From an uncultured Lentisphaerales bacterium (GTDB lineage Bacteria > Verrucomicrobiota > Lentisphaeria > JABSQK01 > UBA12247): 64,000 nucleotides of DNA. The notes beneath the pieces are model-generated. The model was not told the origin of the DNA, searched no databases, and worked only from the letters and a program-made list of their open reading frames with translations. Location of the stretch: positions 64,001 to 128,000 of the forward strand of contig CALSSJ010000005.1 in the NCBI GenBank assembly GCA_943788985.1, given 5' to 3'. A program made the position numbers and the translations under genes. This document shows positions 1 to 64,000 of this stretch, piece by piece (within the stretch, counting starts at the first letter, position 1; the number at the start of each line of letters is the position of its first letter).

Positions 1-1
1 T

Positions 2-3000
2 GAATTAACGATCGACCTCGGCACCGTCACTAACGTTTCCGACAACGATTCCAGCAATGACTACCTGCTAGTGGATTTCGACATTCAGGTACTGAACCAC
101 CCGTCGAACGAGAATGGTGCCCAGCGGTCGAACATTGCGCGCGTGGCCAGCGGCGGATTGCTCAATGAGCAGATTCAGGACATCAAAATCCTTGAGCCAT
201 TGCTGGATGTCACTGGCGAAATTCTATTTCCAAAACCAGCTGCAGATGTGGATGCGGGTGACTTGATTCAGTATCGTGTTGTGATCGAGCATACTGCGGA
301 TAGCAGTTCCGATGCCTTCGATGTCTCCTTTGCAAGCCTATTGAATGCGGCGGGGCCGGAACTGACCGTCGAGACGGTGCAAAGTTTTACGGCGAGTGCG
401 GGCGTCATTATTCTCGCTCCACTCAGCGTCGCCGTCGATGACACGAGCCTTTCGGCATCCTTTGACCTGCCGCTTGGTGAATCTGTAGAAGTGATCTTTG
501 ATGTGTTGGTTTCTGGCGTGATCGCACCCGGGCAGTCGCTGCTGAATGAGGCGACTGCAGATTGGGTTTCCTTGAAAGATAGCCCGCCGCAGTCCCGCGA
601 TGGCAGCGATGGGGTTGGGGGCTTGAACGACTATGTGGCAATGGCAACCCCGACGATCAACGTAGAGCCGCTTATGCAGCCCGTCGTACAGGCTGCGCCA
701 GGCACGTTGCGCATTGGTGAAACCGGCCATTTTTACGTGCGGGTCTGGCTCATTGAGGGGCCCACCGATCCGCTGGTCGTCACGCATCAGTTCACTGACC
801 AGACCTTTGTGCCGGGGACTCTTAGCATCGCTTACGGAACTTCCGGGATTGTCTCAGACTATCAGAATGAGCAAACAAGTGCAAGCAGCGCAACAAACAG
901 CCTCTCCGTATTGTTCGGTCGTGTGGTGAACCCACCCGATAACGACCCGTCCAACGACTACATTGACCTTGAGTACGATGCTGTTCTTGATAATGCTCCC
1001 GGAAACCAGAACGGTGTGGACCGAATCAGTACCATTATTGCGACAGATACCGTAATCCAGCAGCAGGCTGACACCACAGTGCGGGTGCTTGAGCCCGTCC
1101 TGGAACTTGCTGCGATCGTGACCCCAGATCCCGGCACTGTCGATGCCGGTGACGTGATTACCTTCCAGGCCACCATCTCCCATACAGTCGGCAGCGGATC
1201 TGATGCCCACGAGGTCGTGTTAGCCGCGAATGTCGACACCCGCATCGGTCGCATGGCCGTGACGAACATTGTCAATACAATCGTTACAGGCGGAGCCACA
1301 GTCACCGTGCCCACAGACATTGATCTCGATACTTACGGCCTGACTGGGCTCTATGAAATTCCCGTGGGGGGGGCGATTGAAGTGACCTTTCAGGCGGTTG
1401 TCAACGAAAACGTAAAGCCAGCGGATCTGCTGACTTCCTCCAGTGTCGCCACTTGGACGTCCTTGCCTGGCACCGTCACTGGTGAGCGTACCGGTGATGA
1501 CTCTGGCGGCGTGGATGATCATTTCCTCGAGGCGTCGATTGTCACGCCCGTTCGCGATGAATTGAATGCGGAGTTCGCAAGTATCCCGGATGGGATTTCG
1601 ATCGGCGAGGTGGTGACGATCGAAACTTCCGCACTTCCTATTGAGGGGGTAATCCCGAACGGCAGCGTCGAGATCGACATCCCGGACGGCCTCACCTTCC
1701 AGCCTGGAAGTATTACGGTGACTCCTGCATTTGCTGCTCCGATAGTGCCATTTGACGAAGGAACTGTTGGGATCAATGGGAATACGCTCACCATCCCACT
1801 GGGTCCACTCTTCAACCCGGGAGATAACAACGTTGCCAATGATCGGATCACGATCGGCTTGGATGTCGTCGCTGTGAATCTCCCGGCTAACCAGGACGGC
1901 CGCGCCTTGACCGTCGCCGCCCGGACTTTCTTGGACGGAGCCTTGCGCGGCCAGTTGAGCCACGATATTCTGGTGACAGAGCCCGAGCTTGAGGCAGTGA
2001 TTCAGACCATCGGAGCGCCCGATGCCCCGGACGCTGCGGATATAATCGGCTACGAAGTGATCGTCCGCCATGCCACATCGAGTACAGCGGCTGCATTTGA
2101 TGCAGACCTTCTAGTCACAGTGGATCCAACGCTCGGTCGCCTGGTTGCCACTCAAATCACATCCATCACACCCGAGGGCGATGCCACGATTGACACGCAG
2201 CCTGTGATTGGCGGCAGCGGAAGCATTCTGCAGGGATCCTTCGATATCCCATTGGGTGGCCAGATCGCTATTCGCTACGATGCCGTGATCCAGCAGTCCG
2301 TAGCCCGTGCCGACGCCCTGCAGACCGATGCTGCGTTAGATTGGTCGTCGCTCAACAGTGCACCACCCGGCGAAAGAACTGGCGACGACGGGGAAGTCGG
2401 TCTTAACGATTACGTCTCTTCATCGCAGCACATCCTGACAGCTTCAGGCCTGCCGCGTATCGACCACATTAACCCGCCGCTGACCGGACTGGTGGGGCAG
2501 ATTCTGCACTACGAGCTGCGCATTGATGTGATGGAAGGTAACACGCCGGCGGTTGAACTGCGCAACATCTTACCGACCGCACTGGCCTTTCAGCCCGGCA
2601 GTCTTGAAGTTCAAACCGGCTCGCTTGGCCTGCTGACTGGTTATGTGGACGAGGCTCAGCACCTGAGCCTGACAGGACAGGATCTCTTTGTGAATCTCGG
2701 GAATGTGTCCAATAATGCGGACAACAATCCCAACAATGATTTCATTACGGTTGAGTGGGATGTCATTGTTCTGAATAACATCTTCAATGATGACGGCACA
2801 GAGAAAACGAACATCGCCGCTGCGCACGTCGAAACGGTGCTGATCGACGTGGATGAGTTCGAGAATCTGGTGATTATTGAGCCGGATCTTACCCTGACTC
2901 ATACCAAGCTCAGCCCAGCGTCAAACATAAAGCTTAACAACGGCACAGCGGTGACCTATGAGCTAGAGATCAAACACACCGCAGACAGTAAGAACTCTGC

Positions 3001-6000
3001 CTATGATGTGCTCATTGAGGATGTCCTCGACGGTGCCTCCGGTTTCCTGTTGGTGGACAGCATTCTGAGCACCGGCATCAGCCCCGGAGTCGTGACCATC
3101 GTGCCTACAGGAGGAGAAGGAACCGGTACCTTGACTGGTACCTACAACATTCCGCTCGGTGGTTCCGTCACGATCGTGTTCACAGCCACCGTGCAGGATG
3201 GATTTACGCCCGGGCAGTCCTTCGACTCGGTCGCCACGCTTACCTGGAGCAGCTTGCCCGGGACCCCAGTCGGTGAACGTACCGGTGCAGGTGTACCTGA
3301 TCCCAACAACATTGACGACTATTTTGAGATCAGGACTGTATTCAGTGAGGGGGCCGAACCGGAAATCGGAGTCCTCGGCGGCGCGAACACCGGGCTGGCA
3401 CTGTTCGCAGGGCAGCAGACTGTCAGCCTTGCTGACAACACGGACTTTGGGCAGGTTCGGCGCGGTCAAGCGGGGCCTGTTCGATCCTATACCGTCCAGA
3501 ACCTCGGAGAAGGTCGCCTGGATACCACGCTTACCTTGCCAGCTGGCTATATGATCATTGATCCGTTGGCTGCGAACATCGCAGGCGGGGCCTCTGATGT
3601 CTTTACCATCCAGCTCGATTCTTCAGTCGCCGGCCAATTCAACGGCGACATCGTCATTGGCAACAACGATCTTGACGAGTCCCCTTTCCACTTTGCGGTT
3701 GCTGGGCTGGTTGTCGCCCCAAATATCACGGTGATCGGCAACGGCGAATCTATTGAAGATGGCTCGGTGGACTATTCGGTGGACGATCATACCGACTTTG
3801 GTGCGATTCGTCTGCACGAGACTCCGGTAACGCGTGTGTTCACGGTGCGCAACGATGGTGACGATCCACTCGCACTGGGGGCCGTAGGTGTGCCGCCGGG
3901 ATTCGAGCTACTCAGTGACCTGTCTGGCACGCTCCAGCCTGGCGGACTGACCACGTTCTCCGTGCGCGTGGACACGGGGAGCTTGGCCGAATACACCGGT
4001 ACAGTGACTTTCACCCATAGCGACGAGGATGAGAGTCCGTTCGACTTTGTCATTCATGGCCTGGTTTCGCAGCCGGAGATTGCAATCCTCGGTGGAGACA
4101 CTGGGCTGGAGCTGACGAGCGGTCAGCTCACGACTGCTGCTGCCGACGGCACCGATTTGGGGTTGGGCGTGCAGGAAGGTACCCGTGTATCTAGCATATT
4201 TACGATTCGAAACGATGGCGGTACGCCGCTTACGTTGGGCCCGTTCCCGGTTACGGCACCCTTTACCGTCACGACCACTCCGCCCCCATTCCTGGGGGCA
4301 GGTGAGACTGCCGAGTTGACCATTGAGCTAACAACTGATACGCCAGGCACCTATGGCGGCACCGTCACTGTCGCAAACGACGACCCAGACGAGAACCCCT
4401 TTACGTTCAGCGTAGCCGGTATTGTTGAGCCAGCGCCCTTTGTGTTCCTGAGCGTGGTCGGATCGCCAGTGTCTGAAAACCGCGGCACCGCGACCGTAAC
4501 TGCCAGCTTGTCGCAGGCAACTGGTGTAGCGGTAACCATCAACCTCAGCGTCGGCGGAACCGCGACCCCGGCGGACTACCTCATCACGGGCACCACAATC
4601 ATTGTCGAAGCTGGGCAAATCAGCAACAGCGTAGATATCGTGACTACGCGTGACACGGTCACCGATCCGGGTGAAACCGTGATCCTGGCGATCGATTCGA
4701 TGATGAATGGTCGTGAATCCTCACCGCAGCAGGTGACGATCACGATCACAGACGAGTTTCCTGCGGCTGTCACTTTGTATGTGGATCAAGGTGCCACAGG
4801 CAACAACACCGGTACCTCCTGGGCCAACGCATACCTCGAGCTGCAGTCTGCTCTAGACATCGCGCGTGCTGGTGACCAGATCTGGATGGCTGACGGCACA
4901 TACACGCCGGGCGCCACCCGCAGCGATAGCTTTGTGCTCATGGATGAGGTACGCATCCTCGGCGGTTTCGCAGGCAGCGAGAGTTCGCCAGATCAACGCA
5001 TCGCTGGCGCGCCCACCATTCTTTCTGGGGACATCGGCGCTCCGGGAGATTTCTCAGACAACGTCTATCACGTGGTGACAGCAACCGGCCCAGGGGATGA
5101 CTATATCTTGGACAGCCTCACGATTCGAGATGGGAATGCCAATGGTCCTGATTCAGCGGAGCAGATTGGCGGCGGTGTCTACCTTAATAACGCAAACCTC
5201 ACGATCACTAACTCTATCCTGACAGACTCGCGGGCTCTCGTCGACGGTGGTAATGGCTGGTTCGGTGCGCTGTCTCCTGTCCTGCTCAGCGACAGTACCG
5301 TCAGCAATGGTCAGGCCAACCGTGGTGCCGGTATTTTTGTCGCTGCAAATGTTCTGCGGGGCACCAATGTCACGTTCCTTGCCAACGTCGCTATTGGGGA
5401 TGGTGGCGGCCTCTATAACGGCAGTGGCACCGAACTGACCGGCGGTTCTTTCTCCGGCGACCAAGCAGCCAACGGCGGCGGAATTTTCACGGTGAACTCT
5501 GCGGCGACTCCGGATCTTTTGGTGGATGGCGTAAGCTTTTCTGGGACGTCCGTCAGTGGTGGTGGTGGCGGCATTTTCATTGCTGGCGGCACAGTCGTTG
5601 TCGATAACTCTAGCTTCGATGGCTGCTCCGCGGGCAGTGGGGCAGGGATCCAGACTAGTAGCGGTGTGCTGACGTTGATCCGCAGTTCCTTCACCAACGG
5701 CGGCGCGGTATCTGGCGGCGGTGTGCAGCTCTCAGGTGGCACTGCAACTCTCGATTCGATCTCCTTCGACGGCAACACCGCGACCCAAGGTGGCGCCTTG
5801 GCTCTGTCCGGCGGCAGCGCAACCATAAAGAACACGCTCATGACCAACAACACCGCTGCCAACGGTGGCGCGATCTATGCAGGGGCTACGCTGGCGGTCG
5901 ACAACGCAACTTTCGCTTCGAACTCAGCAACAGACAGCGGTGGTGCCCTCTACATTAGCGCCGGTAACACGACTGTCGAAAACAGCATTCTCTGGTCTAA

Positions 6001-9000
6001 TACTGGCACCGCTCCTGCCGCTACACTCGTAAGCGGCAGTCTCTCCTTCGCCTACAGCGCAGTTCAGGGCTCTGGAGGTTCCGGCTCTTGGGCGGGCCCC
6101 GGTACTGACCTCGGCGGAAACATCTCTGCGGACCCGCAGTTCATCGATGCTGCGAACGGGAATTATGAGCTTACTCCCGTGGGCCCGGCCGTCGATGCTG
6201 GTAACAACGCGCTGGTCCCGGCCGCGACACTGACCGACCTAGCGGGTGCTCCGCGCTTTGTCGACGACTTGAACACGCCTGATACCGGTGCTGGAAGCGC
6301 GCCGATTGTAGACATGGGCGCACTTGAAATGCCGCAGTCTCCATTGGCGTCCATTGGTGACTTTGTCTGGTTGGATGAGAATGCCGATGGCATTCAGCAG
6401 CCCGCCGAGTTTGGTGTGAAGGGGATTCCCCTAGATCTACTGAATAGTCTAGGGCAGGTGATCGACACGACCCTCTCAGGGAATGAGGGTGAGTACCTGT
6501 TCGAGGATCTAATCGCTGGGTCATACCAGGTCCGTGTGCAGAACAACGATCGCCCAATCTCCAATCCGGGTGAGGGCAGCGATGATGCTCTGGACAGTGA
6601 CTTTGACCTTGACACCGGTCTGAGCCCGTTCCTCGTCATCACGCCAGGGCTAGAACTGCACTCGGTGGACGTTGGGCTGCGGGTTGGGCCGATTCCGGTC
6701 GCTTGGCGCCTGCCACAAAATGTGAATATCGTTGATAACAGCTTGGACACCTTTGGCCATACACCGCCAGGCTGGGACGCCGGTGCCAACTCCCAGAGTT
6801 ACCTCCGCGGTGATGGCTACGCCCAGACGCTTGTTCAAGAGACCAATACGACCCGTGCCATTGGCCTGGGCCTCCCCAACCATATTCAAAGTCGGTCACA
6901 GATCCAGTATGCTGCCGTGCTCGACAGCACTGGTAAGTTCATCGTCTATGAAGGCACTGCCTTCCGCGGCGAGTTCGGTACGTATGAATCAGGAGATATT
7001 ATTCGTGTGCAAGTCGCTGGCCAGGTTGTTACCTACTGGGTAAACTCCGATCTGCGCTACACGTCCAACGTGCCTGTCGGAGTGCCTGAATTTGGCCTGG
7101 TGGTTGAGGCCGCATTCACATCGCCCAACGCGACACTGTTTGACGTGCGCCGTAGCGCGCCACAGCCGATTATCGACGAATACTTTGTCGAAGACGATGA
7201 TTCCAGTGATCCAAGCTTTTCTAACGGCGATACCCTTACCATCCAATTCAGCGGCAATACCAACAAGCCAGGCGGTGATGGGGTTCAGGACCGAACAGCA
7301 GTCGACCTCATGTTTGCGTTCAGTGAGCCGCTGGGGGCCAGCTACTCCGGGCAGTGGGTAACTGCAGATGCCTTCCGCATTACGATTCTGGACATTACAG
7401 GAGGCAGCATCAATCTCGGCAGCGCCACGGTCACCCCGACTGCAATCGTCCCCATCCTCGACGAGTCAGAAGGCTCCCGCCGTGCCCAGCACGAATCCGA
7501 TGCACTTACGGGAAGTTTTGGTTCGCGCGCCGGCATTCTCATGCCGATCGAGTGGGTTGAGTATGACCCCGAAATCGCGGTGAATGGCACGGATATCACG
7601 CGGACAGATGACACTCGCAAGGGGTTCATCGAAGCACTCTCCGCGCATTGGATGCCGGGCCCGCAGACATTCGTAGAGACCACAGTTCTGCAGATGGACG
7701 AAACACGGGCTCTGGGATTGAACTCAAGTAATTCGCTAGGCTCTGCCCTGAACGACATCGATTACGCTCTGTACCTTCGACCGGCTAACGGTGAGTACCG
7801 CCTGATGAAGCGCAGCACTGTCGAATACATTAGCACCTACTTCCCGGGAGATCGGTTCCGGCTTGAAACGGATGGAGATACCATCTCTCTAATTCAGAAC
7901 GGTGTGTTTCAGCACAGCTTCACCGATGACGTCACCTACCCGCTGTTCGTCGATGGCGTGCTGTTGGAAACCGGGGCGACTATTGCGGACGTCACCATGA
8001 TGCCCGTAGCTCCCAATATCATACAGGTTTTGTGCTCGGATCCGGATGAGTCTTCCCCTGCTGTCGACGTGGGTGATCTCATCACGATTTCCTTCGACGG
8101 CGACACCAATCAGGTCCTCGGCCCCGGCACCCTCAGCAAAGACCAGGTGGACTCGATCCTGACGAGTTCTGCCGTTCTTGGTGCTGACTACACCGGCCAG
8201 TGGCTCGACGGCAAGAACCTACAAATCACAGTGACCAACGCCTCTGGCAGCACGGTGGCCTTGGGCACCGTGTTTACGCCAACCGGTCTTCCGCCTATCA
8301 CCCATGAAGCAGGTTCGCCAGCGTCGCTGGTCTCTGGCGCGCTGATTGGAAATTTCGGCCTGCAGTATCCGCTGGGGATTCCTGTAACTTGGCAGAGCCC
8401 GATCAATGTGGAAGTTGACGGGACCACTCTCGTCAAGACCTCCGCCAACAACAACTTCGATGCCGGAGCCACCGGTACACAGTTGTTTACGCAGGGAAAT
8501 CACTTTGTTTCCGCCACAATCAACGACGCCACGCAGATGCGCGCTATTGGCTTTGGTGATGCCACAGACTCCGGTGCTGCCATCACTGACATTCTTTGGG
8601 GCCTGCGCGTTCGTAGTGATTTCGGGGCGATCGTCGAGAATGGCCTGATCGTCGGTAACATCGGTGCAGTCGCCGATGGCGCGGTGATCAAGGTCGAGAT
8701 TCGCGGCAGTCAGGTGATCTACGTGGTGGATGGTGTGGACCGAGGCGTTTCACCGACCGCGATCGGCGCCGGAGACTTTCCATTGCGTGTTGAATCCTCG
8801 CTGCAGGCTTTTGCCGCCACCTTGATCGATGTCCGTCGCAGCCTAGTCAACGGCTCTCGTACGACATCTTCCGACAGCGCGGTCAGCTTTGCTGGGCAAG
8901 GAGCGGTTGCGAACTCCGCAAATGTTTACTACCTGCCGTTGCAACCAGGCTGGAACCTAGTTTCGTTGCCACTGGAGCCTGCCGTTTCCACAGCAAGCGA

Positions 9001-9349
9001 GTTGTTTGCGAACTCCGCAATCAGCGGCGCTGTCTTCTCTGTGGCCGAGGATGGCAGTTACGTGCCAGCAGAGGACATTGCTGGCGGCGAAGGCTATTGG
9101 GTGTTTGTCGGTGGCGAGAGCCCAGTGGTAGTTACAGTTGATGGCGCACCGTTTGCGCTCTCTAGCTTCGTCGACGGCTGGAATCTTAAAGGCGTGCCTT
9201 ATGAGACAGCGGTGCCGGCATCACTGCAGGTGGATGCGATCCATTCGTTCGAAGCCGGTCGCTATTACGAGCACGCGGCAGAGAGCATTCTCACGATTGG
9301 TCTAGGGTATTGGATCTTTACGCCGGAGGGTGGCCAGGTCGTTTGGTAG
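2..9349 (+). CDS. Giant secreted/surface adhesin-like protein, 5'-truncated by the window. Domains: DUF11/isopeptide fimbrial-type Ig repeats, choice-of-anchor-D-like Ig repeats, Calx-beta, GGA(I/L) beta-helix, SdrD B-like, C-terminal GWNL..GYW domain
   Basis: The frame is open from base 2 (ELTIDLGTVTNVSDNDSSNDYLLVDF...). Contains four (E/S)R(T/D)G..G...(N/D)D(Y/H)-ending repeats, three TD(F/L)G...N.D.DE.PF.F repeats, GGAI/GGGI repeats ending DMGALE, and SIGDFVWLDENADGIQ (SdrD_B). Confidence 0.9.
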   Translation, partial: ELTIDLGTVTNVSDNDSSNDYLLVDFDIQVLNHPSNENGAQRSNIARVASGGLLNEQIQDIKILEPLLDVTGEILFPKPAADVDAGDLIQYRVVIEHTADSSSDAFDVSFASLLNAAGPELTVETVQSFTASAGVIILAPLSVAVDDTSLSASFDLPLGESVEVIFDVLVSGVIAPGQSLLNEATADWVSLKDSPPQSRDGSDGVGGLNDYVAMATPTINVEPLMQPVVQAAPGTLRIGETGHFYVRVWLIEGPTDPLVVTHQFTDQTFVPGTLSIAYGTSGIVSDYQNEQTSASSATNSLSVLFGRVVNPPDNDPSNDYIDLEYDAVLDNAPGNQNGVDRISTIIATDTVIQQQADTTVRVLEPVLELAAIVTPDPGTVDAGDVITFQATISHTVGSGSDAHEVVLAANVDTRIGRMAVTNIVNTIVTGGATVTVPTDIDLDTYGLTGLYEIPVGGAIEVTFQAVVNENVKPADLLTSSSVATWTSLPGTVTGERTGDDSGGVDDHFLEASIVTPVRDELNAEFASIPDGISIGEVVTIETSALPIEGVIPNGSVEIDIPDGLTFQPGSITVTPAFAAPIVPFDEGTVGINGNTLTIPLGPLFNPGDNNVANDRITIGLDVVAVNLPANQDGRALTVAARTFLDGALRGQLSHDILVTEPELEAVIQTIGAPDAPDAADIIGYEVIVRHATSSTAAAFDADLLVTVDPTLGRLVATQITSITPEGDATIDTQPVIGGSGSILQGSFDIPLGGQIAIRYDAVIQQSVARADALQTDAALDWSSLNSAPPGERTGDDGEVGLNDYVSSSQHILTASGLPRIDHINPPLTGLVGQILHYELRIDVMEGNTPAVELRNILPTALAFQPGSLEVQTGSLGLLTGYVDEAQHLSLTGQDLFVNLGNVSNNADNNPNNDFITVEWDVIVLNNIFNDDGTEKTNIAAAHVETVLIDVDEFENLVIIEPDLTLTHTKLSPASNIKLNNGTAVTYELEIKHTADSKNSAYDVLIEDVLDGASGFLLVDSILSTGISPGVVTIVPTGGEGTGTLTGTYNIPLGGSVTIVFTATVQDGFTPGQSFDSVATLTWSSLPGTPVGERTGAGVPDPNNIDDYFEIRTVFSEGAEPEIGVLGGANTGLALFAGQQTVSLADNTDFGQVRRGQAGPVRSYTVQNLGEGRLDTTLTLPAGYMIIDPLAANIAGGASDVFTIQLDSSVAGQFNGDIVIGNNDLDESPFHFAVAGLVVAPNITVIGNGESIEDGSVDYSVDDHTDFGAIRLHETPVTRVFTVRNDGDDPLALGAVGVPPGFELLSDLSGTLQPGGLTTFSVRVDTGSLAEYTGTVTFTHSDEDESPFDFVIHGLVSQPEIAILGGDTGLELTSGQLTTAAADGTDLGLGVQEGTRVSSIFTIRNDGGTPLTLGPFPVTAPFTVTTTPPPFLGAGETAELTIELTTDTPGTYGGTVTVANDDPDENPFTFSVAGIVEPAPFVFLSVVGSPVSENRGTATVTASLSQATGVAVTINLSVGGTATPADYLITGTTIIVEAGQISNSVDIVTTRDTVTDPGETVILAIDSMMNGRESSPQQVTITITDEFPAAVTLYVDQGATGNNTGTSWANAYLELQSALDIARAGDQIWMADGTYTPGATRSDSFVLMDEVRILGGFAGSESSPDQRIAGAPTILSGDIGAPGDFSDNVYHVVTATGPGDDYILDSLTIRDGNANGPDSAEQIGGGVYLNNANLTITNSILTDSRALVDGGNGWFGALSPVLLSDSTVSNGQANRGAGIFVAANVLRGTNVTFLANVAIGDGGGLYNGSGTELTGGSFSGDQAANGGGIFTVNSAATPDLLVDGVSFSGTSVSGGGGGIFIAGGTVVVDNSSFDGCSAGSGAGIQTSSGVLTLIRSSFTNGGAVSGGGVQLSGGTATLDSISFDGNTATQGGALALSGGSATIKNTLMTNNTAANGGAIYAGATLAVDNATFASNSATDSGGALYISAGNTTVENSILWSNTGTAPAATLVSGSLSFAYSAVQGSGGSGSWAGPGTDLGGNISADPQFIDAANGNYELTPVGPAVDAGNNALVPAATLTDLAGAPRFVDDLNTPDTGAGSAPIVDMGALEMPQSPLASIGDFVWLDENADGIQQPAEFGVKGIPLDLLNSLGQVIDTTLSGNEGEYLFEDLIAGSYQVRVQNNDRPISNPGEGSDDALDSDFDLDTGLSPFLVITPGLELHSVDVGLRVGPIPVAWRLPQNVNIVDNSLDTFGHTPPGWDAGANSQSYLRGDGYAQTLVQETNTTRAIGLGLPNHIQSRSQIQYAAVLDSTGKFIVYEGTAFRGEFGTYESGDIIRVQVAGQVVTYWVNSDLRYTSNVPVGVPEFGLVVEAAFTSPNATLFDVRRSAPQPIIDEYFVEDDDSSDPSFSNGDTLTIQFSGNTNKPGGDGVQDRTAVDLMFAFSEPLGASYSGQWVTADAFRITILDITGGSINLGSATVTPTAIVPILDESEGSRRAQHESDALTGSFGSRAGILMPIEWVEYDPEIAVNGTDITRTDDTRKGFIEALSAHWMPGPQTFVETTVLQMDETRALGLNSSNSLGSALNDIDYALYLRPANGEYRLMKRSTVEYISTYFPGDRFRLETDGDTISLIQNGVFQHSFTDDVTYPLFVDGVLLETGATIADVTMMPVAPNIIQVLCSDPDESSPAVDVGDLITISFDGDTNQVLGPGTLSKDQVDSILTSSAVLGADYTGQWLDGKNLQITVTNASGSTVALGTVFTPTGLPPITHEAGSPASLVSGALIGNFGLQYPLGIPVTWQSPINVEVDGTTLVKTSANNNFDAGATGTQLFTQGNHFVSATINDATQMRAIGFGDATDSGAAITDILWGLRVRSDFGAIVENGLIVGNIGAVADGAVIKVEIRGSQVIYVVDGVDRGVSPTAIGAGDFPLRVESSLQAFAATLIDVRRSLVNGSRTTSSDSAVSFAGQGAVANSANVYYLPLQPGWNLVSLPLEPAVSTASELFANSAISGAVFSVAEDGSYVPAEDIAGGEGYWVFVGGESPVVVTVDGAPFALSSFVDGWNLKGVPYETAVPASLQVDAIHSFEAGRYYEHAAESILTIGLGYWIFTPEGGQVVW

Positions 9350-9397
9350 GCTGGCACTCCGCCGAAAAGCAGATAGCTGTGCGAGGCCGCTCACCGA

Positions 9398-10901
9398 ATG
9401 TTTGAGATTAAGCTGGATCGACACGCACCGCCTGTATTTGCGCTGTTTGTCGTAGCCTTCGTTTACGTCTCCGTGCCCCTAGTCCGATCAGATCTCTGGT
9501 TTGACGAGATTGTGACCCTATTCGATTGGGTGCTCCACGACGATTGGCAACGAATCTTTCGCAACTACCCGGTCGCGAATAACCACATCCTGTACTCCGC
9601 GATGCTGTGGGCGTGGATGCACTTGTTTGCCGGTAACCCCAATGCACTCACAGAGTCGGTGCTGCGCGTGCCCTCTCTGCTGTGCGCGCTGGTCGGGTTG
9701 CTAATCTGCTACCGCAGAATCTCCGCCCTCTATGGTCACAGTCGGGGGCTGGTTTTGGGTTGCATGCTCTGCACCAGCCCAATTCTGCTGACGTTCGCGA
9801 CCCAAATGCGAGGCTACGGTCTCACTTTTGCCCTGTCTGCTGCTGCAACCTGCGGCATTCTCGACATTTATCATGGGAATCATCGCCGTGGCGTAATGAT
9901 GGCCTGTCCCGCCTTGATCCTGTTACCGATGGCAATCCCGTCCAACTTATTGCTCAACGCCGGGCTCGTGGTCTTCCTGCTTCTGAGTTGGCAACAGATG
10001 CAGCGCAAGAGCATTTTGGTACTGCTTTTGGTCGTGGTTTGTGCCGGTCTCGGTGCCCTCGTCTACCTGCCAGTTCATGAGCAATTCCTCGCCGTGGTAC
10101 AGAAGACCGGAAACTTTGGCTCCTCGACAAAGCTCCTTGGTCATTTGGCACTGGCGGCCATCGCGCATTGCGGCCTCCTGGCCGCATGCGTACTGATCCT
10201 GCGCCGGGGGCGCGCGCGTGCTGAGGGTGACTCCTCCTGCCAGCATCTGCTGATGCTGGGTGCGTGCTGCCTGGTCCCGTTTCTTGCGCTCGCAATCGTG
10301 AAGGCGCCCTTTCCCCGTGTCTCTCTGATGTATCTTGTTCCCTTCTCGCTCGCCTTCCTGCCATTGGTGCCTAAAAATCTGCTGGACGATGGCCGAGATC
10401 TGCTCTACGTCCTTTTCTTCCTCATTACCAATGCCGTGCTGGTATCGGCGGTATCCCATAACGCGCGAGAGGTCGCGCTTGTTGAGGGAAAGTACCCGCA
10501 GGATTTGCTTACACAGTACTATCATGGGAGTAGGGATGTGTCGTCAGTGGCCCGTCTGCTCGCGCATCTCGAGGTCACGCCTCCTCATTCTGTGATCTAC
10601 TGTGATATCCACCTCTTCCCTGCGCTACGCTACTACTGGGTGGTCGCCGGGCGCAACGCCGCGCAGCTTCAGTGTCTGGACGGGGGCCGCCTGTTTCCGC
10701 TACGCGTTAATCCAAACGAGTTACGATTCCGGCCGCAGATCTTAATAGGCTACAGCGGCGCACAGGCTGCAAACCAGTACCTAAACAACACGGGTATCCA
10801 TGTTCGGCTGCAGGAGACGCTAACGGTGGCTGGACGGGACCTCGGGATCTTCCTCGCGTTCCCGATGCCGGATCGAGAGGACTTGATGCCAAAGAGGAAA
10901 A

Positions 10902-10915
<14 letters not shown>
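9398..10915 (+). CDS. Multi-pass membrane GT-C fold glycosyltransferase (PMT/ArnT-like)
   Basis: N-terminal TM followed by LWFDE, NNHILYS and QMRGY motifs; many hydrophobic segments. Confidence 0.7.
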
Positions 10916-12070
<1,155 letters not shown>

Positions 12071-12074
<4 letters not shown>

Positions 12075-12960
12075 AAGGTATTGTCCTTGCCGGCGGCCTC
12101 GGCACACGGCTTTTTCCGCTGACTCGCGTGATGAGTAAGCAACTGTTGCCGGTTTACGACAAGCCGATGATCTACTATCCCTTGTCGACGCTGATGCTGG
12201 CCGGCATCCGCGATATCCTGGTGATCACAACGCCACAGGATGCGCCGGCGTTTGAAGCGTTGCTGGGACATGCATCGGCATGGGGTATCAACCTGAGCTT
12301 TGCCCGGCAGCCTCGTCCGGATGGCCTGGCCCAGGCCTTTCTGATCGGGGAGGAGTTTATCGATGGCAATGGCTGCGCTCTCGTCCTCGGCGACAACATC
12401 TTCTACGGCCACGGGCTGAGCGTGATCCTGCTGCCGGACTGCTGACGGCGCGATGGCGATGGCGCCACCGTCTTCGGCCATGCATGTGCCCTGATCCCGA
12501 GCGTTACGGCGTGGTTGCCTTTGATGAGTGGTGGCCGCGGCTGTCATCGCATCGAAGAGAAGCCAGTGGCAAGCCGAAGTCCCACTATGCCGTGACGGGG
12601 CTTTACTTCTACGACAACCAGGTGGTCGACATTGCCAAGGCTGTGAAACCATCACCGCGCGGCGAGCTGGAGATCACCGATGTGAACCGGAAGTACATGG
12701 AATGGAATGAGCTGGATGTTGTGAGGCTGTCCCGTGGCATGGCCTGGTTGGATACCGGTACCCCGGCATCCTTGCACGACGCATCCGCCTTTATCGAGAC
12801 CATTGAGCGCAGACAAGGGCTTAAGATCTCCTGTATCGAAGAGATTGCGTACCGCATGGGCTTTATTGACTTGGAGCAGCTTGCGAAGGTTGCAGAGCCA
12901 CTTGCCAAGAGCGACTACGGGCATTACCTGCTGGAAATCATTCGCACCGAATCATGCTAA
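12071..12960 (+). CDS. rfbA: Glucose-1-phosphate thymidylyltransferase, split by indels near 12420-12570 (probable sequence errors)
   Basis: [28 protein letters not shown] in one frame; PERYGVV and [25 protein letters not shown] in another; IEEKP in a shifted frame. Confidence 0.9.
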
Positions 12961-13511
12961 TCGAAGAGACCTCTCTCCCTGGCGTACTACACCTGACGCC
13001 GCGTGTGTTTGGCGATGACCGTGGTTATTTCGTCGAGACCTATTCGCAGAGCAAGCTGGCTGCCGCCGGCATGGATGCCACGTTCGTGCAGGATAATGAA
13101 TCCAGTTCGCAGCCGGGCGTGGTACGCGGCCTGCACTACCAACACCCGAATGATCAAGGCAAACTCGTGCGTGTGATCAGCGGTGCCATTTTAGATGTGG
13201 CCGTGGACATCCGGCCTGGCTCGCCGACCTTCGGGCAGTGGCTCGGTTACGAGCTATCCGGGACGAACAAGCAGCAGCTTTGGGTGCCGCCCGGCTTCGC
13301 CCACGGCTTTTCGGTGCTTGGCGACGAGAGCGCCGTGATCGCCTATAAATGTACTGCTTTTTACGCACCGGACTGCGAGCACACCATCGCCTGGGATGAT
13401 CCCCAGCTTGGTGTGGACTGGCGGGTGAAAACGCCGATCCTGTCGGACAAGGACCAGTCAGGGATCTGCCTGCGCGATTTACCAAAGAGTGATCTCCCCC
13501 CCTATGGCTGA
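12954..13511 (+). CDS. rfbC: dTDP-4-dehydrorhamnose 3,5-epimerase
   Basis: [35 protein letters not shown]. Confidence 0.97.
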
Positions 13512-14385
13512 GATTCTGCTGACCGGCGCCAACGGGCAACTCGGCTGGGAGCTGCGCCGCCTCATGACTGCAGACCAGTGCGTGGCATTTACATCCGCGG
13601 AGCTGGACATTACGGACGAGGCTGCGGTCGCCGCCATGGTCGCCGCCGTGGCACCTCGCGTGATTATAAACGCAGCGGCATACACAAACGTGGACGGGGC
13701 GGAGTCTGATGCAGAGGCCGCTAAACGCGTAAATACGAACGGGCCAGAGTATCTCGCCTGTGCCGCCGCGCGCATCAATGCCTTGCTCATTCACGTCTCC
13801 ACAGACTTCGTGTTCAACGGCGATGGCATCAGGCCGCTGCGCCCAGACGATCCGGTCGCCCCTCAGGGCGTATACGCGAGGACCAAACTGGACGGTGAGC
13901 GCCGCGTCCGTGAGTCCGGCGCGCGCTATGTCATTCTGCGTACGGCTTGGGTCTACAGCACACATGGTCGAAACTTCGTCAAGACCATGCTGCGCCTTGG
14001 CGCTGAGCGGGAGCAGCTGCGCGTGGTGGCTGATCAGCTAGGCTCGCCCACCTATGCCGCGGATCTAGCAGCAGCAATCCTGGGCGTTGCGGAGTTCGCA
14101 AATCCGCCATCAGGCGTCTGGCACTGCACCAATTCTGGGCAGGCCAGCTGGTGCGAGTTTGCCCAGGAGATCATACGGCTAGGCGGCAAGCAGCAGCCAC
14201 TAAAGGTGCGCTCGGTCGAGCCAATCTCCAGCTCGGCCTATCCGACTCCAGCAGTTCGTCCCACATATTCTGTCCTGGACTGTGCCAGCCTGGCAGCAGA
14301 TTTTGGGGTAATCATGAGACCATGGCAGGAAGCTCTCGAGGCAGCGTTCTCTTGTCAGGATGAGCCGTTTGCGAACTCGGCATAG
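13504..14385 (+). CDS. rfbD: dTDP-4-dehydrorhamnose reductase
   Basis: LTGANGQLG, NAAAYTNVD, STDFVF, YARTK, DQLGSPT. Confidence 0.97.
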   Translation: MAEILLTGANGQLGWELRRLMTADQCVAFTSAELDITDEAAVAAMVAAVAPRVIINAAAYTNVDGAESDAEAAKRVNTNGPEYLACAAARINALLIHVSTDFVFNGDGIRPLRPDDPVAPQGVYARTKLDGERRVRESGARYVILRTAWVYSTHGRNFVKTMLRLGAEREQLRVVADQLGSPTYAADLAAAILGVAEFANPPSGVWHCTNSGQASWCEFAQEIIRLGGKQQPLKVRSVEPISSSAYPTPAVRPTYSVLDCASLAADFGVIMRPWQEALEAAFSCQDEPFANSA

Positions 14386-15217
14386 CGTCGAAATATCGGT
14401 CGTTATCCCGACGTTCAACCGTGCCCAGACATTGGGCCGTGCCCTGAAGTCGGTGCTGACCCAGGATGAGCCCGCGGATGAGCTTATCGTGGTGGACGAT
14501 GGCAGTACCGATGAGACCGCCGTGCTGCTGGCGCAGGAGTATCCGCAGGTGAGGGTGATTCGGCAAGAGAATCAAGGCGTGAGCGCGGCCCGAAACACTG
14601 GGATTGGGGCTGCGGCCCACCCTTGGCTCGCCTTCTTGGATTCCGATGATGAGTGGCTGCCGAGTAAGCTGGCGGTGCAACGTCGTGCGCTTGCGGAGCA
14701 CCCGGAGCTACGGTTCTGCCATGCCGACGAGATTTGGATCCGGAACGGAAAACGGGTAAACCCGATGAAAAAGCACGCGAAACAAGGCGGCTGGATTTAC
14801 GATCAGTGCTTGGCCCTGTGCTGCATCTCTCCGTCGGCTGTGGTGATGCACCGTAGTATTTTCGAAGAAGTCGGGTTGTTTGACGTCTCCTTGCCAGCAG
14901 CGGAGGACTACGATCTCTGGCTGCGGCTGTGCGCCAGATACGAAGTCTTGTTTGTGAGTGAGAAATTGCTGACCCGCTATGGCGGGCATCAAGATCAGCT
15001 GTCGCAGAAGTATTGGGGCATGGATCGGTTCCGCGTGGTGGCGCTTAGCAAGATGTTGCGGAGTTCGCAACTCCCGGAAACACAGCGCTGCGCGACGGTG
15101 GAGATGCTGTGTAGGAAGCTGCGGGTGTTAAACAATGGTGCCCGTAAGCGTGAGAACTGTGAGTTGGCGTCTGAGTGCCGGAAAATGGCAGCTGAGTTTG
15201 GCATTTCACTTGCGTAG
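14360..15217 (+). CDS. Glycosyltransferase family 2
   Basis: ISVVIPTFNR, VVDDGSTD, FLDSDD, EDYDLWLR. Confidence 0.95.
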   Translation: MSRLRTRHSVEISVVIPTFNRAQTLGRALKSVLTQDEPADELIVVDDGSTDETAVLLAQEYPQVRVIRQENQGVSAARNTGIGAAAHPWLAFLDSDDEWLPSKLAVQRRALAEHPELRFCHADEIWIRNGKRVNPMKKHAKQGGWIYDQCLALCCISPSAVVMHRSIFEEVGLFDVSLPAAEDYDLWLRLCARYEVLFVSEKLLTRYGGHQDQLSQKYWGMDRFRVVALSKMLRSSQLPETQRCATVEMLCRKLRVLNNGARKRENCELASECRKMAAEFGISLA

Positions 15218-15272
15218 CGCGACGCTCACGGCACAGTGCGAGTGGTCGTTACCGTTGGATAATTGAGGAACC

Positions 15273-16925
15273 ATGCGTACGCTGATTATTCTGTGGATTT
15301 CGTCCGTGCTTCCCGCCTGTGGGCTGCAGGTGGAATCTGCGCGCTGGGGATTCAATGGCAAGGTCGTTGCAGAGCGAGTAAATGTGCTCAACGTGCTGGT
15401 GTATAATGATACAGGGCAGGCCAGTAACGGGGATTTGCAGCTCGTCCAGACTAGTGGCATTGGGCGAATCGACGCGATTTTAGCTCGGGCTGACTACTTG
15501 GGGCCTGGCCAGCGCCGCTGGGTGCAATTCACTCCTTACGTAGGTACTCATTCCAGTGGCAATTGGCAGCTGCGCTGGGGCCGCGACGGCCGCGATCGCC
15601 ACCAACTGTCCGCGCCGGATGTTGGCGCTCGCGCAGTCGTGGTGCTGCAGCCACGCGCCGTGCAGCCTGGGCGACGGAAATTGCCCGGCTATGCGGAGAA
15701 TCTGTTTCCTCCGACTGTGTGTGCGACCGATGCGCTCGCTGGGGTTGTTCTTGGTCATATGCCAGAGTGGGAGCCGACGAGAGAAGCCGCCTTTCTGGAT
15801 TGGCTGTTCCGTGGCGGCGTGGTCCACCTAGCGGAGACTGATGGCGGTGTTCCGCTTCGCTTCGAAGGGGCGCTGGCCTTGCTGAATCAACCCGGCGCAC
15901 GCTTTCGGCATGGTAATGGGCACATCGTGCGACATCGAGTTCGTGTGAGTGAACTTACACCGGCATTGCTTGCCGCCTCTGGGTTCCGGATTCCCGGAAC
16001 GTCGCAGCAACCGCTAAAGCAAAACTATAGCATGAGGAACAGCTCACAAAATCTGTTCCGGCTCCTTGGCAGTTGTGTGAGCCCACAGCACAACTGGACC
16101 CTGATCTACATCTTGGCAGGGTTATACCTGATCTTGATTGCTCCGGTAAATTATCTAATTGGGCGCAAGGCGAAGCGCCATTGGTTGTCCTTGGGCTTCT
16201 TTCTTGCTGTGGTCACGGTCTTTTCGATCATCATGAGCGTGATTGGCAGGAAGGGATATGGCACGGAAAGCCGCACATTCGCCGTGGGGTACGCGCGCGA
16301 TCTGGGCAATGGTCGGGCCGACGTGACCCAGTGGGCGACCGCGTTCGTCGCCAAGCGCAATCGCTACAAGATCGTATCAGATGCCCAACAGAGCATCCTC
16401 TCCGCGGCCCAGCCGAACGAGTCGGTAGACGGGGTGATTCGCAATGGGCCTAAGGCGGAGTTTGACGTCGAGATTCCGGTATACTCCAAACGTCAGTTTC
16501 TACATCGTGGGGTCTGGGAGCTTGCGACACCTGTGGTGAGCGTTCAGGGCGGTACCTATACGGTGAAAAGCGACCTTGAGCTTCTGGACGTAATACTGTG
16601 GCAAGGGGGAAAACTGCAGAGGACCAGTAAAAATGGTAACATTTTTTCCGGCGCACGCGCGATCGATTACTACGGTCACACTCGAATCGCTAACGGCAAA
16701 GACGTGACCGAGATTCCGCACTTGGAGCTTTTAGCGGTAGCGGTGGACGGGCTTGAAATCTCTGGCCAGAGAGAGGAACTTCCGCCGCTTACGGATGGGC
16801 AGCAGCATGTATTCGTCTCGGTCCTGGCGCCTGATTCGTTGTCGCCGGCGCGGACGTTCGGGGACTATCGCGGGGTGATCACATTTCACTGTATTGCACA
16901 GGTAGCCGGGGACGTAGAGGAGTAA
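15273..16925 (+). CDS. Secreted/membrane protein of unknown function, co-transcribed with an ABC ATPase
   Basis: Signal peptide-like N-terminus and two central TM helices (YLILIAPVNYLI); 3 bp gap to the next gene. Confidence 0.7.
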   Translation: MRTLIILWISSVLPACGLQVESARWGFNGKVVAERVNVLNVLVYNDTGQASNGDLQLVQTSGIGRIDAILARADYLGPGQRRWVQFTPYVGTHSSGNWQLRWGRDGRDRHQLSAPDVGARAVVVLQPRAVQPGRRKLPGYAENLFPPTVCATDALAGVVLGHMPEWEPTREAAFLDWLFRGGVVHLAETDGGVPLRFEGALALLNQPGARFRHGNGHIVRHRVRVSELTPALLAASGFRIPGTSQQPLKQNYSMRNSSQNLFRLLGSCVSPQHNWTLIYILAGLYLILIAPVNYLIGRKAKRHWLSLGFFLAVVTVFSIIMSVIGRKGYGTESRTFAVGYARDLGNGRADVTQWATAFVAKRNRYKIVSDAQQSILSAAQPNESVDGVIRNGPKAEFDVEIPVYSKRQFLHRGVWELATPVVSVQGGTYTVKSDLELLDVILWQGGKLQRTSKNGNIFSGARAIDYYGHTRIANGKDVTEIPHLELLAVAVDGLEISGQREELPPLTDGQQHVFVSVLAPDSLSPARTFGDYRGVITFHCIAQVAGDVEE

Positions 16926-16928
16926 CGG

Positions 16929-17894
16929 ATGACGGAAATGGGCGAAAACAGGAAACTTGCGATTGAGGTCCATGACCTTCGGCATTCCTACAAGAAGCAC
17001 CAGGCGCTCTCCGGGGTTTCCTTTCAGATCCATGAGGGCTCTGTGCATGGCTTTGTCGGGCCCAATGGCGCTGGCAAAACCACCACCCTAAAAATCTTGG
17101 CGACGCTGCTGAAACCGCAGCATGGCAGCGTGCGCGTGTTTGGGCATGACGTGGTTCAGGACTGCAAGCAGGTGCGCCGCATCATTGGCTTCATGCCCGA
17201 CCATTTTAGTATGTATCGGCAGATGACTGTGTTCGAGTACCTGGATTTTTTCGGCGCTGCGTATGGGCTGAATATGGATCAGCGTAACGCGGTGATTAAG
17301 GATGTGCTTGAGTTGACGGACATGTACGAGCGGCGGGATGATCTGATCAAGGGACTGTCTCGCGGTATGGAGCAGCGTGTGAGCCTAGCTCGCGTTCTGG
17401 TGCATGACCCGAAGGTGCTGTTTTTGGATGAGCCGGCATCTGGGCTCGATCCGCGCGCCCGGATCGAGTTGATGGACATCCTCACGACTTTGCGCGAAAT
17501 GGGGAAAACTGTCTTCATCAGTTCCCACATTCTCAGCGAGCTTGGCGACCTGTGCGACAGCTTCACGATCATTGATCGCGGTGAAACCAAGTTCTGCGGT
17601 CCTCGTGCTGGCCTGCGGGCACTCCGTGGGAATGCGACCTATATTTTGGAGGCGACAGGGCACGCCGACGAGATCAGGGAACAGCTTGAGGCACTCGAAG
17701 GGATCGATTCGGTTAAGGTCTTGGAGAACCACGCGCAGTTTCGGATTCGCTTTGACGATCGATCGGCGGACACGAATGCGATCCTGAGTACAGCGATTGC
17801 CGCTGGCGCGACCATTGTCAGCTTTGCGCCAGACGCTGCCGAACTACAACGCGCGTTTATGGACCTTACCAGCCCGGGTGTGCGCGAGAGTTGA
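16929..17894 (+). CDS. ABC-2 type transporter ATP-binding protein
   Basis: GPNGAGKTT, LSRGM, LFLDEP, SSH. Confidence 0.95.
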   Translation: MTEMGENRKLAIEVHDLRHSYKKHQALSGVSFQIHEGSVHGFVGPNGAGKTTTLKILATLLKPQHGSVRVFGHDVVQDCKQVRRIIGFMPDHFSMYRQMTVFEYLDFFGAAYGLNMDQRNAVIKDVLELTDMYERRDDLIKGLSRGMEQRVSLARVLVHDPKVLFLDEPASGLDPRARIELMDILTTLREMGKTVFISSHILSELGDLCDSFTIIDRGETKFCGPRAGLRALRGNATYILEATGHADEIREQLEALEGIDSVKVLENHAQFRIRFDDRSADTNAILSTAIAAGATIVSFAPDAAELQRAFMDLTSPGVRES

Positions 17895-18058
17895 GCCGCC
17901 GACGAATAATGGAGCGCAGCTCCTCGCCTAGTCCTCTTTGCGCACATCCAATTCGGGCGTATTTCCCACTACGGCCAGCTCTCCGTCAAAAACGCTGAGA
18001 AGCTGCTCCAGGCGATTTCGGCGCTGGACAACAGCGACTCCATCCCTACTGGCAGTAT

Positions 18059-18222
18059 GCTTTTCTGAGTTGCGGCGACCTGCGCGAAGGCTTCGCCCGG
18101 GTGCGCTGCCCAGATTGTGGCCACAGCCTGTTCGTCGCATTTTCCTGTAAGCAGCGCGGCATCTGCCCAAGCTGCCATCAAAAACGTATGCTGGTCACCG
18201 CCATCAATATCGCAGAGAACGT
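18059..18222 (+). mobile_element. IS91/ISCR-family rolling-circle transposase fragment (zinc-binding domain only)
   Basis: A frame missing from the ORF track reads AFLSCGDLREGFARVRCPDCGHSLFVAFSCKQRGICPSCHQKRMLVTAINIAENV. This is the C..CxxC..SCK.R..CPSC signature of the IS91 Zn domain. It stops shortly after, with no HUH/Y2 domain. Confidence 0.85.
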
Positions 18223-18234
18223 CGCAGACCCTCA

Positions 18235-18551
18235 AACGAGATGTACCGGATCTCGGTGAAGACTGGATCTTGCTTGGAAAGAACAAGGCATTCGCCATGG
18301 ACGTCCTTGGTGATCGGGGCTTGGCTGATTTGCTAAGACATGCACCAAATGAATTCAGAATAATTGTTGGCGGACGAAGTGTGAAGGTATTGGCGGGATT
18401 TTCTTGCAGTCATGCGGAGACTGATACGCCATCGGATGTTTTCATTCTCGCTAAAGGAATCGTAACAGAAACACAGAGGTTAGCGTGGATGATCAATGTG
18501 GCGCGGGCCATATTAAATGCCTTGCACAAAGCCAACTGCATTGAGCCGTAA
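18235..18551 (+). pseudogene. 3' remnant of a probable cassette ORF, truncated next to the IS91 fragment
   Basis: Lower-GC open frame ending just before an attC-like site; no credible start codon. Confidence 0.4.
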
Positions 18552-18567
18552 GAAAGTCAGGCAAGGT

Positions 18568-18660
18568 AGGTAACAATCGCATTGAGCATACTCTTCAAAC
18601 TGCGCTTCGCGCGCAAACGTGCTAGGCTCCAGTCAAAACGACTCAAGTTCGTAGTTCGGC
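18568..18660 (+). other. Integron attC-like site 1
   Basis: R'' AGGTAAC and R' GTTCGGC; inner TTGAG/CTCAA L boxes; follows a stop codon and precedes a start codon by 7 bp. Confidence 0.7.
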
Positions 18661-18667
18661 GAAAGAA

Positions 18668-19129
18668 ATGAAAAAAGAAACTAAGAGAATCATCTTTGCC
18701 TTCGCTCTAGCGCCGCTCGCAGTGATCTTAGTTAACACTGGCTTCTCGGTATATTTTTTCATCGAGTCCTTTTTTGAGCCTCCACCTTCTCCAGATGCTC
18801 TTGTTTGGCCAGACCCGAAAAAGCCGTGGGAGTTCGTCTTTTTGTTTTCGCTCTATGGTGTTCCGATTGCACATCTTACATTGCCCATTATCTGGTATCC
18901 GCTTTACGGGTTATTAAAAACAAGAAAGAAAGTGAATAGCATCAGCATTATCTTGCTTGCTGCCGCCTGCTCAATACCGGCCATTGTCTTCTTTGGTCGA
19001 CCACATTCGTTTGGCAGCATCGCAGTTTTTCTTATACCACACGGGCTTGCTGTCTCATTTGCATTCCTCTGGCTATCGGGCCTTAAATTAACCAATCAAG
19101 CCGAACCAGACCCAGTGGGCAACGGCTGA
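18668..19129 (+). CDS. Hypothetical membrane protein carried on an integron-type gene cassette
   Basis: AT-richer ORF with about 4 TM segments, bounded by GTTCGGC upstream and the complementary GCCGAAC at its 3' end. Confidence 0.75.
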   Translation: MKKETKRIIFAFALAPLAVILVNTGFSVYFFIESFFEPPPSPDALVWPDPKKPWEFVFLFSLYGVPIAHLTLPIIWYPLYGLLKTRKKVNSISIILLAAACSIPAIVFFGRPHSFGSIAVFLIPHGLAVSFAFLWLSGLKLTNQAEPDPVGNG

Positions 19130-19155
19130 GGCCGCGTCCATGCTCTACGTTCGAT
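19100..19155 (+). other. Integron attC-like site 2 (56 bp)
   Basis: R'' GCCGAAC (exact complement of the upstream R' GTTCGGC); GTGGGC/GTCCAT arms; CGGC-TGAG-GCCG hairpin; R' GTTCGAT. Confidence 0.75.
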
Positions 19156-19308
19156 GAGATAAAGACGAAACAGATCTTCGGAAAACTACTGACGATTCTC
19201 GGGTTCAAGCGAAAGAAGCCGACGGCCAAGCCCGGACGCATTGCACGTTGCTGTGAGCATTACACCTTCCCATCCGCTATCGTATCAACATTAGGGGAAA
19301 AGGAATTT

Positions 19309-19479
19309 CCTATCAGTTAGTGGCAGGCGGGCCTCGAGGCTTACCGCCATACTGGCGGGGTCAACTTTTACCAGAATGTCGTCGGGCAGATACTGACGGG
19401 CGTCCCAGGCCATCATGTTGCGGATGGGGTCGTCTGTGAGCGCTTCCAAGCCCCGAAACTGGGCGTTGCGAACTCCGCA
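19309..19479 (-). pseudogene. asnB: Internal fragment of an asparagine synthase (glutamine-hydrolysing) family gene
   Basis: Minus strand reads ...[36 protein letters not shown], matching the Asn[23 protein letters not shown] motif; flanking sequence is unrelated. Confidence 0.8.
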
Positions 19480-19495
19480 AATCAGTTATCAGTTG

Positions 19496-20317
19496 CTAAA
19501 GTCCGAATACCTTGCCCTTTTCGATCATCTCTGAGACGTTGTCTGGGGTCACCAGTAGATAGCGCGAGTCGAAGGCAGCTTGGGGATCTTTGGGAAGCTC
19601 TTCGCCGTAGGATCCGGTCGGATTCACGGCCATGGCTGCCACGATGGTCCCATTCTTGATATCGTCCCCCATTCCCACCAACATCTGGCCCAACATGACC
19701 ACCTTGGCCGGAGAATCTCCCTGCAGGCATTTCAAGGTGCGCCATTCAGCTGGGGGAGCACCGAGAAAGATGATCATCGTTGTGGTTGGGTACTTCGCCA
19801 CAGCTTCTTCGTATTGGGCGAATGAAGGTGACATCGCCGCGGCAATCTCTTCGATTGTTGGCTTCTTGTCCAGGCCTGTGGCCACGACAGTGAAGTCCTC
19901 CACATGGAGTATCTCAACCTTCCCGTCCAAGGCAGCAATCAGTACTCCTCCAGGCGCGGCTCCCAACAGAGCTTCCCTCATGCCTGCTCCTTTTACCTGC
20001 GTCATCTGGCGGATGGGACCGCTCGGGTCAAACACGACTGCTTTGCTGTCTGGATGTGTGGTTTGCAGATAGTCTGCGATATACTGGTACGCAACTGTAC
20101 GGGCTTTAGCTTCGCGTTGGGTCAATTCTTGCATTTCTTCTATTCCGGCGCTGGCTGCTCGCTTCATCCCAAAAACACCACCAATAATGAGCAACATCAT
20201 GCCCAGTCCCGCTAGGCCCAGTAGCCAGCCCCAAAGCTGCCGCTTGGCTATCGCGAAATAGAAACCAAGAATGGTACAGGCGACGCAGCCCAAGCAAAAA
20301 ATTACTGCAGCGATCAT
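19496..20317 (-). CDS. Hypothetical membrane-anchored protein
   Basis: 273 aa ORF with two N-terminal TM helices and a soluble alpha/beta domain. Confidence 0.75.
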   Translation of the reverse strand: MIAAVIFCLGCVACTILGFYFAIAKRQLWGWLLGLAGLGMMLLIIGGVFGMKRAASAGIEEMQELTQREAKARTVAYQYIADYLQTTHPDSKAVVFDPSGPIRQMTQVKGAGMREALLGAAPGGVLIAALDGKVEILHVEDFTVVATGLDKKPTIEEIAAAMSPSFAQYEEAVAKYPTTTMIIFLGAPPAEWRTLKCLQGDSPAKVVMLGQMLVGMGDDIKNGTIVAAMAVNPTGSYGEELPKDPQAAFDSRYLLVTPDNVSEMIEKGKVFGL

Positions 20318-20446
20318 GACCGCAACACTAATGCCATTGTGCCCTCCATACTAAATCCCTCTCTTGTGGTATTTTTCCTATGCCTTTCTTAAATTGACTC
20401 CGGTGTTGGAAAGCGCTACCTCAGAAAAAGAATCATGAGCGAAAAA

Positions 20447-20782
20447 TTAACCGCGCTCGTGATCGGTTAATGATTCTCGTTCCGCGGGAAAGCAGCGACG
20501 TATCGGATCGACGATGCGGTCGATGGACATCGCACCGCAGGTAAAGATATCGATCGCGGCATAGCCTTCGGCTGGCCAGGTGTGAACGCTGATGTGTGAC
20601 TCCGCCAGCATCAAAAAGCCGGTGAGGCCCTCGGGTTTAAACTCATGAAATCGGGTATGGAGGATCGTCGCACCAGCCGCTCGTGCACCTTCTTCGAGGC
20701 AGGACTTCCAGGCATCGGCATCATTGAGTGAGGCGCGGTCGGCGACCCAGATGTCGAACAGGATGTGGCGTCGCGCAGCCAT
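20447..20782 (-). CDS. speD: S-adenosylmethionine decarboxylase proenzyme (short SpeD/SpeH type)
   Basis: LAESHISVHTWP self-cleavage motif; DIFTCG. Confidence 0.93.
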   Translation of the reverse strand: MAARRHILFDIWVADRASLNDADAWKSCLEEGARAAGATILHTRFHEFKPEGLTGFLMLAESHISVHTWPAEGYAAIDIFTCGAMSIDRIVDPIRRCFPAERESLTDHERG

Positions 20783-22326
20783 CAGCGCCAGTTCCGCGAG
20801 GCGGCTTCGTAGTAACTCAAGACCGCTGGCCGATCGAGGGTCGAGATGTTCACTTCGATTTTCGCAGTATCGGCCGGAAAACTCAGGCCAGCCTGAAAGG
20901 TGGCGGCGTTCAGAAATTTCACGGGGACCGTCGGCGCATAGTTCTGTGGTTCAAGAGGTGCTTTGGCGGCCAGGACGAACCCCCAGTTGCCGAAGGAGGG
21001 CACTTGAACGTGGAACGGGGTGACCGCCAGGCCAGTCTGACGGATGGTCTCGACAATCGACCAGTAGGCGTGACGGGCAAAGAACGGCGACGTGGCCTGC
21101 ACTGCGATCACGCCGCCCGGCGCCAGACGCCGCTGCAGGAGCTGGTAGAATACGCCGCTGTAGAGTTTGCAGAGCGCTTCGTTGCGGGGATCGGGAAGAT
21201 CACTGAGAATGACGTCATAGTACTCGTTGGTCTCGGCGACATGGTTAAAGGCATCGGCGTTGATGATGGTGACACGCGGGGCTGACAGCGCGTTGTCGTT
21301 TGCCTCGCGAAGCAGATGATGGTCCTGGCCGAGGCGGGTCACGGCGGGGTCGATGTCTACCAGGGTGATCGCTTGGACCGTCTCGTGCTTGAGCACTTGG
21401 CGGACAGCCAGGCCGTCGCCGCCGCCAAGAATGAGGACGCGGCGCGGGCTGGTTGCCAGTGACATGGCCGGATGAACGAGCGCCTCGTGGTAGCGATATT
21501 CATCGAGCAGACTGAATTGGAGCGAGCCATCCAGGAATAGGCGCAGGTCGTTTTTGTAGCGGGTCATGATGATTTTCTGGTACGACGTCTGCTCTGAGTA
21601 GACGATGCGGTCGCTATAGAGGTTGCGCTCGTAGAAGCTGCTGAGACTACTGGCGCGCACCAGGCCTGCGATGAGCAGAACGGCCGCAATTCCAACCAAG
21701 CAGATTGAGCGGCGCCAAGAGGGCAGGCGATCGCGAAACACCGCGACCACCGCACCGGCAACCAGTAGATTCAACAGGCCCGTAGCAAAGGCAGTGCCCA
21801 ACAGTCCGAGCACCGGCAGCAGCACCAGGGGAAACAGCAGTGAGCCGATGAGCGCGCCGAGGTAGTCGACGCTGAGGATGTGGGCAAGGTGATCTTTGAG
21901 CGGGCCTCGCTCGCTGACCAGGCGCGTGAGCAGTGGAATCTCAAGTCCCATGCAGCCGCCAATGATCAGAATGGCTGCGAACATCGCAATGTAAAAGTAG
22001 CTGGTAAAGGCGAAGATACCCATCAGCAAAGCGGCGGCACCGCCGCCGCAGATACCGGTCACGACTTCGACCGTGACGAAGACCCCCAGCACGTCCCGTT
22101 GCACAAAGCGCGACAGGTAGCTGCCGACCCCCATCGCGAAGAGGAACGAGCCGATCGTGATCGAGAAGTGGGTGACGCTGCTCCCCAGTAGATAGGAGGA
22201 AAGCGTCCCGATGATCAGCTCATAGACCAACCCGCAGATCGAGATGACCCACACTGAGACCAGCAACAGCGAAATTTGGCGTCGACTCAGGGGCTCTGGT
22301 TTGGGAGTCTCTGACGGGGTGCTCAT
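20782..22326 (-). CDS. speE: Membrane-bound polyamine aminopropyltransferase (SpeE-like with N-terminal TM domain)
   Basis: About 7 TM helices (CGLVYEL, GLEIPL), then LFLDGSLQFS, YHEALVHP, VLILGGGDG, DLPDP, VPSFGNWGF. Confidence 0.92.
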   Translation of the reverse strand: MSTPSETPKPEPLSRRQISLLLVSVWVISICGLVYELIIGTLSSYLLGSSVTHFSITIGSFLFAMGVGSYLSRFVQRDVLGVFVTVEVVTGICGGGAAALLMGIFAFTSYFYIAMFAAILIIGGCMGLEIPLLTRLVSERGPLKDHLAHILSVDYLGALIGSLLFPLVLLPVLGLLGTAFATGLLNLLVAGAVVAVFRDRLPSWRRSICLVGIAAVLLIAGLVRASSLSSFYERNLYSDRIVYSEQTSYQKIIMTRYKNDLRLFLDGSLQFSLLDEYRYHEALVHPAMSLATSPRRVLILGGGDGLAVRQVLKHETVQAITLVDIDPAVTRLGQDHHLLREANDNALSAPRVTIINADAFNHVAETNEYYDVILSDLPDPRNEALCKLYSGVFYQLLQRRLAPGGVIAVQATSPFFARHAYWSIVETIRQTGLAVTPFHVQVPSFGNWGFVLAAKAPLEPQNYAPTVPVKFLNAATFQAGLSFPADTAKIEVNISTLDRPAVLSYYEAASRNWR

Positions 22327-22345
22327 CGCAGGGGAGCGGATGTCC

Positions 22346-22633
22346 TCATTTCATTGCGGCGGCGATGATGATGCCGATGCCAATGAATACGCCGGCCATC
22401 ATCACCCCAATTGAAGTGTTCTGGTCCACTGCCAGTTCCTTGCGTAAGTCTAGCTTCAGAACTTTGTCGAACAGCACATAGCCAGCCATAAACAGGACCA
22501 GGCCGATGAGTCCATAAATCAAGGTTGAGGCTATGGCCGCGCCCGACAGGTCGTCTGCGGCCGTGGATTGGGCTTGCATCATGGGGACTGCCAACAGGCA
22601 GAAGGCGACCCAGTTTCTTACTTGCTTGAACAT
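22346..22633 (-). CDS. DUF350 family small membrane protein
   Basis: YGLIGLVL..FDK...DL.KEL..DQN.SIGVMMAGVFIGIGIIIAAAM pattern; position upstream of speE. Confidence 0.85.
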   Translation of the reverse strand: MFKQVRNWVAFCLLAVPMMQAQSTAADDLSGAAIASTLIYGLIGLVLFMAGYVLFDKVLKLDLRKELAVDQNTSIGVMMAGVFIGIGIIIAAAMK

Positions 22634-22679
22634 GAGGATGTCTCCGTTATGTGTTGAAAAGTTGAAGGTGCGGGGTGCA

Positions 22680-22862
22680 TTATTTTCCCCCGCGGTAGCC
22701 ACGGCCGCTGAACCACGGGCCGAAAACGCTTTGGTTCCGTACGCTCTGCTGGACGGAGCGGTCCAGTCGGTTCAAGCCGACTCCAGTCCGGGAGGCGAAG
22801 GTTGACGCGCCCAGGCCACCAGCCATCACTCCCACGGCTAGCCAACGAAATAGTGTGCTCAC
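22680..22862 (-). CDS. Small membrane-anchored peptide ending SVR...GGK
   Basis: AAGGAGG RBS before the GTG start; hydrophobic N-terminus; ends SVRNQSVFGPWFSGRGYRGGK; fills the gap between the DUF4178 and DUF350 genes. Confidence 0.75.
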   Translation of the reverse strand: MSTLFRWLAVGVMAGGLGASTFASRTGVGLNRLDRSVQQSVRNQSVFGPWFSGRGYRGGK

Positions 22863-22874
22863 AGCATGCCCTCC

Positions 22875-24392
22875 TTAATCGCTTTCAAGTTCAATTTTGA
22901 TGCCGCCCGTGATCAGCAGGCCGAGCAAGCAGAAGATGCAGAAGATGACAAAGTAGCGAGTCATCCAGATACCGGACTTGACCGTAATCGTCACCGGCAG
23001 CTTGGCAATGCCCCGCGATGCCTCGAGCTCTGCCAGCAAAGTCAGCGGCCCATTCTCGGTTGGGACAAAATAGCAATTTCCCGAGTAGTCGGATTCGTCC
23101 CACGCTCCCTCTGAGTCGCGGCCAGACTCGTGCCATGTCTCAGCGCCGCCCAAGTAGTAGCGCGTTCCGTCTGCAGCCACTGCCTCCAGTTGGATCACAG
23201 CCCAGGCGCCGGCAGGCATTCTCCCTGACTTAATCTTGATTTGGTGCGGGCGACCGGCTGCCTTCACGTCTATCTGCGGAAACGCGTGGGCCACGCCAGT
23301 CGGGACAGTGGCTGCTTCGTGGTATATCCGCTCGCCAGCAGTCAAGCTGTAGATAGTCCCGCCGATCCCTGCGACCAGCAGGCACCAGAGCACGGCCTTG
23401 GAAAGCCAGACCGCAGCTGGCGCTGCTCCCTTTCCGCCGGGCCCGTAGCCCGTCGCGCCAGCGGCCTCCATCGCCTTGACCAGGTCCTCGTTGCCCAAGG
23501 CGCGCCAGACGTCCAGCTCTCGCAGTGGCGTGACTTTGAACAGTTCGATCTCATTGTCCGTGTATTCGACGCTGTATTGGTTGGAGCCCTTCGCGGCTTC
23601 GATGTAGCGGAATGAATCACCGAGCTTGGCCCGCCAGGTCAGTTCGCCGTCGATGCCGCTGATGCTGGCCTGGCCGCGTTCTGTGATCTTGGCTGCGCCA
23701 TCAGGCGTGGGTAATGTCCGGTCGGTCGCCGGGTCGAATCCCTCCGTGGCTGGGATCGGCTCGGACAGCGTGAAGCCTTTTTCTGGTTCGTAGCAGAGCC
23801 AGAGTACTGCCCCGTCGCTCTGGTTGACGAGCAACCATTCTTCCCAGCGGTAGACCTCGCCGTCGCTGTACTCCTTGAGCCGTAGCCAGCCGACCACCAG
23901 GTACGGCTTTCCGTCCAGGCTGGCGGTCATCCCCGGGCTGATGGGCTGGCATGGTTTGACGTTCCGCTTCTTGCCGACCACCTTGGCCTGGTCGGCACTC
24001 AGGTCCACCACGCTACCACAGAAGCGACAGACCAGCGTGTTCGAGACCTCGCATTGCAGCTTTACACCGCCCCCGCACTGCGGGCACTGCAGGACCTGAA
24101 CTTGCGCCTTTTCCTCTGGTGCGAATGGATCCACGTCGGCGGTTGCTTCGCCAGCCAGGATCGCCAGTTGATGCACTGCCCAGCGATTGTCGGTGCCGAG
24201 TGCGGCTGCCTTGCTCAGGCAGGTGCGCTTGTCCTCCTCATTGCCGCAGACCTGAGCCAGCCACATCCAGGCCAGTTCATGATCAGGATCTTTATCGACG
24301 ACCTCCTGAAGAATCCGAAATGCTGCGTCATTATGCCCCTGACGCGCAGCACGCATTCCGTTCTCGAAATTCTCTTGGAGAGCCTCATCCAT
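22875..24392 (-). CDS. TPR + Zn-ribbon + DUF4178 membrane protein
   Basis: N-terminal TPR (AWMWLA), CPQCGG..CRFCGS, WEEWLL..WLCYE, two TM segments, WDESD motif. Confidence 0.8.
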   Translation of the reverse strand: MDEALQENFENGMRAARQGHNDAAFRILQEVVDKDPDHELAWMWLAQVCGNEEDKRTCLSKAAALGTDNRWAVHQLAILAGEATADVDPFAPEEKAQVQVLQCPQCGGGVKLQCEVSNTLVCRFCGSVVDLSADQAKVVGKKRNVKPCQPISPGMTASLDGKPYLVVGWLRLKEYSDGEVYRWEEWLLVNQSDGAVLWLCYEPEKGFTLSEPIPATEGFDPATDRTLPTPDGAAKITERGQASISGIDGELTWRAKLGDSFRYIEAAKGSNQYSVEYTDNEIELFKVTPLRELDVWRALGNEDLVKAMEAAGATGYGPGGKGAAPAAVWLSKAVLWCLLVAGIGGTIYSLTAGERIYHEAATVPTGVAHAFPQIDVKAAGRPHQIKIKSGRMPAGAWAVIQLEAVAADGTRYYLGGAETWHESGRDSEGAWDESDYSGNCYFVPTENGPLTLLAELEASRGIAKLPVTITVKSGIWMTRYFVIFCIFCLLGLLITGGIKIELESD

Positions 24393-24393
24393 C

Positions 24394-25017
24394 TTAGGAC
24401 CAGACCTCTTCTTTCACCGTCAGTTCATCACGCGACACCAAGTAGCCGACGCTTAACTCTACCTCGTAGCCAGCGTACTCAAGGCTGACCTTCTTATCGC
24501 CAGCGGTGCCGTCCACATACATGATTGGCTCGCCAGGTACGACTGGAAATCCGACTTGGCCCTGGACGCCGACAATCTGCGCTGAACCCTTCTCCGTGAC
24601 GGTCATGCTTTGCTCACCAATTTGGATCGTTGCCCCGGCTCTGGCCCTTCGGTAAGGCGGTGCGTCTGCCGTAACAGCGGTGCGGTCGAAATAGGTAAAC
24701 ACGCCTGCGTCTTCTTGGAGCCAGCCTGATTCGCCGTTCTCAAAGCTCAAGAACCACTCGTCCCACTGGCCGTCTCCGTAGCTGTAGCGCAGCCGTCCGA
24801 TGGCGCTAAAGAGGCGGCCTTTCAGGGTGCCGCGGGCATCCAGGTAGAACATGCTCGGCATGGGGGTAAGCGCCGCCACGCAGCCGCTGGCTGTAAGTGT
24901 ATCATCTACCAGTACCGAGACATTTGCGCAGAAATCACAGGCGACAACTCGCACGAAGCGGTTTTTTACTGGGAGTGGGGCACCGCAGGTCGGGCAACGA
25001 TAGTCGTCATTCCACAT
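24394..25017 (-). CDS. Zn-ribbon + DUF4178 domain protein
   Basis: CPTCGA..CDFC; GRLRY.Y.DG.WDEW..GWLQED. Confidence 0.85.
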   Translation of the reverse strand: MWNDDYRCPTCGAPLPVKNRFVRVVACDFCANVSVLVDDTLTASGCVAALTPMPSMFYLDARGTLKGRLFSAIGRLRYSYGDGQWDEWFLSFENGESGWLQEDAGVFTYFDRTAVTADAPPYRRARAGATIQIGEQSMTVTEKGSAQIVGVQGQVGFPVVPGEPIMYVDGTAGDKKVSLEYAGYEVELSVGYLVSRDELTVKEEVWS

Positions 25018-25069
25018 AGGTATGTCACTCGACTGAGAGCAGCTCGCAAAAATCGCACTTGGGACGAAA

Positions 25070-25143
25070 TGGAGCGGGTAGAGGGAATCGAACCCTCACA
25101 ACCAGCTTGGAAGGCTGGGGCTCTACCGTTGAGCTACACCCGC
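25070..25143 (-). tRNA. tRNA-Gly(TCC)
   Basis: Reverse complement GCGGGTGTAGCTCAACGGTAGAGCCCCAGCCTTCCAAGCTGGTTGTGAGGGTTCGATTCCCTCTACCCGCTCCA; anticodon TCC; encoded CCA. Confidence 0.97.
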
Positions 25144-25282
25144 ATCATCAAGCGACGAAACGATACGATAGCGGATCATTTGTAAATCGCCAGCGACAAC
25201 GTCGAAGGGATCCGAAGGACTTGCAATCACCGTGCTGGAAAGCAGGTTATGACATTACGATTTAAGCGGGAGATTTCGGCCG

Positions 25283-26389
25283 ATGTCCAGACAAATCCTG
25301 ATGATAAGCTTCCTCCTTGCAGCCTTTGCTGTGGGCGCCGCAGAAATGACGCTGGAAGGCATTGCGGGGAAATGGAAGCTGCAGCAGCAGAAGCCGTCAA
25401 AAGCCCAGCTTTGGATTGAACAGCAGCGTCTACAGGGCGGCTCTGAGGAGTACTTGCAACAGTTGCAGGCACGGATCGAGGTGATCGAAGGGCAACTGAC
25501 GCGTGATGCAGAGATTATTGAGATCCAGGGCACGGAGCTGACGGTGCATCGGTTCGATAGCGCGTTTCGCTTTCCGATGAAGGAAAGCCGCCGTTTCTTC
25601 CTGCAGGAAAACGCGATGGTTTTTGCCGATGGTGGGCCGAAGCGGCTGGTGAAACTGGGCAAGACCACCATGCTGCACGTGGTCGATGCGGACTCCGCAA
25701 CCAAGACACCAAAGATTCGCTACCTGTATCGTCGCGTAGCAGGGGAGCAGCCACCTGCCCCTGAGCCGAAGCCGCAGGTTATGCCCGTCCCCGAGCCAGT
25801 TGCCGTCCCCGAGCCCGAGCCGGAACCAGTGGTATTGCCGGAGCCGATCGCTCCAGAAGACCTGAGCTTGCCGCCGGTGAAAGAAGAGTTTCAGATTCTT
25901 GCGGATGCGCCACCGGCGTTCGAAGTGCCCCCAGCCATTGTGGATGATCCGCTGCCAGATGCGGCGATCCCGAATGTGCCCGCTCAAGATGACTTTGAGC
26001 TCCCAGATCCCTTGGCCGAGCTGCCGCCGCCGGAGCCACTGGCAATCGATCGCCCAGAACCCGCAGCGCCGCCAGCCACCGCGAAAGAGCGCGAGTCCTG
26101 GACTCGCAAATCAATCAGCGCGATGGCCGAGTCGGAGTTTCCTGATGACATCGGCCTGCACTGGGAAGTGATCAACTTCTCCGAACGCGATGGCTACTCC
26201 TTTGTCGAGGTGGCACCACGTCCAGCTGTCATGTCGTATGACCGGTTCGTGTTTGCGATTTCGTTTGCCGTTGGTGTGCCGAAGAGTCCAGCTGCCACCT
26301 ACGCGTTCGAAGCAGGTGCCTACTCGCTGCTGAGCACCGCACCCAATGTAGAGGACGGGGCATTCCCCGATATCCTGCGTCTCTGGTAG
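25283..26389 (+). CDS. Secreted hypothetical protein with a Pro/Glu-rich linker
   Basis: Signal peptide; PEPVAVPEPEPEP linker between two globular regions. Confidence 0.75.
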   Translation: MSRQILMISFLLAAFAVGAAEMTLEGIAGKWKLQQQKPSKAQLWIEQQRLQGGSEEYLQQLQARIEVIEGQLTRDAEIIEIQGTELTVHRFDSAFRFPMKESRRFFLQENAMVFADGGPKRLVKLGKTTMLHVVDADSATKTPKIRYLYRRVAGEQPPAPEPKPQVMPVPEPVAVPEPEPEPVVLPEPIAPEDLSLPPVKEEFQILADAPPAFEVPPAIVDDPLPDAAIPNVPAQDDFELPDPLAELPPPEPLAIDRPEPAAPPATAKERESWTRKSISAMAESEFPDDIGLHWEVINFSERDGYSFVEVAPRPAVMSYDRFVFAISFAVGVPKSPAATYAFEAGAYSLLSTAPNVEDGAFPDILRLW

Positions 26390-26396
26390 CCACGCG

Positions 26397-27818
26397 CTAC
26401 GCGATCTGGCCGTGCCGTAGCCAGAGGCGACCGTTGCTGAAGCCCCAGTGCACCATGCCGTTGGGAAGCTCAATGTAGGTATAGGTGCGCTGAAGTGGCT
26501 CGTGCCACCAGGCGGTCGCAAGACGCCACTGGCCCAAGATACGCCCGCGGGGTTGAACCATCGGCTGCGGAGTTGTCTCGACGCGCCGGACCAAGCAGGG
26601 GACGCCGTCTTGGGGCTTGGGGGCCTGCAGTTGAGCAAACTCCTGCCAGCATACCTGGAGCTCGGGCTGATGGCTATCTTGCGGAATTGCATGCTGGACG
26701 CAGGCCTCGCCAAACTGAGCGCGAATCTCGGCCAATGCCTCGGCTGCCTGGTCCTGATCACGGGGGCTATGCTCGGCGAAGAGTAGCAGTTGCTCTGCTT
26801 CTCGCGGGACGTCCTCGGTCTCTAGCTGCAGTGTGGTGATCGCGGTCTCGCAGGACACCGTGGCTACGCGCAGCCGCAGCAAGAGCAGCAATTGCGGCAG
26901 GCTGACGGTGGGGCCCGCAGGCTGAATCGTGACTGTCTGCTCCTCGTTGTCCTCGAACGTAAGGTGCAGGACGACCCGTCGCACGGCTAGGGACCGGCGC
27001 GTACAACGCTCGAGGTGCGAAGTCAGCATCTCCTCGCAGTTGGCCAAGATCTGCTGCTCGTTATCGATGGGCGGGCTGAAGTCGCACCGCTGCACAGTCG
27101 GCGCCATCAGCGGGACCGGCTGGAGCGGGAGATAGAGCATGTCGGCCAGGCGCTGATGCCAGCGTTGGGCATCGCGTCCGAGTCGTCGGCGCAATTCTCC
27201 GGCAGGGATCGCCAGCAACTCGGCCACAGTCCTAACCCCGAGCTTATCCAGAATGCGGGTGGCGGCTTTGCCCAAGGCCAGCGCGGACAGCGGGACCCGG
27301 CCCGTGGCGTTCTGCTCTGCCTCCACGTTGACAAAGGCAAAAGCACCAGACCAGCTATGGGCGATGGCATAGGTCCCGTAGCGGCTGAAACCAGCCACCA
27401 CTGTGGCCCGATACCCCAGCAGGTCCAGGCCGCTCTGCACCGCCCGGCTCCACTGCAGCGGCGAGTCATACAGGCGCTCAAAGCCGGCACAGCGCAGCCA
27501 GAAAACACCTGGCTCTCCAGCTGGCTCGACATCCGGACTGAACTCCTGCAGCAGCTCGATCAGCTCACGCCTCGCCTCGGTATCTTGCGAGGGATCAATC
27601 GCTCCGGCACGCAGGCCCGGCACCAATGCCAGCGCCGCTGCATAGCGCATGCCCGCCTTGAGCCCAAGTTGCCCGGCGCTCTGGTTGAGTTGCAGAATTG
27701 CCCCGGCGGCCTGCTGGCGGTCGACCACGACTACGGGATCGCCTGCCCAGCCGGGATGCCCGCGCAACAGCTGCTGTAGGGAAAAGGCAGGAAGTCTAAT
27801 GCAGGCCAGTCGATCCAT
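26397..27818 (-). CDS. imuB: ImuB, catalytically inactive Y-family polymerase homolog
   Basis: GLKAGMRYAAALAL, FSPDVE, LGVRTV..L, QLLLF clamp-binding-like motif, C-terminal W...WW...R.Y; catalytic acidic residues not evident. Confidence 0.85.
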   Translation of the reverse strand: MDRLACIRLPAFSLQQLLRGHPGWAGDPVVVVDRQQAAGAILQLNQSAGQLGLKAGMRYAAALALVPGLRAGAIDPSQDTEARRELIELLQEFSPDVEPAGEPGVFWLRCAGFERLYDSPLQWSRAVQSGLDLLGYRATVVAGFSRYGTYAIAHSWSGAFAFVNVEAEQNATGRVPLSALALGKAATRILDKLGVRTVAELLAIPAGELRRRLGRDAQRWHQRLADMLYLPLQPVPLMAPTVQRCDFSPPIDNEQQILANCEEMLTSHLERCTRRSLAVRRVVLHLTFEDNEEQTVTIQPAGPTVSLPQLLLLLRLRVATVSCETAITTLQLETEDVPREAEQLLLFAEHSPRDQDQAAEALAEIRAQFGEACVQHAIPQDSHQPELQVCWQEFAQLQAPKPQDGVPCLVRRVETTPQPMVQPRGRILGQWRLATAWWHEPLQRTYTYIELPNGMVHWGFSNGRLWLRHGQIA

Positions 27819-28413
27819 GTACCGTCACCGTATGAATCGGGCTTTCTGGGCGATCCGCGTCGCAGACTTGGATGCAAAACCTACCGTTAGGGAGTGCCTG
27901 CCGCTCGGTGCGCACTTGCACGTGGGCAAGTCGCCATCCGGGGCCACTGCCGCTGTCCTTTTGCGGAGTCAGCAACACGATCACCACCTGATGGCGTTTT
28001 GCGGAGTCCGCAAGCCGTTTTGCCGGGGCTACGGCCAGGTGCTGATCACACTCCACAATCAGCGTGCTGAAGGCTCCAGAGCAGGCCAGGGTCTCGGTCG
28101 CTTGCAGCCGGGCCAGCGGCTCGTCAAGCATCACAAATGGCAACGCCGCCGGGTCGATCCCCCAGCGGTAGAGATCAGGCGGATGCACGCCCGAAGCGGC
28201 TGGTCGAATCCAGGCGCAGAATTGATGGGCCTGCTGCGTCTCGGTGACCAACTCGGCCGCGAGCGCATAGGCAGCGGAGTGGCCACCCCAGCTTAGTTGC
28301 ACCAGGCTGCCGCACAGTGCCTTAAGTGTCCACGTGACGGCACGCGACGGCAGCTCGCTGGCCCGTCGCAGGCTGTTATGTGGCAGCAAACGCTGTAATT
28401 CGGCAATGTCCAC
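27796..28413 (-). CDS. imuA: ImuA-like RecA-fold protein
   Basis: AWI......PPDL..WGID, L.CSGAF..LIV; degenerate Walker A; overlaps the imuB start. Confidence 0.8.
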   Translation of the reverse strand: MDIAELQRLLPHNSLRRASELPSRAVTWTLKALCGSLVQLSWGGHSAAYALAAELVTETQQAHQFCAWIRPAASGVHPPDLYRWGIDPAALPFVMLDEPLARLQATETLACSGAFSTLIVECDQHLAVAPAKRLADSAKRHQVVIVLLTPQKDSGSGPGWRLAHVQVRTERQALPNGRFCIQVCDADRPESPIHTVTVHGSTGLH

Positions 28414-28426
28414 ACGGACCCCTACG

Positions 28427-28473
28427 GTATTTAGTTTATACGAAATAATATTAGCATATCAGCAGCATTGCAA
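28427..28473 (-). promoter_or_regulatory. Sigma70-type promoter of imuAB with a candidate operator
   Basis: Minus strand TTGCAA-17 nt-TATTAT (28473-28445), followed by the inverted repeat GTAT-N7-ATAC (28427-28441) over the likely start site. Confidence 0.55.
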
Positions 28474-28538
28474 GCTCCTTCCGCGCGAACGACTACAGTT
28501 CTCGGATTCTGTTGAATTCACCCCTGCCTGAACAGACC

Positions 28539-30257
28539 ATGGCGAAACGTCGCAGCCGCACAAAACGAAAGACTATCGGCACCGAAGCCGAAGCGCCGGA
28601 CTGGCTTGTCGCCGGTCAGATTGCGCTGGGCTGTCTGCTGCTCTACAGCATGACGCTGTGGTTTGGGTTTTCGCCACTGGATGATTTTGACCTGATCGCG
28701 CGGCGGCTGGAGGATCTTGGGAACTGGGCCAATCTCGGGGATTCGTTCACAAATTCGATTTTCACCAAGGCGTATTATCGGCCGTTGCTGACCTTATCCT
28801 TTCGCTTTGATGCGATTGTGGGTGGGGGTAGTACCGCGATGTTTCACTTTACGAACGTCGTCCTGCACGGGGTCTGCATGGGCTTGCTCTATGCCGCATT
28901 GGTTTCGTTTGGCTTGAGCCGCAAGGCGGCGTTGCTGTGGACGGCCCTGGCGGCAGCACACCCTATTCATGTACATGCCGTGGCCTGGATTCCAGGACGA
29001 AACGACACGATGCAGGCCGCGCTGGCGCTCGGCCTCTGGCTGACTCTGAATCACTGGCGGAACAAGGGGCATGATGCGTGGCTGGTTCCGCACTTCATCC
29101 TCTTCGTGCTGGCGTTGCTGACCAAGGAAAGCGCGATTCTGCTGCCGTTTCTGCTGTTGGCTGCGGACTGGCTGGTGCATCGCGATAAACAGTCGCTGCC
29201 GTACGTGAAACTTGTGGTCGGCTGGACCGTGCTGATCGTGCTCTGGCTGCGAATGCGTGGGGCGTACGCGACGGATCCGAATTTTCAATGGGAGCTGCTG
29301 GATAAAATGCAGCTGATTCTGGCCACCCTCGAGGCATTTACGGTCTACATCGGCAAGTACTTTCTACCGTTCAACCTCGGCATCATGCCCTATCCGCAGG
29401 ATCAAACGCTGATCTTTGGTATGATCGCGATCGTGGTGCTGGCGCTGCTGCTTTGGCGTTGCGGAGTTCGCAACTGGCTGGTGGTGGGATTTGGTGTGAT
29501 CTGGGTGGGCGGGACGTTGCTGTTACCGACGGTGTCGGGGGCCTTGGGCACGACGACCGGGGGAGACATGGAGCATCGCATGTACCTGGGGACGTTGGGC
29601 ATGATCCTTATTCTGACCCAACTGAAACTGCCCGAGACCATTTCAGAGAAGCTGGTCCCGCAGGTGGCTGTAGGAGTGGCGGTATCATTTGCCATTCTGT
29701 CACTGGTGCGCATGCCCGTGTATCGCACGCAGCTGAGTTTTGCGGACTCCGCAGTCCAGACCTCGCCGGGCACGTACTTCACCTATCTGATCCGGGGGCG
29801 GGTGCATCGTCGGGAAGGCCGTCGAGAGGAGGCGCTGGGGGACTTTGAAAAGGCCGTTTCGTTATCGAAGGGCTCGGCTAGCATCTACCTGAGTATGGGC
29901 TTGCTGCACACGGAGATGAAACAGCTGGATAAGGCCATGGACGTTTACACGCGCGGGATCCAGGCGGATGCCAGACAGCAGGGAGACCACATCGTGCATT
30001 CTCTGAACGGCTGTCGGCTGGCCTTGAACCGTGGATCGCTCCACTTCCAGGCTGGAGATTATGACAAGGCCTTTGCGGACTATCAGCTTGTGGTGAGCAG
30101 CTGGCAGGATTGTGGTCCGGCCTGGTTCGGGATGGGGCTGGTGCATCAGATGCGCAAGGAAGATGCGAAAGCGCTGAAGCTCTATCGTCACGCGGCTGCA
30201 CTGGGCGATGAGTCCGCGCAGAAGAAGCTCGCCTCCATGCGGATCGTTCCGAAGTGA
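28539..30257 (+). CDS. TMTC-like membrane glycosyltransferase with C-terminal TPRs
   Basis: LDD, YYRPL, HPIHVHAVAWIPGRND, LLTKE, EHRMYL; TPR tail. Confidence 0.85.
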   Translation: MAKRRSRTKRKTIGTEAEAPDWLVAGQIALGCLLLYSMTLWFGFSPLDDFDLIARRLEDLGNWANLGDSFTNSIFTKAYYRPLLTLSFRFDAIVGGGSTAMFHFTNVVLHGVCMGLLYAALVSFGLSRKAALLWTALAAAHPIHVHAVAWIPGRNDTMQAALALGLWLTLNHWRNKGHDAWLVPHFILFVLALLTKESAILLPFLLLAADWLVHRDKQSLPYVKLVVGWTVLIVLWLRMRGAYATDPNFQWELLDKMQLILATLEAFTVYIGKYFLPFNLGIMPYPQDQTLIFGMIAIVVLALLLWRCGVRNWLVVGFGVIWVGGTLLLPTVSGALGTTTGGDMEHRMYLGTLGMILILTQLKLPETISEKLVPQVAVGVAVSFAILSLVRMPVYRTQLSFADSAVQTSPGTYFTYLIRGRVHRREGRREEALGDFEKAVSLSKGSASIYLSMGLLHTEMKQLDKAMDVYTRGIQADARQQGDHIVHSLNGCRLALNRGSLHFQAGDYDKAFADYQLVVSSWQDCGPAWFGMGLVHQMRKEDAKALKLYRHAAALGDESAQKKLASMRIVPK

Positions 30258-31060
30258 TGGACGAGACCTACGCATATCGATTTGGCGGGATTGAGCGCTT
30301 GTATTCAGCAGAGGATTTGGCCTGGCTTGGGCAGGCGCACATCGCCGTGGTGGGCGTGGGCGGCGTGGGAGCCTGGACCGTAGAGGCGCTGGCGCGCAGC
30401 GGCGTCGGCACGCTCACCCTGATCGACTGGGACGACATCTGCATCACCAACGTGAACCGCCAGCTGCACGCGCTGGATGGCACGTTGGGAAAAGCCAAGG
30501 TGGATGTGTTGGCCGAGCGGGTTCGAGCGATAAATCCGTCCTGCACCTGCCACGCGGTACGTGCGTTTTACACGAAGGAGAATGCGGAAGAACTGCTGGG
30601 GCAGGGCTTTGATTGCGTGGTCGATGCCATCGATGGAGTTTCCGCCAAGTGTCATCTGATTGCCAGCTGCCGGCAGCGCAGAATTCGTATCGTGACCGTG
30701 GGGGGCGCAGGCGGTAGAATCGATCCGACGCGCATCGAGACCGCAGATCTCAGTCGGGCCTACAAGGACCCGCTGCTGGCCTATGTGCGTAAAAAATTAC
30801 GACAAAAGTATGAATTTCCACGTGACACCCGGAAACGGTTTCGGGTGGACTGTGTGTTTTCCCCGGAAGAGATCCGGTTGCCTCCGGCCTGTGAGCCCAG
30901 TGAGAACATGCGGCTGGACTGTGCGAGTGGCTATGGTGCCGCGACGTTCGTGACTGGGACCTTTGGCTTTGTCGCTGCGGCCCGGGCGCTGGAACGCGTG
31001 CTCACGCGAAAGCGAGCTACGAGCGAACGACAACTTGCAGCTGAGGAGAATCTCAGCTAG
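30254..31060 (+). CDS. tcdA: tRNA threonylcarbamoyladenosine dehydratase
   Basis: RFGGIERLY, VVGVGGVG, ALARSGVG, TNVNRQ, GGAGGRIDPT, GYGAATFVTGTFG. Confidence 0.92.
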   Translation: MMDETYAYRFGGIERLYSAEDLAWLGQAHIAVVGVGGVGAWTVEALARSGVGTLTLIDWDDICITNVNRQLHALDGTLGKAKVDVLAERVRAINPSCTCHAVRAFYTKENAEELLGQGFDCVVDAIDGVSAKCHLIASCRQRRIRIVTVGGAGGRIDPTRIETADLSRAYKDPLLAYVRKKLRQKYEFPRDTRKRFRVDCVFSPEEIRLPPACEPSENMRLDCASGYGAATFVTGTFGFVAAARALERVLTRKRATSERQLAAEENLS

Positions 31061-31114
31061 GAGTACGAGGTTGAACGCCACGCAGCACGGCTGCAATCAT
31101 CCCCGACTGATACT

Positions 31115-31939
31115 ATGATAAAAGCGGATACCTTTCCCGTGATTCGGTTACGCAGCAGATCGTTTACCCTCATTGAATTACTAGTGGTAATCACGATTAT
31201 TGCGATCCTTGCAGCACTTCTTTTGCCAGCACTCTCAAGAGCTAGAGATAGCTCCAGGAACAGTGTCTGCATGAACAATCTGAAGCAGATTGGCTTATTC
31301 GCGGCCATGTATACGGCAGATAACGTGTCTCACTATCCAACCCAGAGCAAGTACGGGGGAAGCAGCTGGGACGATAAATTCAGCGCCTATGACGGCCGCG
31401 TGCTCACAGATGCCGAGATTGCCGAGCCGGCACTGCTGGCATCGGCACTCGGCCGGGACCATGGCCGCAGCTACCGTTGCCCGTCAGACACCGCCGAGCC
31501 AAACGATGACAGGTACATTCGCAAGACCTATTCTCCTACCCAAATGTACGTGTACAACACGCATACAGAGGGACCGGGAACTACCGCTGCATTCCTAGGA
31601 ATCGTGGGCTTTGATCACAACGTAATATCCGGGCGCTACCCATGGGACAGGCTTGCCAGGCAAATGGCTGACATCAATAATCCCGCCCGCAGTATTGCTT
31701 TCACCGAGGATGTGTGGGCGAGCTCTTATTTGGGGAATTCATCCAACTGGGATATGATCAATGCCTCCGACATTTATTCTGATCAGCCTCATCATTTGAA
31801 GATGTTCAATTTTCAAATCGCTGATGGCCACGTGGAGTCAATGATGATGTTCGAAACCCTGATCCGCGATGACGGCACGAGTGCGGGCGCCCACAATGTC
31901 AGCGATACTTGGTGGGACACAAGAAGCAGCCGGCGCTAA
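31115..31939 (+). CDS. Prepilin-type N-terminal cleavage/methylation protein (DUF1559, H-X9-DG type)
   Basis: [53 protein letters not shown]. Confidence 0.92.
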
Positions 31940-32241
31940 CGCCGAGTCTGGCGCAATCCGGGCCACAGCCCCCTCGGATGACGAATTGGGATAAGAAGAT
32001 TTTGAGGTCAAGAAAATGGCCGGTGATCTGTCAGAGTAGCATGTTCTTGTCCCGATTAAGTGCTTGTTGGCGGGGGCCGCAGCCTGTAGCCGCTACTACG
32101 AGACCGAAGACTCAGCGGAAATAGACGGTGCTTTCGCCGTCGGCGACGGCCGAGACATCGTTACTCAGGGCGGACCAGGCCAGACACACCATTGGCAAAC
32201 TAGCGGAGCGCTGAAAATACCGCGTAATTTATGGGCACGCG

Positions 32242-33462
32242 CTAAGAATCGTATTCTTCGCTGAACGGCAAGTGGCACAGTGTTGCCACGCGGAGGTTGG
32301 ATTCCTTCAGCAGCAGGGTCAGTTGCTGGAGTGTTTCTGTCTGCGGGCGCTCATGGGCCAGGTTCTTCAGCATGTTGCTGTCCACGCCAGCTTCTGCGGC
32401 TGCCCCCACGAGTTCATCGGCCAGCCGCACGTAGCCTTCGAGAGACTGGACAGTGTCGAAGAGGAATTGTGTCGATTGGTGGAGCTGGTCCAGAGCTTCG
32501 TTGATCTGCTCTACTGGCAGTTCTTGTGGGCGGGGATCGGCTGTTGTCTCTGGCCCCGGCGTGCGCAGGGTGGCCGCGAGATACTGGCCGCCGCCCCGGC
32601 GGATTAGATCCACTTTCCAATGTACTTCTACAGTCTTGTTCCCATTGCAGCGTGTTTTAGCGTTATCCATCACTGGGCCGTATTCCAAGCGATCGATGAA
32701 GCTATCCCAGTTTGCGGTGCCGGGCAGGTCTAGTGCCAGATCTAAAATGGACATGGTGCGCAGCGCATCGCGTGAATAGCCGGTCAACTCGGTTAAGGCG
32801 GTGTTACTGTCCAGCAGGCGTCCTTCATCAATATCGGCGACGAGAATGGCCTCATCCGCCCGATCGATTAACTCGCGAAACAAGTTCAGCGTCGCGACAG
32901 CCTTCATGCTTTCACGCACACGCCGAACTAGCTCGTGGTTGCTGGTGCGCAGCTCAGCAGTGCGCTCCTCCACCATCACTTCGAGCTCGTCATGCATCGT
33001 GCGCAGCTCTTTCTCTACCCCAATCCGGCGCGTTATTTCTTCTTCCAGCTGCGCGTGTTGGCGCTCGATTTCCTGCTGGTGCTGATAGATCTTCAGCAGG
33101 GTTCCGACTTTGTTGAAGAGGACGGTTTCATCGATGGGCTTAAGGATGTAATCGACTGCGCCAGCTTCATAGCCCCGCACTTGATCATGTACCGTCTGAT
33201 GCTTTGCTGTGACAAAAATGACCGGCACATTCTTGGTCTTCTCCGATAGGCGCAGCAACTCTGCGACCTCGAAGCCGTCCATGTCCGGCATCTGCACATC
33301 CAGCAGACACATAGCGAACTCATGGTTTAACGTATGCATCAATGCTGCGTTGCCAGAGTCTGCCTCGATGATCTCCACATCTAGCTGGCTCAGAACAGCT
33401 CGCATGGCGAACAGGTTCTCCGGGCGATCGTCAACGATCAGAATCTTAGGCGTATCAGGCAT
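32242..33462 (-). CDS. Response regulator (REC + coiled coil + PAS)
   Basis: ILIVDD, LLDVQMPDMDGFE, FVTA, DYILKP; PAS-like region after LFRELID. Confidence 0.88.
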   Translation of the reverse strand: MPDTPKILIVDDRPENLFAMRAVLSQLDVEIIEADSGNAALMHTLNHEFAMCLLDVQMPDMDGFEVAELLRLSEKTKNVPVIFVTAKHQTVHDQVRGYEAGAVDYILKPIDETVLFNKVGTLLKIYQHQQEIERQHAQLEEEITRRIGVEKELRTMHDELEVMVEERTAELRTSNHELVRRVRESMKAVATLNLFRELIDRADEAILVADIDEGRLLDSNTALTELTGYSRDALRTMSILDLALDLPGTANWDSFIDRLEYGPVMDNAKTRCNGNKTVEVHWKVDLIRRGGGQYLAATLRTPGPETTADPRPQELPVEQINEALDQLHQSTQFLFDTVQSLEGYVRLADELVGAAAEAGVDSNMLKNLAHERPQTETLQQLTLLLKESNLRVATLCHLPFSEEYDS

Positions 33463-33527
33463 GTCGCTTCTCGCAATCTATTGCTTTTAAAGACCGTAAG
33501 CGTACGCTCGGCATCCGCCAGCGCAGT

Positions 33528-34598
33528 TCAGGCTAGCCCGCCCACAGAATCCGTTTTTCTATGGGTTTCCTGGGCGAGTTGCTTGTATAACTCTAGTAAT
33601 TTAAGCCGAAACGCACCTTCTGAATAGTGCTCGCGGAAGGTGGCGAGCGCATTCTGTGCGTGTTGCAGACGTCCTTCAGAGTCGGCCATTGCCCGCCGCA
33701 TGGCGTCTGTCAATGAGCTTTGACTGTCCACCGATGCAAAATAGGTGGTTGTCCCGTCCAGGATCTCACGAGGGCCTTCAGCCCAGGTGCTGACGATCGG
33801 GACGCCACAGGCCATCGCTTCCAAAATGACAATGCCAAAGGGTTCTGAGCGGGAGGGCAAGATAAACAGGTCTGCCTGCTCCAACAAGGGGACCACATCT
33901 TCGACCCAGCCGATCATCTTTACGGAGTCGCTCAGACCCCGGTCGGCAATAATCGCCTCCAGCGCTGCTTGCTCGGCACCCTCGCCCCCCAGGGTCAGCA
34001 CAAACTCCAGGCCTTCGTCGCGCAGCTCAGCAGCGGCCTGCAGCAGCAGGTCAAACCCCTTCTTGCGCACAAACCGTCCATAGCTCAACAGCCGGAGCGG
34101 TTGCCCGGTCGGGGCCGCTTGCGGATTCCGCACCGGCAGCGACGAAAAGTTTGGGATAATCGTCACTCGGTTCGGAGACCAGCCCTGCGCCAGCGCGTAG
34201 CGGCATTCATCGGCTGTAGTGGCGATCAAGGTATTCACGTATCGGTAGCGGGTGAGGTCCACGTAGTTGTGCAACTTGGCTACTACGGGGATGCCCGCCA
34301 TATGCCCGGCCTTTCCGGCAAACCAGGCTGCGCGCCGTAGGTGGGCATGGACCAAATCTGGCCGATAGCGCTCGATCGCTCGCGAGACCGCGTGCTGCGA
34401 CAGTGGATTCCACTCTCCGCTTATATTCAGCGGCTCGACCGTCACATTTTCCATTTCCAGCCTGTCCTGGGCCATGAAATCCACATGGCACAAGGCCTGA
34501 ACCTCATGACCGGCCCGGGATAGTAGGGAAACGGTGTCGACAAAACTCCGCTCGGCACCCCCGAACCCTTTGCTGAACATCGCCTGGCTGATGCGCAT
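33528..34598 (-). CDS. Glycosyltransferase family 4
   Basis: GGAER, GRFVRKKG, PSRSEPFGIVILEAMA. Confidence 0.95.
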   Translation of the reverse strand: MRISQAMFSKGFGGAERSFVDTVSLLSRAGHEVQALCHVDFMAQDRLEMENVTVEPLNISGEWNPLSQHAVSRAIERYRPDLVHAHLRRAAWFAGKAGHMAGIPVVAKLHNYVDLTRYRYVNTLIATTADECRYALAQGWSPNRVTIIPNFSSLPVRNPQAAPTGQPLRLLSYGRFVRKKGFDLLLQAAAELRDEGLEFVLTLGGEGAEQAALEAIIADRGLSDSVKMIGWVEDVVPLLEQADLFILPSRSEPFGIVILEAMACGVPIVSTWAEGPREILDGTTTYFASVDSQSSLTDAMRRAMADSEGRLQHAQNALATFREHYSEGAFRLKLLELYKQLAQETHRKTDSVGGLA

Positions 34599-34803
34599 GG
34601 TCTATACCGTTGACTTAGGCTGGACTAGAAATCGTGCCGCAATGCGGCTTTGGGCTAAAAGGTATAGAACCGTTCTCTGTAATCGCCACACGAATCAGCG
34701 GAGACGATAAACTTGGCACCGTCAACCACGCGTTCGCGTTCGCCTGGATCTCGGACCTACGTACTGTGCTATCCCCTCATTCTCACGATTTCAGACCACT
34801 GCC

Positions 34804-35637
34804 GTGCCCCGGATATACAGCCATATTTCGCTCTTGCTTCTTGCTCTGCTGGTCAGCTGCCAGACCGTCAAGGAACCCACCATCTTTGAGGCTGTGGTCG
34901 ACGGTGACCTCCCTGAAACGCACGACTTGCTGAATGATGATCGTGCGCGCGTCGACGAGCGCCGGGACGACTTCACGCCGCTTCACTATGCAGCCCGGCA
35001 GGGCAAGGTCGCGATCGCCCAGGCCCTGCTTCAGAATGGCGCAGACGTCCAGGCGGCGAATCGACACGGCTTTACGCCGCTCCACGCGGCTGCGAACGCC
35101 AATCATACGAGGATGGTATCTTTTCTGCTGGACAACGGCGCCGACGTGAACGCGCGCTACAACGGCACCCAGTGTGCTCTTCACGACGCCATCTTTTTTG
35201 GTCAGCTTCCTCTCGTGCGCTTGCTCGTGGCCGCTGGCGCAGACCCAAATGCGGCCAATCGCCATGGCTGGGCCCCAGTTCATCTCGCTGCTCTCCAGGA
35301 CCACGTAGAGATCGCTGGCTACCTCGCCGAGCGTGCGGACAAGAATGTGCGAACTCCGCAGCAGCAGACGGCGCTGATGGTCGCCATGAGCGCCAAGCGC
35401 TGGGCCGTAGCCGCTCGCCTGATTCGCGCGGGAGTCGATCCCGGCCTGGCAGACGGCGACGGTGTTACGCCGCTGCATGTTGCGGCGCTGGTCAATCATA
35501 CCGCGCTGGCCAAGCAGCTGTTGAAGGCCGGTGCTCCTCCTTCCGCAGCCGGGCTCGAGGGCACGCCGCTGGATTGGGCGGATGATAACGATGTCAGTAC
35601 GCTTCTTAGAGCCTATGGGGGCAGACGCGCGCCTTGA
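34804..35637 (+). CDS. Ankyrin-repeat lipoprotein
   Basis: Lipobox LLVSC; repeated TPLH.AA..G....LL..GAD.N. Confidence 0.93.
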   Translation: MPRIYSHISLLLLALLVSCQTVKEPTIFEAVVDGDLPETHDLLNDDRARVDERRDDFTPLHYAARQGKVAIAQALLQNGADVQAANRHGFTPLHAAANANHTRMVSFLLDNGADVNARYNGTQCALHDAIFFGQLPLVRLLVAAGADPNAANRHGWAPVHLAALQDHVEIAGYLAERADKNVRTPQQQTALMVAMSAKRWAVAARLIRAGVDPGLADGDGVTPLHVAALVNHTALAKQLLKAGAPPSAAGLEGTPLDWADDNDVSTLLRAYGGRRAP

Positions 35638-36914
35638 ATCACCTCACTACAGCAGGACTGCCCTGCAATGCCGTCCTTTGTCGCTATGCCGAGATTGCCA
35701 TCAAGAAGGGCGGCAGGTCGGCTTTCGAGCGAATGCTAGTCCGCAACATCGCCCGCGCTCTGCGAGAGTGGCCGGACCTGCAAGTGCAGCGCATTTGGGG
35801 GCGAATCATGGTCGTGCGGCCCAAGTATATCGCCTTCACTCCTGAAATGATCACCGATATCTCCCGCAAGCTCACCTGGGTGTTCGGGGTCGACTCATTC
35901 TCCTTGGGCGTGCGCACTCCCACCGCGATTCCAGAGATCGAAGAGATCGTCGACCGTATTGTGGACATCGGCTATCGCGAGCTTGCTGCCACCCATGAAG
36001 TGGTCACCTATCGCACCCGGGCCAGGCGCGGTGAGAAGAGCTTCCCGCTTTCTTCTGAAGAGATCGAGATTCACTTTGCAGATCGCTTGCTGCCCAAATA
36101 TGACCGCCTGAAAATTCACCTCAATGACGATGCCATGCTCACGGTTTGGGTCGAGGTACGGGAACAGTGGACGTTCATCTTTGCCGACGAACAGCTCGGC
36201 CCTGGTGGCCTGCCCATCGGTAGCAACGGCAGAGCCATGGTGATGCTCTCAGGCGGAATCGACTCGCCAATCGCTGCCTACCTCACCATGAAGCGTGGCT
36301 GCCGGGTCGACTTCCTGACCTTTCACAGCTTCCCCTACACCGAGCAGGAAAGTATCGAGAAAGTGGCTAAACTCGCCACCGTTCTAAACCGCTACCAGAA
36401 GGCTGGCCGCGTCTGGGCCTGTAACATGTTGGGCGCACAGCGTGCCGTACGCGATGGTTGTACGGAGAGGTTTCGCACCGTGCTCTATCGTCGGATTATG
36501 ACGCGAGTGTCCGGCCGCCTGGCGTATGCCCTCTATCGGACCGCGCTGGTGACCGGCGATGCCCTGGGCCAGGTAGCCAGTCAGACCTTGCCGAATATGG
36601 ACGTAATCAACCGTGCCACTGACATGTTGATCTTGCGGCCGCTGTTGGGGATGGACAAGCGCGAGACCGTAGCCATCGCGCGGCGCATCGAGACCTACGA
36701 CATTTCCAAGCAGCAATGTGCCGACAGCTGCACCGTGTTCATGCCCGATTCGCCAGCCACCAAGGCCACGGTTGAAGAGATCGAGCGCGAAGAAGCAAAG
36801 TTGGATATGGACGCGTTGATCGAGGTCTGTCTGAACAATGTCACGGTGATTAACACCAAGACATTCGAGGAAGTCCCGTTCGAGTTTCGCGAACGCCGGG
36901 AAGGCGACGAGTAG
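35634..36914 (+). CDS. thiI: tRNA 4-thiouridine synthase ThiI (no rhodanese domain)
   Basis: RYAEIAIK, THUMP region, GGLPIG, LSGGIDSP, GQVASQT, RPL. Confidence 0.95.
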   Translation: MNHLTTAGLPCNAVLCRYAEIAIKKGGRSAFERMLVRNIARALREWPDLQVQRIWGRIMVVRPKYIAFTPEMITDISRKLTWVFGVDSFSLGVRTPTAIPEIEEIVDRIVDIGYRELAATHEVVTYRTRARRGEKSFPLSSEEIEIHFADRLLPKYDRLKIHLNDDAMLTVWVEVREQWTFIFADEQLGPGGLPIGSNGRAMVMLSGGIDSPIAAYLTMKRGCRVDFLTFHSFPYTEQESIEKVAKLATVLNRYQKAGRVWACNMLGAQRAVRDGCTERFRTVLYRRIMTRVSGRLAYALYRTALVTGDALGQVASQTLPNMDVINRATDMLILRPLLGMDKRETVAIARRIETYDISKQQCADSCTVFMPDSPATKATVEEIEREEAKLDMDALIEVCLNNVTVINTKTFEEVPFEFRERREGDE

Positions 36915-36933
36915 TCATCACGGGCGTGCCGAT

Positions 36934-39522
36934 TTGGTGCAGGAAAGGGTGGTGGTTATGGCTGCGGAGCCAGTCAAGGCGCTGCGGCTTTGGTATGACA
37001 AGCCGGCGCCGGATAGCGATTTCGGCTGGGTAAATGATTCGATTCCGCTGGGCAATGGCTACATGGGGATCAACGTGTTCGGTGGCACGGCGAGCGATCG
37101 AATTCAGATCACGGAGAATAGCCTCTACGATTGGGGAGCAGATCGCGGGCTGAAACGCAGAGGCCTTAACAACTTTGGCGAAGTATACCTGGATTTCAAC
37201 CACGGCGACACCAGCAACTACGTGCGAGAGCTGGATCTGAACGAAGTTCTCGCTTCTGTGGCATACGAGGCAAATGGTGTGGCGTATGCCAGGGAGTACT
37301 TCACCAGCTATCCGGATAAGGTGATGGCAATCCAACTCAGCGCATCGAAGGCTGGCGCGTTGTCATTTGCACTTCGTCCCACCATTCCCTTCTTGGGCGC
37401 GGGCAAGTCTGGATCGGTTTCGGCCAAGGGCGACACGATCACGCTCTCGGGAGAGATGACGCACTACAAGATCCAGTTTGAGGGCCAGTTCAAGGTCATC
37501 CCGAAGGGCGGCACGATGACGGCTGACCCGCAGGGGACACTCTCGGTTTCGGGCGCGGATAGCGCAGTGGTGCTGATTGCGGTCGGCACCAACTACCAGT
37601 TCCACCCTCAAGTGTTCCTGACACAAGAGCTGACCGAAAAGCTGGCCGGGTTTCCGCACCCCCACGCCCAAGTCAGCCGCGGCGTGGCCGAGGCAGCAGC
37701 GAAGGGGTATAAGGCGTTGCGAGACAGCCATCAGGCGGACTACAAAGCGCTGTTCGATCGCGTACGTATCGATCTCGGAGCGACCGTTCCGGAGATTTCG
37801 ACCGACAAGCTGGTTGATGCCTATCCCGATGGTGCCTCGAACCGCTACCTTGAGGAACTCGCGTTCCAATTTGGCCGCTACATGTTGATTTGCTCCTCGC
37901 GCGCCGGCACGCTCCCACCCCACTTGCAGGGGATTTGGAATGTCTATGCACGGCCACCATGGTCGTCTCAGTACCTGCACGATACGAACGTGCAGATGGC
38001 TTTCGCGCCGGCCTTCTCTGCCAACCTGCCTGAGTTGTTCGAGTCCTATGTCGGATTCTTCGAAGTCTTCGTCCATCGCCAGCGGCAGTACGCCACGCAA
38101 TATATCAAGCAGTACAACCCCTCGCAGCTGGACGAGAAGGGAGACAATGGTTGGTCCGGGCCGTTTTGGACCAATCCGTACAATGTTCCCGGCAAGACGC
38201 CCATCGCCGGCTTTGGCACGGGCTGTTGGATCGCGCAGATGTTCTGGGACTACTATGACTACACACGTGATGAGTCTCTGCTGGCTGACACCGTCTATCC
38301 CGTCATGTACGAACAGGCCAATTTGGTTTCCCGCTTTGTGCAGGAAATCGATGATGCTCTGCTGGCCAAGCCCTCATCGTCCCCGGAGCAGAAGCTGCGA
38401 AATACCATTGGCACGACCTTCGACCAGCAAATGTTCTACGAAAACCATCACAACACTCTGACGGCGGCCAAGATTCTCGGACGCACCGATTCCCGCTTGG
38501 CGCTATTCGAAAAGCAACTCCCGCTTCTGGATCCGATCCAGATCGGCAAGTCGGGGCAGATCAAGGAATTTCGCCAGGAAGAATTCTACTGCGACGCTAG
38601 TAAAGCGCTTGATCCGCACCATCGGCACACCTCCATGCTACTTGGATCGTATCCAGGGCAGCTGATTAACAGCGCGACCCCAGCCTGGCTTGATGCCGTC
38701 GAGAAAACCCTGACCTTGCGCACTCGCAAATCCAAGATTGGCTGGGCACGTGCCGAGCGGATCGCCTTCTGGGCCCGCGTCTGTGACGGCGATGAGGCGT
38801 ATCTCTTCTATCAGGATTTGCTGGCCGGTAACTTTCTCCACAACCTATTCAACGATCACCGCGGTGGCCCGCTATTCCAGGCAGATGGCAACTACGGAGC
38901 GACTGCCGTGGTTGCTGAGTTGCTGCTGCAGAGTCAAGACTACGTCGTGGCGCCATTGCCCGCTTTGCCCGCCGCATGGTCTAATGGCAGCTATCAAGGT
39001 CTCCTAGCACGCGGCAACTTCGAGGTCTCTGCGCAGTGGTCTGATGGCCAAGCCGATCAGTTTGAGGTCCTCGCCAACGTTGGCGGGGCCTTGCGGTTGC
39101 GCTATCCAAACGTCGCTAAGGCGCTGATCAAGACCCAGGCAGGGCAGACGGTCGAGTTTGTGGCCAAGGGGCTGGATGAGGTCAGCATAGAGACTGCCCA
39201 CGGCCAGACCTATGTCATCACTGCCATCCCGGCGTACACGCTGGTTGCCGCGCCTGCAGCCCTGAAGGTCGCGGGAGAGAGCCGTAAGAACCGGGTAAAA
39301 CTCGCCTGGAGCGCCAGTGCGGATGCTGCGTCGTACAACCTGTGCCGCGCAGTGGGTAATGCACCGGGTTATGAGTTGATCGCCTCAGACATAGAAGGCA
39401 CGGGCTTCGTCTGCACAATCCCCGGCTTGAAGCAGATTGCCCAGATGACTCTGAAAGTGACCGCAGTGCGGGCCGATGGCCGCGAGAGCAACAAGGGCGC
39501 GACCATGGTCTGGTTGCGTTAG
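36934..39522 (+). CDS. GH95 alpha-L-fucosidase-like glycoside hydrolase with a C-terminal FN3-like domain
   Basis: LWYDKPA, PLGNG, FQFGRYMLI.SSR, SSPE, HRHTS, FQADGNYG, LPALP..W..G...GL.ARG. Confidence 0.9.
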   Translation: MVQERVVVMAAEPVKALRLWYDKPAPDSDFGWVNDSIPLGNGYMGINVFGGTASDRIQITENSLYDWGADRGLKRRGLNNFGEVYLDFNHGDTSNYVRELDLNEVLASVAYEANGVAYAREYFTSYPDKVMAIQLSASKAGALSFALRPTIPFLGAGKSGSVSAKGDTITLSGEMTHYKIQFEGQFKVIPKGGTMTADPQGTLSVSGADSAVVLIAVGTNYQFHPQVFLTQELTEKLAGFPHPHAQVSRGVAEAAAKGYKALRDSHQADYKALFDRVRIDLGATVPEISTDKLVDAYPDGASNRYLEELAFQFGRYMLICSSRAGTLPPHLQGIWNVYARPPWSSQYLHDTNVQMAFAPAFSANLPELFESYVGFFEVFVHRQRQYATQYIKQYNPSQLDEKGDNGWSGPFWTNPYNVPGKTPIAGFGTGCWIAQMFWDYYDYTRDESLLADTVYPVMYEQANLVSRFVQEIDDALLAKPSSSPEQKLRNTIGTTFDQQMFYENHHNTLTAAKILGRTDSRLALFEKQLPLLDPIQIGKSGQIKEFRQEEFYCDASKALDPHHRHTSMLLGSYPGQLINSATPAWLDAVEKTLTLRTRKSKIGWARAERIAFWARVCDGDEAYLFYQDLLAGNFLHNLFNDHRGGPLFQADGNYGATAVVAELLLQSQDYVVAPLPALPAAWSNGSYQGLLARGNFEVSAQWSDGQADQFEVLANVGGALRLRYPNVAKALIKTQAGQTVEFVAKGLDEVSIETAHGQTYVITAIPAYTLVAAPAALKVAGESRKNRVKLAWSASADAASYNLCRAVGNAPGYELIASDIEGTGFVCTIPGLKQIAQMTLKVTAVRADGRESNKGATMVWLR

Positions 39523-39539
39523 GAGAGATTGTCACCAGT

Positions 39540-39851
39540 TCTATCGCATATCTCACGGACTTTCTCCTTGATGACGCCGCCTTTGCAAAGCTAGTTTCGG
39601 AACTGAACGGATGTTCGACGGTGGTCTGCAAGGCGCAATATGGCGATCAAGACGCTGATCCAGCAAGACGAAACTATCGCACGACGATATCTTCGATGGC
39701 CAGACTCGCCGCGCAAGCTGATGTCGAAAACCTGGCCCTTTTTCGCCTGTCGGAACGCTACGCAAGCGATGAGTGGCGAGACATGTTGAGCTGGTGCAGT
39801 ACTGTTTTACCCGCGACGAGTTTCCCAAAGCACTGGGAGCAGATCGGGTGA
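39540..39851 (+). pseudogene. C-terminal remnant of a ribonuclease Z-like metallo-beta-lactamase gene
   Basis: In frame SIAYLTDF...VVCKAQY...ARRNYRTT...LFRLSERY...FPKHW. The family's AY.TD, E..Y, H.T and H.S.RY motifs are recognisable but E/H are substituted; the N-terminus is absent. Confidence 0.65.
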
Positions 39852-39952
39852 TGGTATGCGACGCAAAAAGATTTCCGTCCTACGCGTTACAGCATCGGGA
39901 TTTTTTCGTCTGTCTACATATCCAGTTCATCACACCACACAGGACACTTAGC

Positions 39953-41539
39953 ATGAACCACTTACTCCTTCTTCTCGCGGTATGCGCGGCACCTTTTCTT
40001 GGCGTTGCGGACTCCGCAAAGCCCAATGTAATTTTCGTGATGACCGATGACCAGGGCTATCCGGTTGTGGGGGCGCACGGGCATCCCTGGATTCGGACGC
40101 CGAACCTGGATGCCATGCATGCCCAGTCCGTTCGCTTTGATCGGTTCATGATGGGCTCCACCTGTGCACCAAGTCGGGCCGGAATTATGACTGGGAATCA
40201 TGCGATTCGCAACGGGGTGACGCACACGATCCACGAGCGTGAACGGCTCAATCTGGAGGCGACGACCATCCCGCAAGTGCTCAAGCTAGCTGGCTACACA
40301 TCGGGGTACTTCGGCAAGTGGCACTTGGGTGATGAGGCCCCATACCAGCCAGAGAATCGGGGCTTTGACGAAGTGTTCATTCACGGCGCGGGAGGGATCG
40401 GCCAGAAATACGAAGGCTCGTGTGCGGATGCACCTGGCAATAGGTACTTCGATCCAGTGTTCAAGCACAACGGCACGTTTGTGAAGACCAAGGGCTATTG
40501 CACAGATGTTCTTTTCAAATCAACGTTGGGCTGGATCCAATCGGTCAAGGATTCCGATCAGCCTTTCTTCGCCTATCTCTCGACCAATGCGCCGCATAGC
40601 CCATTCGTCGCCCCGCCGAAGTACCAACAATACTTTCAGGATCTGGGTTTCCCCCGGCATGCCGCTGGCTTCTACGGGATGATCGAGCATATCGACCACT
40701 GTATGGGCCAGATGTTCGAACAGCTGGAGGCTTGGGGCCTGCTGGACAATACAATCGTCATCTTCACCTCGGACAATGGGATGACCCGAGTCGGGTGTGG
40801 CCTGAGAGGGGTTGCTGGCCGTCCCCAAGTGCAGCTTGGTACAGACAAAGACGGGAAGCCGATGATGAGCGACAATGCAGGCATGAAGGGCCTCAAGAAC
40901 ACCGTCGACGAAGGCGGCGTCCGGGTTCCGTTCTTCGTGCGCTGGGCTGGGGGGATCAAGCAAGGCCGCACCGTCAATACGGTGGTCAGCTACTTGGATA
41001 TCCTGCCGACTCTGGCGGACCTGGTCGGGGCCGAAAGCCCCGCGGCGATGGAAGGCAAGAGTCTGAAGCCTTTTCTATTGGAACAAGATCCGGTCTGGGA
41101 GGATCGGTTTCACTTTCAGCATGTGACGCGCTGGGGCCTCAACGCCGAGCCTGACCATTGGAAGTGGAAGAGATACTCGGTACGTAACCAGCGCTTCCGC
41201 CTGGTCGAAGGTGTGCTATACGACATGCAGAACGATCCGAACCAGACTGAAGATGTGACCGCGAAGTACCCTGAGTTGGTGTCAGAGATGAAGAAGGCCT
41301 ACGGAGCCTTCTGGGACCAAGCGCGACCGCTGATGATCAACGAGGGCGTGCCACTGGCAAAGGAGCATCCGTACCATGTCGAATACTACGCACAAGAGAA
41401 AAGTACTGGCATTCCTCAGTGGCAGGAGCCCGTTCTGGCATTTAAGGCTTCAGCACCCGCGACCGTGCATGGTAGTGTAGGCGCTGAAGCTAAGGGCAAA
41501 GGTGCCCCCACGAAGAAGAGCAAGATAAAGCGGAAATAA
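39953..41539 (+). CDS. Arylsulfatase (formylglycine-dependent, Cys type)
   Basis: Signal peptide, [27 protein letters not shown]. Confidence 0.95.
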
Positions 41540-41546
41540 GGTGACG

Positions 41547-43028
41547 ATGAAACGGTTGTTTGTTGTGCTTTTGGCGTTGTCTGCTTCGTTGATCTGGGCA
41601 AAGCCAAATGTCGTCATTTTATATGCGGATGACATGGGCGTGGCGGATGTCTCGTACGGAGATCCGGAGGCAAAGATTCAGACTCCGCACATCGATCGCT
41701 TGGCGACACGGGGGATGACGTTTACGGATGGGCACAGTTCGTCTGGGATTTGCACGCCAAGCCGCTATGCGCTGCTCACCGGCCAACATCATTGGCGACG
41801 TTTTCATGGGATCGTCGGTGCGTTTGGTAAGTCTGTCTTTGAGCCGGGCGAATTCACGATTGCGCGCATGTTCAAGAAGCAGGGGTATCGCACGGGGTGC
41901 TTCGGCAAGTGGCACCTCGGCTGGGACTGGGATGCGATCCTCAAACCCGGCGCTTCCAAGAAAAATACGAAGCTGGCTGAGTCGTACGATTGGACGAAGC
42001 GGTTCCCGGCTGGGCCGCTGGACCAGGGGTTTGATCGCTATTTTGGTGATGGAACGATCAACTTCCCGCCGTATTGCTGGATTGATGATGACCGCTTTCA
42101 GACGATCCCGACGAAGCCGGTAATCAAGTCGCGACCGCTTGCCGGCGGGGGGGGCTTTCGTGCGGGACCGATGGCAGAAGGCTGGAATCCCTATGATATT
42201 CTACCGACGATCACCGAGAAGACGGTGGACTGGATCAAGGAGCAGGATGAGGAGCAGCCGTTCTTTGCCTACCTGGCGTTCAACTCACCACATTATCCGA
42301 TCGTGCCCAACAAGGAGTTTCATGGGACCTCCAAGGCTGGGTTCTATGGCGACTTTGTGATCGAGACCGATGCGATGGTGGGCAAGGTGCTGGCCGCTTT
42401 GGAGGAGAAGGGCCTGCTGGAGAATACGATCGTCATTTTCACCGCGGACAATGGCACCGAGAAGCATGCGTTCGAGCGACTCCAGAAATATGATCAATGG
42501 AGTTCTGGGCAGTTGCGGGGGCTGAAGCGCGATCTCTACGAAGGCGGGCACCGAGTGCCGTTCATTGTCAGCTGGCCGGGCAAGGTCAAAGCGGGGTCAC
42601 GTTCGGATGAAGTCGTTAGCCAGGTGGATTTTGCCGCGACGTTTGCGGAGATCATTGGCTATGACCTGGGGCGTGAGAAGGCAATTGACAGTTACAATCT
42701 GCTGCCGGTTCTGCTCGGTGAGAGCTACGACAGTCCATTGCGCGTTGCGACCGTGCAGAACACAAACAAAGGGGCTTACGCATTGCGGAAGGGCCATTGG
42801 GTTCTCATTGATGCACCGAGCGGTGCGGTCCAACCCGAGCCAAAGGCATATCTCGATCACTTTGGCTTTGCGGCATATCCGAAGGGCAATCCCGGGTTGC
42901 TCTTCAACCTGAAGGACGATCCGCGCCAGGCCAAGAATCTGTATGCTCAGCACCCAGAGAAGGTCACAGCCATGCGGACGCTACTGAAGCGCTATGTAGC
43001 CGGGGAGCGCTGCGCACCACAGAGGTGA
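41547..43028 (+). CDS. Arylsulfatase (Cys type)
   Basis: [37 protein letters not shown]. Confidence 0.95.
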
Positions 43029-43278
43029 TGGGACAGACGGTGGCCAGCTGAAAGTCGCGCACAAGAGTAGGGGGCGAAAGTGAGTTTTGCGACTACTAGG
43101 CTCATCGTGGCAGGGAATAGGTCTGGTGTTGCCTTATCCAGGGTAGGTCGCAACTCATGAATTGGCATGTTTTGCATGGAAGCACGGGTAATCTTCGAGG
43201 GATTCGTAGAGCGCGCGTGGCATGGATGTCTCGGTGGCGTATTCTGGGGCAGGGCGAATGTTCATGGAGAGAAAAATT

Positions 43279-44685
43279 ATGAGGATCCTTTATACCATCA
43301 TACTGTTTTTGGCGGTGCAGCTCTTCGCAAAGCCGCCGAATGTGTTGTTTCTCGCAGTGGACGATTTGCGACCGGAATTGAAGTCCTTTGGCGTTGAGCA
43401 CATTCATTCGCCGAATATTGACCGGTTGGCTGAGAAGGGGAGGGCGTTTCATCGCCATTATGTAAACGCCCCAAGCTGTGGGCCATCGCGCTATACGCTG
43501 TTAACGGGCCTGTATGGGGATCAAACACCCGGGAATCAAGCGCTGTTCGAACGTGCGAGCAGGATGAAGGATGCGCCGGAGACGGTACCGCCGAGCATGC
43601 CCGAATGGTTTCGAGCCAATGGGTATACGACGGTATCCGTGGGCAAGGTGTCGCATCATCCCGGTGGCTGGGGCGGGGGGAATTGGGCTGACAAGAGCCG
43701 CCCCGAAATGCCTGGGGCATGGGATCGGCAGCTGATGCCGTGCGGCGCCTGGGAGTATCCGAGTCGTGCCATGCATGGCCTTGCGAACGGGCAGAGTCGC
43801 CAGCGTGGTAAGATGAAGGCCTATGAAAGTGCGGCTGGGCCAGACACAATTTATCCCGACGGCTTGATTGCCGATGAAGGCTTGGTGCAGCTCAAGGAAC
43901 TGGCGGCCGCAGACACCCCCTTTTTCCTGGCTATTGGGTTGATTCGTCCGCACTTGCCGTTTGGTGCTCCGGAGGCCTACATGGCACCCTACAAGGAGGT
44001 AGCCTTGCCGCCCACGCCGCATCCTGGTAAGCCGACCTGGCGAACAACCTGGCATGGCTCCGGCGAGTTTTCCAGACAGTACGATCACAGCGGCAGGGAT
44101 CCGAATTCCGACGCTGGCTACGCAGATTTGCTGCGACGGCATTACGCGGCCTGTGTCACCTACGCAGACAAACATGTGGGAGAGATTCTGGATGCACTCA
44201 AAGAGGCAGGCGCAGAGCAGAACACAGTGGTGGTTTTGTGGGGAGATCATGGCTGGCATTTGGGAGAGCATGCGATTTGGGGCAAGCACTGTTTGTTTGA
44301 GGAGGCATTGCGATCGCCGCTGATCATCTCGACACCGAACCTGGAAGCGCCGGGCGTCAAGGCGGATGCGATCGTATCCAGCCTGGATATCTTCCCCACA
44401 CTCTGCGACCTGACGGGGCTGGAACTCCCGACGTTCGCGAATGGCCGCTCATTACGCCCGCAGCTGGAAGATCCGGAGGTGATCGGCCATCTGGCAGTTT
44501 CCTACTGGGGCCGTGCAAAGACCATCCGGACCGACGCACACCGCCTCATTCTGCATCACGATGGCTACGCAGAGCTGTATGATCATCGCACAGTCGAGAA
44601 GGAGACGAAGAATCTGGCCAAGGAGAAGCCGGAGCTGGTGCAGAAGTTGAGCAAGCAGCTTAAAGCTGAGCTGGCTTCCCCTTGA
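43279..44685 (+). CDS. Sulfatase (iduronate-2-sulfatase-like)
   Basis: [38 protein letters not shown]. Confidence 0.93.
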
Positions 44686-45023
44686 CGGCATCATCCCGAA
44701 AGCCAAGGCACGGAATCGAGGTTTGCGTCATTTGCAAAGCACCTTGGCTGACCGGGAGTGATGGCAAGCCAAACATTTCGACGAATGAAAACGGAGTGGC
44801 TGGGGAGCGAGCAAGGTAAAATTGAATCAAGGGTAGCCGCCAAAGGACGCAATGATCAAAAAACGGAGCGGCAGTTTGTTTCTTGTTTCCTTTGTGGCCA
44901 TCCCGGAACTGTCCAGCAACTTTCGCCCGGCTATTCCGATCCAGACGCATTCATTCGATCTCGTCGCGAGAGGCGGCAGTGCGCTTCAGGTGGGCCTAAG
45001 CGTGAGTCAGACGAATGGAATTT

Positions 45024-45407
45024 TCAGTCCGGCTCGAAGGCACCGGGCCAGTAGCGGGCGTCTATCACCGTGTGCCCCTCATAGATAAGCTCCACGACGT
45101 CGAAACGGCTGACGATCTGCGGGCGTCCGAGATGCCGGAGGTAGCGTCGGGCGGTGGCGATGATGTGGCGCTGTTTCTCCTTGGTCACCGCGTCAATGGG
45201 CCGTGCAAACGAGTGCTGCTGCCGAGCCTTGACCTCGACGAAGCAAAGGACGTCTCCGTCACGGGCGATGATATCCAATTCGCCATGCGGGCCGACGACA
45301 TTGCGGCAGAGAATCTCTAGGCCGAGGTTTTGAAGAAGGCGAGCAGCCATGCGTTCGCCACGCTGGCCGAGCCGCAGATGCGCGGCCAGCCTTCGCCGCA
45401 ACTTCAT
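45024..45407 (-). CDS. YraN (UPF0102) family protein
   Basis: LG.RGE..A, GELDIIA, FVEVK.R, RFDVV. Confidence 0.93.
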   Translation of the reverse strand: MKLRRRLAAHLRLGQRGERMAARLLQNLGLEILCRNVVGPHGELDIIARDGDVLCFVEVKARQQHSFARPIDAVTKEKQRHIIATARRYLRHLGRPQIVSRFDVVELIYEGHTVIDARYWPGAFEPD

Positions 45408-45595
45408 GCTGGGCGATTGATCGCAGCCTCAATCAGCGGCCAGGCCAGGTAGAGGCAATAGCTGATCAGGCAGATCGCGGCAATTCCGAGGCCGAGGAAG
45501 AAGATCGTAAAGATACAACTTGATCCGGGGTCTGGGGGCGGGGCGTCCCCCGGCTGTTGGCCACTATGATTGGGAGGCGTTTTGGTAAACGGCAT
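45404..45595 (-). CDS. Small hypothetical membrane protein
   Basis: 63 aa with one TM; 4-bp overlap with the yraN-like gene. Confidence 0.6.
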   Translation of the reverse strand: MPFTKTPPNHSGQQPGDAPPPDPGSSCIFTIFFLGLGIAAICLISYCLYLAWPLIEAAINRPA

Positions 45596-45614
45596 ACTCT
45601 ATTCTTCAGTGTAC

Positions 45615-48600
45615 TTATTCTTCGGTGTACAAATCTACGGTCGTCGCCCGATGCGCAAAGATCCAGTAGGCAGTTCCAAGGGTCAAGGAAGCCGGCACGG
45701 ACCAGGCGTCATTCCAGTAGATAACCGTGGGCGAGAGCGCCGCGTTGTCGAGCGGCAAAGCGCGGGAAACTGCGGGACCGATCAGATTCCAGCCCATGGC
45801 CAGAGGATGAGGGCCGGGAAGCTGTGGCATCCCCTCCAGAATTGTGTTTGTGCTGGTAAAGAAATTCGCGTAGTATCCTTCAAAGGGGCGAATCTCGTCG
45901 ACTTGTTCAAACTCGCGCGCGCCGGCATTCCAGCGCCAGACGGCGTCTGCCCCCGGCAGCAGCGTGCTCCGGGACGGCGATGCGTATTGAATCGGAAAAG
46001 ACAGGAGGCGCCAGCCTGGCTGAACATCGAGAGCCACGTCGTTATCTAGAATGGTTCCTGTTCCGTCTAGCACGCTGCGGGCGGCATCAACCGGCGCAGC
46101 ATTGGTGAGGAGCAGGCGCACCGTTTCCCCTCCCTCTACGGCCACGTCTTCGCCGATCTGGACACTGATCATAGTGCTGGACGCGCCTGGGCCGATGAGT
46201 CCGGAGCCAGACAGCCCGGCGTAATCAGCCGGCGACACTGCCGTGCCGTCCGCTGTCGCATAACTAAAGGTCACGGTCTTGCTCGACAGCTCGTCCAAGC
46301 TTACCACAAAGTCGAGATAGCCTGCCTCGTTTAGAGAGGTTGGCGTACTGATCGCCATCGCTGGGGGCAGATCATCGTCCACAAGCGTAATCGTCCGCTG
46401 TGTCGGCGGTCGAATCGGCGCGTTCTGTGCCGGCCCCAGAATCAGCCGCAGCTGGCTGTCATCCTGATCATAGGGGTTATCAAAAGGACTCAGGTCCAGG
46501 TCGAGCTGCTGGAGGCCACTGGTGCCTGCGGGCCAGACCACAGTTCCTTGAAACCAAACACTTTCGAATGCCGAAAATGCCTCCTTTCCCAACAGCAGAT
46601 AGTTAACCGTAACCTCCGGGTTCTGGTCATCTGCCGTGGTCAGGTTGAAGGGGATGCTCAAGGTGCTGCCCTCGACCACGGACGCAGGCGGCGTGGTCGA
46701 GATGATGGTGCCAGCTTCGGTCCAGGTGAAGGTGACCGCGGCCCCAATGGCACCAAGGTCATTGACACCGATTACTTCGAAGCTGTGCGGCCCGGCACCA
46801 AACGTGACCTGATGCGACGCGGCGTTAAAGAGCGGCGTCGTGATGGTCTGGTCGTACAGAGCGCCGTCATCAATCACGATCCGGTAGTGATCGATCAGGC
46901 CCTGCCCTTGCGGCGGATCCCAGGTCCAGTAGGGCTGGCCGCCGTCGATTGCACCGCCATCTGTGATCTCCACCGTCAGGGTAGAATCTGTGTAAGCTCG
47001 CAGGTTGGTCACGGTGGGCGTAGCCAACGTGGCCAACGGGCGATAGGCATTGAGTCGCTTCGCAAATCCAGCGCCGCAGTAGGCGTCGTCAGAGGTGAAG
47101 TAGGGGCTCGTGGTGGCGATGCACTCTCCGCCCTGAAATAGATATTCACGCACATCCGCAACCGTCAGCTCTGGTCGAAATCCCCAAATCAGAGCTGCCA
47201 CTGCTGCTGCTTGCGGTGCCGCCATCGATGTCCCCGATTTCTGTACATACTTTTCGTCTACAGAGAGGCTGTAGATGCTCTTGCCGGGCGCCAGGATGTC
47301 CACATAGAGGCCCCAGTCTGAGCTCGTCCAGCGCGTGTCATGATTATCGCTGGCGCCCACATTGAAGACATTCGGTAGGGCATCCCAGCAGCCTGCCACG
47401 GTGTGCCCGTAATCAGTCGAATCGAACCAGCTGCTGCCGTTGTGCTCCCGGTTAGAATTGCCCGCTGCGCCCACGAAAAGCCCCGGGAAATCGGCAATCG
47501 CGTCATACAGCGCGCGATCCCCGATCGGCAAAGTCGTCTGCCCTTCATCGCGGATCGTCTGGCAGGTCGAGGCGGCATAGCCCCAGCTCGCGTTGATCAC
47601 CGTCGCGCCGTTGTGGGCCGCAAAGTAGATGCCCTTGACGAAGTCGACTGACGAGTAGTTGGACGAGCGTACGGCCATAATTTTAGTATTGGGCGCAATT
47701 CCAGCGATTCCGATCCCGTTGTTGGCGGCCGCGCCGATCACCCCAGCCACGTGTGTGCCGTGATCGCTGGACACCGGCATCGGGTCCGTATCCCCCAGTG
47801 ACGTGGAGTAGTCGTAACCATGAATGCAGTCGCCCAACGGATCTCCGTTGTGGTCGAGGCAGTTTGTGCCATCCCACATCTGGCCGTTGAGCTCTGGGTG
47901 TGTATAATCGACCCCGTTATCTAGCACAGCCACGATCGCGCCATTGCCCCCGCTTGCGCCCTGGTTGAGCTCCCAGGCAGCCAGAACCTGCATATCTGCG
48001 CCGGGCACGCCCTGAGCGTTCTGGCCCGTACCGATCGCCTGTCCAGTATTCTGCAGCGCCCACTGAATCCCGAAGTCAGGATCGTTCGGCACTTCTCTTG
48101 GTTCGTAGACGTAGTTCGGTTGGGCGTAGAGCACCTCGGCGTGCTTACTGAGCCGGCGCAGCGCCGCGGTCACCGATTCATCGTCCTTCAGGGTGAGGCA
48201 GATCCAGCCACCGGCTCGGTGGACGGATGCGCCGCTATCGCATTGCAAATCGCAGGCCAGATCCGCCATGGATCGCATCGGCGCCGCCACCTTGATCAGC
48301 ACCTCACGTGGACGCCAGCCCGACTCATCAACCGCTTCGGTCGCCTGGCTTGGCCCCGTTGCAACCGCCACTTCGCCGCGAATCCGCACAAAGTGTCCTG
48401 CCTGTTCGAGATCGTTCGAGACGATGCGCAGCGACCGCTCGAAATGCCCGCTCACCTGCGATGCATCCAGCTGGATCACGAGCAGGGTTTCCTCTCCAGG
48501 AGCCAGGCGCTCGTTCTTCAACTCAGCCGCCAGGCAGCCACAACTCACCTGAACGCGGCTGATCCGCAGCGGTTTTTTGCCAGCATTGCGCAGCCGTAGC

Positions 48601-48794
48601 TGTCGCTCGACCCGCAGGTCGGCTGTCACCAGCCCGAAATCCAGCGCGCCGTCCACCACCAGTCGCTGCGCATGCGCGGACAGTGCGGCCAGCGATGCGA
48701 ACATCGCAATTCGGAGCCAGTTGCTCATCATGAGTTCCATCGTAATAATCGTCAGGCAGTGAGGGGAACTGTGCATCGCAGGCAGTTCTGACAC
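45615..48794 (-). CDS. Secreted S8 subtilisin-like protease with N-terminal DUF1573-like Ig, Calx-beta and C-terminal GWNL..GYW domain
   Basis: VAVLDNG, HGTHVAG, AAGN, SGTSMAAP; SCGC in the N-terminal Ig; YATADGTA..PADY. True start is probably ~48730. Confidence 0.92.
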   Translation of the reverse strand: MSELPAMHSSPHCLTIITMELMMSNWLRIAMFASLAALSAHAQRLVVDGALDFGLVTADLRVERQLRLRNAGKKPLRISRVQVSCGCLAAELKNERLAPGEETLLVIQLDASQVSGHFERSLRIVSNDLEQAGHFVRIRGEVAVATGPSQATEAVDESGWRPREVLIKVAAPMRSMADLACDLQCDSGASVHRAGGWICLTLKDDESVTAALRRLSKHAEVLYAQPNYVYEPREVPNDPDFGIQWALQNTGQAIGTGQNAQGVPGADMQVLAAWELNQGASGGNGAIVAVLDNGVDYTHPELNGQMWDGTNCLDHNGDPLGDCIHGYDYSTSLGDTDPMPVSSDHGTHVAGVIGAAANNGIGIAGIAPNTKIMAVRSSNYSSVDFVKGIYFAAHNGATVINASWGYAASTCQTIRDEGQTTLPIGDRALYDAIADFPGLFVGAAGNSNREHNGSSWFDSTDYGHTVAGCWDALPNVFNVGASDNHDTRWTSSDWGLYVDILAPGKSIYSLSVDEKYVQKSGTSMAAPQAAAVAALIWGFRPELTVADVREYLFQGGECIATTSPYFTSDDAYCGAGFAKRLNAYRPLATLATPTVTNLRAYTDSTLTVEITDGGAIDGGQPYWTWDPPQGQGLIDHYRIVIDDGALYDQTITTPLFNAASHQVTFGAGPHSFEVIGVNDLGAIGAAVTFTWTEAGTIISTTPPASVVEGSTLSIPFNLTTADDQNPEVTVNYLLLGKEAFSAFESVWFQGTVVWPAGTSGLQQLDLDLSPFDNPYDQDDSQLRLILGPAQNAPIRPPTQRTITLVDDDLPPAMAISTPTSLNEAGYLDFVVSLDELSSKTVTFSYATADGTAVSPADYAGLSGSGLIGPGASSTMISVQIGEDVAVEGGETVRLLLTNAAPVDAARSVLDGTGTILDNDVALDVQPGWRLLSFPIQYASPSRSTLLPGADAVWRWNAGAREFEQVDEIRPFEGYYANFFTSTNTILEGMPQLPGPHPLAMGWNLIGPAVSRALPLDNAALSPTVIYWNDAWSVPASLTLGTAYWIFAHRATTVDLYTEE

Positions 48795-48878
48795 ACAAAG
48801 ACCACCCGTACTACTACAAGAATTCGCTGGTGTTACGATTCAACCGGGAAAGCCGTGGAATAGCGCTATAGTAACGGC

Positions 48879-49319
48879 ATGAAAGTCACCACAGTCATTC
48901 TCTTACTTGCTCTCCCCGCGTTTGCCGGCGGCATCGTCGTCAGCGATCGCCATCTCGTGCCGGATTCGTACTCCGCGCCGCGGATCGAGCAAAAGGCCAA
49001 CGGGTCCGTCATTTTTCATCCCGCTCGCCCTGCGAGCTTTCGCACTGTGAGCTACGGCGTGGCACTCGGCGTACGCGGCGTGCAGGTCAGCCGCAGGTCG
49101 TTCTCGGCACCACGGCCGCAGGCGAGCCGAGACACGTCGAACGCGGATAGCCAGCTATTCGGGTTCCAAAGTCGGAAGGGAACCGTATTCCTGGCTCGAA
49201 AAGGAGAGTTGCTGACACTGGGTTCACGCGAGTACAAAGTGCTCGGCCAGAAGGCATCCCACGTCTACCTGCGGAATCTAGAGACCGGGAAAGTTACCCG
49301 CGCCCGCGCCACCCAATAG
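48879..49319 (+). CDS. Small secreted hypothetical protein
   Basis: Signal peptide ending AFA; fills an intergenic gap. Confidence 0.6.
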   Translation: MKVTTVILLLALPAFAGGIVVSDRHLVPDSYSAPRIEQKANGSVIFHPARPASFRTVSYGVALGVRGVQVSRRSFSAPRPQASRDTSNADSQLFGFQSRKGTVFLARKGELLTLGSREYKVLGQKASHVYLRNLETGKVTRARATQ

Positions 49320-49367
49320 CCCATCGGGCTGCTTAACTCGGAGGGCCGGAATCCGGCTCACAGTTCC

Positions 49368-50359
<992 letters not shown>

Positions 50360-50363
<4 letters not shown>

Positions 50364-51298
50364 CCCTGCCGTGGATCCAGGCAATCCGCCCCAAAACTCT
50401 TTGGGCCGGATTTGCGCCTGTGTTGATCGGTGCCGCTCTCGCTTTTGCGGAGTCCGCATTAAACTGGCTGTTTGCCGCCCTGTGCTTGTTATTTGCGTTG
50501 GCGCTGCAGATTGGCTGCAACCTTGCCAATGACTACTTCGACGCCAAGAAAGGTGCGGACACCCCAGACCGCCTTGGGCCCGTGCGGGTCACCCAATCTG
50601 GGCTGATTTCCCCCGCTGCAGTGCGCCGCGCCGCGGGCCTCTGTTTCGGCATTGCCAGCCTGATCGCGCTGGCCATGATCCAGCGTGGCGGGCTGCCGGT
50701 GGTGATTATTCTCGTGACCGCGGTCATCACCGCCATCTGCTACACAGGCGGCCCCTTCCCGCTGGGGTACAACGGCCTGGGAGACGTAGCCGCCTTCATC
50801 TACTTCGGCCCCGTAGCCGTAGGGGGGACGCATTACATCATGACCGACTCCTGGAGTACAGATGCGATCATTGCAGGCTTTGGCCCCGGCTTTCTCTCTG
50901 TCGCGATCCTTACCGTCAACAATCTGCGCGACCTGGAGACAGACCGCGCGGCCCACAAGCGTACCCTCATCGTCATGTGGGGGCGAACCTACGGCCGCAT
51001 CCATTACACGGTGGCACTGATCGCAGCGGCGCTGGTTCCCGTGGTGCTGATTCTGCGAAGCGGCAGCCACCACGCGGTGGCGATCGCCTCACTCGCCTGC
51101 GTTCTAGCTATCGTTCCGCTCGTGCGCGCTGTCTGGCGTGAAACCGGTCGCCCACTAAACCAAACGCTTGGTGCCACCGCCCGGCTGCTGCTCGTTTACA
51201 GCATCCTTTTTGCCGTTGGCTGGAACTTACCCCGAGCTACTTCTTCAGCCACCAATTCTCCGCCAGAGTTCTTGCAACCCGCGAATCCGGGGAGCTAA
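50360..51298 (+). CDS. menA: 1,4-dihydroxy-2-naphthoate polyprenyltransferase
   Basis: RPKTL, NLANDYFD..KG.D, YTGGP, NNLRD..TD..A.KRTL. Confidence 0.93.
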
Positions 51299-52340
51299 AC
51301 TCCGAAGCGACGTGCTCGCCATAGCGCAGTTCCAGCCGCCAAAAGACCAGATGCCTACTCTCGGTGTCGTCAACGGCGGGTCTTGAGAGTTGAACTTCAG
51401 GGGGCAGGCGTACCTGGCTGTGAATGGTGCCTTGGCCGTTTACCATCTGCACCGAGGCAGGAGAGTCGGTGTGTGTCACGAGCTCTCTCATTCCGTTATT
51501 GTCTGCCAGCAAGGTGTAGAGAGTCACGGTTGGGACTGGCGCAGACTTTTGGTCCGCAGCCACGGTGAAGCCGTAGGATAGATGCATGCCTTCTTGGCCG
51601 AGTTTCTGTGCGACTCTCGCGAAGCGAATCTTGGCCTGTGGGCCCTCCGCGATTCGCTCCCGTGTGACTACGGGCCCGCCCGGGTCCATTTCATGCATGG
51701 TGATGCTGCGCTCGAGCGGAAGGTCTCGCCACCAGCCGGGCTTGGACTTACCGAGTTCTTCGCGCGACTCGATCAATTCACCGTCGACCCAGATCTCCGC
51801 GCGCCAGCTAATCATCGAGCCCACTTCGGCCAAATACCCTTTGCTCCGAAAAGCCCGGGCGTTTACCTCCGGCACGCCGGCCAATCGAGTCGGGTCATCT
51901 TGCTTTCGATTGCTGAACTTGCGGAGCTTGCGTTGGCCATCTGTATCTTCCACGAGCACGAAAACCCGCACATATGGGGCCTGCATGCGCGCCTTCCGAT
52001 GCAGCACGCCAAGCTTCAATATCCGTGCCGGGCGGCGACGATTTGGGAGCGCGTCAAAGGACACAATCTTCGCTCGTTTGTTGGTGGGGGCCAGTCCTTC
52101 CTCAGCTGGATGCTCGTCTCCGTCGTCAGCGTTGTCGTCCGCCGCCTCCGATTCTATAATCGTCTTGATGTCGAACAGCTTGACGCGCCCTTTTTCCCTA
52201 GCGTCCCCATGCGTGTAGTATAGATAGCCATTCTGAACTGCCTCCACAGTGACCTTGCTGATCGGGGTGCCTTTCCACGGAATGATCGTGGAGGCGCTCG
52301 TGGAGAGCACACAGAGTAGTGCTAAAGCGCCCCACCTCAT
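51237..52340 (-). CDS. Secreted hypothetical protein
   Basis: Signal peptide; coupled to the PEGA gene; weak internal duplication (SWRAEIW / FWRLELR). Confidence 0.7.
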   Translation of the reverse strand: MRWGALALLCVLSTSASTIIPWKGTPISKVTVEAVQNGYLYYTHGDAREKGRVKLFDIKTIIESEAADDNADDGDEHPAEEGLAPTNKRAKIVSFDALPNRRRPARILKLGVLHRKARMQAPYVRVFVLVEDTDGQRKLRKFSNRKQDDPTRLAGVPEVNARAFRSKGYLAEVGSMISWRAEIWVDGELIESREELGKSKPGWWRDLPLERSITMHEMDPGGPVVTRERIAEGPQAKIRFARVAQKLGQEGMHLSYGFTVAADQKSAPVPTVTLYTLLADNNGMRELVTHTDSPASVQMVNGQGTIHSQVRLPPEVQLSRPAVDDTESRHLVFWRLELRYGEHVASEFSSPDSRVARTLAENWWLKK

Positions 52341-53659
52341 GGCGCGACCGTCTTCAAAGGCCGCAGCTTGATGTACTCATCTCCGTCGTAGAGGATCGTC
52401 ACCGACTTCATCGGGCTGAATTCGATCGAGCCATTCGCTGCCTTACTCACAAGAACCCCCTGAATCACCTCGCCATTTGCCTTATGAAGCTCATGGTCGG
52501 GGATCCAAAGCTTGGTGAGCCTCAGGGTGCCAAGCTGGGTCAGTTCACCGCGAAAAACCAGCACTTTCTTGCGAATCGGCGCGTAGCCAGCCTTGCGCAC
52601 TTCCACCAGATGCGGCCCCTCGGCCAGGTCGGCAAAATCGGTGATCTTGGAAACCAGACGCGTTCCCTGTTGCCGCGTGGTCCCCAGATTCTTTGCGCCC
52701 ACGTAAATCTGGCAGCCCGGCGGCTCAGTGGCCAGGGAGAATCCGCCCAGTACCGATTCCATATTTGTGATGATCTTCGTGGTCTTGCCAGGCCCGATGC
52801 TTGCGTTCTGGTGCACGTCGTCAAACCCGGTTTTAGTCAGCCGGAGAATCAGAATTCCGGGCGCGAGGTTCTTGCGCTCGAAAGGCGTGGTGCCCAGCAA
52901 CTCATCGTTGCCATACACATCCACCCCGGTTGGCGTAGTTTCCACGCGTAGTGCACCCGGCTTGGCCTGAAATGCTGGCAGTGGGACTCGCACCTCTTGA
53001 TCCTTGAGGAGCGTCACCGAATTTGAGACATTTTCGTGTCCGGCCAGGCGACCCTGTACCTCATGGCGACCCGCCATCAGATCCGTCAATACCAGCGGGC
53101 TATTGCCCCGGTACTGGCCGTTGATGTAGATTGACGCGCCCTGGGGGGTGGTGTCCACCCGCAACTTCCCCAGCAGGCTTTCCAGCAGGCAATGCAAACC
53201 GACCGGTCGTTCGTCGGGCACTTGCAGCGTAATCGTCCGGCTTTGGTGTCCCGCAAGGCTGAACGTGACCTCCTTAGTGCCGAGTGGAAGTGGCACCACG
53301 CAGGGAGTGGTTCCCAGCGGCTTGCCAGCCATCAAGATGCTCGCGCCAGGCGGTGAGGACGTAAGCCGTACCGGTGGTCGAAACGGCTCCAGTCTTACCT
53401 CTACCTGATACGGATCAATGGCACCCGGTTGAATTCGCTCGAAATGGGGATGATGCCCCTTCTTGCGCACCTCGACCATGTGCCCCGCCACATCGATCTG
53501 CAGCACAAGCGGCGTCAAGCCTACCTGCTTCCCGTTCACCGTCACCTCAGCCGACTCTGGCTGGCTTGAGATCTCCAATGTGCGCACTTCTGCGCTCCAA
53601 AGTGCGAGCGCCAACAGTGCCCCCAGGGCAAGGTGCCAATTTTGCGGAGTTCGCATCAC
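52337..53659 (-). CDS. PEGA-domain protein (about 5 repeats)
   Basis: Repeated S/T.P.GA.I..NG...G.TP. Confidence 0.9.
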   Translation of the reverse strand: MMRTPQNWHLALGALLALALWSAEVRTLEISSQPESAEVTVNGKQVGLTPLVLQIDVAGHMVEVRKKGHHPHFERIQPGAIDPYQVEVRLEPFRPPVRLTSSPPGASILMAGKPLGTTPCVVPLPLGTKEVTFSLAGHQSRTITLQVPDERPVGLHCLLESLLGKLRVDTTPQGASIYINGQYRGNSPLVLTDLMAGRHEVQGRLAGHENVSNSVTLLKDQEVRVPLPAFQAKPGALRVETTPTGVDVYGNDELLGTTPFERKNLAPGILILRLTKTGFDDVHQNASIGPGKTTKIITNMESVLGGFSLATEPPGCQIYVGAKNLGTTRQQGTRLVSKITDFADLAEGPHLVEVRKAGYAPIRKKVLVFRGELTQLGTLRLTKLWIPDHELHKANGEVIQGVLVSKAANGSIEFSPMKSVTILYDGDEYIKLRPLKTVAP

Positions 53660-54903
53660 CGTTTCCTTCGCCGCTTCTCGATCTGTGCTTCAAGATACCC
53701 TAATTCCTTCCGTGCCCGCGAAACCCGTGGGTGCTCTCGATCCGGCACCATCTCCACGATTCGCAGAAATGCCGCCCTGGCCAGCTCCAACTCCCCAAGC
53801 TTGCGGTGCGTCTGGCCCCGAAAGGTCAGATCCTGCAATTCCTTGTCCAAAAGATTCTGTGCTTCCCGCTTCAGCATCAGCGCCTTCGCGTAGTACTCCG
53901 GCCGGTTATCCAGATCAGAAACCAACTGCAGCACATGGCTGAACTCCTCAATCGCCAGATAGACATTCGGGGTATTCACATCTCGCTCGGCAAACAGCCG
54001 CTCGCCGTGGGTGAACCGGCGATGCGCGCTTTCCAGCAACTCCTCACGGGAGATCGCAATCGCCGCCAGATCCAAGTGCGACTCCGCAAATCCGCTCAGT
54101 TCTGTCGCGACAATCTCGAAATCCGGCTCAGCTGGCGAGTTGATGTAGGCTACATGGTTGCCCTTGCGGCCCTTCCGTACGGTCAGCTGGGCAATCTGCG
54201 TCCGACTCCCCGTGCCGCGCACTGCTGGCGTTCGCAGCGCCAGAAAACTCTCTTGGAAGACGATACTCTCCAGCTCAGCCAATTGCTCTGGTGACAGGAG
54301 CTTCTCGCGCTCGAACTGCCTTTCATTGGCCAGGTCATCCACCGACGCGCTGAGCGTGCCCCGGTCCAGCTCGAGATAGAATCGAAACACATTCTGCGGC
54401 GTAACCTGCAGCGTCTCGTATCGCAACATTAGGTGCGTGGCGTTCTCCGGCACAGCCGAGACAACCGCTGGCGGCGGCGCGCTCTGGCGCAATCCCACCG
54501 CCAGGCAGACAATCACCAGCATCAACACGAGTACGCCTGCCAACAGCGGCACGCGGTGTCGCTTGCTTATCAGCTTTGTCTCCTGAGAAAACTCCGCAGC
54601 TGGGAGCACGACGCTATCGTGGCTGGTAAATACGAAGCGCTTGCTACCGGTCTGGATGACGTCCCCTTCCGAGAGCATCGCGCTATCCCTTACCGGCTGG
54701 CCATTCAGCGCCGAGCCGTTCGTACTCCCCAGATCCCGCAGCCGCCAGAGACCGTCTACCTGCTCAATCTTCGCGTGGTAGCTGGACACATCGGGGTCTT
54801 CCAGCACGAGATCGTTATCGTTCTCGCGGCCAATGCAGCAGCCAAGTGGTGGCAATGTCACCACCTCGCCACGCAGCTTGCCCTCAATGTGAACCAGCTT
54901 CAT
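53656..54903 (-). CDS. FHA-domain membrane protein
   Basis: IGRE..ND....D..VS.YHA, DLGSTNG; single TM; helical C-terminus. Confidence 0.9.
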   Translation of the reverse strand: MKLVHIEGKLRGEVVTLPPLGCCIGRENDNDLVLEDPDVSSYHAKIEQVDGLWRLRDLGSTNGSALNGQPVRDSAMLSEGDVIQTGSKRFVFTSHDSVVLPAAEFSQETKLISKRHRVPLLAGVLVLMLVIVCLAVGLRQSAPPPAVVSAVPENATHLMLRYETLQVTPQNVFRFYLELDRGTLSASVDDLANERQFEREKLLSPEQLAELESIVFQESFLALRTPAVRGTGSRTQIAQLTVRKGRKGNHVAYINSPAEPDFEIVATELSGFAESHLDLAAIAISREELLESAHRRFTHGERLFAERDVNTPNVYLAIEEFSHVLQLVSDLDNRPEYYAKALMLKREAQNLLDKELQDLTFRGQTHRKLGELELARAAFLRIVEMVPDREHPRVSRARKELGYLEAQIEKRRRKR

Positions 54904-54972
54904 GCCGAAGTCCGACGGTCTTGGAGTCGTGTGGGTTCCGCCTGAGCGGCGGGTTGCGGGAACATGTCGCGG

Positions 54973-55437
54973 TCAGTCGGAGATGGTAACCTGCATCACC
55001 ACATCGGTGCCCGGGCGATCACCGCGACCGGTCTGGGTGGTGCCGATCTTGTTGACCACGTCCATGCCTTCCGCGACTTTGCCGAATACTGCATGCTTAC
55101 CATCCAGATGCGGCGTCGGCCCGAGTGTAATGAAAAACTGCGATCCGCCCGTGTTGGGGCCCGCGTTTGCCATCGACAAAACGCCTGCCTCATCATGCCG
55201 TAGCTGCGGGTGAAACTCGTCCTGAATCTTGTAGCCAGGTCCGCCAGTGCCTGTCCCTGTGGGGCAGCCGCCCTGGATCATGAAGCCACTGATGACACGG
55301 TGGAAAATCAGGTCATTGTAGTAGCCTTTTTCCGCCAGCGTGATGAAGTTCTCAGTCGTGATCGGTGCCAGATCCTCGTACAAGTCAATTGTGAACTTGC
55401 CGAGGGTCGTTGTGAATGTTGCGGTGCGGTTCGCCAT
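54973..55437 (-). CDS. Cyclophilin-type peptidyl-prolyl isomerase
   Basis: [36 protein letters not shown]. Confidence 0.97.
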
Positions 55438-55502
55438 GTCGTCTCCTTGTTAGTGTATTGGTGGGGCACTCTACCCGTGCCAGTGTCTTGCGTCAACGGG
55501 AT

Positions 55503-57077
55503 TTACCCTGCTTGCGCGATCCCTGCCTCCAAACGTGCCAGTACGCGCTCGCGTCCCAGCAGTGCCGCAGTCTCGTAAATGCCCGCGCCTACGCTTTGCC
55601 CGGTGAGCGCGACACGAATCGGTTGATTCAGCTTGCCCTGCTTCATTTCCGCCGCTTCCGTCACACCGTGAATTGCGGACTCAATGCCCGCAACGTCGAA
55701 GGCCTCGAGTCCGGAGAAAGCAGCGGCTAAAGCCCGCAGGCGATCTGCCACTCCGTCCTTTGCCAGGTGCTTCCGCACGGCCTTCTCGTCATAAGTCAGC
55801 GTCTCCACGAAGAACGGAGCCCAGCCTGCCACATCCGTAAACAGCTTTGTCCGCGTTTGCAGCAACAGTGCCACTTGGTCAAAAAACTCCCGCTCCCCGC
55901 CAGCCCAATCCTCATCCGCAGCCGCCGCCCAGGCAGCATTTGCGAACTCCGCAAACGGCAGGTCCGCCAGATAGCGACCGTTGAAATCGAGCAGCTTGCG
56001 AAAGTCCATCTGTGCTGGCGAGCTGATCACCCGGTCCAGTGCAAACGCTGCGATCAGCTCCGGCCGCGGCATATACTCGACATCGTGGCCAGGAGACCAG
56101 CCCAGGAGTGTCAGGTAGTTGAACAGTGCATCCGGCTGGTAGCCCTTTGCCCGGAAGTCTCCGACGTAAGCATCGCCATCGCGCTTGCTATATGGCCGTC
56201 CCTGCTGATTCACAATCATCGGCAAATGGGCAAATTGCGGCAATTTCGCACCCAAGCTTGCGTACAAGAACACATGCCGAAACGTATTCTCCACATGGTC
56301 GTCACCCCGAATCACGTGGCTGATTTCCATGGCGATGTCGTCGCACACATTCGCCAGGTGAAACACCGGGTTTCCATCGCTGCGGACGATCACCTGGTCA
56401 CGCATGCTGTCCAGGGGCTTGCTCAAATGCCCTTTCACTAAGTCCGTGAACTGCACTTCCCGGCGTTGAAAAACCATGCGGACGGCACCTGCCACTTCGT
56501 GCGCCACTGTCCCGTCCAGGATCCCGCCTACCTCATCATCCAGCCCCAGCAGCAGCGTGCCCGCTGCATTGTATAGCTGCAAGCCCTTGAAGCCCGCCAG
56601 CGTCCCTTGCTGCGGCGCTGGCTTGCCCTTGCGTGTCCGCAGGGAGTAGCTCACGCCCGTCTGGTCGACGCAAACCGGCTCGTCCGCATGCAATTCCAGC
56701 TCGACGCTCTCCGTATCCACGACGAATGGCAATCCAGCTGTGTTCCAGGGAAACCGTAGCAACGTTGCCTCGCCGCCATCCCCTTTGGCAAAACGATACG
56801 CATGCCCGCCTTCCAACAGCGACTCTGCCGCCGTCAAGTGGGCCTCCCGCTGGGCGCTCTGGTAGACCGGCTCGCCATCAAAGGTGAGGCCCATCCACTC
56901 CATGACCCCAAACAGCGCCTGCACCGCCTCGTCTGTCGACCGCTCCCGGTCTGTGTCCTCTATTCGTAACAGAAACTCGCCGCCGCAACTCCGGGCTGCA
57001 AGCCAATTAAAAATCGCCGTGCGAATATTGCCTATGTGAATATTTCCAGTCGGCGAAGGGGCAAATCGAACGCGCAT
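55503..57077 (-). CDS. gltX: Glutamate--tRNA ligase with an atypical insertion
   Basis: RFAPSPTG..HIGN, LRIEDTD, HVIRGDDH, YSKR, P.RVALTG; anticodon domain present. Confidence 0.93.
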   Translation of the reverse strand: MRVRFAPSPTGNIHIGNIRTAIFNWLAARSCGGEFLLRIEDTDRERSTDEAVQALFGVMEWMGLTFDGEPVYQSAQREAHLTAAESLLEGGHAYRFAKGDGGEATLLRFPWNTAGLPFVVDTESVELELHADEPVCVDQTGVSYSLRTRKGKPAPQQGTLAGFKGLQLYNAAGTLLLGLDDEVGGILDGTVAHEVAGAVRMVFQRREVQFTDLVKGHLSKPLDSMRDQVIVRSDGNPVFHLANVCDDIAMEISHVIRGDDHVENTFRHVFLYASLGAKLPQFAHLPMIVNQQGRPYSKRDGDAYVGDFRAKGYQPDALFNYLTLLGWSPGHDVEYMPRPELIAAFALDRVISSPAQMDFRKLLDFNGRYLADLPFAEFANAAWAAAADEDWAGGEREFFDQVALLLQTRTKLFTDVAGWAPFFVETLTYDEKAVRKHLAKDGVADRLRALAAAFSGLEAFDVAGIESAIHGVTEAAEMKQGKLNQPIRVALTGQSVGAGIYETAALLGRERVLARLEAGIAQAG

Positions 57078-57194
57078 AGCAAGCATCCTCTCAACATGAT
57101 AAAATCAGCAACTTAGCACGACTCGCGCCAACTGAGACGGGCCTTCCCCGTCCAGCCCTGTCCGGAAATTCTCACGCATCTGGCGGTATCTAGA

Positions 57195-57222
57195 TTGACA
57201 GTAAAACAGTTGAACGTACTTT
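57195..57222 (+). promoter_or_regulatory. Candidate sigma70 promoter
   Basis: TTGACA-16 nt-TACTTT in the AT-rich region divergent from gltX. Confidence 0.45.
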
Positions 57223-57335
57223 TGCTTATCAAAGCGGGATTGCGGTTCACACGCGCGGTATCACAAAAACTTCCTTTTGAGGCGAAATATCAAGCAAGCA
57301 CCGGCCACGCTAACTCGGTTTATGTATAGTTACTG

Positions 57336-58394
57336 ATGGCAAATTGGACAAAATCACGGCCCAACGTCTGGGAAACTCGTTCTCCGGATTTAGAAACGCT
57401 GTTGGCCTCCACTATTCTGGCAGTTTGTATACTGCTGGGAGCACATAATTTTCTGCGTATCCCATCGCCCTGGCCTACTCTGCTGGGGTTGGGCGGTTTT
57501 ATGGTGATTCTGACCATCTCAATCTGCGCAATTCGCACGGTGACTTTGGATACGAAACGCTGCATTTTGCGGAGCCGTTGGCTGTTAGGAATGACCGAGG
57601 TGCTGAAGTTCAAGAGCGGTATGATCCGGGTCCGCTGGATCTCCGCGTTCGGCCAGTATCGGGCAGCTGTTCAGCTTAAGATAGGTCGAAAGGAGCGCAC
57701 TCTTTTTACGGCCAGTGATCCTATTTCGGCATGGCGTCTCGGGTACCGAATAGCTCAGGACATGGGCGTGGACTTCATTGATGACCTGTATGCTTCGTGT
57801 CGTGTTCGGTCTTCACGCGCGTTATTTTCTGACTGGAGGCCGGTCGATATTGGCCCGCGGAGAAACGCGCCACGGCACCTCTGGTGCAAGCTTGCGGAAG
57901 AAGACGGCGAGTTTGTTGCCGTCTCGCCTGCCCAGTATTATTCCTTTCCAGCAGTAGCCTCGCTGGCTGTGTTTTCGACTCCGTTTAGTGTTGTGATCGC
58001 GGCGTGGTGCGCCTCTCATGAATACTACCTGCTTGCCGCTCCTGCCATCATGGCGACCGTCTGTGGCGCTGTCTGTTTCGGGGCCTACGGGCTGGAGCGC
58101 TGGCGTCGGCTGTTTGACCCATTCTATGACGAGATCCTCGCCGTCAGTGCGCAGCGAGTGCTGATTGAGCGCCGCTTTTTCGGATTTGTGCACAAGGTAG
58201 AGGTGGCCAAGTCCACCATGCGCTTGTTCCGTGCCGTTATTGTCGACGAGCCCTACGTCAAAAGCATCGTCGCAATCGGGGACTCCGATGGCATCACCTT
58301 CGGCGCGAACCTATCCGAACATGAGCTGCGCCACATTCACGGCCGCGCCTGTGACGTCCTCATGGAACCTCGGCAGAGCTCTCGCCGTGAGTGA
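57336..58394 (+). CDS. Hypothetical membrane protein
   Basis: Two TM-hairpin plus soluble modules; overlaps the next gene start. Confidence 0.6.
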   Translation: MANWTKSRPNVWETRSPDLETLLASTILAVCILLGAHNFLRIPSPWPTLLGLGGFMVILTISICAIRTVTLDTKRCILRSRWLLGMTEVLKFKSGMIRVRWISAFGQYRAAVQLKIGRKERTLFTASDPISAWRLGYRIAQDMGVDFIDDLYASCRVRSSRALFSDWRPVDIGPRRNAPRHLWCKLAEEDGEFVAVSPAQYYSFPAVASLAVFSTPFSVVIAAWCASHEYYLLAAPAIMATVCGAVCFGAYGLERWRRLFDPFYDEILAVSAQRVLIERRFFGFVHKVEVAKSTMRLFRAVIVDEPYVKSIVAIGDSDGITFGANLSEHELRHIHGRACDVLMEPRQSSRRE

Positions 58395-59637
58395 CGGCGC
58401 GGCGGTGCTTGCCCCATGGCGCGAATCTGCGCCCCTTTTCGATAAGCTCACAGCCAAGGAGCGGGTGTTCTTGGCGGAAGCTGGCGAGCGTCTCGCCTTC
58501 ACCCATCAGGAACGCCGACAGCTCATCGAGATGGCGCGGGACCTGCAGCATTGGGGCGCAGGGTCCCTCGGGGATTATTGGCCCAAAGAAAAGCCCAACG
58601 CCCGCAAAATCCTGCTCCGGGATCTCCGGCTGCGCATTGGCCAGTTGCGGGCAGGTGAGAAGGACTTCAGCGATCCCCCACTGCTCAAACCCGTAAAGCT
58701 GAGCAAAGAGCTGGCAACCACCGAGCGCAAGATCCATGGCATGTGTCCAGTGGCGTCTCCGGAGACCGTTTGTTGCAACCTGCGGACTATCGACACGGTT
58801 GAGAACTGCGGATTTGGCTGTAGCTATTGCACTATTCAGACTTTCTACGGCAAGTCCGTCACCTTCGACGCGAACCTGCCAGAGAAGCTGCGGGCCTTGA
58901 GCGAGACCCTCGACCCCACGCGAAACTATCACTACGGGACCGGCCAGTCTTCGGATTCGCTGATGTGGGGTAATCAACACGGTAATCTTGACGACCTCTG
59001 CTCGTTTGCCCGCGAGAACCCAAACATCCTGCTCGAGTTCAAAACCAAGAGCAAGAACGTCTCCCATTTCCTTAAGTCGGAAGACCTGCCCCGTAACCTG
59101 GTCTGCAGCTGGTCACTGAATCCTCAGGCGGTGATCGACAGCGAGGAACATTTCACTGCGTCACTCGACGAGCGGCTCCGTGCTGCCCGCGCCGTGGCTG
59201 ACCGCGGAATCGGCGTCTCCTTTCACTTTCACCCCATGATCGTCTACGATGGCTGGGAGAGCGATTACCCGGCTTTGGTCGAGCGCGTACTTGCGGAGTT
59301 CGCACCCCATGAGATTCTATTCATATCGATGGGCTCTGTGACCTTCATCCGCCCCGTGATCCGCGCTATCCGCGAGCGCGAGCGCCCCACCAAGATGCTG
59401 CAGATGGACCTGGTCCCCACGGCCAAGGGGAAACTCAGTTATCCCCCAGACCTCAAAAAGCAGCAGTTTCAGACGTTGTATCGCAGTTTTGCACCTTGGC
59501 ACGACCAGGTCTTTTTCTACCTGTGTATGGAGCAGGCGGAGTTTTGGGAGTCCACATTCGGCGCATACTATCCGACCAACGAGGACTTCGAGCACGCGCT
59601 CATGTCCGCCTCTCGCAGTAAACTTGGGCTTTCTTGA
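58387..59637 (+). CDS. Spore photoproduct lyase-family radical SAM protein
   Basis: CPVAS..CCN, C.F.C.YC (CGFGCSYC), GTGQSSDSL, LEFKTKS, WSLNP, HFHPM, FYLCME. Confidence 0.85.
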   Translation: MSDGAAVLAPWRESAPLFDKLTAKERVFLAEAGERLAFTHQERRQLIEMARDLQHWGAGSLGDYWPKEKPNARKILLRDLRLRIGQLRAGEKDFSDPPLLKPVKLSKELATTERKIHGMCPVASPETVCCNLRTIDTVENCGFGCSYCTIQTFYGKSVTFDANLPEKLRALSETLDPTRNYHYGTGQSSDSLMWGNQHGNLDDLCSFARENPNILLEFKTKSKNVSHFLKSEDLPRNLVCSWSLNPQAVIDSEEHFTASLDERLRAARAVADRGIGVSFHFHPMIVYDGWESDYPALVERVLAEFAPHEILFISMGSVTFIRPVIRAIRERERPTKMLQMDLVPTAKGKLSYPPDLKKQQFQTLYRSFAPWHDQVFFYLCMEQAEFWESTFGAYYPTNEDFEHALMSASRSKLGLS

Positions 59638-59698
59638 ACTTGCTAGGCTCTGATTTACGGCTAGGTTCGCCCAACTTCCTAAATCTCCGCTGAGCATC

Positions 59699-61081
59699 AT
59701 GTCCGAACCAGAAGACATTCTCGCATACATCAACGACGAGCACCGGCATTACGGTCTGCAGCAGGTGAGTCAAGCTAACTCACTGAGCTACTTCCTGCCG
59801 CTGCTGCACGAATTGTTCAATGGTGCCGAGGCCAAGACCAAAGTCGTGTTTACCATTCTGCACGAGCTCATGACCGATGATCGCGTGCAATGGACTCGCG
59901 CCGAACTCGACGAGAAGTGCCACTGGGTGCGCGAGCGCCAGTGGGCCTACCTCCTGCAACGGATGACCTATGTCGGCTGGTTAGAGTTCTACCGGGAGTC
60001 CGGTAGCTACATGATCAGTGATAAGGGTGAAACCCTGATGCGGCTGCTCAGTCGTTTTTCTATGGGGGCCGAGCTGGTCGAGAACGAAGGTGCCGCGGTT
60101 GCCGAGATCGAGTTCAGCCTGCTGCTTAGCGCTACTGATGTCTCCGACCGGCTGCGCTTCCTGCGAAACCGCCTGCAGAAGCACATCTCCCGTGCCGAAA
60201 CCGCGCTTGAATCCCAGTCCGCGTATCTTATCCTTGAGATCTACGGGCAGCTCAAGTCCGCCTATCGCTGGGCAGAGCAGACCCGTACCACACTCGACCA
60301 TATCGACCCGGATGACGACGATACCGAGACGTGGAATGGGATCCGCGACATTCACGACTACCTGTCGCGCCTCCATGAACTGATCTCCGAGATGCAGCTG
60401 CGCCTCCAAATCATCCAGCGCCAGCAGATCGACATTGCCCAATATGGCCTGACCCAACTTGATTTTGATAACTTCCTAGTTAATCAGTCCGTGGAATCTC
60501 TCAGTGACCTGATTCGGCCCCATCTCCAAAAAATTCCCCACAGCTTTCTGGCGATCGAAGCACACGTATTCGAGGAAGCGCGTGACATTTTTGAGCGAGA
60601 AGCTGGCGAGGAGGTGCCAGTGCGCGATTGGGACACCGACGTGCAAGAAGGCGAGGAGACCGGAGAGTCAGAACCTGCAGTCGAGTTGGAAGCCTTCACC
60701 AGTGCCCTGCAGCGCGCCCCCACATCGTGGGCCTCTGCCCAATCCGTATTTGCTGGCGCCGATTGGTCTAATGCTGCCTATCGCATGTCTCTGCTTACCC
60801 TGCTCGCCGATCGAGACGCCCGCTTCGACACCGGCGAACGCAGCAATGACCCAGTTGTAAATCTGCCAGTAGACGTCGTTTTCAGCGAAGATAAGCCACT
60901 CATTGCTGTCGAGGTCAACGACGAGACTTGGCAGATGACGCCCGGCGAACTGCGCCGTCGTAACCCCCACCCCAGGAGCCACAAGTGGAACTTGACGAAC
61001 AGCCTCAGGATCAGCTGCAGGAGATCTGCTCGCTGCTTATCGCCAACGGATACATCCCCAAGGATCAATTCCAGCAGTTGA
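59699..61081 (+). CDS. MksF/JetA-like (kleisin-type) condensin subunit; the true stop may be ~60995 (homopolymer indel)
   Basis: N-terminal winged-helix-like segment (W.R.EL..L.RM..GWL..Y.IS..G), long helical middle, acidic linker, C-terminal domain; paired with an MksE-like gene. Family assignment is from recalled similarity only. Confidence 0.55.
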   Translation: MSEPEDILAYINDEHRHYGLQQVSQANSLSYFLPLLHELFNGAEAKTKVVFTILHELMTDDRVQWTRAELDEKCHWVRERQWAYLLQRMTYVGWLEFYRESGSYMISDKGETLMRLLSRFSMGAELVENEGAAVAEIEFSLLLSATDVSDRLRFLRNRLQKHISRAETALESQSAYLILEIYGQLKSAYRWAEQTRTTLDHIDPDDDDTETWNGIRDIHDYLSRLHELISEMQLRLQIIQRQQIDIAQYGLTQLDFDNFLVNQSVESLSDLIRPHLQKIPHSFLAIEAHVFEEARDIFEREAGEEVPVRDWDTDVQEGEETGESEPAVELEAFTSALQRAPTSWASAQSVFAGADWSNAAYRMSLLTLLADRDARFDTGERSNDPVVNLPVDVVFSEDKPLIAVEVNDETWQMTPGELRRRNPHPRSHKWNLTNSLRISCRRSARCLSPTDTSPRINSSS

Positions 61082-61623
61082 TGTACGATGATGAATTGCG
61101 CGCCCGCGTCGAGAACCGTCTCGACCTTGTCGGCCTCAAACTGCTGCAGAACGTTTACAGCGCCAACTGGGGCGTCGGGCTCAGCGACCGCACCAGCAGC
61201 GACGAGCGCCTCGAGTGGTCCAACAACTTTGGCCTCGAACGTGGCGCCATGGCCCTGCTCCTTATCATCTGGGTGAAGCTGATCCTGCCCAAAAGACTCG
61301 CCCAAGAGGAGCGCCAGCCCGAGGACGGCACCGTGGCTTCCCTCTTTCCGCAGATCGAAACCGTTCCCCAGCCTCGCGTGAGTGTTAATCGTGACCAGAT
61401 TGTTGCGGAGTTCGCAGATCTGCTCGGCGGCATCACCCTCGTCGGCAAGTACCTCGCCCAGTTGTCGCGGGGCCCCAAGCTCATTCGCTGCCACGGGGGC
61501 CTGGTCGAGGAAGGCCCGCTGCTTTCCCTCGTGGTCGACGAAACCAAGCTTGGCGACGAACTCCGCCGCGATGTCCTGCTCAGTGTGCTCAAGCGCGAAC
61601 ACAGCGCTGGGTACCCGCGCTGA
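60985..61623 (+). CDS. MksE/JetB-like (KITE tandem winged-helix) subunit
   Basis: AGGAG RBS + GTG; RL..VGLKLL.N.Y, SNNFGL....ALL..IW..LILPKR, EGPLL.L motifs. Confidence 0.6.
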   Translation: MELDEQPQDQLQEICSLLIANGYIPKDQFQQLMYDDELRARVENRLDLVGLKLLQNVYSANWGVGLSDRTSSDERLEWSNNFGLERGAMALLLIIWVKLILPKRLAQEERQPEDGTVASLFPQIETVPQPRVSVNRDQIVAEFADLLGGITLVGKYLAQLSRGPKLIRCHGGLVEEGPLLSLVVDETKLGDELRRDVLLSVLKREHSAGYPR

Positions 61624-61631
61624 CTTAAGTC

Positions 61632-62129
61632 ATGATCGTCGGAATCATCAGCGATAGCCATGACCACCTGCCGAACCTGCGGCAGGCAATGGCAGACTTA
61701 CAAAACCGCGGTGCCAGCGCCATCATTCACTGTGGCGACCTCAGCGCCCCCTTCGTCACGAAAGAGCTTGGCGCCTTTGCCGGGCCCGTGCATACCGTCT
61801 TTGGCAACAATGACGCCGATCGCTTTCTCGCGCAGAAACTCGCCCCGGAGAACGTTCATCACCACGGTGAATTCGGCTTCATTGAGCTCGACGGCAAGCG
61901 TCTTGGCTTCACCCACTACGCCGAGTACGCCCGCGGCTTTGCCGCCAGCGGCCAGTGCGATGCAGCATTCTACGGCCACAGCCATGAGCACGCGCATGAG
62001 CTTGTGGCGGATTGCCTTGCACTTAATCCAGGCGAGCTTCTCGGGATGAAGGGGCCGCCAGCATTCTGCACCTACGATACGCAGACTGATCGTTTCGAGC
62101 ACATCATTTTCCCGCACCAGAGGTGGTGA
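61632..62129 (+). CDS. YfcE/MJ0936-family metallophosphoesterase
   Basis: ISDSHD, HCGD, FGNND, THY, GHSH, NPG. Confidence 0.93.
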   Translation: MIVGIISDSHDHLPNLRQAMADLQNRGASAIIHCGDLSAPFVTKELGAFAGPVHTVFGNNDADRFLAQKLAPENVHHHGEFGFIELDGKRLGFTHYAEYARGFAASGQCDAAFYGHSHEHAHELVADCLALNPGELLGMKGPPAFCTYDTQTDRFEHIIFPHQRW

Positions 62130-62135
62130 TTCGCT

Positions 62136-64000
62136 ATGCCAGACGACCCCAAAAATCCCTACCAAGGCCCCGCAGGTGGCTGGGGAGCACTTGCCGCCAG
62201 CGCCGAGATTATCACCCGCGGAAAAAAGCCATCGCGCGTGGCCTCGGCCGCGTTGCTTCGGGTGGTAAACCAGAAGGACGGCTTCGACTGCCCCGGCTGC
62301 GCCTGGCCTGATCCTCACGACCACCGATCTGCCTTCGAGTTCTGCGAGAACGGCGTCAAAGCCGTCGTTTGGGAATCCACGTCTAAGCGCGTCCGACGCC
62401 GCCTTCTTTGCCAAGCACACCGTTTGCGAACTCCGCAAAAAAGAGCGACCACTGGCTGGAGTCGCAAGGGCGCCTGGTCAATCCGCTCGCCTACGACCCC
62501 AAGACCGACCACTTTGCTCCCATCCCCTGGTCCGAAGCCTTCGAGACGATCGGCGCGACCCTGCGGTCGCTGGACGATCCCAACCAGGCGGCCTTCTACA
62601 CCTCCGGCCCCGCGCCAGCAACGAAGCGGCGTACCTCTATCAGCTCTTCGTCCGCATGTTCGGCACCAACAACCTGCCGGGACTGTTCGAACCTGTGCCA
62701 CGAAGTCCAGCGGCGTCGGGCTCAACCCAGACCATCGGAATTGGGAAGGGGACCGTCTCGCTCGCGGACTTCGATGAGGCCGATGCCATCTTTGTCATCG
62801 GCCAAAATCCAGGCACAAACCACCCTCGCATGCTCAGCGCCCTCCAGGGAGCGGCCAGACGCGGGGCCCAAATCGTGGCCATCAACCCACTCGTCGAGCG
62901 CGGTCTCGAGAAGTTCCTGCATCCGCAGGAGGCCGGGGCCATGCTGTGCAACAAGGCCACCCCGATCGCCACTGCCTATTTGCAGCCCACCATCGGCGGC
63001 GATCTTGCCCTGCTCACCGGTATCTGCAAGCACATTCTTGCCGCCGAAGACGCAGCACCCGGGACCATTCTGGACCATGCCTTTATCGATGAGCACACCA
63101 ACCAGTTTTGCGGAGTTTGCAGAATCCGTACGTGCAGCAGACTGGGAGACCATCGAGACCCAGTCCGGATTGCGGAGTTCGCAAATCCAGGAGGTGGCGG
63201 ACATTTACTTGCAGGCCAAGTCTGTGATCTGCTGCTGGGCCATGGGCCTGACGCAGCACACCCACGGCGTCGCCACCATCCAATTCGTGGTGAACCTGCT
63301 GCTCATGCGTGGCAACATTGGCCGTCCAGGAGCCGGCGCCTGCCCCGTGCGCGGGCACAGCAACGTGCAGGGCAATCGGACCGTGGGCATCAACCACCAC
63401 CTGCCTCCTGCCTTTGGCGAGAAAATGGAGAAGCTCTACGACTTCAAAGCCCCCACGACGCATGGCTACGACGTAGTCGAGGCCATCAAAGCCATGAATG
63501 ATGGCCGCGTACGCGTGTTTATGGCACTGGGCGGTAACCTGGTGCCGGCCTCCCCGGATACCGAACTTACTGCTGCCGCGCTTGAGAAAACTGAGCTGGC
63601 GATTCATGTCGCGACCAAGCTAAACCGGACGCATTTGGTGCACGGGAAGCAGGCGCTCATTCTGCCCTGCCTCGGGCGGACCGAAATCGATCAGCAGGTC
63701 GCCGGTCCACAGGTCGTGACTGTTGAAGATTCGATGGGTGACGTCCATGCGTCCGAGGGCAGAAACGCCCCCGCTGGGGAGCAGTTGCTCTCAGAAACCG
63801 CGATCGTTGCGAACATCGCAGCTGCCACGCTCCCGCCGGGGAAACCCGATTGGCGCGGCTTCGTGGCGGACTACGCCACGATTCGCGACCACATCGAGAA
63901 AGTCCTGCCTATCTTCAAGGATTACAACGCCCGTATCGCCGAGCCTGGCGGCTTCAGTCTCAAGAATACTGCTCGCGACCGTGAGTGGATCACCGGCACG
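62136..64000 (+). CDS. FdhF/YdeP-family molybdopterin oxidoreductase, multiply frameshifted, running off the window
   Basis: AGGWGAL, NQKDGFDCPGCAWPD, FEFCENG; then FGTNNLP, GQNPGTNHPRML; then WAMGLTQH, PVRGHSNVQG, LPCLGRTE in successive frames. Confidence 0.88.

Follow-up and report, generated by a model that had tools for sequence, protein, structure and literature searches.

A hyper-abundant spaced palindrome in Lentisphaeria genomes and its possible role as a self mark

Results

A two-armed word of fixed spacing

The genome under study, a marine member of the Lentisphaeria (G000), carries a quasi-palindromic DNA word that is hyper-abundant and independent of reading frame. The exact form, TGCGRASTYCGCA, occurs 850 times and the general form, TGCG-N5-CGCA, 1,749 times, densities of ~190 per Mb (core) to ~380 per Mb (all spacers). 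The word is not a contiguous 5- to 8-bp one; it has two arms, a core GCG-N5-CGC and a spacer of strictly fixed length, as the same arms at spacers of 0 to 4 and 6 to 11 bases gave 142 to 205 sites each. Half-sites on their own were not enriched (0.78–1.16), and flank information ended 1 to 2 bases outside the word. The explanation that we favour, tentatively, is that the word serves as a position-independent "self" mark read by a dimeric protein on duplex DNA.

The window, meaning the whole 64-kb stretch of DNA that was analysed, holds 20 exact copies of the word, 11 on the plus and nine on the minus strand, whereas 100 dinucleotide shuffles averaged 0.02 copies and never held more than one. 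All 20 had been reported in a first-pass annotation with correct coordinates and strands, and a recount returned its figures for a preceding T (17 of 20), a following A (14 of 20), and location within ORFs (19 of 20). Three copies lie in a 3092-residue surface-protein ORF (71–9349), at 1567–1579 on the plus strand (middle GAGTT, read as NAEFA) and at 8908–8920 and 9007–9019 on the minus strand (VANSA and FANSA). The remaining plus-strand copies lie in an amidohydrolase gene (10902–12074; site 11360–11372, VAESA), rmlD (13489–14385; 14088–14100, VAEFA), a glycosyltransferase gene (14360–15217; 15057–15069, LRSSQ), the minus-strand ORF 27796–28413 (28000–28012, LADSA), a gene for a TPR protein (28512–30257; 29460–29472, CGVRN), menA (50360–51298; 50446–50458, FAESA), the start of a minus-strand PEGA-domain ORF (52337–53659; 53643–53655, MRTPQ), a spore-photoproduct-lyase-like ORF (58231–59637; 59292–59304, LAEFA), ORF 60985–61623 (61404–61416, VAEFA, frame uncertain, with assembly indels close by), and a piece of an FdhF/YdeP-like gene (62656–63501; 63171–63183, IAEFA). 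Minus-strand copies occupy ORF 25283–26389 (25687–25699, DADSA), the same TPR gene (29741–29753, FADSA), an ankyrin-repeat ORF (34804–35637; 35348–35360, VRTPQ), a sulfatase ORF near its 5' end (39773–41539; 40006–40018, VADSA; the gene caller places the start at 40040), gltX (55503–57086, minus strand; 55941–55953, FAEFA), and a second FdhF/YdeP-like piece (62136–62777; 62425–62437, LRTPQ, frame uncertain, with assembly indels). The sole intergenic copy, at 19467–19479 on the minus strand, sits in a 46-bp gap. The annotated identities of rmlD, menA, gltX, and the sulfatase were upheld; the ORF that had been called imuA (27796–28413) has no family match and adjoins a DinB/IMS-like gene.

TGCG-N5-CGCA occurs 27 times in the window, while spacers of 3, 4, 6, and 7 give one to four sites. 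Perfect-arm variants have the middle AACAT (3571–3583, and again at 21976, 48696, and 63808) or GATTC (34120–34132), with further perfect-arm sites at 11828 and 57525; a mismatch breaks an arm at 27962–27974 (plus strand) and in the copies at 14370 and 63109. All four one-mismatch copies annotated earlier (14370, 27962, 34120, and 63109) were thus present. The consensus given with them is real but narrower than the true motif, being one genome's dialect of the class-level GCG-N5-CGC. The word is no assembly artefact, since contigs of public runs contain it as well. Window positions 53500–63400 were present in 20 runs from 10 studies, one run of which may be the assembly source. When contigs of four runs (four studies) were compared to positions 44001–63900, none of the 40 substitutions listed (of 42) fell within the seven sites of that segment, and a 1-base deletion at 62437 affected the A run after the site and left the word unbroken.

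Origin by substitution at the DNA level

Coding sequences of G000 contain 750 of the 850 core sites, in both orientations, as compared to 6 to 19 in synonymous shuffles, which preserve the proteins, and 0 to 3 in codon shuffles. A Markov test gave 424 observed sites against 0.5 (order 4) and 6.3 (order 6) expected. All six frames are occupied genome-wide, as the first-pass annotation had claimed for the window, where the exact copies use five (no CELR). The encoded peptides are inflated 3- to 20-fold (classes of 885 versus 243–276, 139 versus 3–11, and 136 versus 8–18). The shuffles, the Markov models, and the use of six frames indicate a frame-independent, strand-neutral signal at the DNA level, since neither codon nor protein bias explains the counts.

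Comparison of G000 with orthologs in the near-closed genome G025 showed that the word arose through point substitution, wherever genes tolerate it. Sites were gapped in one of 30 cases (control windows, 4.4%), identity was 41% at site residues versus 55% overall, and the site position was common to both genomes in one of 29 cases; positions were also seldom common to different families. The word is written in even where amino acids had to change. The word starts with TG and ends with CA, as do many transposon ends, but the low gap frequency and flanks that are uninformative past 1 to 2 bases already largely refute an origin as footprints or remnants of mobile elements.

Patchy distribution and dialects

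The word was found in 42 of 251 genomes of the class, at 600 to 1,900 copies; 147 genomes from other classes of the phylum showed no enrichment. The core GCG-N5-CGC is constant, while the arms (TGCG or CGCG) and the spacer vary by lineage: the spacer is free in G018 and G022 and of A/T in G124, and G197 and G187 have CGCG arms. Presence is patchy inside families f14, f16, f17, and f24. The word was not found in 60- to 80-kb samples of the near-closed genomes G020, G150, G196, and G004, although such negatives may hide dialects, given that G197 and G187 look word-free at first sight yet carry the CGCG form. Candidates for such hidden dialects are the f11 genomes, with an excess of ~1.5-fold, and G016 and G046, with counts of 18 to 32 versus 1 to 3.

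Layout along the chromosome

The origin-to-terminus profile was taken on G025, G000 being in 48 contigs with noisy skew. Site density in 42 samples of 20 kb showed no trend along the origin–terminus axis, with quartile means of 3.3, 3.1, 2.5, and 3.4 (rho 0.03, p 0.83), a sampling that a gap of less than ~140 kb could escape. Replication polarity was absent, the G/C split at the centre being 140/115 where the skew is positive and 153/149 where it is negative. The flat profile, together with the lack of a detectable ParB_N in four of five class genomes (G000, G199, G197, and G141), which also counts against that family as a candidate reader, disfavours a regional chromosome-organising site of the matS, NBS, SBS, or parS kind, one of three functions proposed in the first-pass annotation.

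An architectural dimer acting chromosome-wide (a nucleoid-bridging or SMC-loading factor), with weak selection on density and not on position, is an unlikely but substantial alternative. The dimer-type anatomy with its fixed spacer agrees with such a factor, as does the presence of the word on both large G025 contigs and both replichores, and the missing ParB_N makes another loader conceivable. Promoters and terminators are neither favoured nor avoided (134 sites per Mb in convergent, 131 in tandem, and 144 in divergent intergenic gaps). However, spacing is clumped, not regular, and without helical phasing (10.5-bp Rayleigh p 0.78), and the genome tolerates stretches of 30 to 87 kb that lack core sites, as in contig C12, where 87 kb of ordinary lower-GC genes contain none. 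The four near-closed genomes whose samples lacked the word also argue against this factor, as does the finding that no common XRE, LysR, AP2, or HTH_17 protein follows it. Density climbs with GC3, the lowest sextile having 63 and the highest 302 sites per Mb. Singleton genes (235 per Mb) are richer in sites than paralogous genes (100–178 per Mb), and the word is therefore not a simple core-genome signal.

A phage and a CRISPR-like repeat carry the word

The 28 kb of a Mu-like phage hold 14 sites (control, 0), a density above that of G000, and an early gene has pairs in tandem at a distance of 18 bp; among 96 viral loci picked by exact match, only one was clearly enriched. In G124, a CRISPR-like repeat of 36 nt, present in 13 copies and matched by no Rfam family, has a stem-loop made of the host's dialect word. 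Plasmid searches returned no Lentisphaeria record among the matches listed. The phage would suit a defence-linked mark, with a site-bound protein that licenses host DNA or protects it against a host nuclease and phages that mimic the word, and patchiness within f14, f16, f17, and f24 would suit a defence gene. This explanation is improbable, in that the host has long site-free stretches and a temperate phage, as a prophage, would also gain sites passively. The G124 repeat likewise recalls a single-stranded DNA or RNA hairpin (a REP- or CRISPR-repeat-like substrate), which is very improbable in view of enrichment at the 5-base spacer only, intragenic sites in both orientations, and arms extended by at least 3 pairs in only 34 of 850 sites.

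Search for a reader protein

No reader was identified among the families and proteins tested. LysR, prompted by the T-N11-A shape, was absent from G000, G124, and G017; five word-rich genomes had no common XRE/HTH_3 ortholog; and of the five genomes (among 80) with AP2, two were word-poor. An HTH_17 protein with 61% identity between G000 and G025 was full-length in eight word-poor genomes and absent from most word-rich ones. A small-protein screen covered G000 proteins with a homolog in sampled loci (180 passed the filters and 58 were scanned), a reach of ~1/6 of a second proteome.

Among uptake genes, PilT was present in all 67 and ComEC in 76 of the 80 genomes of the class that were scanned, both equally in word-poor ones, and HhH_3 (45 of 67) does not track the word. 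The DHH-fold partner of a second ComEC occurred in eight of 80 genomes, all word-rich, but was absent from G000, G025, and G028. ComEC was not found by profile or tblastn in G000 (an assembly 83.6% complete), nor in the word-rich G115 and G197.

Methylase sites of the SfiI/BglI/MwoI type have the same 4-5-4 geometry, in which two mirrored GC dinucleotides lie 8 bases apart. A HIP-type origin, in which an orphan methyltransferase for GCG-N5-CGC acts with methyl-directed repair (the G-meC model of Elhai) and dialects reflect changed target-recognition domains, is nevertheless quite unlikely. None of three methylase families was shared by five word-rich genomes: PF01555 was missing from G000, G199, and G025; PF00145 was present in three of the five, with only 25 to 39% identity to one another; and PF02384 matches were unrelated, ordinary HsdM-like proteins. 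The single-mismatch spectrum of the arms also had no standout C-to-T hot spot. In favour of a methylase, portions of PMC4390886 describe alternate HIPs that swap in for HIP1 along with a matching methylase.

Discussion

The anatomy of the word makes it highly probable that a two-fold symmetric protein reads both arms on duplex DNA and that changes in this protein produce the dialects. Given such a reader, the chances seem evenly balanced that it favours word-bearing DNA during transfer between cells. The favouring would act at uptake, at protection of incoming DNA, or at recombination into the chromosome; site-creating alleles would then spread by molecular drive, as models of uptake sequences describe and as has been suggested for HIP1, and long-resident genes and temperate phage would fill up while recent islands lag. 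Of the three functions in the first-pass annotation, an uptake or self-recognition tag appears to fit best, the methylation-driven palindrome having no methylase in common among the families compared. The self-mark reading draws on the enrichment and fixed spacer, the peptide and ortholog comparisons, the dialects, the GC3 trend with the site-free genes of C12, the flat profile, the phage, the CRISPR-like repeat, and the wide occurrence of PilT and ComEC. Several observations count against a self mark: none of the uptake genes follows the word, ComEC was not found in three word-bearing genomes, terminator-type gaps show no concentration of sites, singletons are richer than paralogous genes, and only one of the 96 viral loci is clearly enriched. 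Every supporting pattern would also fit weak selection for a chromosome-wide binder.

To our knowledge, no known uptake sequence is palindromic. The sites matS/MatP, NBS/Noc, SBS/SlmA, parS/ParB, and ram/RacA are palindromic 12- to 16-bp dimer sites, intragenic and frame-blind, and matS shares the 5-3-5 layout seen here; they number tens to ~150 and are regional, whereas the present word has 600 to 1,900 copies and is flat in G025. SfiI/BglI/MwoI-type interrupted palindromes have the 4-5-4 geometry around GC-N7-GC, but the word is over-represented, not under-represented, and a cognate methylase was not found in the three families. It differs from Chi, KOPS, and AIMS in lacking replication polarity, and from REP, RPE, and MITE elements in its coding location, unconserved flanks, and rarity of gaps.

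Like HIP1 (GCGATCGC) and the alternate HIPs, the word is a hyper-abundant, GC-rich, intragenic palindrome that starts with GCG and ends with CGC (PMC4390886; PMC13756078; PMC6604393). HIPs, too, are replaced by lineage variants and have been proposed as a watermark in DNA transfer, and a passage in PMC6604393 places HIP1 in a CRISPR repeat of Synechocystis. In contrast, HIPs are contiguous 5- to 8-mers, the present word spanning 13 to 15 bp with a variable 5-base spacer, and they reach ~500 to 2,500 per Mb according to parts of PMC4390886; the shared methylase is the third difference, none having been found here in three families and five word-rich genomes. The word resembles DUS and USS in a copy number of hundreds to thousands, in the inflation of peptides and the location at poorly conserved residues (as described in parts of PMC2817400), in a scarcity in foreign-looking DNA, and, for the Neisseriaceae DUS, in dialects around a constant core (in sections of PMC3630211). 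It differs in its two-fold symmetry and in terminator-type gaps, which are not enriched here, whereas USS often occur there as inverted pairs (passages of PMC5217627); ComEC was also not found in the G000 assembly, and no ComP-like reader was identified.

A broader reading, possible but doubtful, is that of a self-DNA recognition system independent of those in Neisseriaceae, Pasteurellaceae, and cyanobacteria, with a dimeric reader, an unmethylated spaced palindrome, and dialects of arm and spacer that co-evolve with the reader across Lentisphaeria. The force of such a system would have sufficed to alter hundreds of peptides in each proteome, and a transposable phage and a CRISPR repeat would have copied the word. 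No description of the word was found in the literature outside subscription papers and bioRxiv supplements (zero papers for the exact 13-mer), and Lentisphaerae and Verrucomicrobia are unmentioned in passages and four supplements of PMC5217627 (2 of 125 TGCG rows).

Hyper-abundant intragenic words have experimentally tied roles in few bacterial groups, and the reason for the existence of HIP1 is still sought; the present word adds a case that is independent and differently built. It comes with a built-in comparative design, in that one family has word-rich and word-poor genera and sister genera spell the word differently, and full proteomes should expose the reader through its profile and co-variation with dialect. 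The identity of the reader would test whether such words originate from uptake drive, methyl-directed repair, or chromosome organisation. The word biases protein sequences in the genomes that bear it and provides a host-assignment mark for Lentisphaeria phages.

Genome-wide enrichment of a spaced palindrome

The 20 exact copies located in the window by the first-pass annotation were all recovered at its coordinates (0.02 expected from dinucleotide shuffles), with T before 17/20, A after 14/20, and 19/20 inside ORFs, as it had described. Four public runs from four studies match all seven sites in 44001–63900. The source assembly (G000; 4.58 Mb, 48 contigs, 83.6% complete) contains 663 exact copies and 850 copies of TGCGRASTYCGCA (core sites), while TGCG-N5-CGCA, the true unit of the signal (hereafter the word), occurs at 1,749 sites as compared to 142–205 at eleven other spacer lengths. 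The commonest middles are GAGTT (424), GAGTC (239), AAGTT (109), GAGAT (100), and AAGTC (78). Flanks carry nearly no information past one T and one A, and half-sites away from the word occur at expected frequency.

Among 3,918 genes called in this analysis, 750 of the 850 core sites fall within CDS. Ten synonymous shuffles preserving every protein gave 6–19 core sites and ten codon-order shuffles 0–3; the top word, observed 424 times, had Markov expectations of 0.5 (order 4) and 6.3 (order 6), so that the proposed enrichment holds genome-wide. The order-8 expectation was high (186) because that model learns the word itself. Core sites in CDS occupy all six reading frames, bearing out the claimed frame independence, but the window copies use only five phases, not the six reported. 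The word distorts the proteome: peptide classes A[EDKN][FS]A, C[EG][LV]R-x, and [LVM]R[ST][SP][QH] number 885 (vs 243–276), 139 (vs 3–11), and 136 (vs 8–18).

Turnover and placement of sites

In 127 ortholog pairs between the source genome and its relative G025, 1/30 source sites aligned to a gap (control windows gapped, 4.4%), residues beneath source sites showed 41% identity versus 55% overall, and position was shared by 1/29 source sites and 1/22 G025 sites. It follows that substitutions at positions able to tolerate them create the sites, which turn over, and that where an individual site lies is of no importance. Site density in the source genome rises with GC3 from 63 to 302 per Mb; conserved genes are sparser in sites (91 vs 199), as are giant repeat genes. 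The lower-GC genes of G000:C12:1-87000 (∼87 kb, 53–56% GC, nearly all on one strand) hold zero core sites, and this segment is probably a recent island. Site spacing in the source genome was clumped and showed no periodicity; no preference among intergenic classes was found, nor any replication polarity, in keeping with the reported lack of strand bias.

G025 comprises two large contigs (C1 and C2, 2.8 and 2.65 Mb; L123, L124, L195–L234) with one GC-skew switch each, which suggests two replicons or chromosomes; its main dnaA, at C2:714 kb, is a long way from the inferred origin. Across 42 segments of 20 kb taken from G025 at a 140-kb step, together holding 129 sites, counts showed no origin-to-terminus trend (rho 0.03, p 0.83). 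Regional distribution is a feature of the matS, NBS, SBS, parS, and ram systems, so this flat profile excludes them as models within the 140-kb step and speaks against a chromosome-organising site of the regional kind. Sites for a chromosome-wide architectural binder are an unlikely but serious reading. No ParB_N profile match was detected in four of five class genomes examined (G000, G199, G197, and G141).

Range and dialects

At least 15 core copies occur in 42/251 genomes of class Lentisphaeria (18/31 families), and the three largest sampled families (173 genomes) have 0–6 per genome; these counts are descriptions rather than tests, because kin are not independent. TTGCG-N5-CGCAA reaches 594 in the source genome (control 9) and at most 25 (control 10) across 147 genomes from the phylum's other classes. 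We assign the source genome to class Lentisphaeria: among the 80 loci listed, of more than 109 matched in a collection scan, the recurrent records bore the titles Lentisphaeria, Lentisphaerae, Victivallales, or Verrucomicrobiota, and 16S signatures are consistent with the assignment. Four of five examined records so titled contain 123–557 copies; a Verrucomicrobia subdivision 3 record contains 2.

Lineage-specific dialects came to light because the search pattern was widened. G018, G022, and G037 have 812–959 TGCG-N5-CGCA sites (controls 69–116) with an almost free spacer and only 8–13 core copies. G124 prefers A/T spacers, G025 has a loose spacer with extended T/A flanks, and G197 and G187 use CGCG arms (430–491 per strand vs 3–9). 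The common core is GCG-N5-CGC; the consensus first proposed is thus real in the source genome but only one spelling, relatives placing other arms and spacers round this core. Samples of the near-closed G020, G150, G196, G004, and G035 showed no GCG-N5-CGC excess. Because spacer length is fixed while spacer sequence varies by lineage, we infer reading on duplex DNA, where a dimer would contact the two half-sites, rather than a hairpin; hairpin or mobile-element origins jointly take what little probability the other readings leave.

Likeness to known systems and candidate readers

The word appears to work like HIP1 and DUS, yet by the features tested belongs to neither, being spaced where HIP1 is contiguous and symmetric where DUS is polar. 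Unlike HIP1, it has no common methylase that we could find among three families tested on five word-rich genomes, and a methylase-driven highly iterated palindrome is improbable. We found no description of the word in the open literature, and the passages and supplements searched of a survey of spaced motifs do not mention the lineage. Its evolutionary signature matches that of uptake sequences, as described in PMC2817400 and PMC3630211, and the watermark idea proposed for HIP1 in PMC13756078. We tentatively favor a transfer-linked self mark, a reading somewhat short of even chances; a defence-linked mark is quite improbable. Competence genes were found class-wide, and ComEC was not found in the 83.6% complete source assembly.

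Among families tested as putative readers, none tracks the word. A 139-aa HTH_17 protein (G000:C23:52769-53188) with a CxxC-like C-terminal part does not follow it; homologues in 15 other class genomes have 51–73% identity to the G025 copy. A second, longer ComEC (∼940–1,050 aa; regions including its partner gene, L265:3913-8811, L268:3684-8515, L263:2234-7047, and L267:5824-10970) is preceded by a gene for a ∼670-aa protein with DHH-type motifs and a C-terminal hydrophobic segment. This partner had no Pfam match, matched DHH phosphoesterases in the Atlas by structure (TM 0.73 by target), and is present in 8/80 genomes, every one word-rich; the pair may form a module dedicated to importing and degrading DNA. 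At L124:10515-14508 (G025:C2), comEC and an operon for an XPB-like helicase and DUF790 are arranged head-to-head.

Phage and CRISPR-like repeat

One clearly word-rich record emerged among 96 viral loci chosen by an exact 15-mer: IMGVR_UViG_3300022555_000207 (L178, L314), a Mu-like temperate phage (transposase, B protein, Gam, and head genes) with 14 sites in 28 kb against a control count of 0. Two tandem pairs of these sites, with an 18-bp separation, lie in an early gene. The richness of this phage in the word makes it a candidate phage of Lentisphaeria. A CRISPR-like array of 13 repeats ∼70 bp apart (L118:1-900, G124:C1) has a repeat whose stem-loop is the G124 dialect and which had no Rfam match; PMC6604393 reports that a CRISPR repeat of Synechocystis contains motifs related to HIP1.

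Assembly quality

Frameshifts about window 60962–62608 are assembly indels, a cluster of 1–3-base insertions absent from four public runs of four studies, and the split of the FdhF/YdeP-like gene is an assembly artefact. rmlA (window 12071–12960) is likewise split. The two 16S genes of the source genome (L001 and L002; C7 and C36) have only 96.7% identity with many indels, reflecting either long-read errors or two strains binned together. At G000:C10:313782-326850, a ∼336-bp unit is repeated in 39 tandem copies, often differing by one base in length.

Follow-up and report, generated by a model that had tools for sequence, protein, structure and literature searches.

A quasi-palindromic 13- to 15-base word recurs in a Lentisphaerota-type genome and in other PVC-labelled assemblies

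Hyper-abundant genomic words are rare, and the well-studied ones (USS, DUS and HIP1) have each been informative on DNA exchange or chromosome biology. The DUS of Neisseriaceae and the USS of Pasteurellaceae occur about once per 1-3 kb in both orientations, lie mostly within genes, in tolerant frames and at a cost to protein sequence, and combine a strict core with a softer extension and with lineage 'dialects'. Other short words are read by dimers: parS, matS, the Noc NBS, the SlmA SBS and the KorB operator are dyads of 12-16 bp, with matS and the KorB operator being 13 bp long and having a variable central base. The DUS and USS literature includes PMC1939737 and PMC4906244. The function of HIP1 (GCGATCGC), the word of cyanobacteria, is debated between chromosome structure and DNA exchange in the accessible parts of PMC5861425 and PMC13756078: Xu et al. 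take site conservation and periodicity to indicate chromosome structure and not exchange (PMC5861425), and HIP1 is now argued to help transformation (PMC13756078; 10.1101/2024.09.10.611283).

An over-represented word in 64 kb of DNA

The whole stretch of DNA analysed here, 64 kb long and called the window, comes from a Lentisphaerota-type PVC bacterium. It holds 20 exact copies of TGCGGAGTYCGCA, 11 on the + strand and 9 on the - strand, with T at the Y position in 14/20 (T form) and C in 6/20 (C form). Every one lies at the coordinates and on the strand given in the initial annotation, and the four one-mismatch copies listed there were also recovered. A second recurrent 13-mer, with ATGTT as its inner pentamer, has both outer arms as in the motif and is possibly a minor variant of it. 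The 13-base coordinates are as follows.

1567..1579, +, exact T form; giant adhesin-like ORF, sense, codes AEFA
3571..3583, -, second 13-mer (inner ATGTT)
8908..8920, -, exact T form; giant ORF, antisense, codes ANSA
9007..9019, -, exact T form; giant ORF, antisense, codes ANSA
11360..11372, +, exact C form; M20 peptidase gene, codes AESA
14088..14100, +, exact T form; rmlD, codes AEFA
14370..14382, -, one mismatch (position 4)
15057..15069, +, exact T form; GT2 glycosyltransferase gene, codes LRSSQ
19467..19479, -, exact T form; between convergent genes, just beyond a stop codon
21976..21988, -, second 13-mer (inner ATGTT)
25687..25699, -, exact C form; hypothetical 368-aa gene, codes ADSA
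27962..27974, +, one mismatch (position 10); 38 bp from the 28000 copy
28000..28012, +, exact C form; imuA-like gene, antisense, codes ADSA
29460..29472, +, exact T form; TPR gene, codes CGVR
29741..29753, -, exact C form; TPR gene, antisense, codes ADSA
34120..34132, +, one mismatch (central base T)
35348..35360, -, exact T form; ankyrin-repeat gene, antisense, codes RTPQ
40006..40018, -, exact C form; sulfatase gene, antisense, codes ADSA
48696..48708, -, second 13-mer (inner ATGTT)
50446..50458, +, exact C form; UbiA/menA-type prenyltransferase gene, codes AESA
53643..53655, +, exact T form; PEGA-domain gene, codons 2-6 (assuming the GTG start), antisense, codes RTPQ
55941..55953, -, exact T form; gltX, sense, codes AEFA in a family-variable stretch
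59292..59304, +, exact T form; spore-photoproduct-lyase-like gene, codes AEFA
61404..61416, +, exact T form; overlapping ORFs without family match
62425..62437, -, exact T form; FdhF/YdeP-family gene, antisense, codes CELR in the P0122-matching frame
63109..63121, +, one mismatch (position 10); YdeP-family gene, codes FAEFAE
63171..63183, +, exact T form; FdhF/YdeP-family gene, codes LRSSQ
63808..63820, -, second 13-mer (inner ATGTT); codes ANIA against A[RG][LI]A in the family

The over-representation is many-fold, as in HIP-type words, both in the window and in samples of other genomes. Dinucleotide shuffles of the window gave a mean of 0.02 copies and a maximum of 1 (100 shuffles) against the 20 observed. 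Markov models predicted 0.003-0.05 copies at orders 1-5 and 0.16-0.5 at order 6, against 14 (T) and 6 (C). The motif is the most over-represented word of the window at each length from 8 to 15 and reaches a density of about 1 per 3.2 kb. Conservation is sharp at all 13 positions (20 perfect copies vs 4 with one mismatch), and we obtained the same flank counts as first described, T before 17/20 copies and A after 14/20, which extend the word from 13 to 15 bases. The placement of the copies agrees with a uniform random distribution (P=0.48 for the largest gap); clustering or pairing was considered and is not significant (2 gaps below 300 bp, P=0.53 for close pairs). Neither the whole set nor the T form (8 + / 6 -) shows strand polarity, in agreement with the earlier claim of no strand bias.

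The word is not a simple palindrome: that description fits the C form but not the T form that is commonest in the window. The C form has perfect 6-1-6 dyad symmetry, or makes a 7-1-7 inverted repeat with its flanks, and its centre is GASTC, a subset of GANTC. The T form lacks GASTC and is asymmetric, keeping 6 of 7 arm pairs with one broken. It always reads GGAGTT in the window (14 vs 0); together with the unbiased copies from elsewhere (6 to 1), GGAGTT outnumbers GGACTT by 20 to 1.

Genes, frames and proteins under the copies

A number of observations show that TTGCGGAGTYCGCAA is a DNA-level word, read neither as RNA nor as protein. Eighteen of the 20 exact copies lie within confident genes, which are unrelated as originally proposed; the proposed count was 19, and the other two copies are the one past a stop codon at 19467 and the one without family match at 61404, around which the + ORF 60985-61623 is slightly favoured by codon-position GC. 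The 18 genic copies divide into 9 sense and 9 antisense, and all six orientation/phase classes are indeed used in the window, with the CELR reading at 62425 depending on the frame taken from the comparison with P0122. In 500 runs of synonymous-codon shuffling within genes, 2.13 copies on average and never more than 4 remained against the 20 observed, and the floor of 2 exists because two copies sit outside the gene models used. The shuffle and the six phase classes rule out a protein motif or codon bias, as had been argued at the outset. The word occurs in and between genes independently of frame, like HIP-type words. An RNA element is ruled out by the 9/9 orientation split, which differs from the constant orientation of structured RNAs, and by the lack of any Rfam match at the copies, the sole Rfam match of the window being a tRNA at 25073-25143. 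No terminator-like paired copies were seen, and the copy near a gene end (19467) has no T-run. Mobile-element insertion is ruled out by flanks that are unrelated apart from a single T and a single A and by motif peptides that align without gaps in GltX and the YdeP family; the word also lacks the extragenic location, longer unit and conserved flanks of REP/RAYT or MITE-type elements.

The alignments show that the motif entered genes through base substitutions, which override the residues preferred by protein families. Four motif-coded peptides of the YdeP-family gene align gap-free, and each is found in 1/120 homologs, with a different consensus. The GltX peptide likewise falls in gap-free columns (120 homologs), and AEFA is present at the window's GltX column in 6/120 homologs; because their motif peptides align without gaps, the copies in these two families were not inserted. 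The protein-level footprint in GltX is weak, with AEFA 16 times vs ADFA 8, AELA 14 and AEVA 9 among the 120 homologs. In the window's proteins the motif-coded peptides are enriched, with AEFA 5 vs 0.45 expected, ANSA 4 vs 0.44, ADSA 5 vs 0.77, RTPQ 3 vs 0.15 and LRSSQ 2 vs 0.02, and 12/18 genic copies use the mild Ala-x-x-Ala frames. These shared frames and the local indel errors or decay seen in two window genes could be taken to mean that there is no DNA signal at all, and that the word is a protein motif, a codon bias, the remnant of a mobile element or an artefact of assembly. We regard this as hardly credible: it is already contradicted by the loss of the motif under synonymous shuffling, by its use of all frames and both orientations, by the gap-free alignments and by the same word in dozens of independent assemblies, and the unrelated flanks also stand against it.

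Recurrence in other genomes

The motif is not specific to the host genome and recurs in many PVC-labelled assemblies. Our genome scan gave at least 111 loci, with counts referring to further copies near a seed match, and at least 28 of the listed loci come from 15 assemblies with Lentisphaer- or Victivall- labels. Among the matches listed, PVC-labelled loci carried 19 extra copies near seeds in 317 kb, vs 0 in the 808 kb of 68 other loci. By label, again among the matches listed, there were 8 extra copies in 190 kb of Lentisphaerota, 6 in 60 kb of one Kiritimatiellota MAG, 5 in 67 kb of Verrucomicrobiota and none in 4 Planctomycetota loci (41 kb). The motif-bearing genomes span 36% to ~70% GC with the word unchanged; MAG179, at 36% GC, has 8 copies in 26 kb vs 1e-4 expected. 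Thus, the same word is enriched in Lentisphaerae-, Victivallales-, Kiritimatiellota- and Verrucomicrobiota-labelled assemblies, whatever their GC. This is the deep-lineage conservation of HIP-type words, with a breadth that is at least that observed. The extra-copy density near seeds elsewhere, ~0.4-1 per 10 kb among the matches listed, is below that of the window.

No gene common to the local clusters of other genomes was found: those under clusters encode a U32 peptidase, pectate-lyase-like and GH123-like proteins, a DUF748 protein and AroA. Orthologs of window genes were absent from the listed loci (at least 111). Of the T-form copies elsewhere, 10 run sense to genes and 8 antisense (n=18, by longest-open-frame assignment, among the matches listed). 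The T form makes up 14/20 copies in the window, and the C form 39/57 elsewhere among the matches listed, a dialect-like shift between genomes.

The initial annotation had presented the motif as undescribed, and we found no description of it in the searchable literature, a scope that leaves REBASE and subscription journals outside. Its 11-base cores appear in papers only within unrelated primers. The same literature yielded no paper on Lentisphaerae with an uptake sequence, palindrome or HIP, and no report on Lentisphaerota competence, uptake or binding; a term search of PMC5217627 gave no mention of Lentisphaerota-type taxa.

Known systems and candidate functions

HIP1, a palindrome as the C form is, and the motif are alike in being hyper-abundant, intragenic in any frame and conserved at about phylum depth, with no peptide, RNA or expression role found. 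The motif is nevertheless not HIP1 proper, as it is another word in a PVC-type organism: it has 13-15 bp instead of 8, a dyad of odd length around a fixed central G:C, and a T form that is asymmetric and predominates here, and no methylases are known for it, whereas HIP1 has cognate ones. It resembles DUS and USS in density, in over-representation in both orientations and largely in coding DNA (in tolerant frames and with a cost to proteins), in its core and extension, and in its dialects; DUS and USS are, however, non-palindromic and have the ComP receptor and an uptake bias established by experiment, whereas the motif is known from sequence alone. With parS, matS, NBS, SBS and the KorB operator it shares a near-dyad form and a similar length but no sequence, and those sites number few to ~100 copies and are often regional, unlike the 20 randomly placed copies in 64 kb; neither low copy number nor regional confinement is seen within the window. 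Chi and KOPS/AIMS are also frequent intragenic words read as DNA, but have 5-8 bases, no palindrome and a strong replication-direction skew.

We tentatively favour the interpretation of the motif as a self-DNA tag of the HIP1/DUS class with a role in DNA exchange. The word would be bound as duplex by a conserved, sequence-specific protein during uptake, or during recombination or restriction-protection after uptake, and word-carrying DNA would be preferentially taken up or retained. New copies would arise by point mutation and spread by homologous replacement, until balanced by the burden on proteins. A two-fold receptor is suggested by the near-dyad symmetry, and stricter reading of one half and the central base by the constant asymmetry of the T form. 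The density, exactness and T/A flank extension of the motif are like those of DUS, USS and HIP1 and unlike low-copy organiser sites. That established uptake sequences are non-palindromic counts against a self-DNA tag. So do the lower density near seeds elsewhere and the view of HIP1 in the accessible part of Xu et al. No motif-specific receptor, methyltransferase or competence gene was identified within the 64-kb window, whose sole pilin-like gene (31115-31939) encodes an ordinary DUF1559 pseudopilin with no link to the motif. It is possible, if on the doubtful side, that Lentisphaerota and neighbouring PVC bacteria share, at class-to-phylum depth, a 15-base quasi-palindrome that a conserved receptor reads for uptake or self-recognition.

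The copies might instead be bound by a conserved dimeric protein with a role in chromosome structure, segregation or protection, and would then be a very high-copy counterpart of the parS, matS, Noc and SlmA sites or of the role that Xu et al. give to HIP1, for which the available part of PMC5861425 offers the precedent. The 7-1-7 repeat of the C form, largely kept in the T form, and the even, random placement agree with this, and a word constant from 36% to 70% GC fits a conserved core protein. We consider it rather unlikely, the density being one to two orders of magnitude above that of known organiser sites, and seemingly several-fold different between genomes among the matches listed; the 20 to 1 asymmetry of the T form also weighs against it, as does the lack of a candidate binder gene within the window.

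A functionless by-product of a sequence-specific methyltransferase, repair bias or biased gene conversion is quite unlikely. GANTC is a common methylation site, and the C form has GASTC at its centre; the Y position varies by a C/T transition, the change expected of a methylated cytosine. Two methylases recognise HIP1, according to the accessible part of PMC13756078. Yet symmetric deamination would yield equal T forms, where we observed 14:0 in the window and 6:1 elsewhere (unbiased copies), and it is the form without GASTC that predominates in the window, which has no methyltransferase gene. Moreover, all positions are sharply conserved, and a specificity of 13-15 bases is long for repair bias. 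Very unlikely, in our view, is a small single-stranded-DNA hairpin used by a strand-specific enzyme (such as an HUH or Y1 nuclease) or by a replication or transformation intermediate. Positions 5 and 9 stay pairable in the inner pentamers GAGTC, GAGTT and ATGTT (as G-C, G-T and A-T around an xGT loop), hairpins of -4.1 to -5.3 kcal/mol are predicted (z-scores -3 to -5), and a T-form wobble on one strand alone would explain the asymmetry. But the stem is limited to 5-6 bp with small energies, the G-T pair stays open in the folding program so that both T-form strands fold about equally (-4.2 and -4.1), the T form has no strand polarity in the window, the covariation comes from just three sequence types, and REP/RAYT elements are longer and extragenic, against 18/20 intragenic copies here.

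If the sequence were indeed a shared uptake or self-recognition sequence, largely uncultured PVC bacteria would be naturally transformable and would mark their own DNA in the manner of Neisseria, a further independent origin of such self-marking and the first in the PVC superphylum. The motif provides a longer, cleanly defined case in a poorly studied phylum, and an independent test of selection versus drive, which 64 kb of sequence does not separate. It also gives a sequence handle for finding, through phylogenetic profiling or pull-down, the protein that recognises it, and adding the word to donor DNA might open cultured Lentisphaerota to genetic work. For binning, the motif is a strong taxonomic signature, and the lineage-specific amino-acid changes that it causes could mislead studies of how proteins evolve. 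The AroA of MAG179, the 36% GC assembly, is a case similar to the motif-coded replacements of the YdeP family, and its named best matches are Lentisphaeria, Planctomycetota, Omnitrophica and Verrucomicrobiia, all at 55-58% identity.

Abundance and gene setting of the word

The 13-15-base near-palindromic word TGCGGAGTYCGCA is a lineage-wide DNA signal, present far above expectation and at a cost paid in amino-acid changes. It has 20 exact matches in the window, 11 on the forward and 9 on the reverse strand, and the coordinates and strands assigned to them in the initial annotation were all confirmed. Its four one-mismatch (one-off) copies (14370, 27962, 34120 and 63109) proved real, and its flanking bias was recovered, with T before 17/20 copies and A after 14/20; no conservation beyond this T and A was seen among the 20. 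The Y position is T in 14 copies (T form) and C in six (C form). Dinucleotide-preserving shuffles (n=100) contained on average 0.02 copies, against the 20 observed, while Markov models trained on the window itself predicted 0.003-0.05 copies of either form at orders 1-5 and 0.5 and 0.16 copies of the two forms at order 6. When repeated k-mers of the window were ranked, the word and its sub-words came top at each length from 8 to 15. The mean gap between copies is 3.2 kb and the spacing is consistent with random placement, including the largest gap (10.4 kb, P=0.48) and the two gaps below 300 bp (P=0.53). Cumulative GC skew climbs until about 44-48 kb and then drops (noted at 40001-48000), which may just reflect a change of gene strand, and motif orientation does not change at this turn.

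The window, ordinary chromosomal DNA from a PVC-type bacterium, encodes rmlC/rmlD, glycosyltransferases, speD/speE, an imuA/imuB-like pair, ThiF, ThiI, a GH95 enzyme, three sulfatases, a subtilase, obg, a UbiA-type prenyltransferase and gltX, together with a DUF1559 pseudopilin and DUF1573 domains. The nearest GltX relative overall has 69% identity, and the nearest named ones, at 55-59%, come from Lentisphaerae, Victivallales, Kiritimatiellia and Verrucomicrobiota MAGs. Some loci deserve a mention in their own right. One ORF (2-9349) is open-ended and runs to over 3,100 codons; it encodes a giant surface protein with SdrD_B, DUF1573 and HYDIN/VesB-like Ig domains and holds three motif copies. 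An imuB-like Y-family polymerase homologue (IMS domain, weak DNA polymerase IV matches) adjoins a weak ImuA match (26397-28413, minus strand), and the gene models place no dnaE2 beside this pair. The GH95 glycoside hydrolase followed by the three sulfatase genes (36934-44685) looks like a sulfated-glycan degradation cluster, of a kind typical of Lentisphaerota and Planctomycetota.

Two genes are broken. The FdhF/YdeP-family gene (62136-64000) is 100% identical to the database protein P0122 across 11 segments, and has ten small insertions relative to it between 62220 and 63100 (14 bases in total, mostly lengthening short homopolymer runs), one abutting the copy at 62425 and another 9 bases ahead of the one-mismatch copy at 63109. 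The rmlA gene (NTP_transferase, 12071-12960) is split over two overlapping frames near 12280-12445, indicating a frameshift:

12071-12445: rmlA ORF covering profile positions 1-118
12280-12960: rmlA ORF covering profile positions 142-243

Both breaks look as if they stem from local errors in sequencing or from very recent decay. They have no bearing on the motif, which is exact at 20 places in the window and recurs in independent assemblies.

Recurrence in other genomes

Across 185,579 species genomes, a scan for the 15-mer returned at least 112 stretches, kept as 111 loci. Among the matches listed, 28 loci came from 15 assemblies with Lentisphaer- or Victivall- labels, three from one Kiritimatiellota-labelled MAG, eight from five Verrucomicrobiota/Opitutae-labelled MAGs, and four from Planctomycetota; the remaining 68 belonged to unrelated taxa. 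The MAG labels are loose. By our own arithmetic, about 2,000 chance 15-mer matches are expected in 596 Gb, and isolated matches therefore carry little weight. As a control, we counted additional exact 13-mers beside the seed (the 15-mer match itself), leaving out one overlapping locus. Among the matches listed, there were none in the 68 unrelated loci (808 kb) or in Planctomycetota (41 kb), eight in 190 kb labelled Lentisphaerota, six in 60 kb of the Kiritimatiellota-labelled MAG, and five in 67 kb of Verrucomicrobiota-labelled MAGs. One-off variants in these three labelled groups numbered 16, 9 and 2, compared with 2 across all 68 unrelated loci (again among the matches listed).

The motif-bearing genomes listed range from 36% to about 70% GC. 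The assembly at the lower end, MAG179, which AroA places no finer than PVC, carries 8 copies in 26 kb, against the 1e-4 expected from its composition. Copies are sometimes bunched: locus L006 packs five copies, one exact and four one-off, within 900 bp (4768-5668), and locus L079 has three exact copies in 190 bp (863-1049), all in a U32 peptidase gene. No gene was common to such local bunches in the other genomes.

Coding context and origin of the copies

The signal is one of DNA, neither of protein nor of RNA. Confident genes of unrelated function hold 18/20 copies, nine in sense and nine in antisense, and the claim that all six orientation/phase classes are used stands (AEFA/AESA 6, ANSA/ADSA 6, LRSSQ 2, RTPQ 2, CGVR 1 and CELR 1, the frame of the last being set by comparison with P0122). 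Among the matches listed, all 57 exact copies, from 38 loci, fall in frames that stay free of stops for 150 codons or more, with the six phase classes all present, as assigned by a longest-open-frame rule that is prone to error where GC content is high. After 500 runs of synonymous-codon shuffling gene by gene, a mean of 2.13 copies persisted, two of them being those that lie outside the genes shuffled. The peptides are themselves in excess: the window's 20,033 residues contain AEFA 5 times (0.45 expected), ANSA 4 (0.44), ADSA 5 (0.77), RTPQ 3 (0.15) and LRSSQ 2 (0.02). The sole match in an Rfam search of the window was a tRNA, distant from every motif copy.

In the alignments of GltX and FdhF/YdeP homologues, the word is created by substitution at tolerant places, against family preference, and not by insertion. 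When the window's FdhF/YdeP protein was aligned with 119 homologues, no gaps fell in the stretches encoded by two exact and one one-off copy of the word and by a copy of a second 13-mer, each of these stretches occurring in 1/120 sequences.

Substitutions in the FdhF/YdeP-family protein (family consensus to window protein)
HTVAELAAQS to HTVCELRKKS
SGL[ST]R.Q to SGLRSSQIQE
TGFEALAADL to TSFAEFAESV
AIVA[RG][LI]AAAT to AIVANIAAAT

The GltX copy lies in a variable stretch (PFAEFANAAW vs e.g. PFDEFLSSAR), and AEFA occupies that column in 6/120 homologues; the GltX-wide footprint is weak (AEFA 16 vs ADFA 8, AELA 14 and AEVA 9). In AroA of MAG179 (locus L019, 9664-10965), AESA stands at the same column in 12/120 homologues, the consensus being AEA[MI], and this column is possibly one motif site common to several lineages.

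Anatomy and possible functions

The C form reads TTGCGGA-S-TCCGCAA, its arms being perfect inverted repeats on either side of a central G:C. It prevails outside the window (39/57 copies among the matches listed); the T form prevails inside. We class the word with the hyper-abundant genomic words USS, DUS and HIP1, not with low-copy organiser sites, because of its density, its exactness (20 perfect vs 4 one-off copies in the window) and an intragenic placement that is tolerant of frame and shows a dialect shift. Our favoured reading, held tentatively, is that the word may serve as a self-DNA tag with a role in DNA exchange. The closest analogue is HIP1, which is palindromic, conserved to phylum depth and of debated function: Xu et al. 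make the case for selection and chromosome structure (PMC5861425), and a 2026 paper, in which HIP1 abundance was correlated with protein families, the case for a role in transformation (PMC13756078). Searches of the openly searchable literature returned only unrelated primers for the core sequences and nothing relevant linking Lentisphaerae to an uptake sequence, palindrome, HIP or competence.

The 27 TGCG-N5-CGCA sites of the window have inner pentamers GAGTT (14), GAGTC (6), ATGTT (4) or others (3), which makes positions 5 and 9 G-T, G-C or A-T. Such pairing fits a small hairpin and fits related half-sites equally well. The predicted DNA hairpins are weak (-4.1 to -5.3 kcal/mol). The T form is consistently asymmetric, with 14 copies of GGAGTT in the window and 6 elsewhere (those that the search pattern could not have picked), and 0 and 1, respectively, of the mirror sequence GGACTT. 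Equal numbers of the two would be expected under symmetric deamination or with a reader that is strictly symmetric. Among the rival readings, we consider a high-copy protein-binding array a doubtful explanation and a drive by methylation or repair an unlikely one. A hairpin recognised in single-stranded DNA is more improbable still.

The second exact 13-mer, TGCGAACATCGCA (as on the forward strand), occurs in four copies in unrelated genes:

3571-3583: second 13-mer
21976-21988: second 13-mer
48696-48708: second 13-mer
63808-63820: second 13-mer

Among the matches listed, it is found neither in 317 kb of PVC loci nor in 808 kb of other loci. It has both outer arms in common with the main motif, is read in an Ala-x-x-Ala frame in every copy (ANIA or AMFA), and may represent a minor variant of this signal that is peculiar to this genome.
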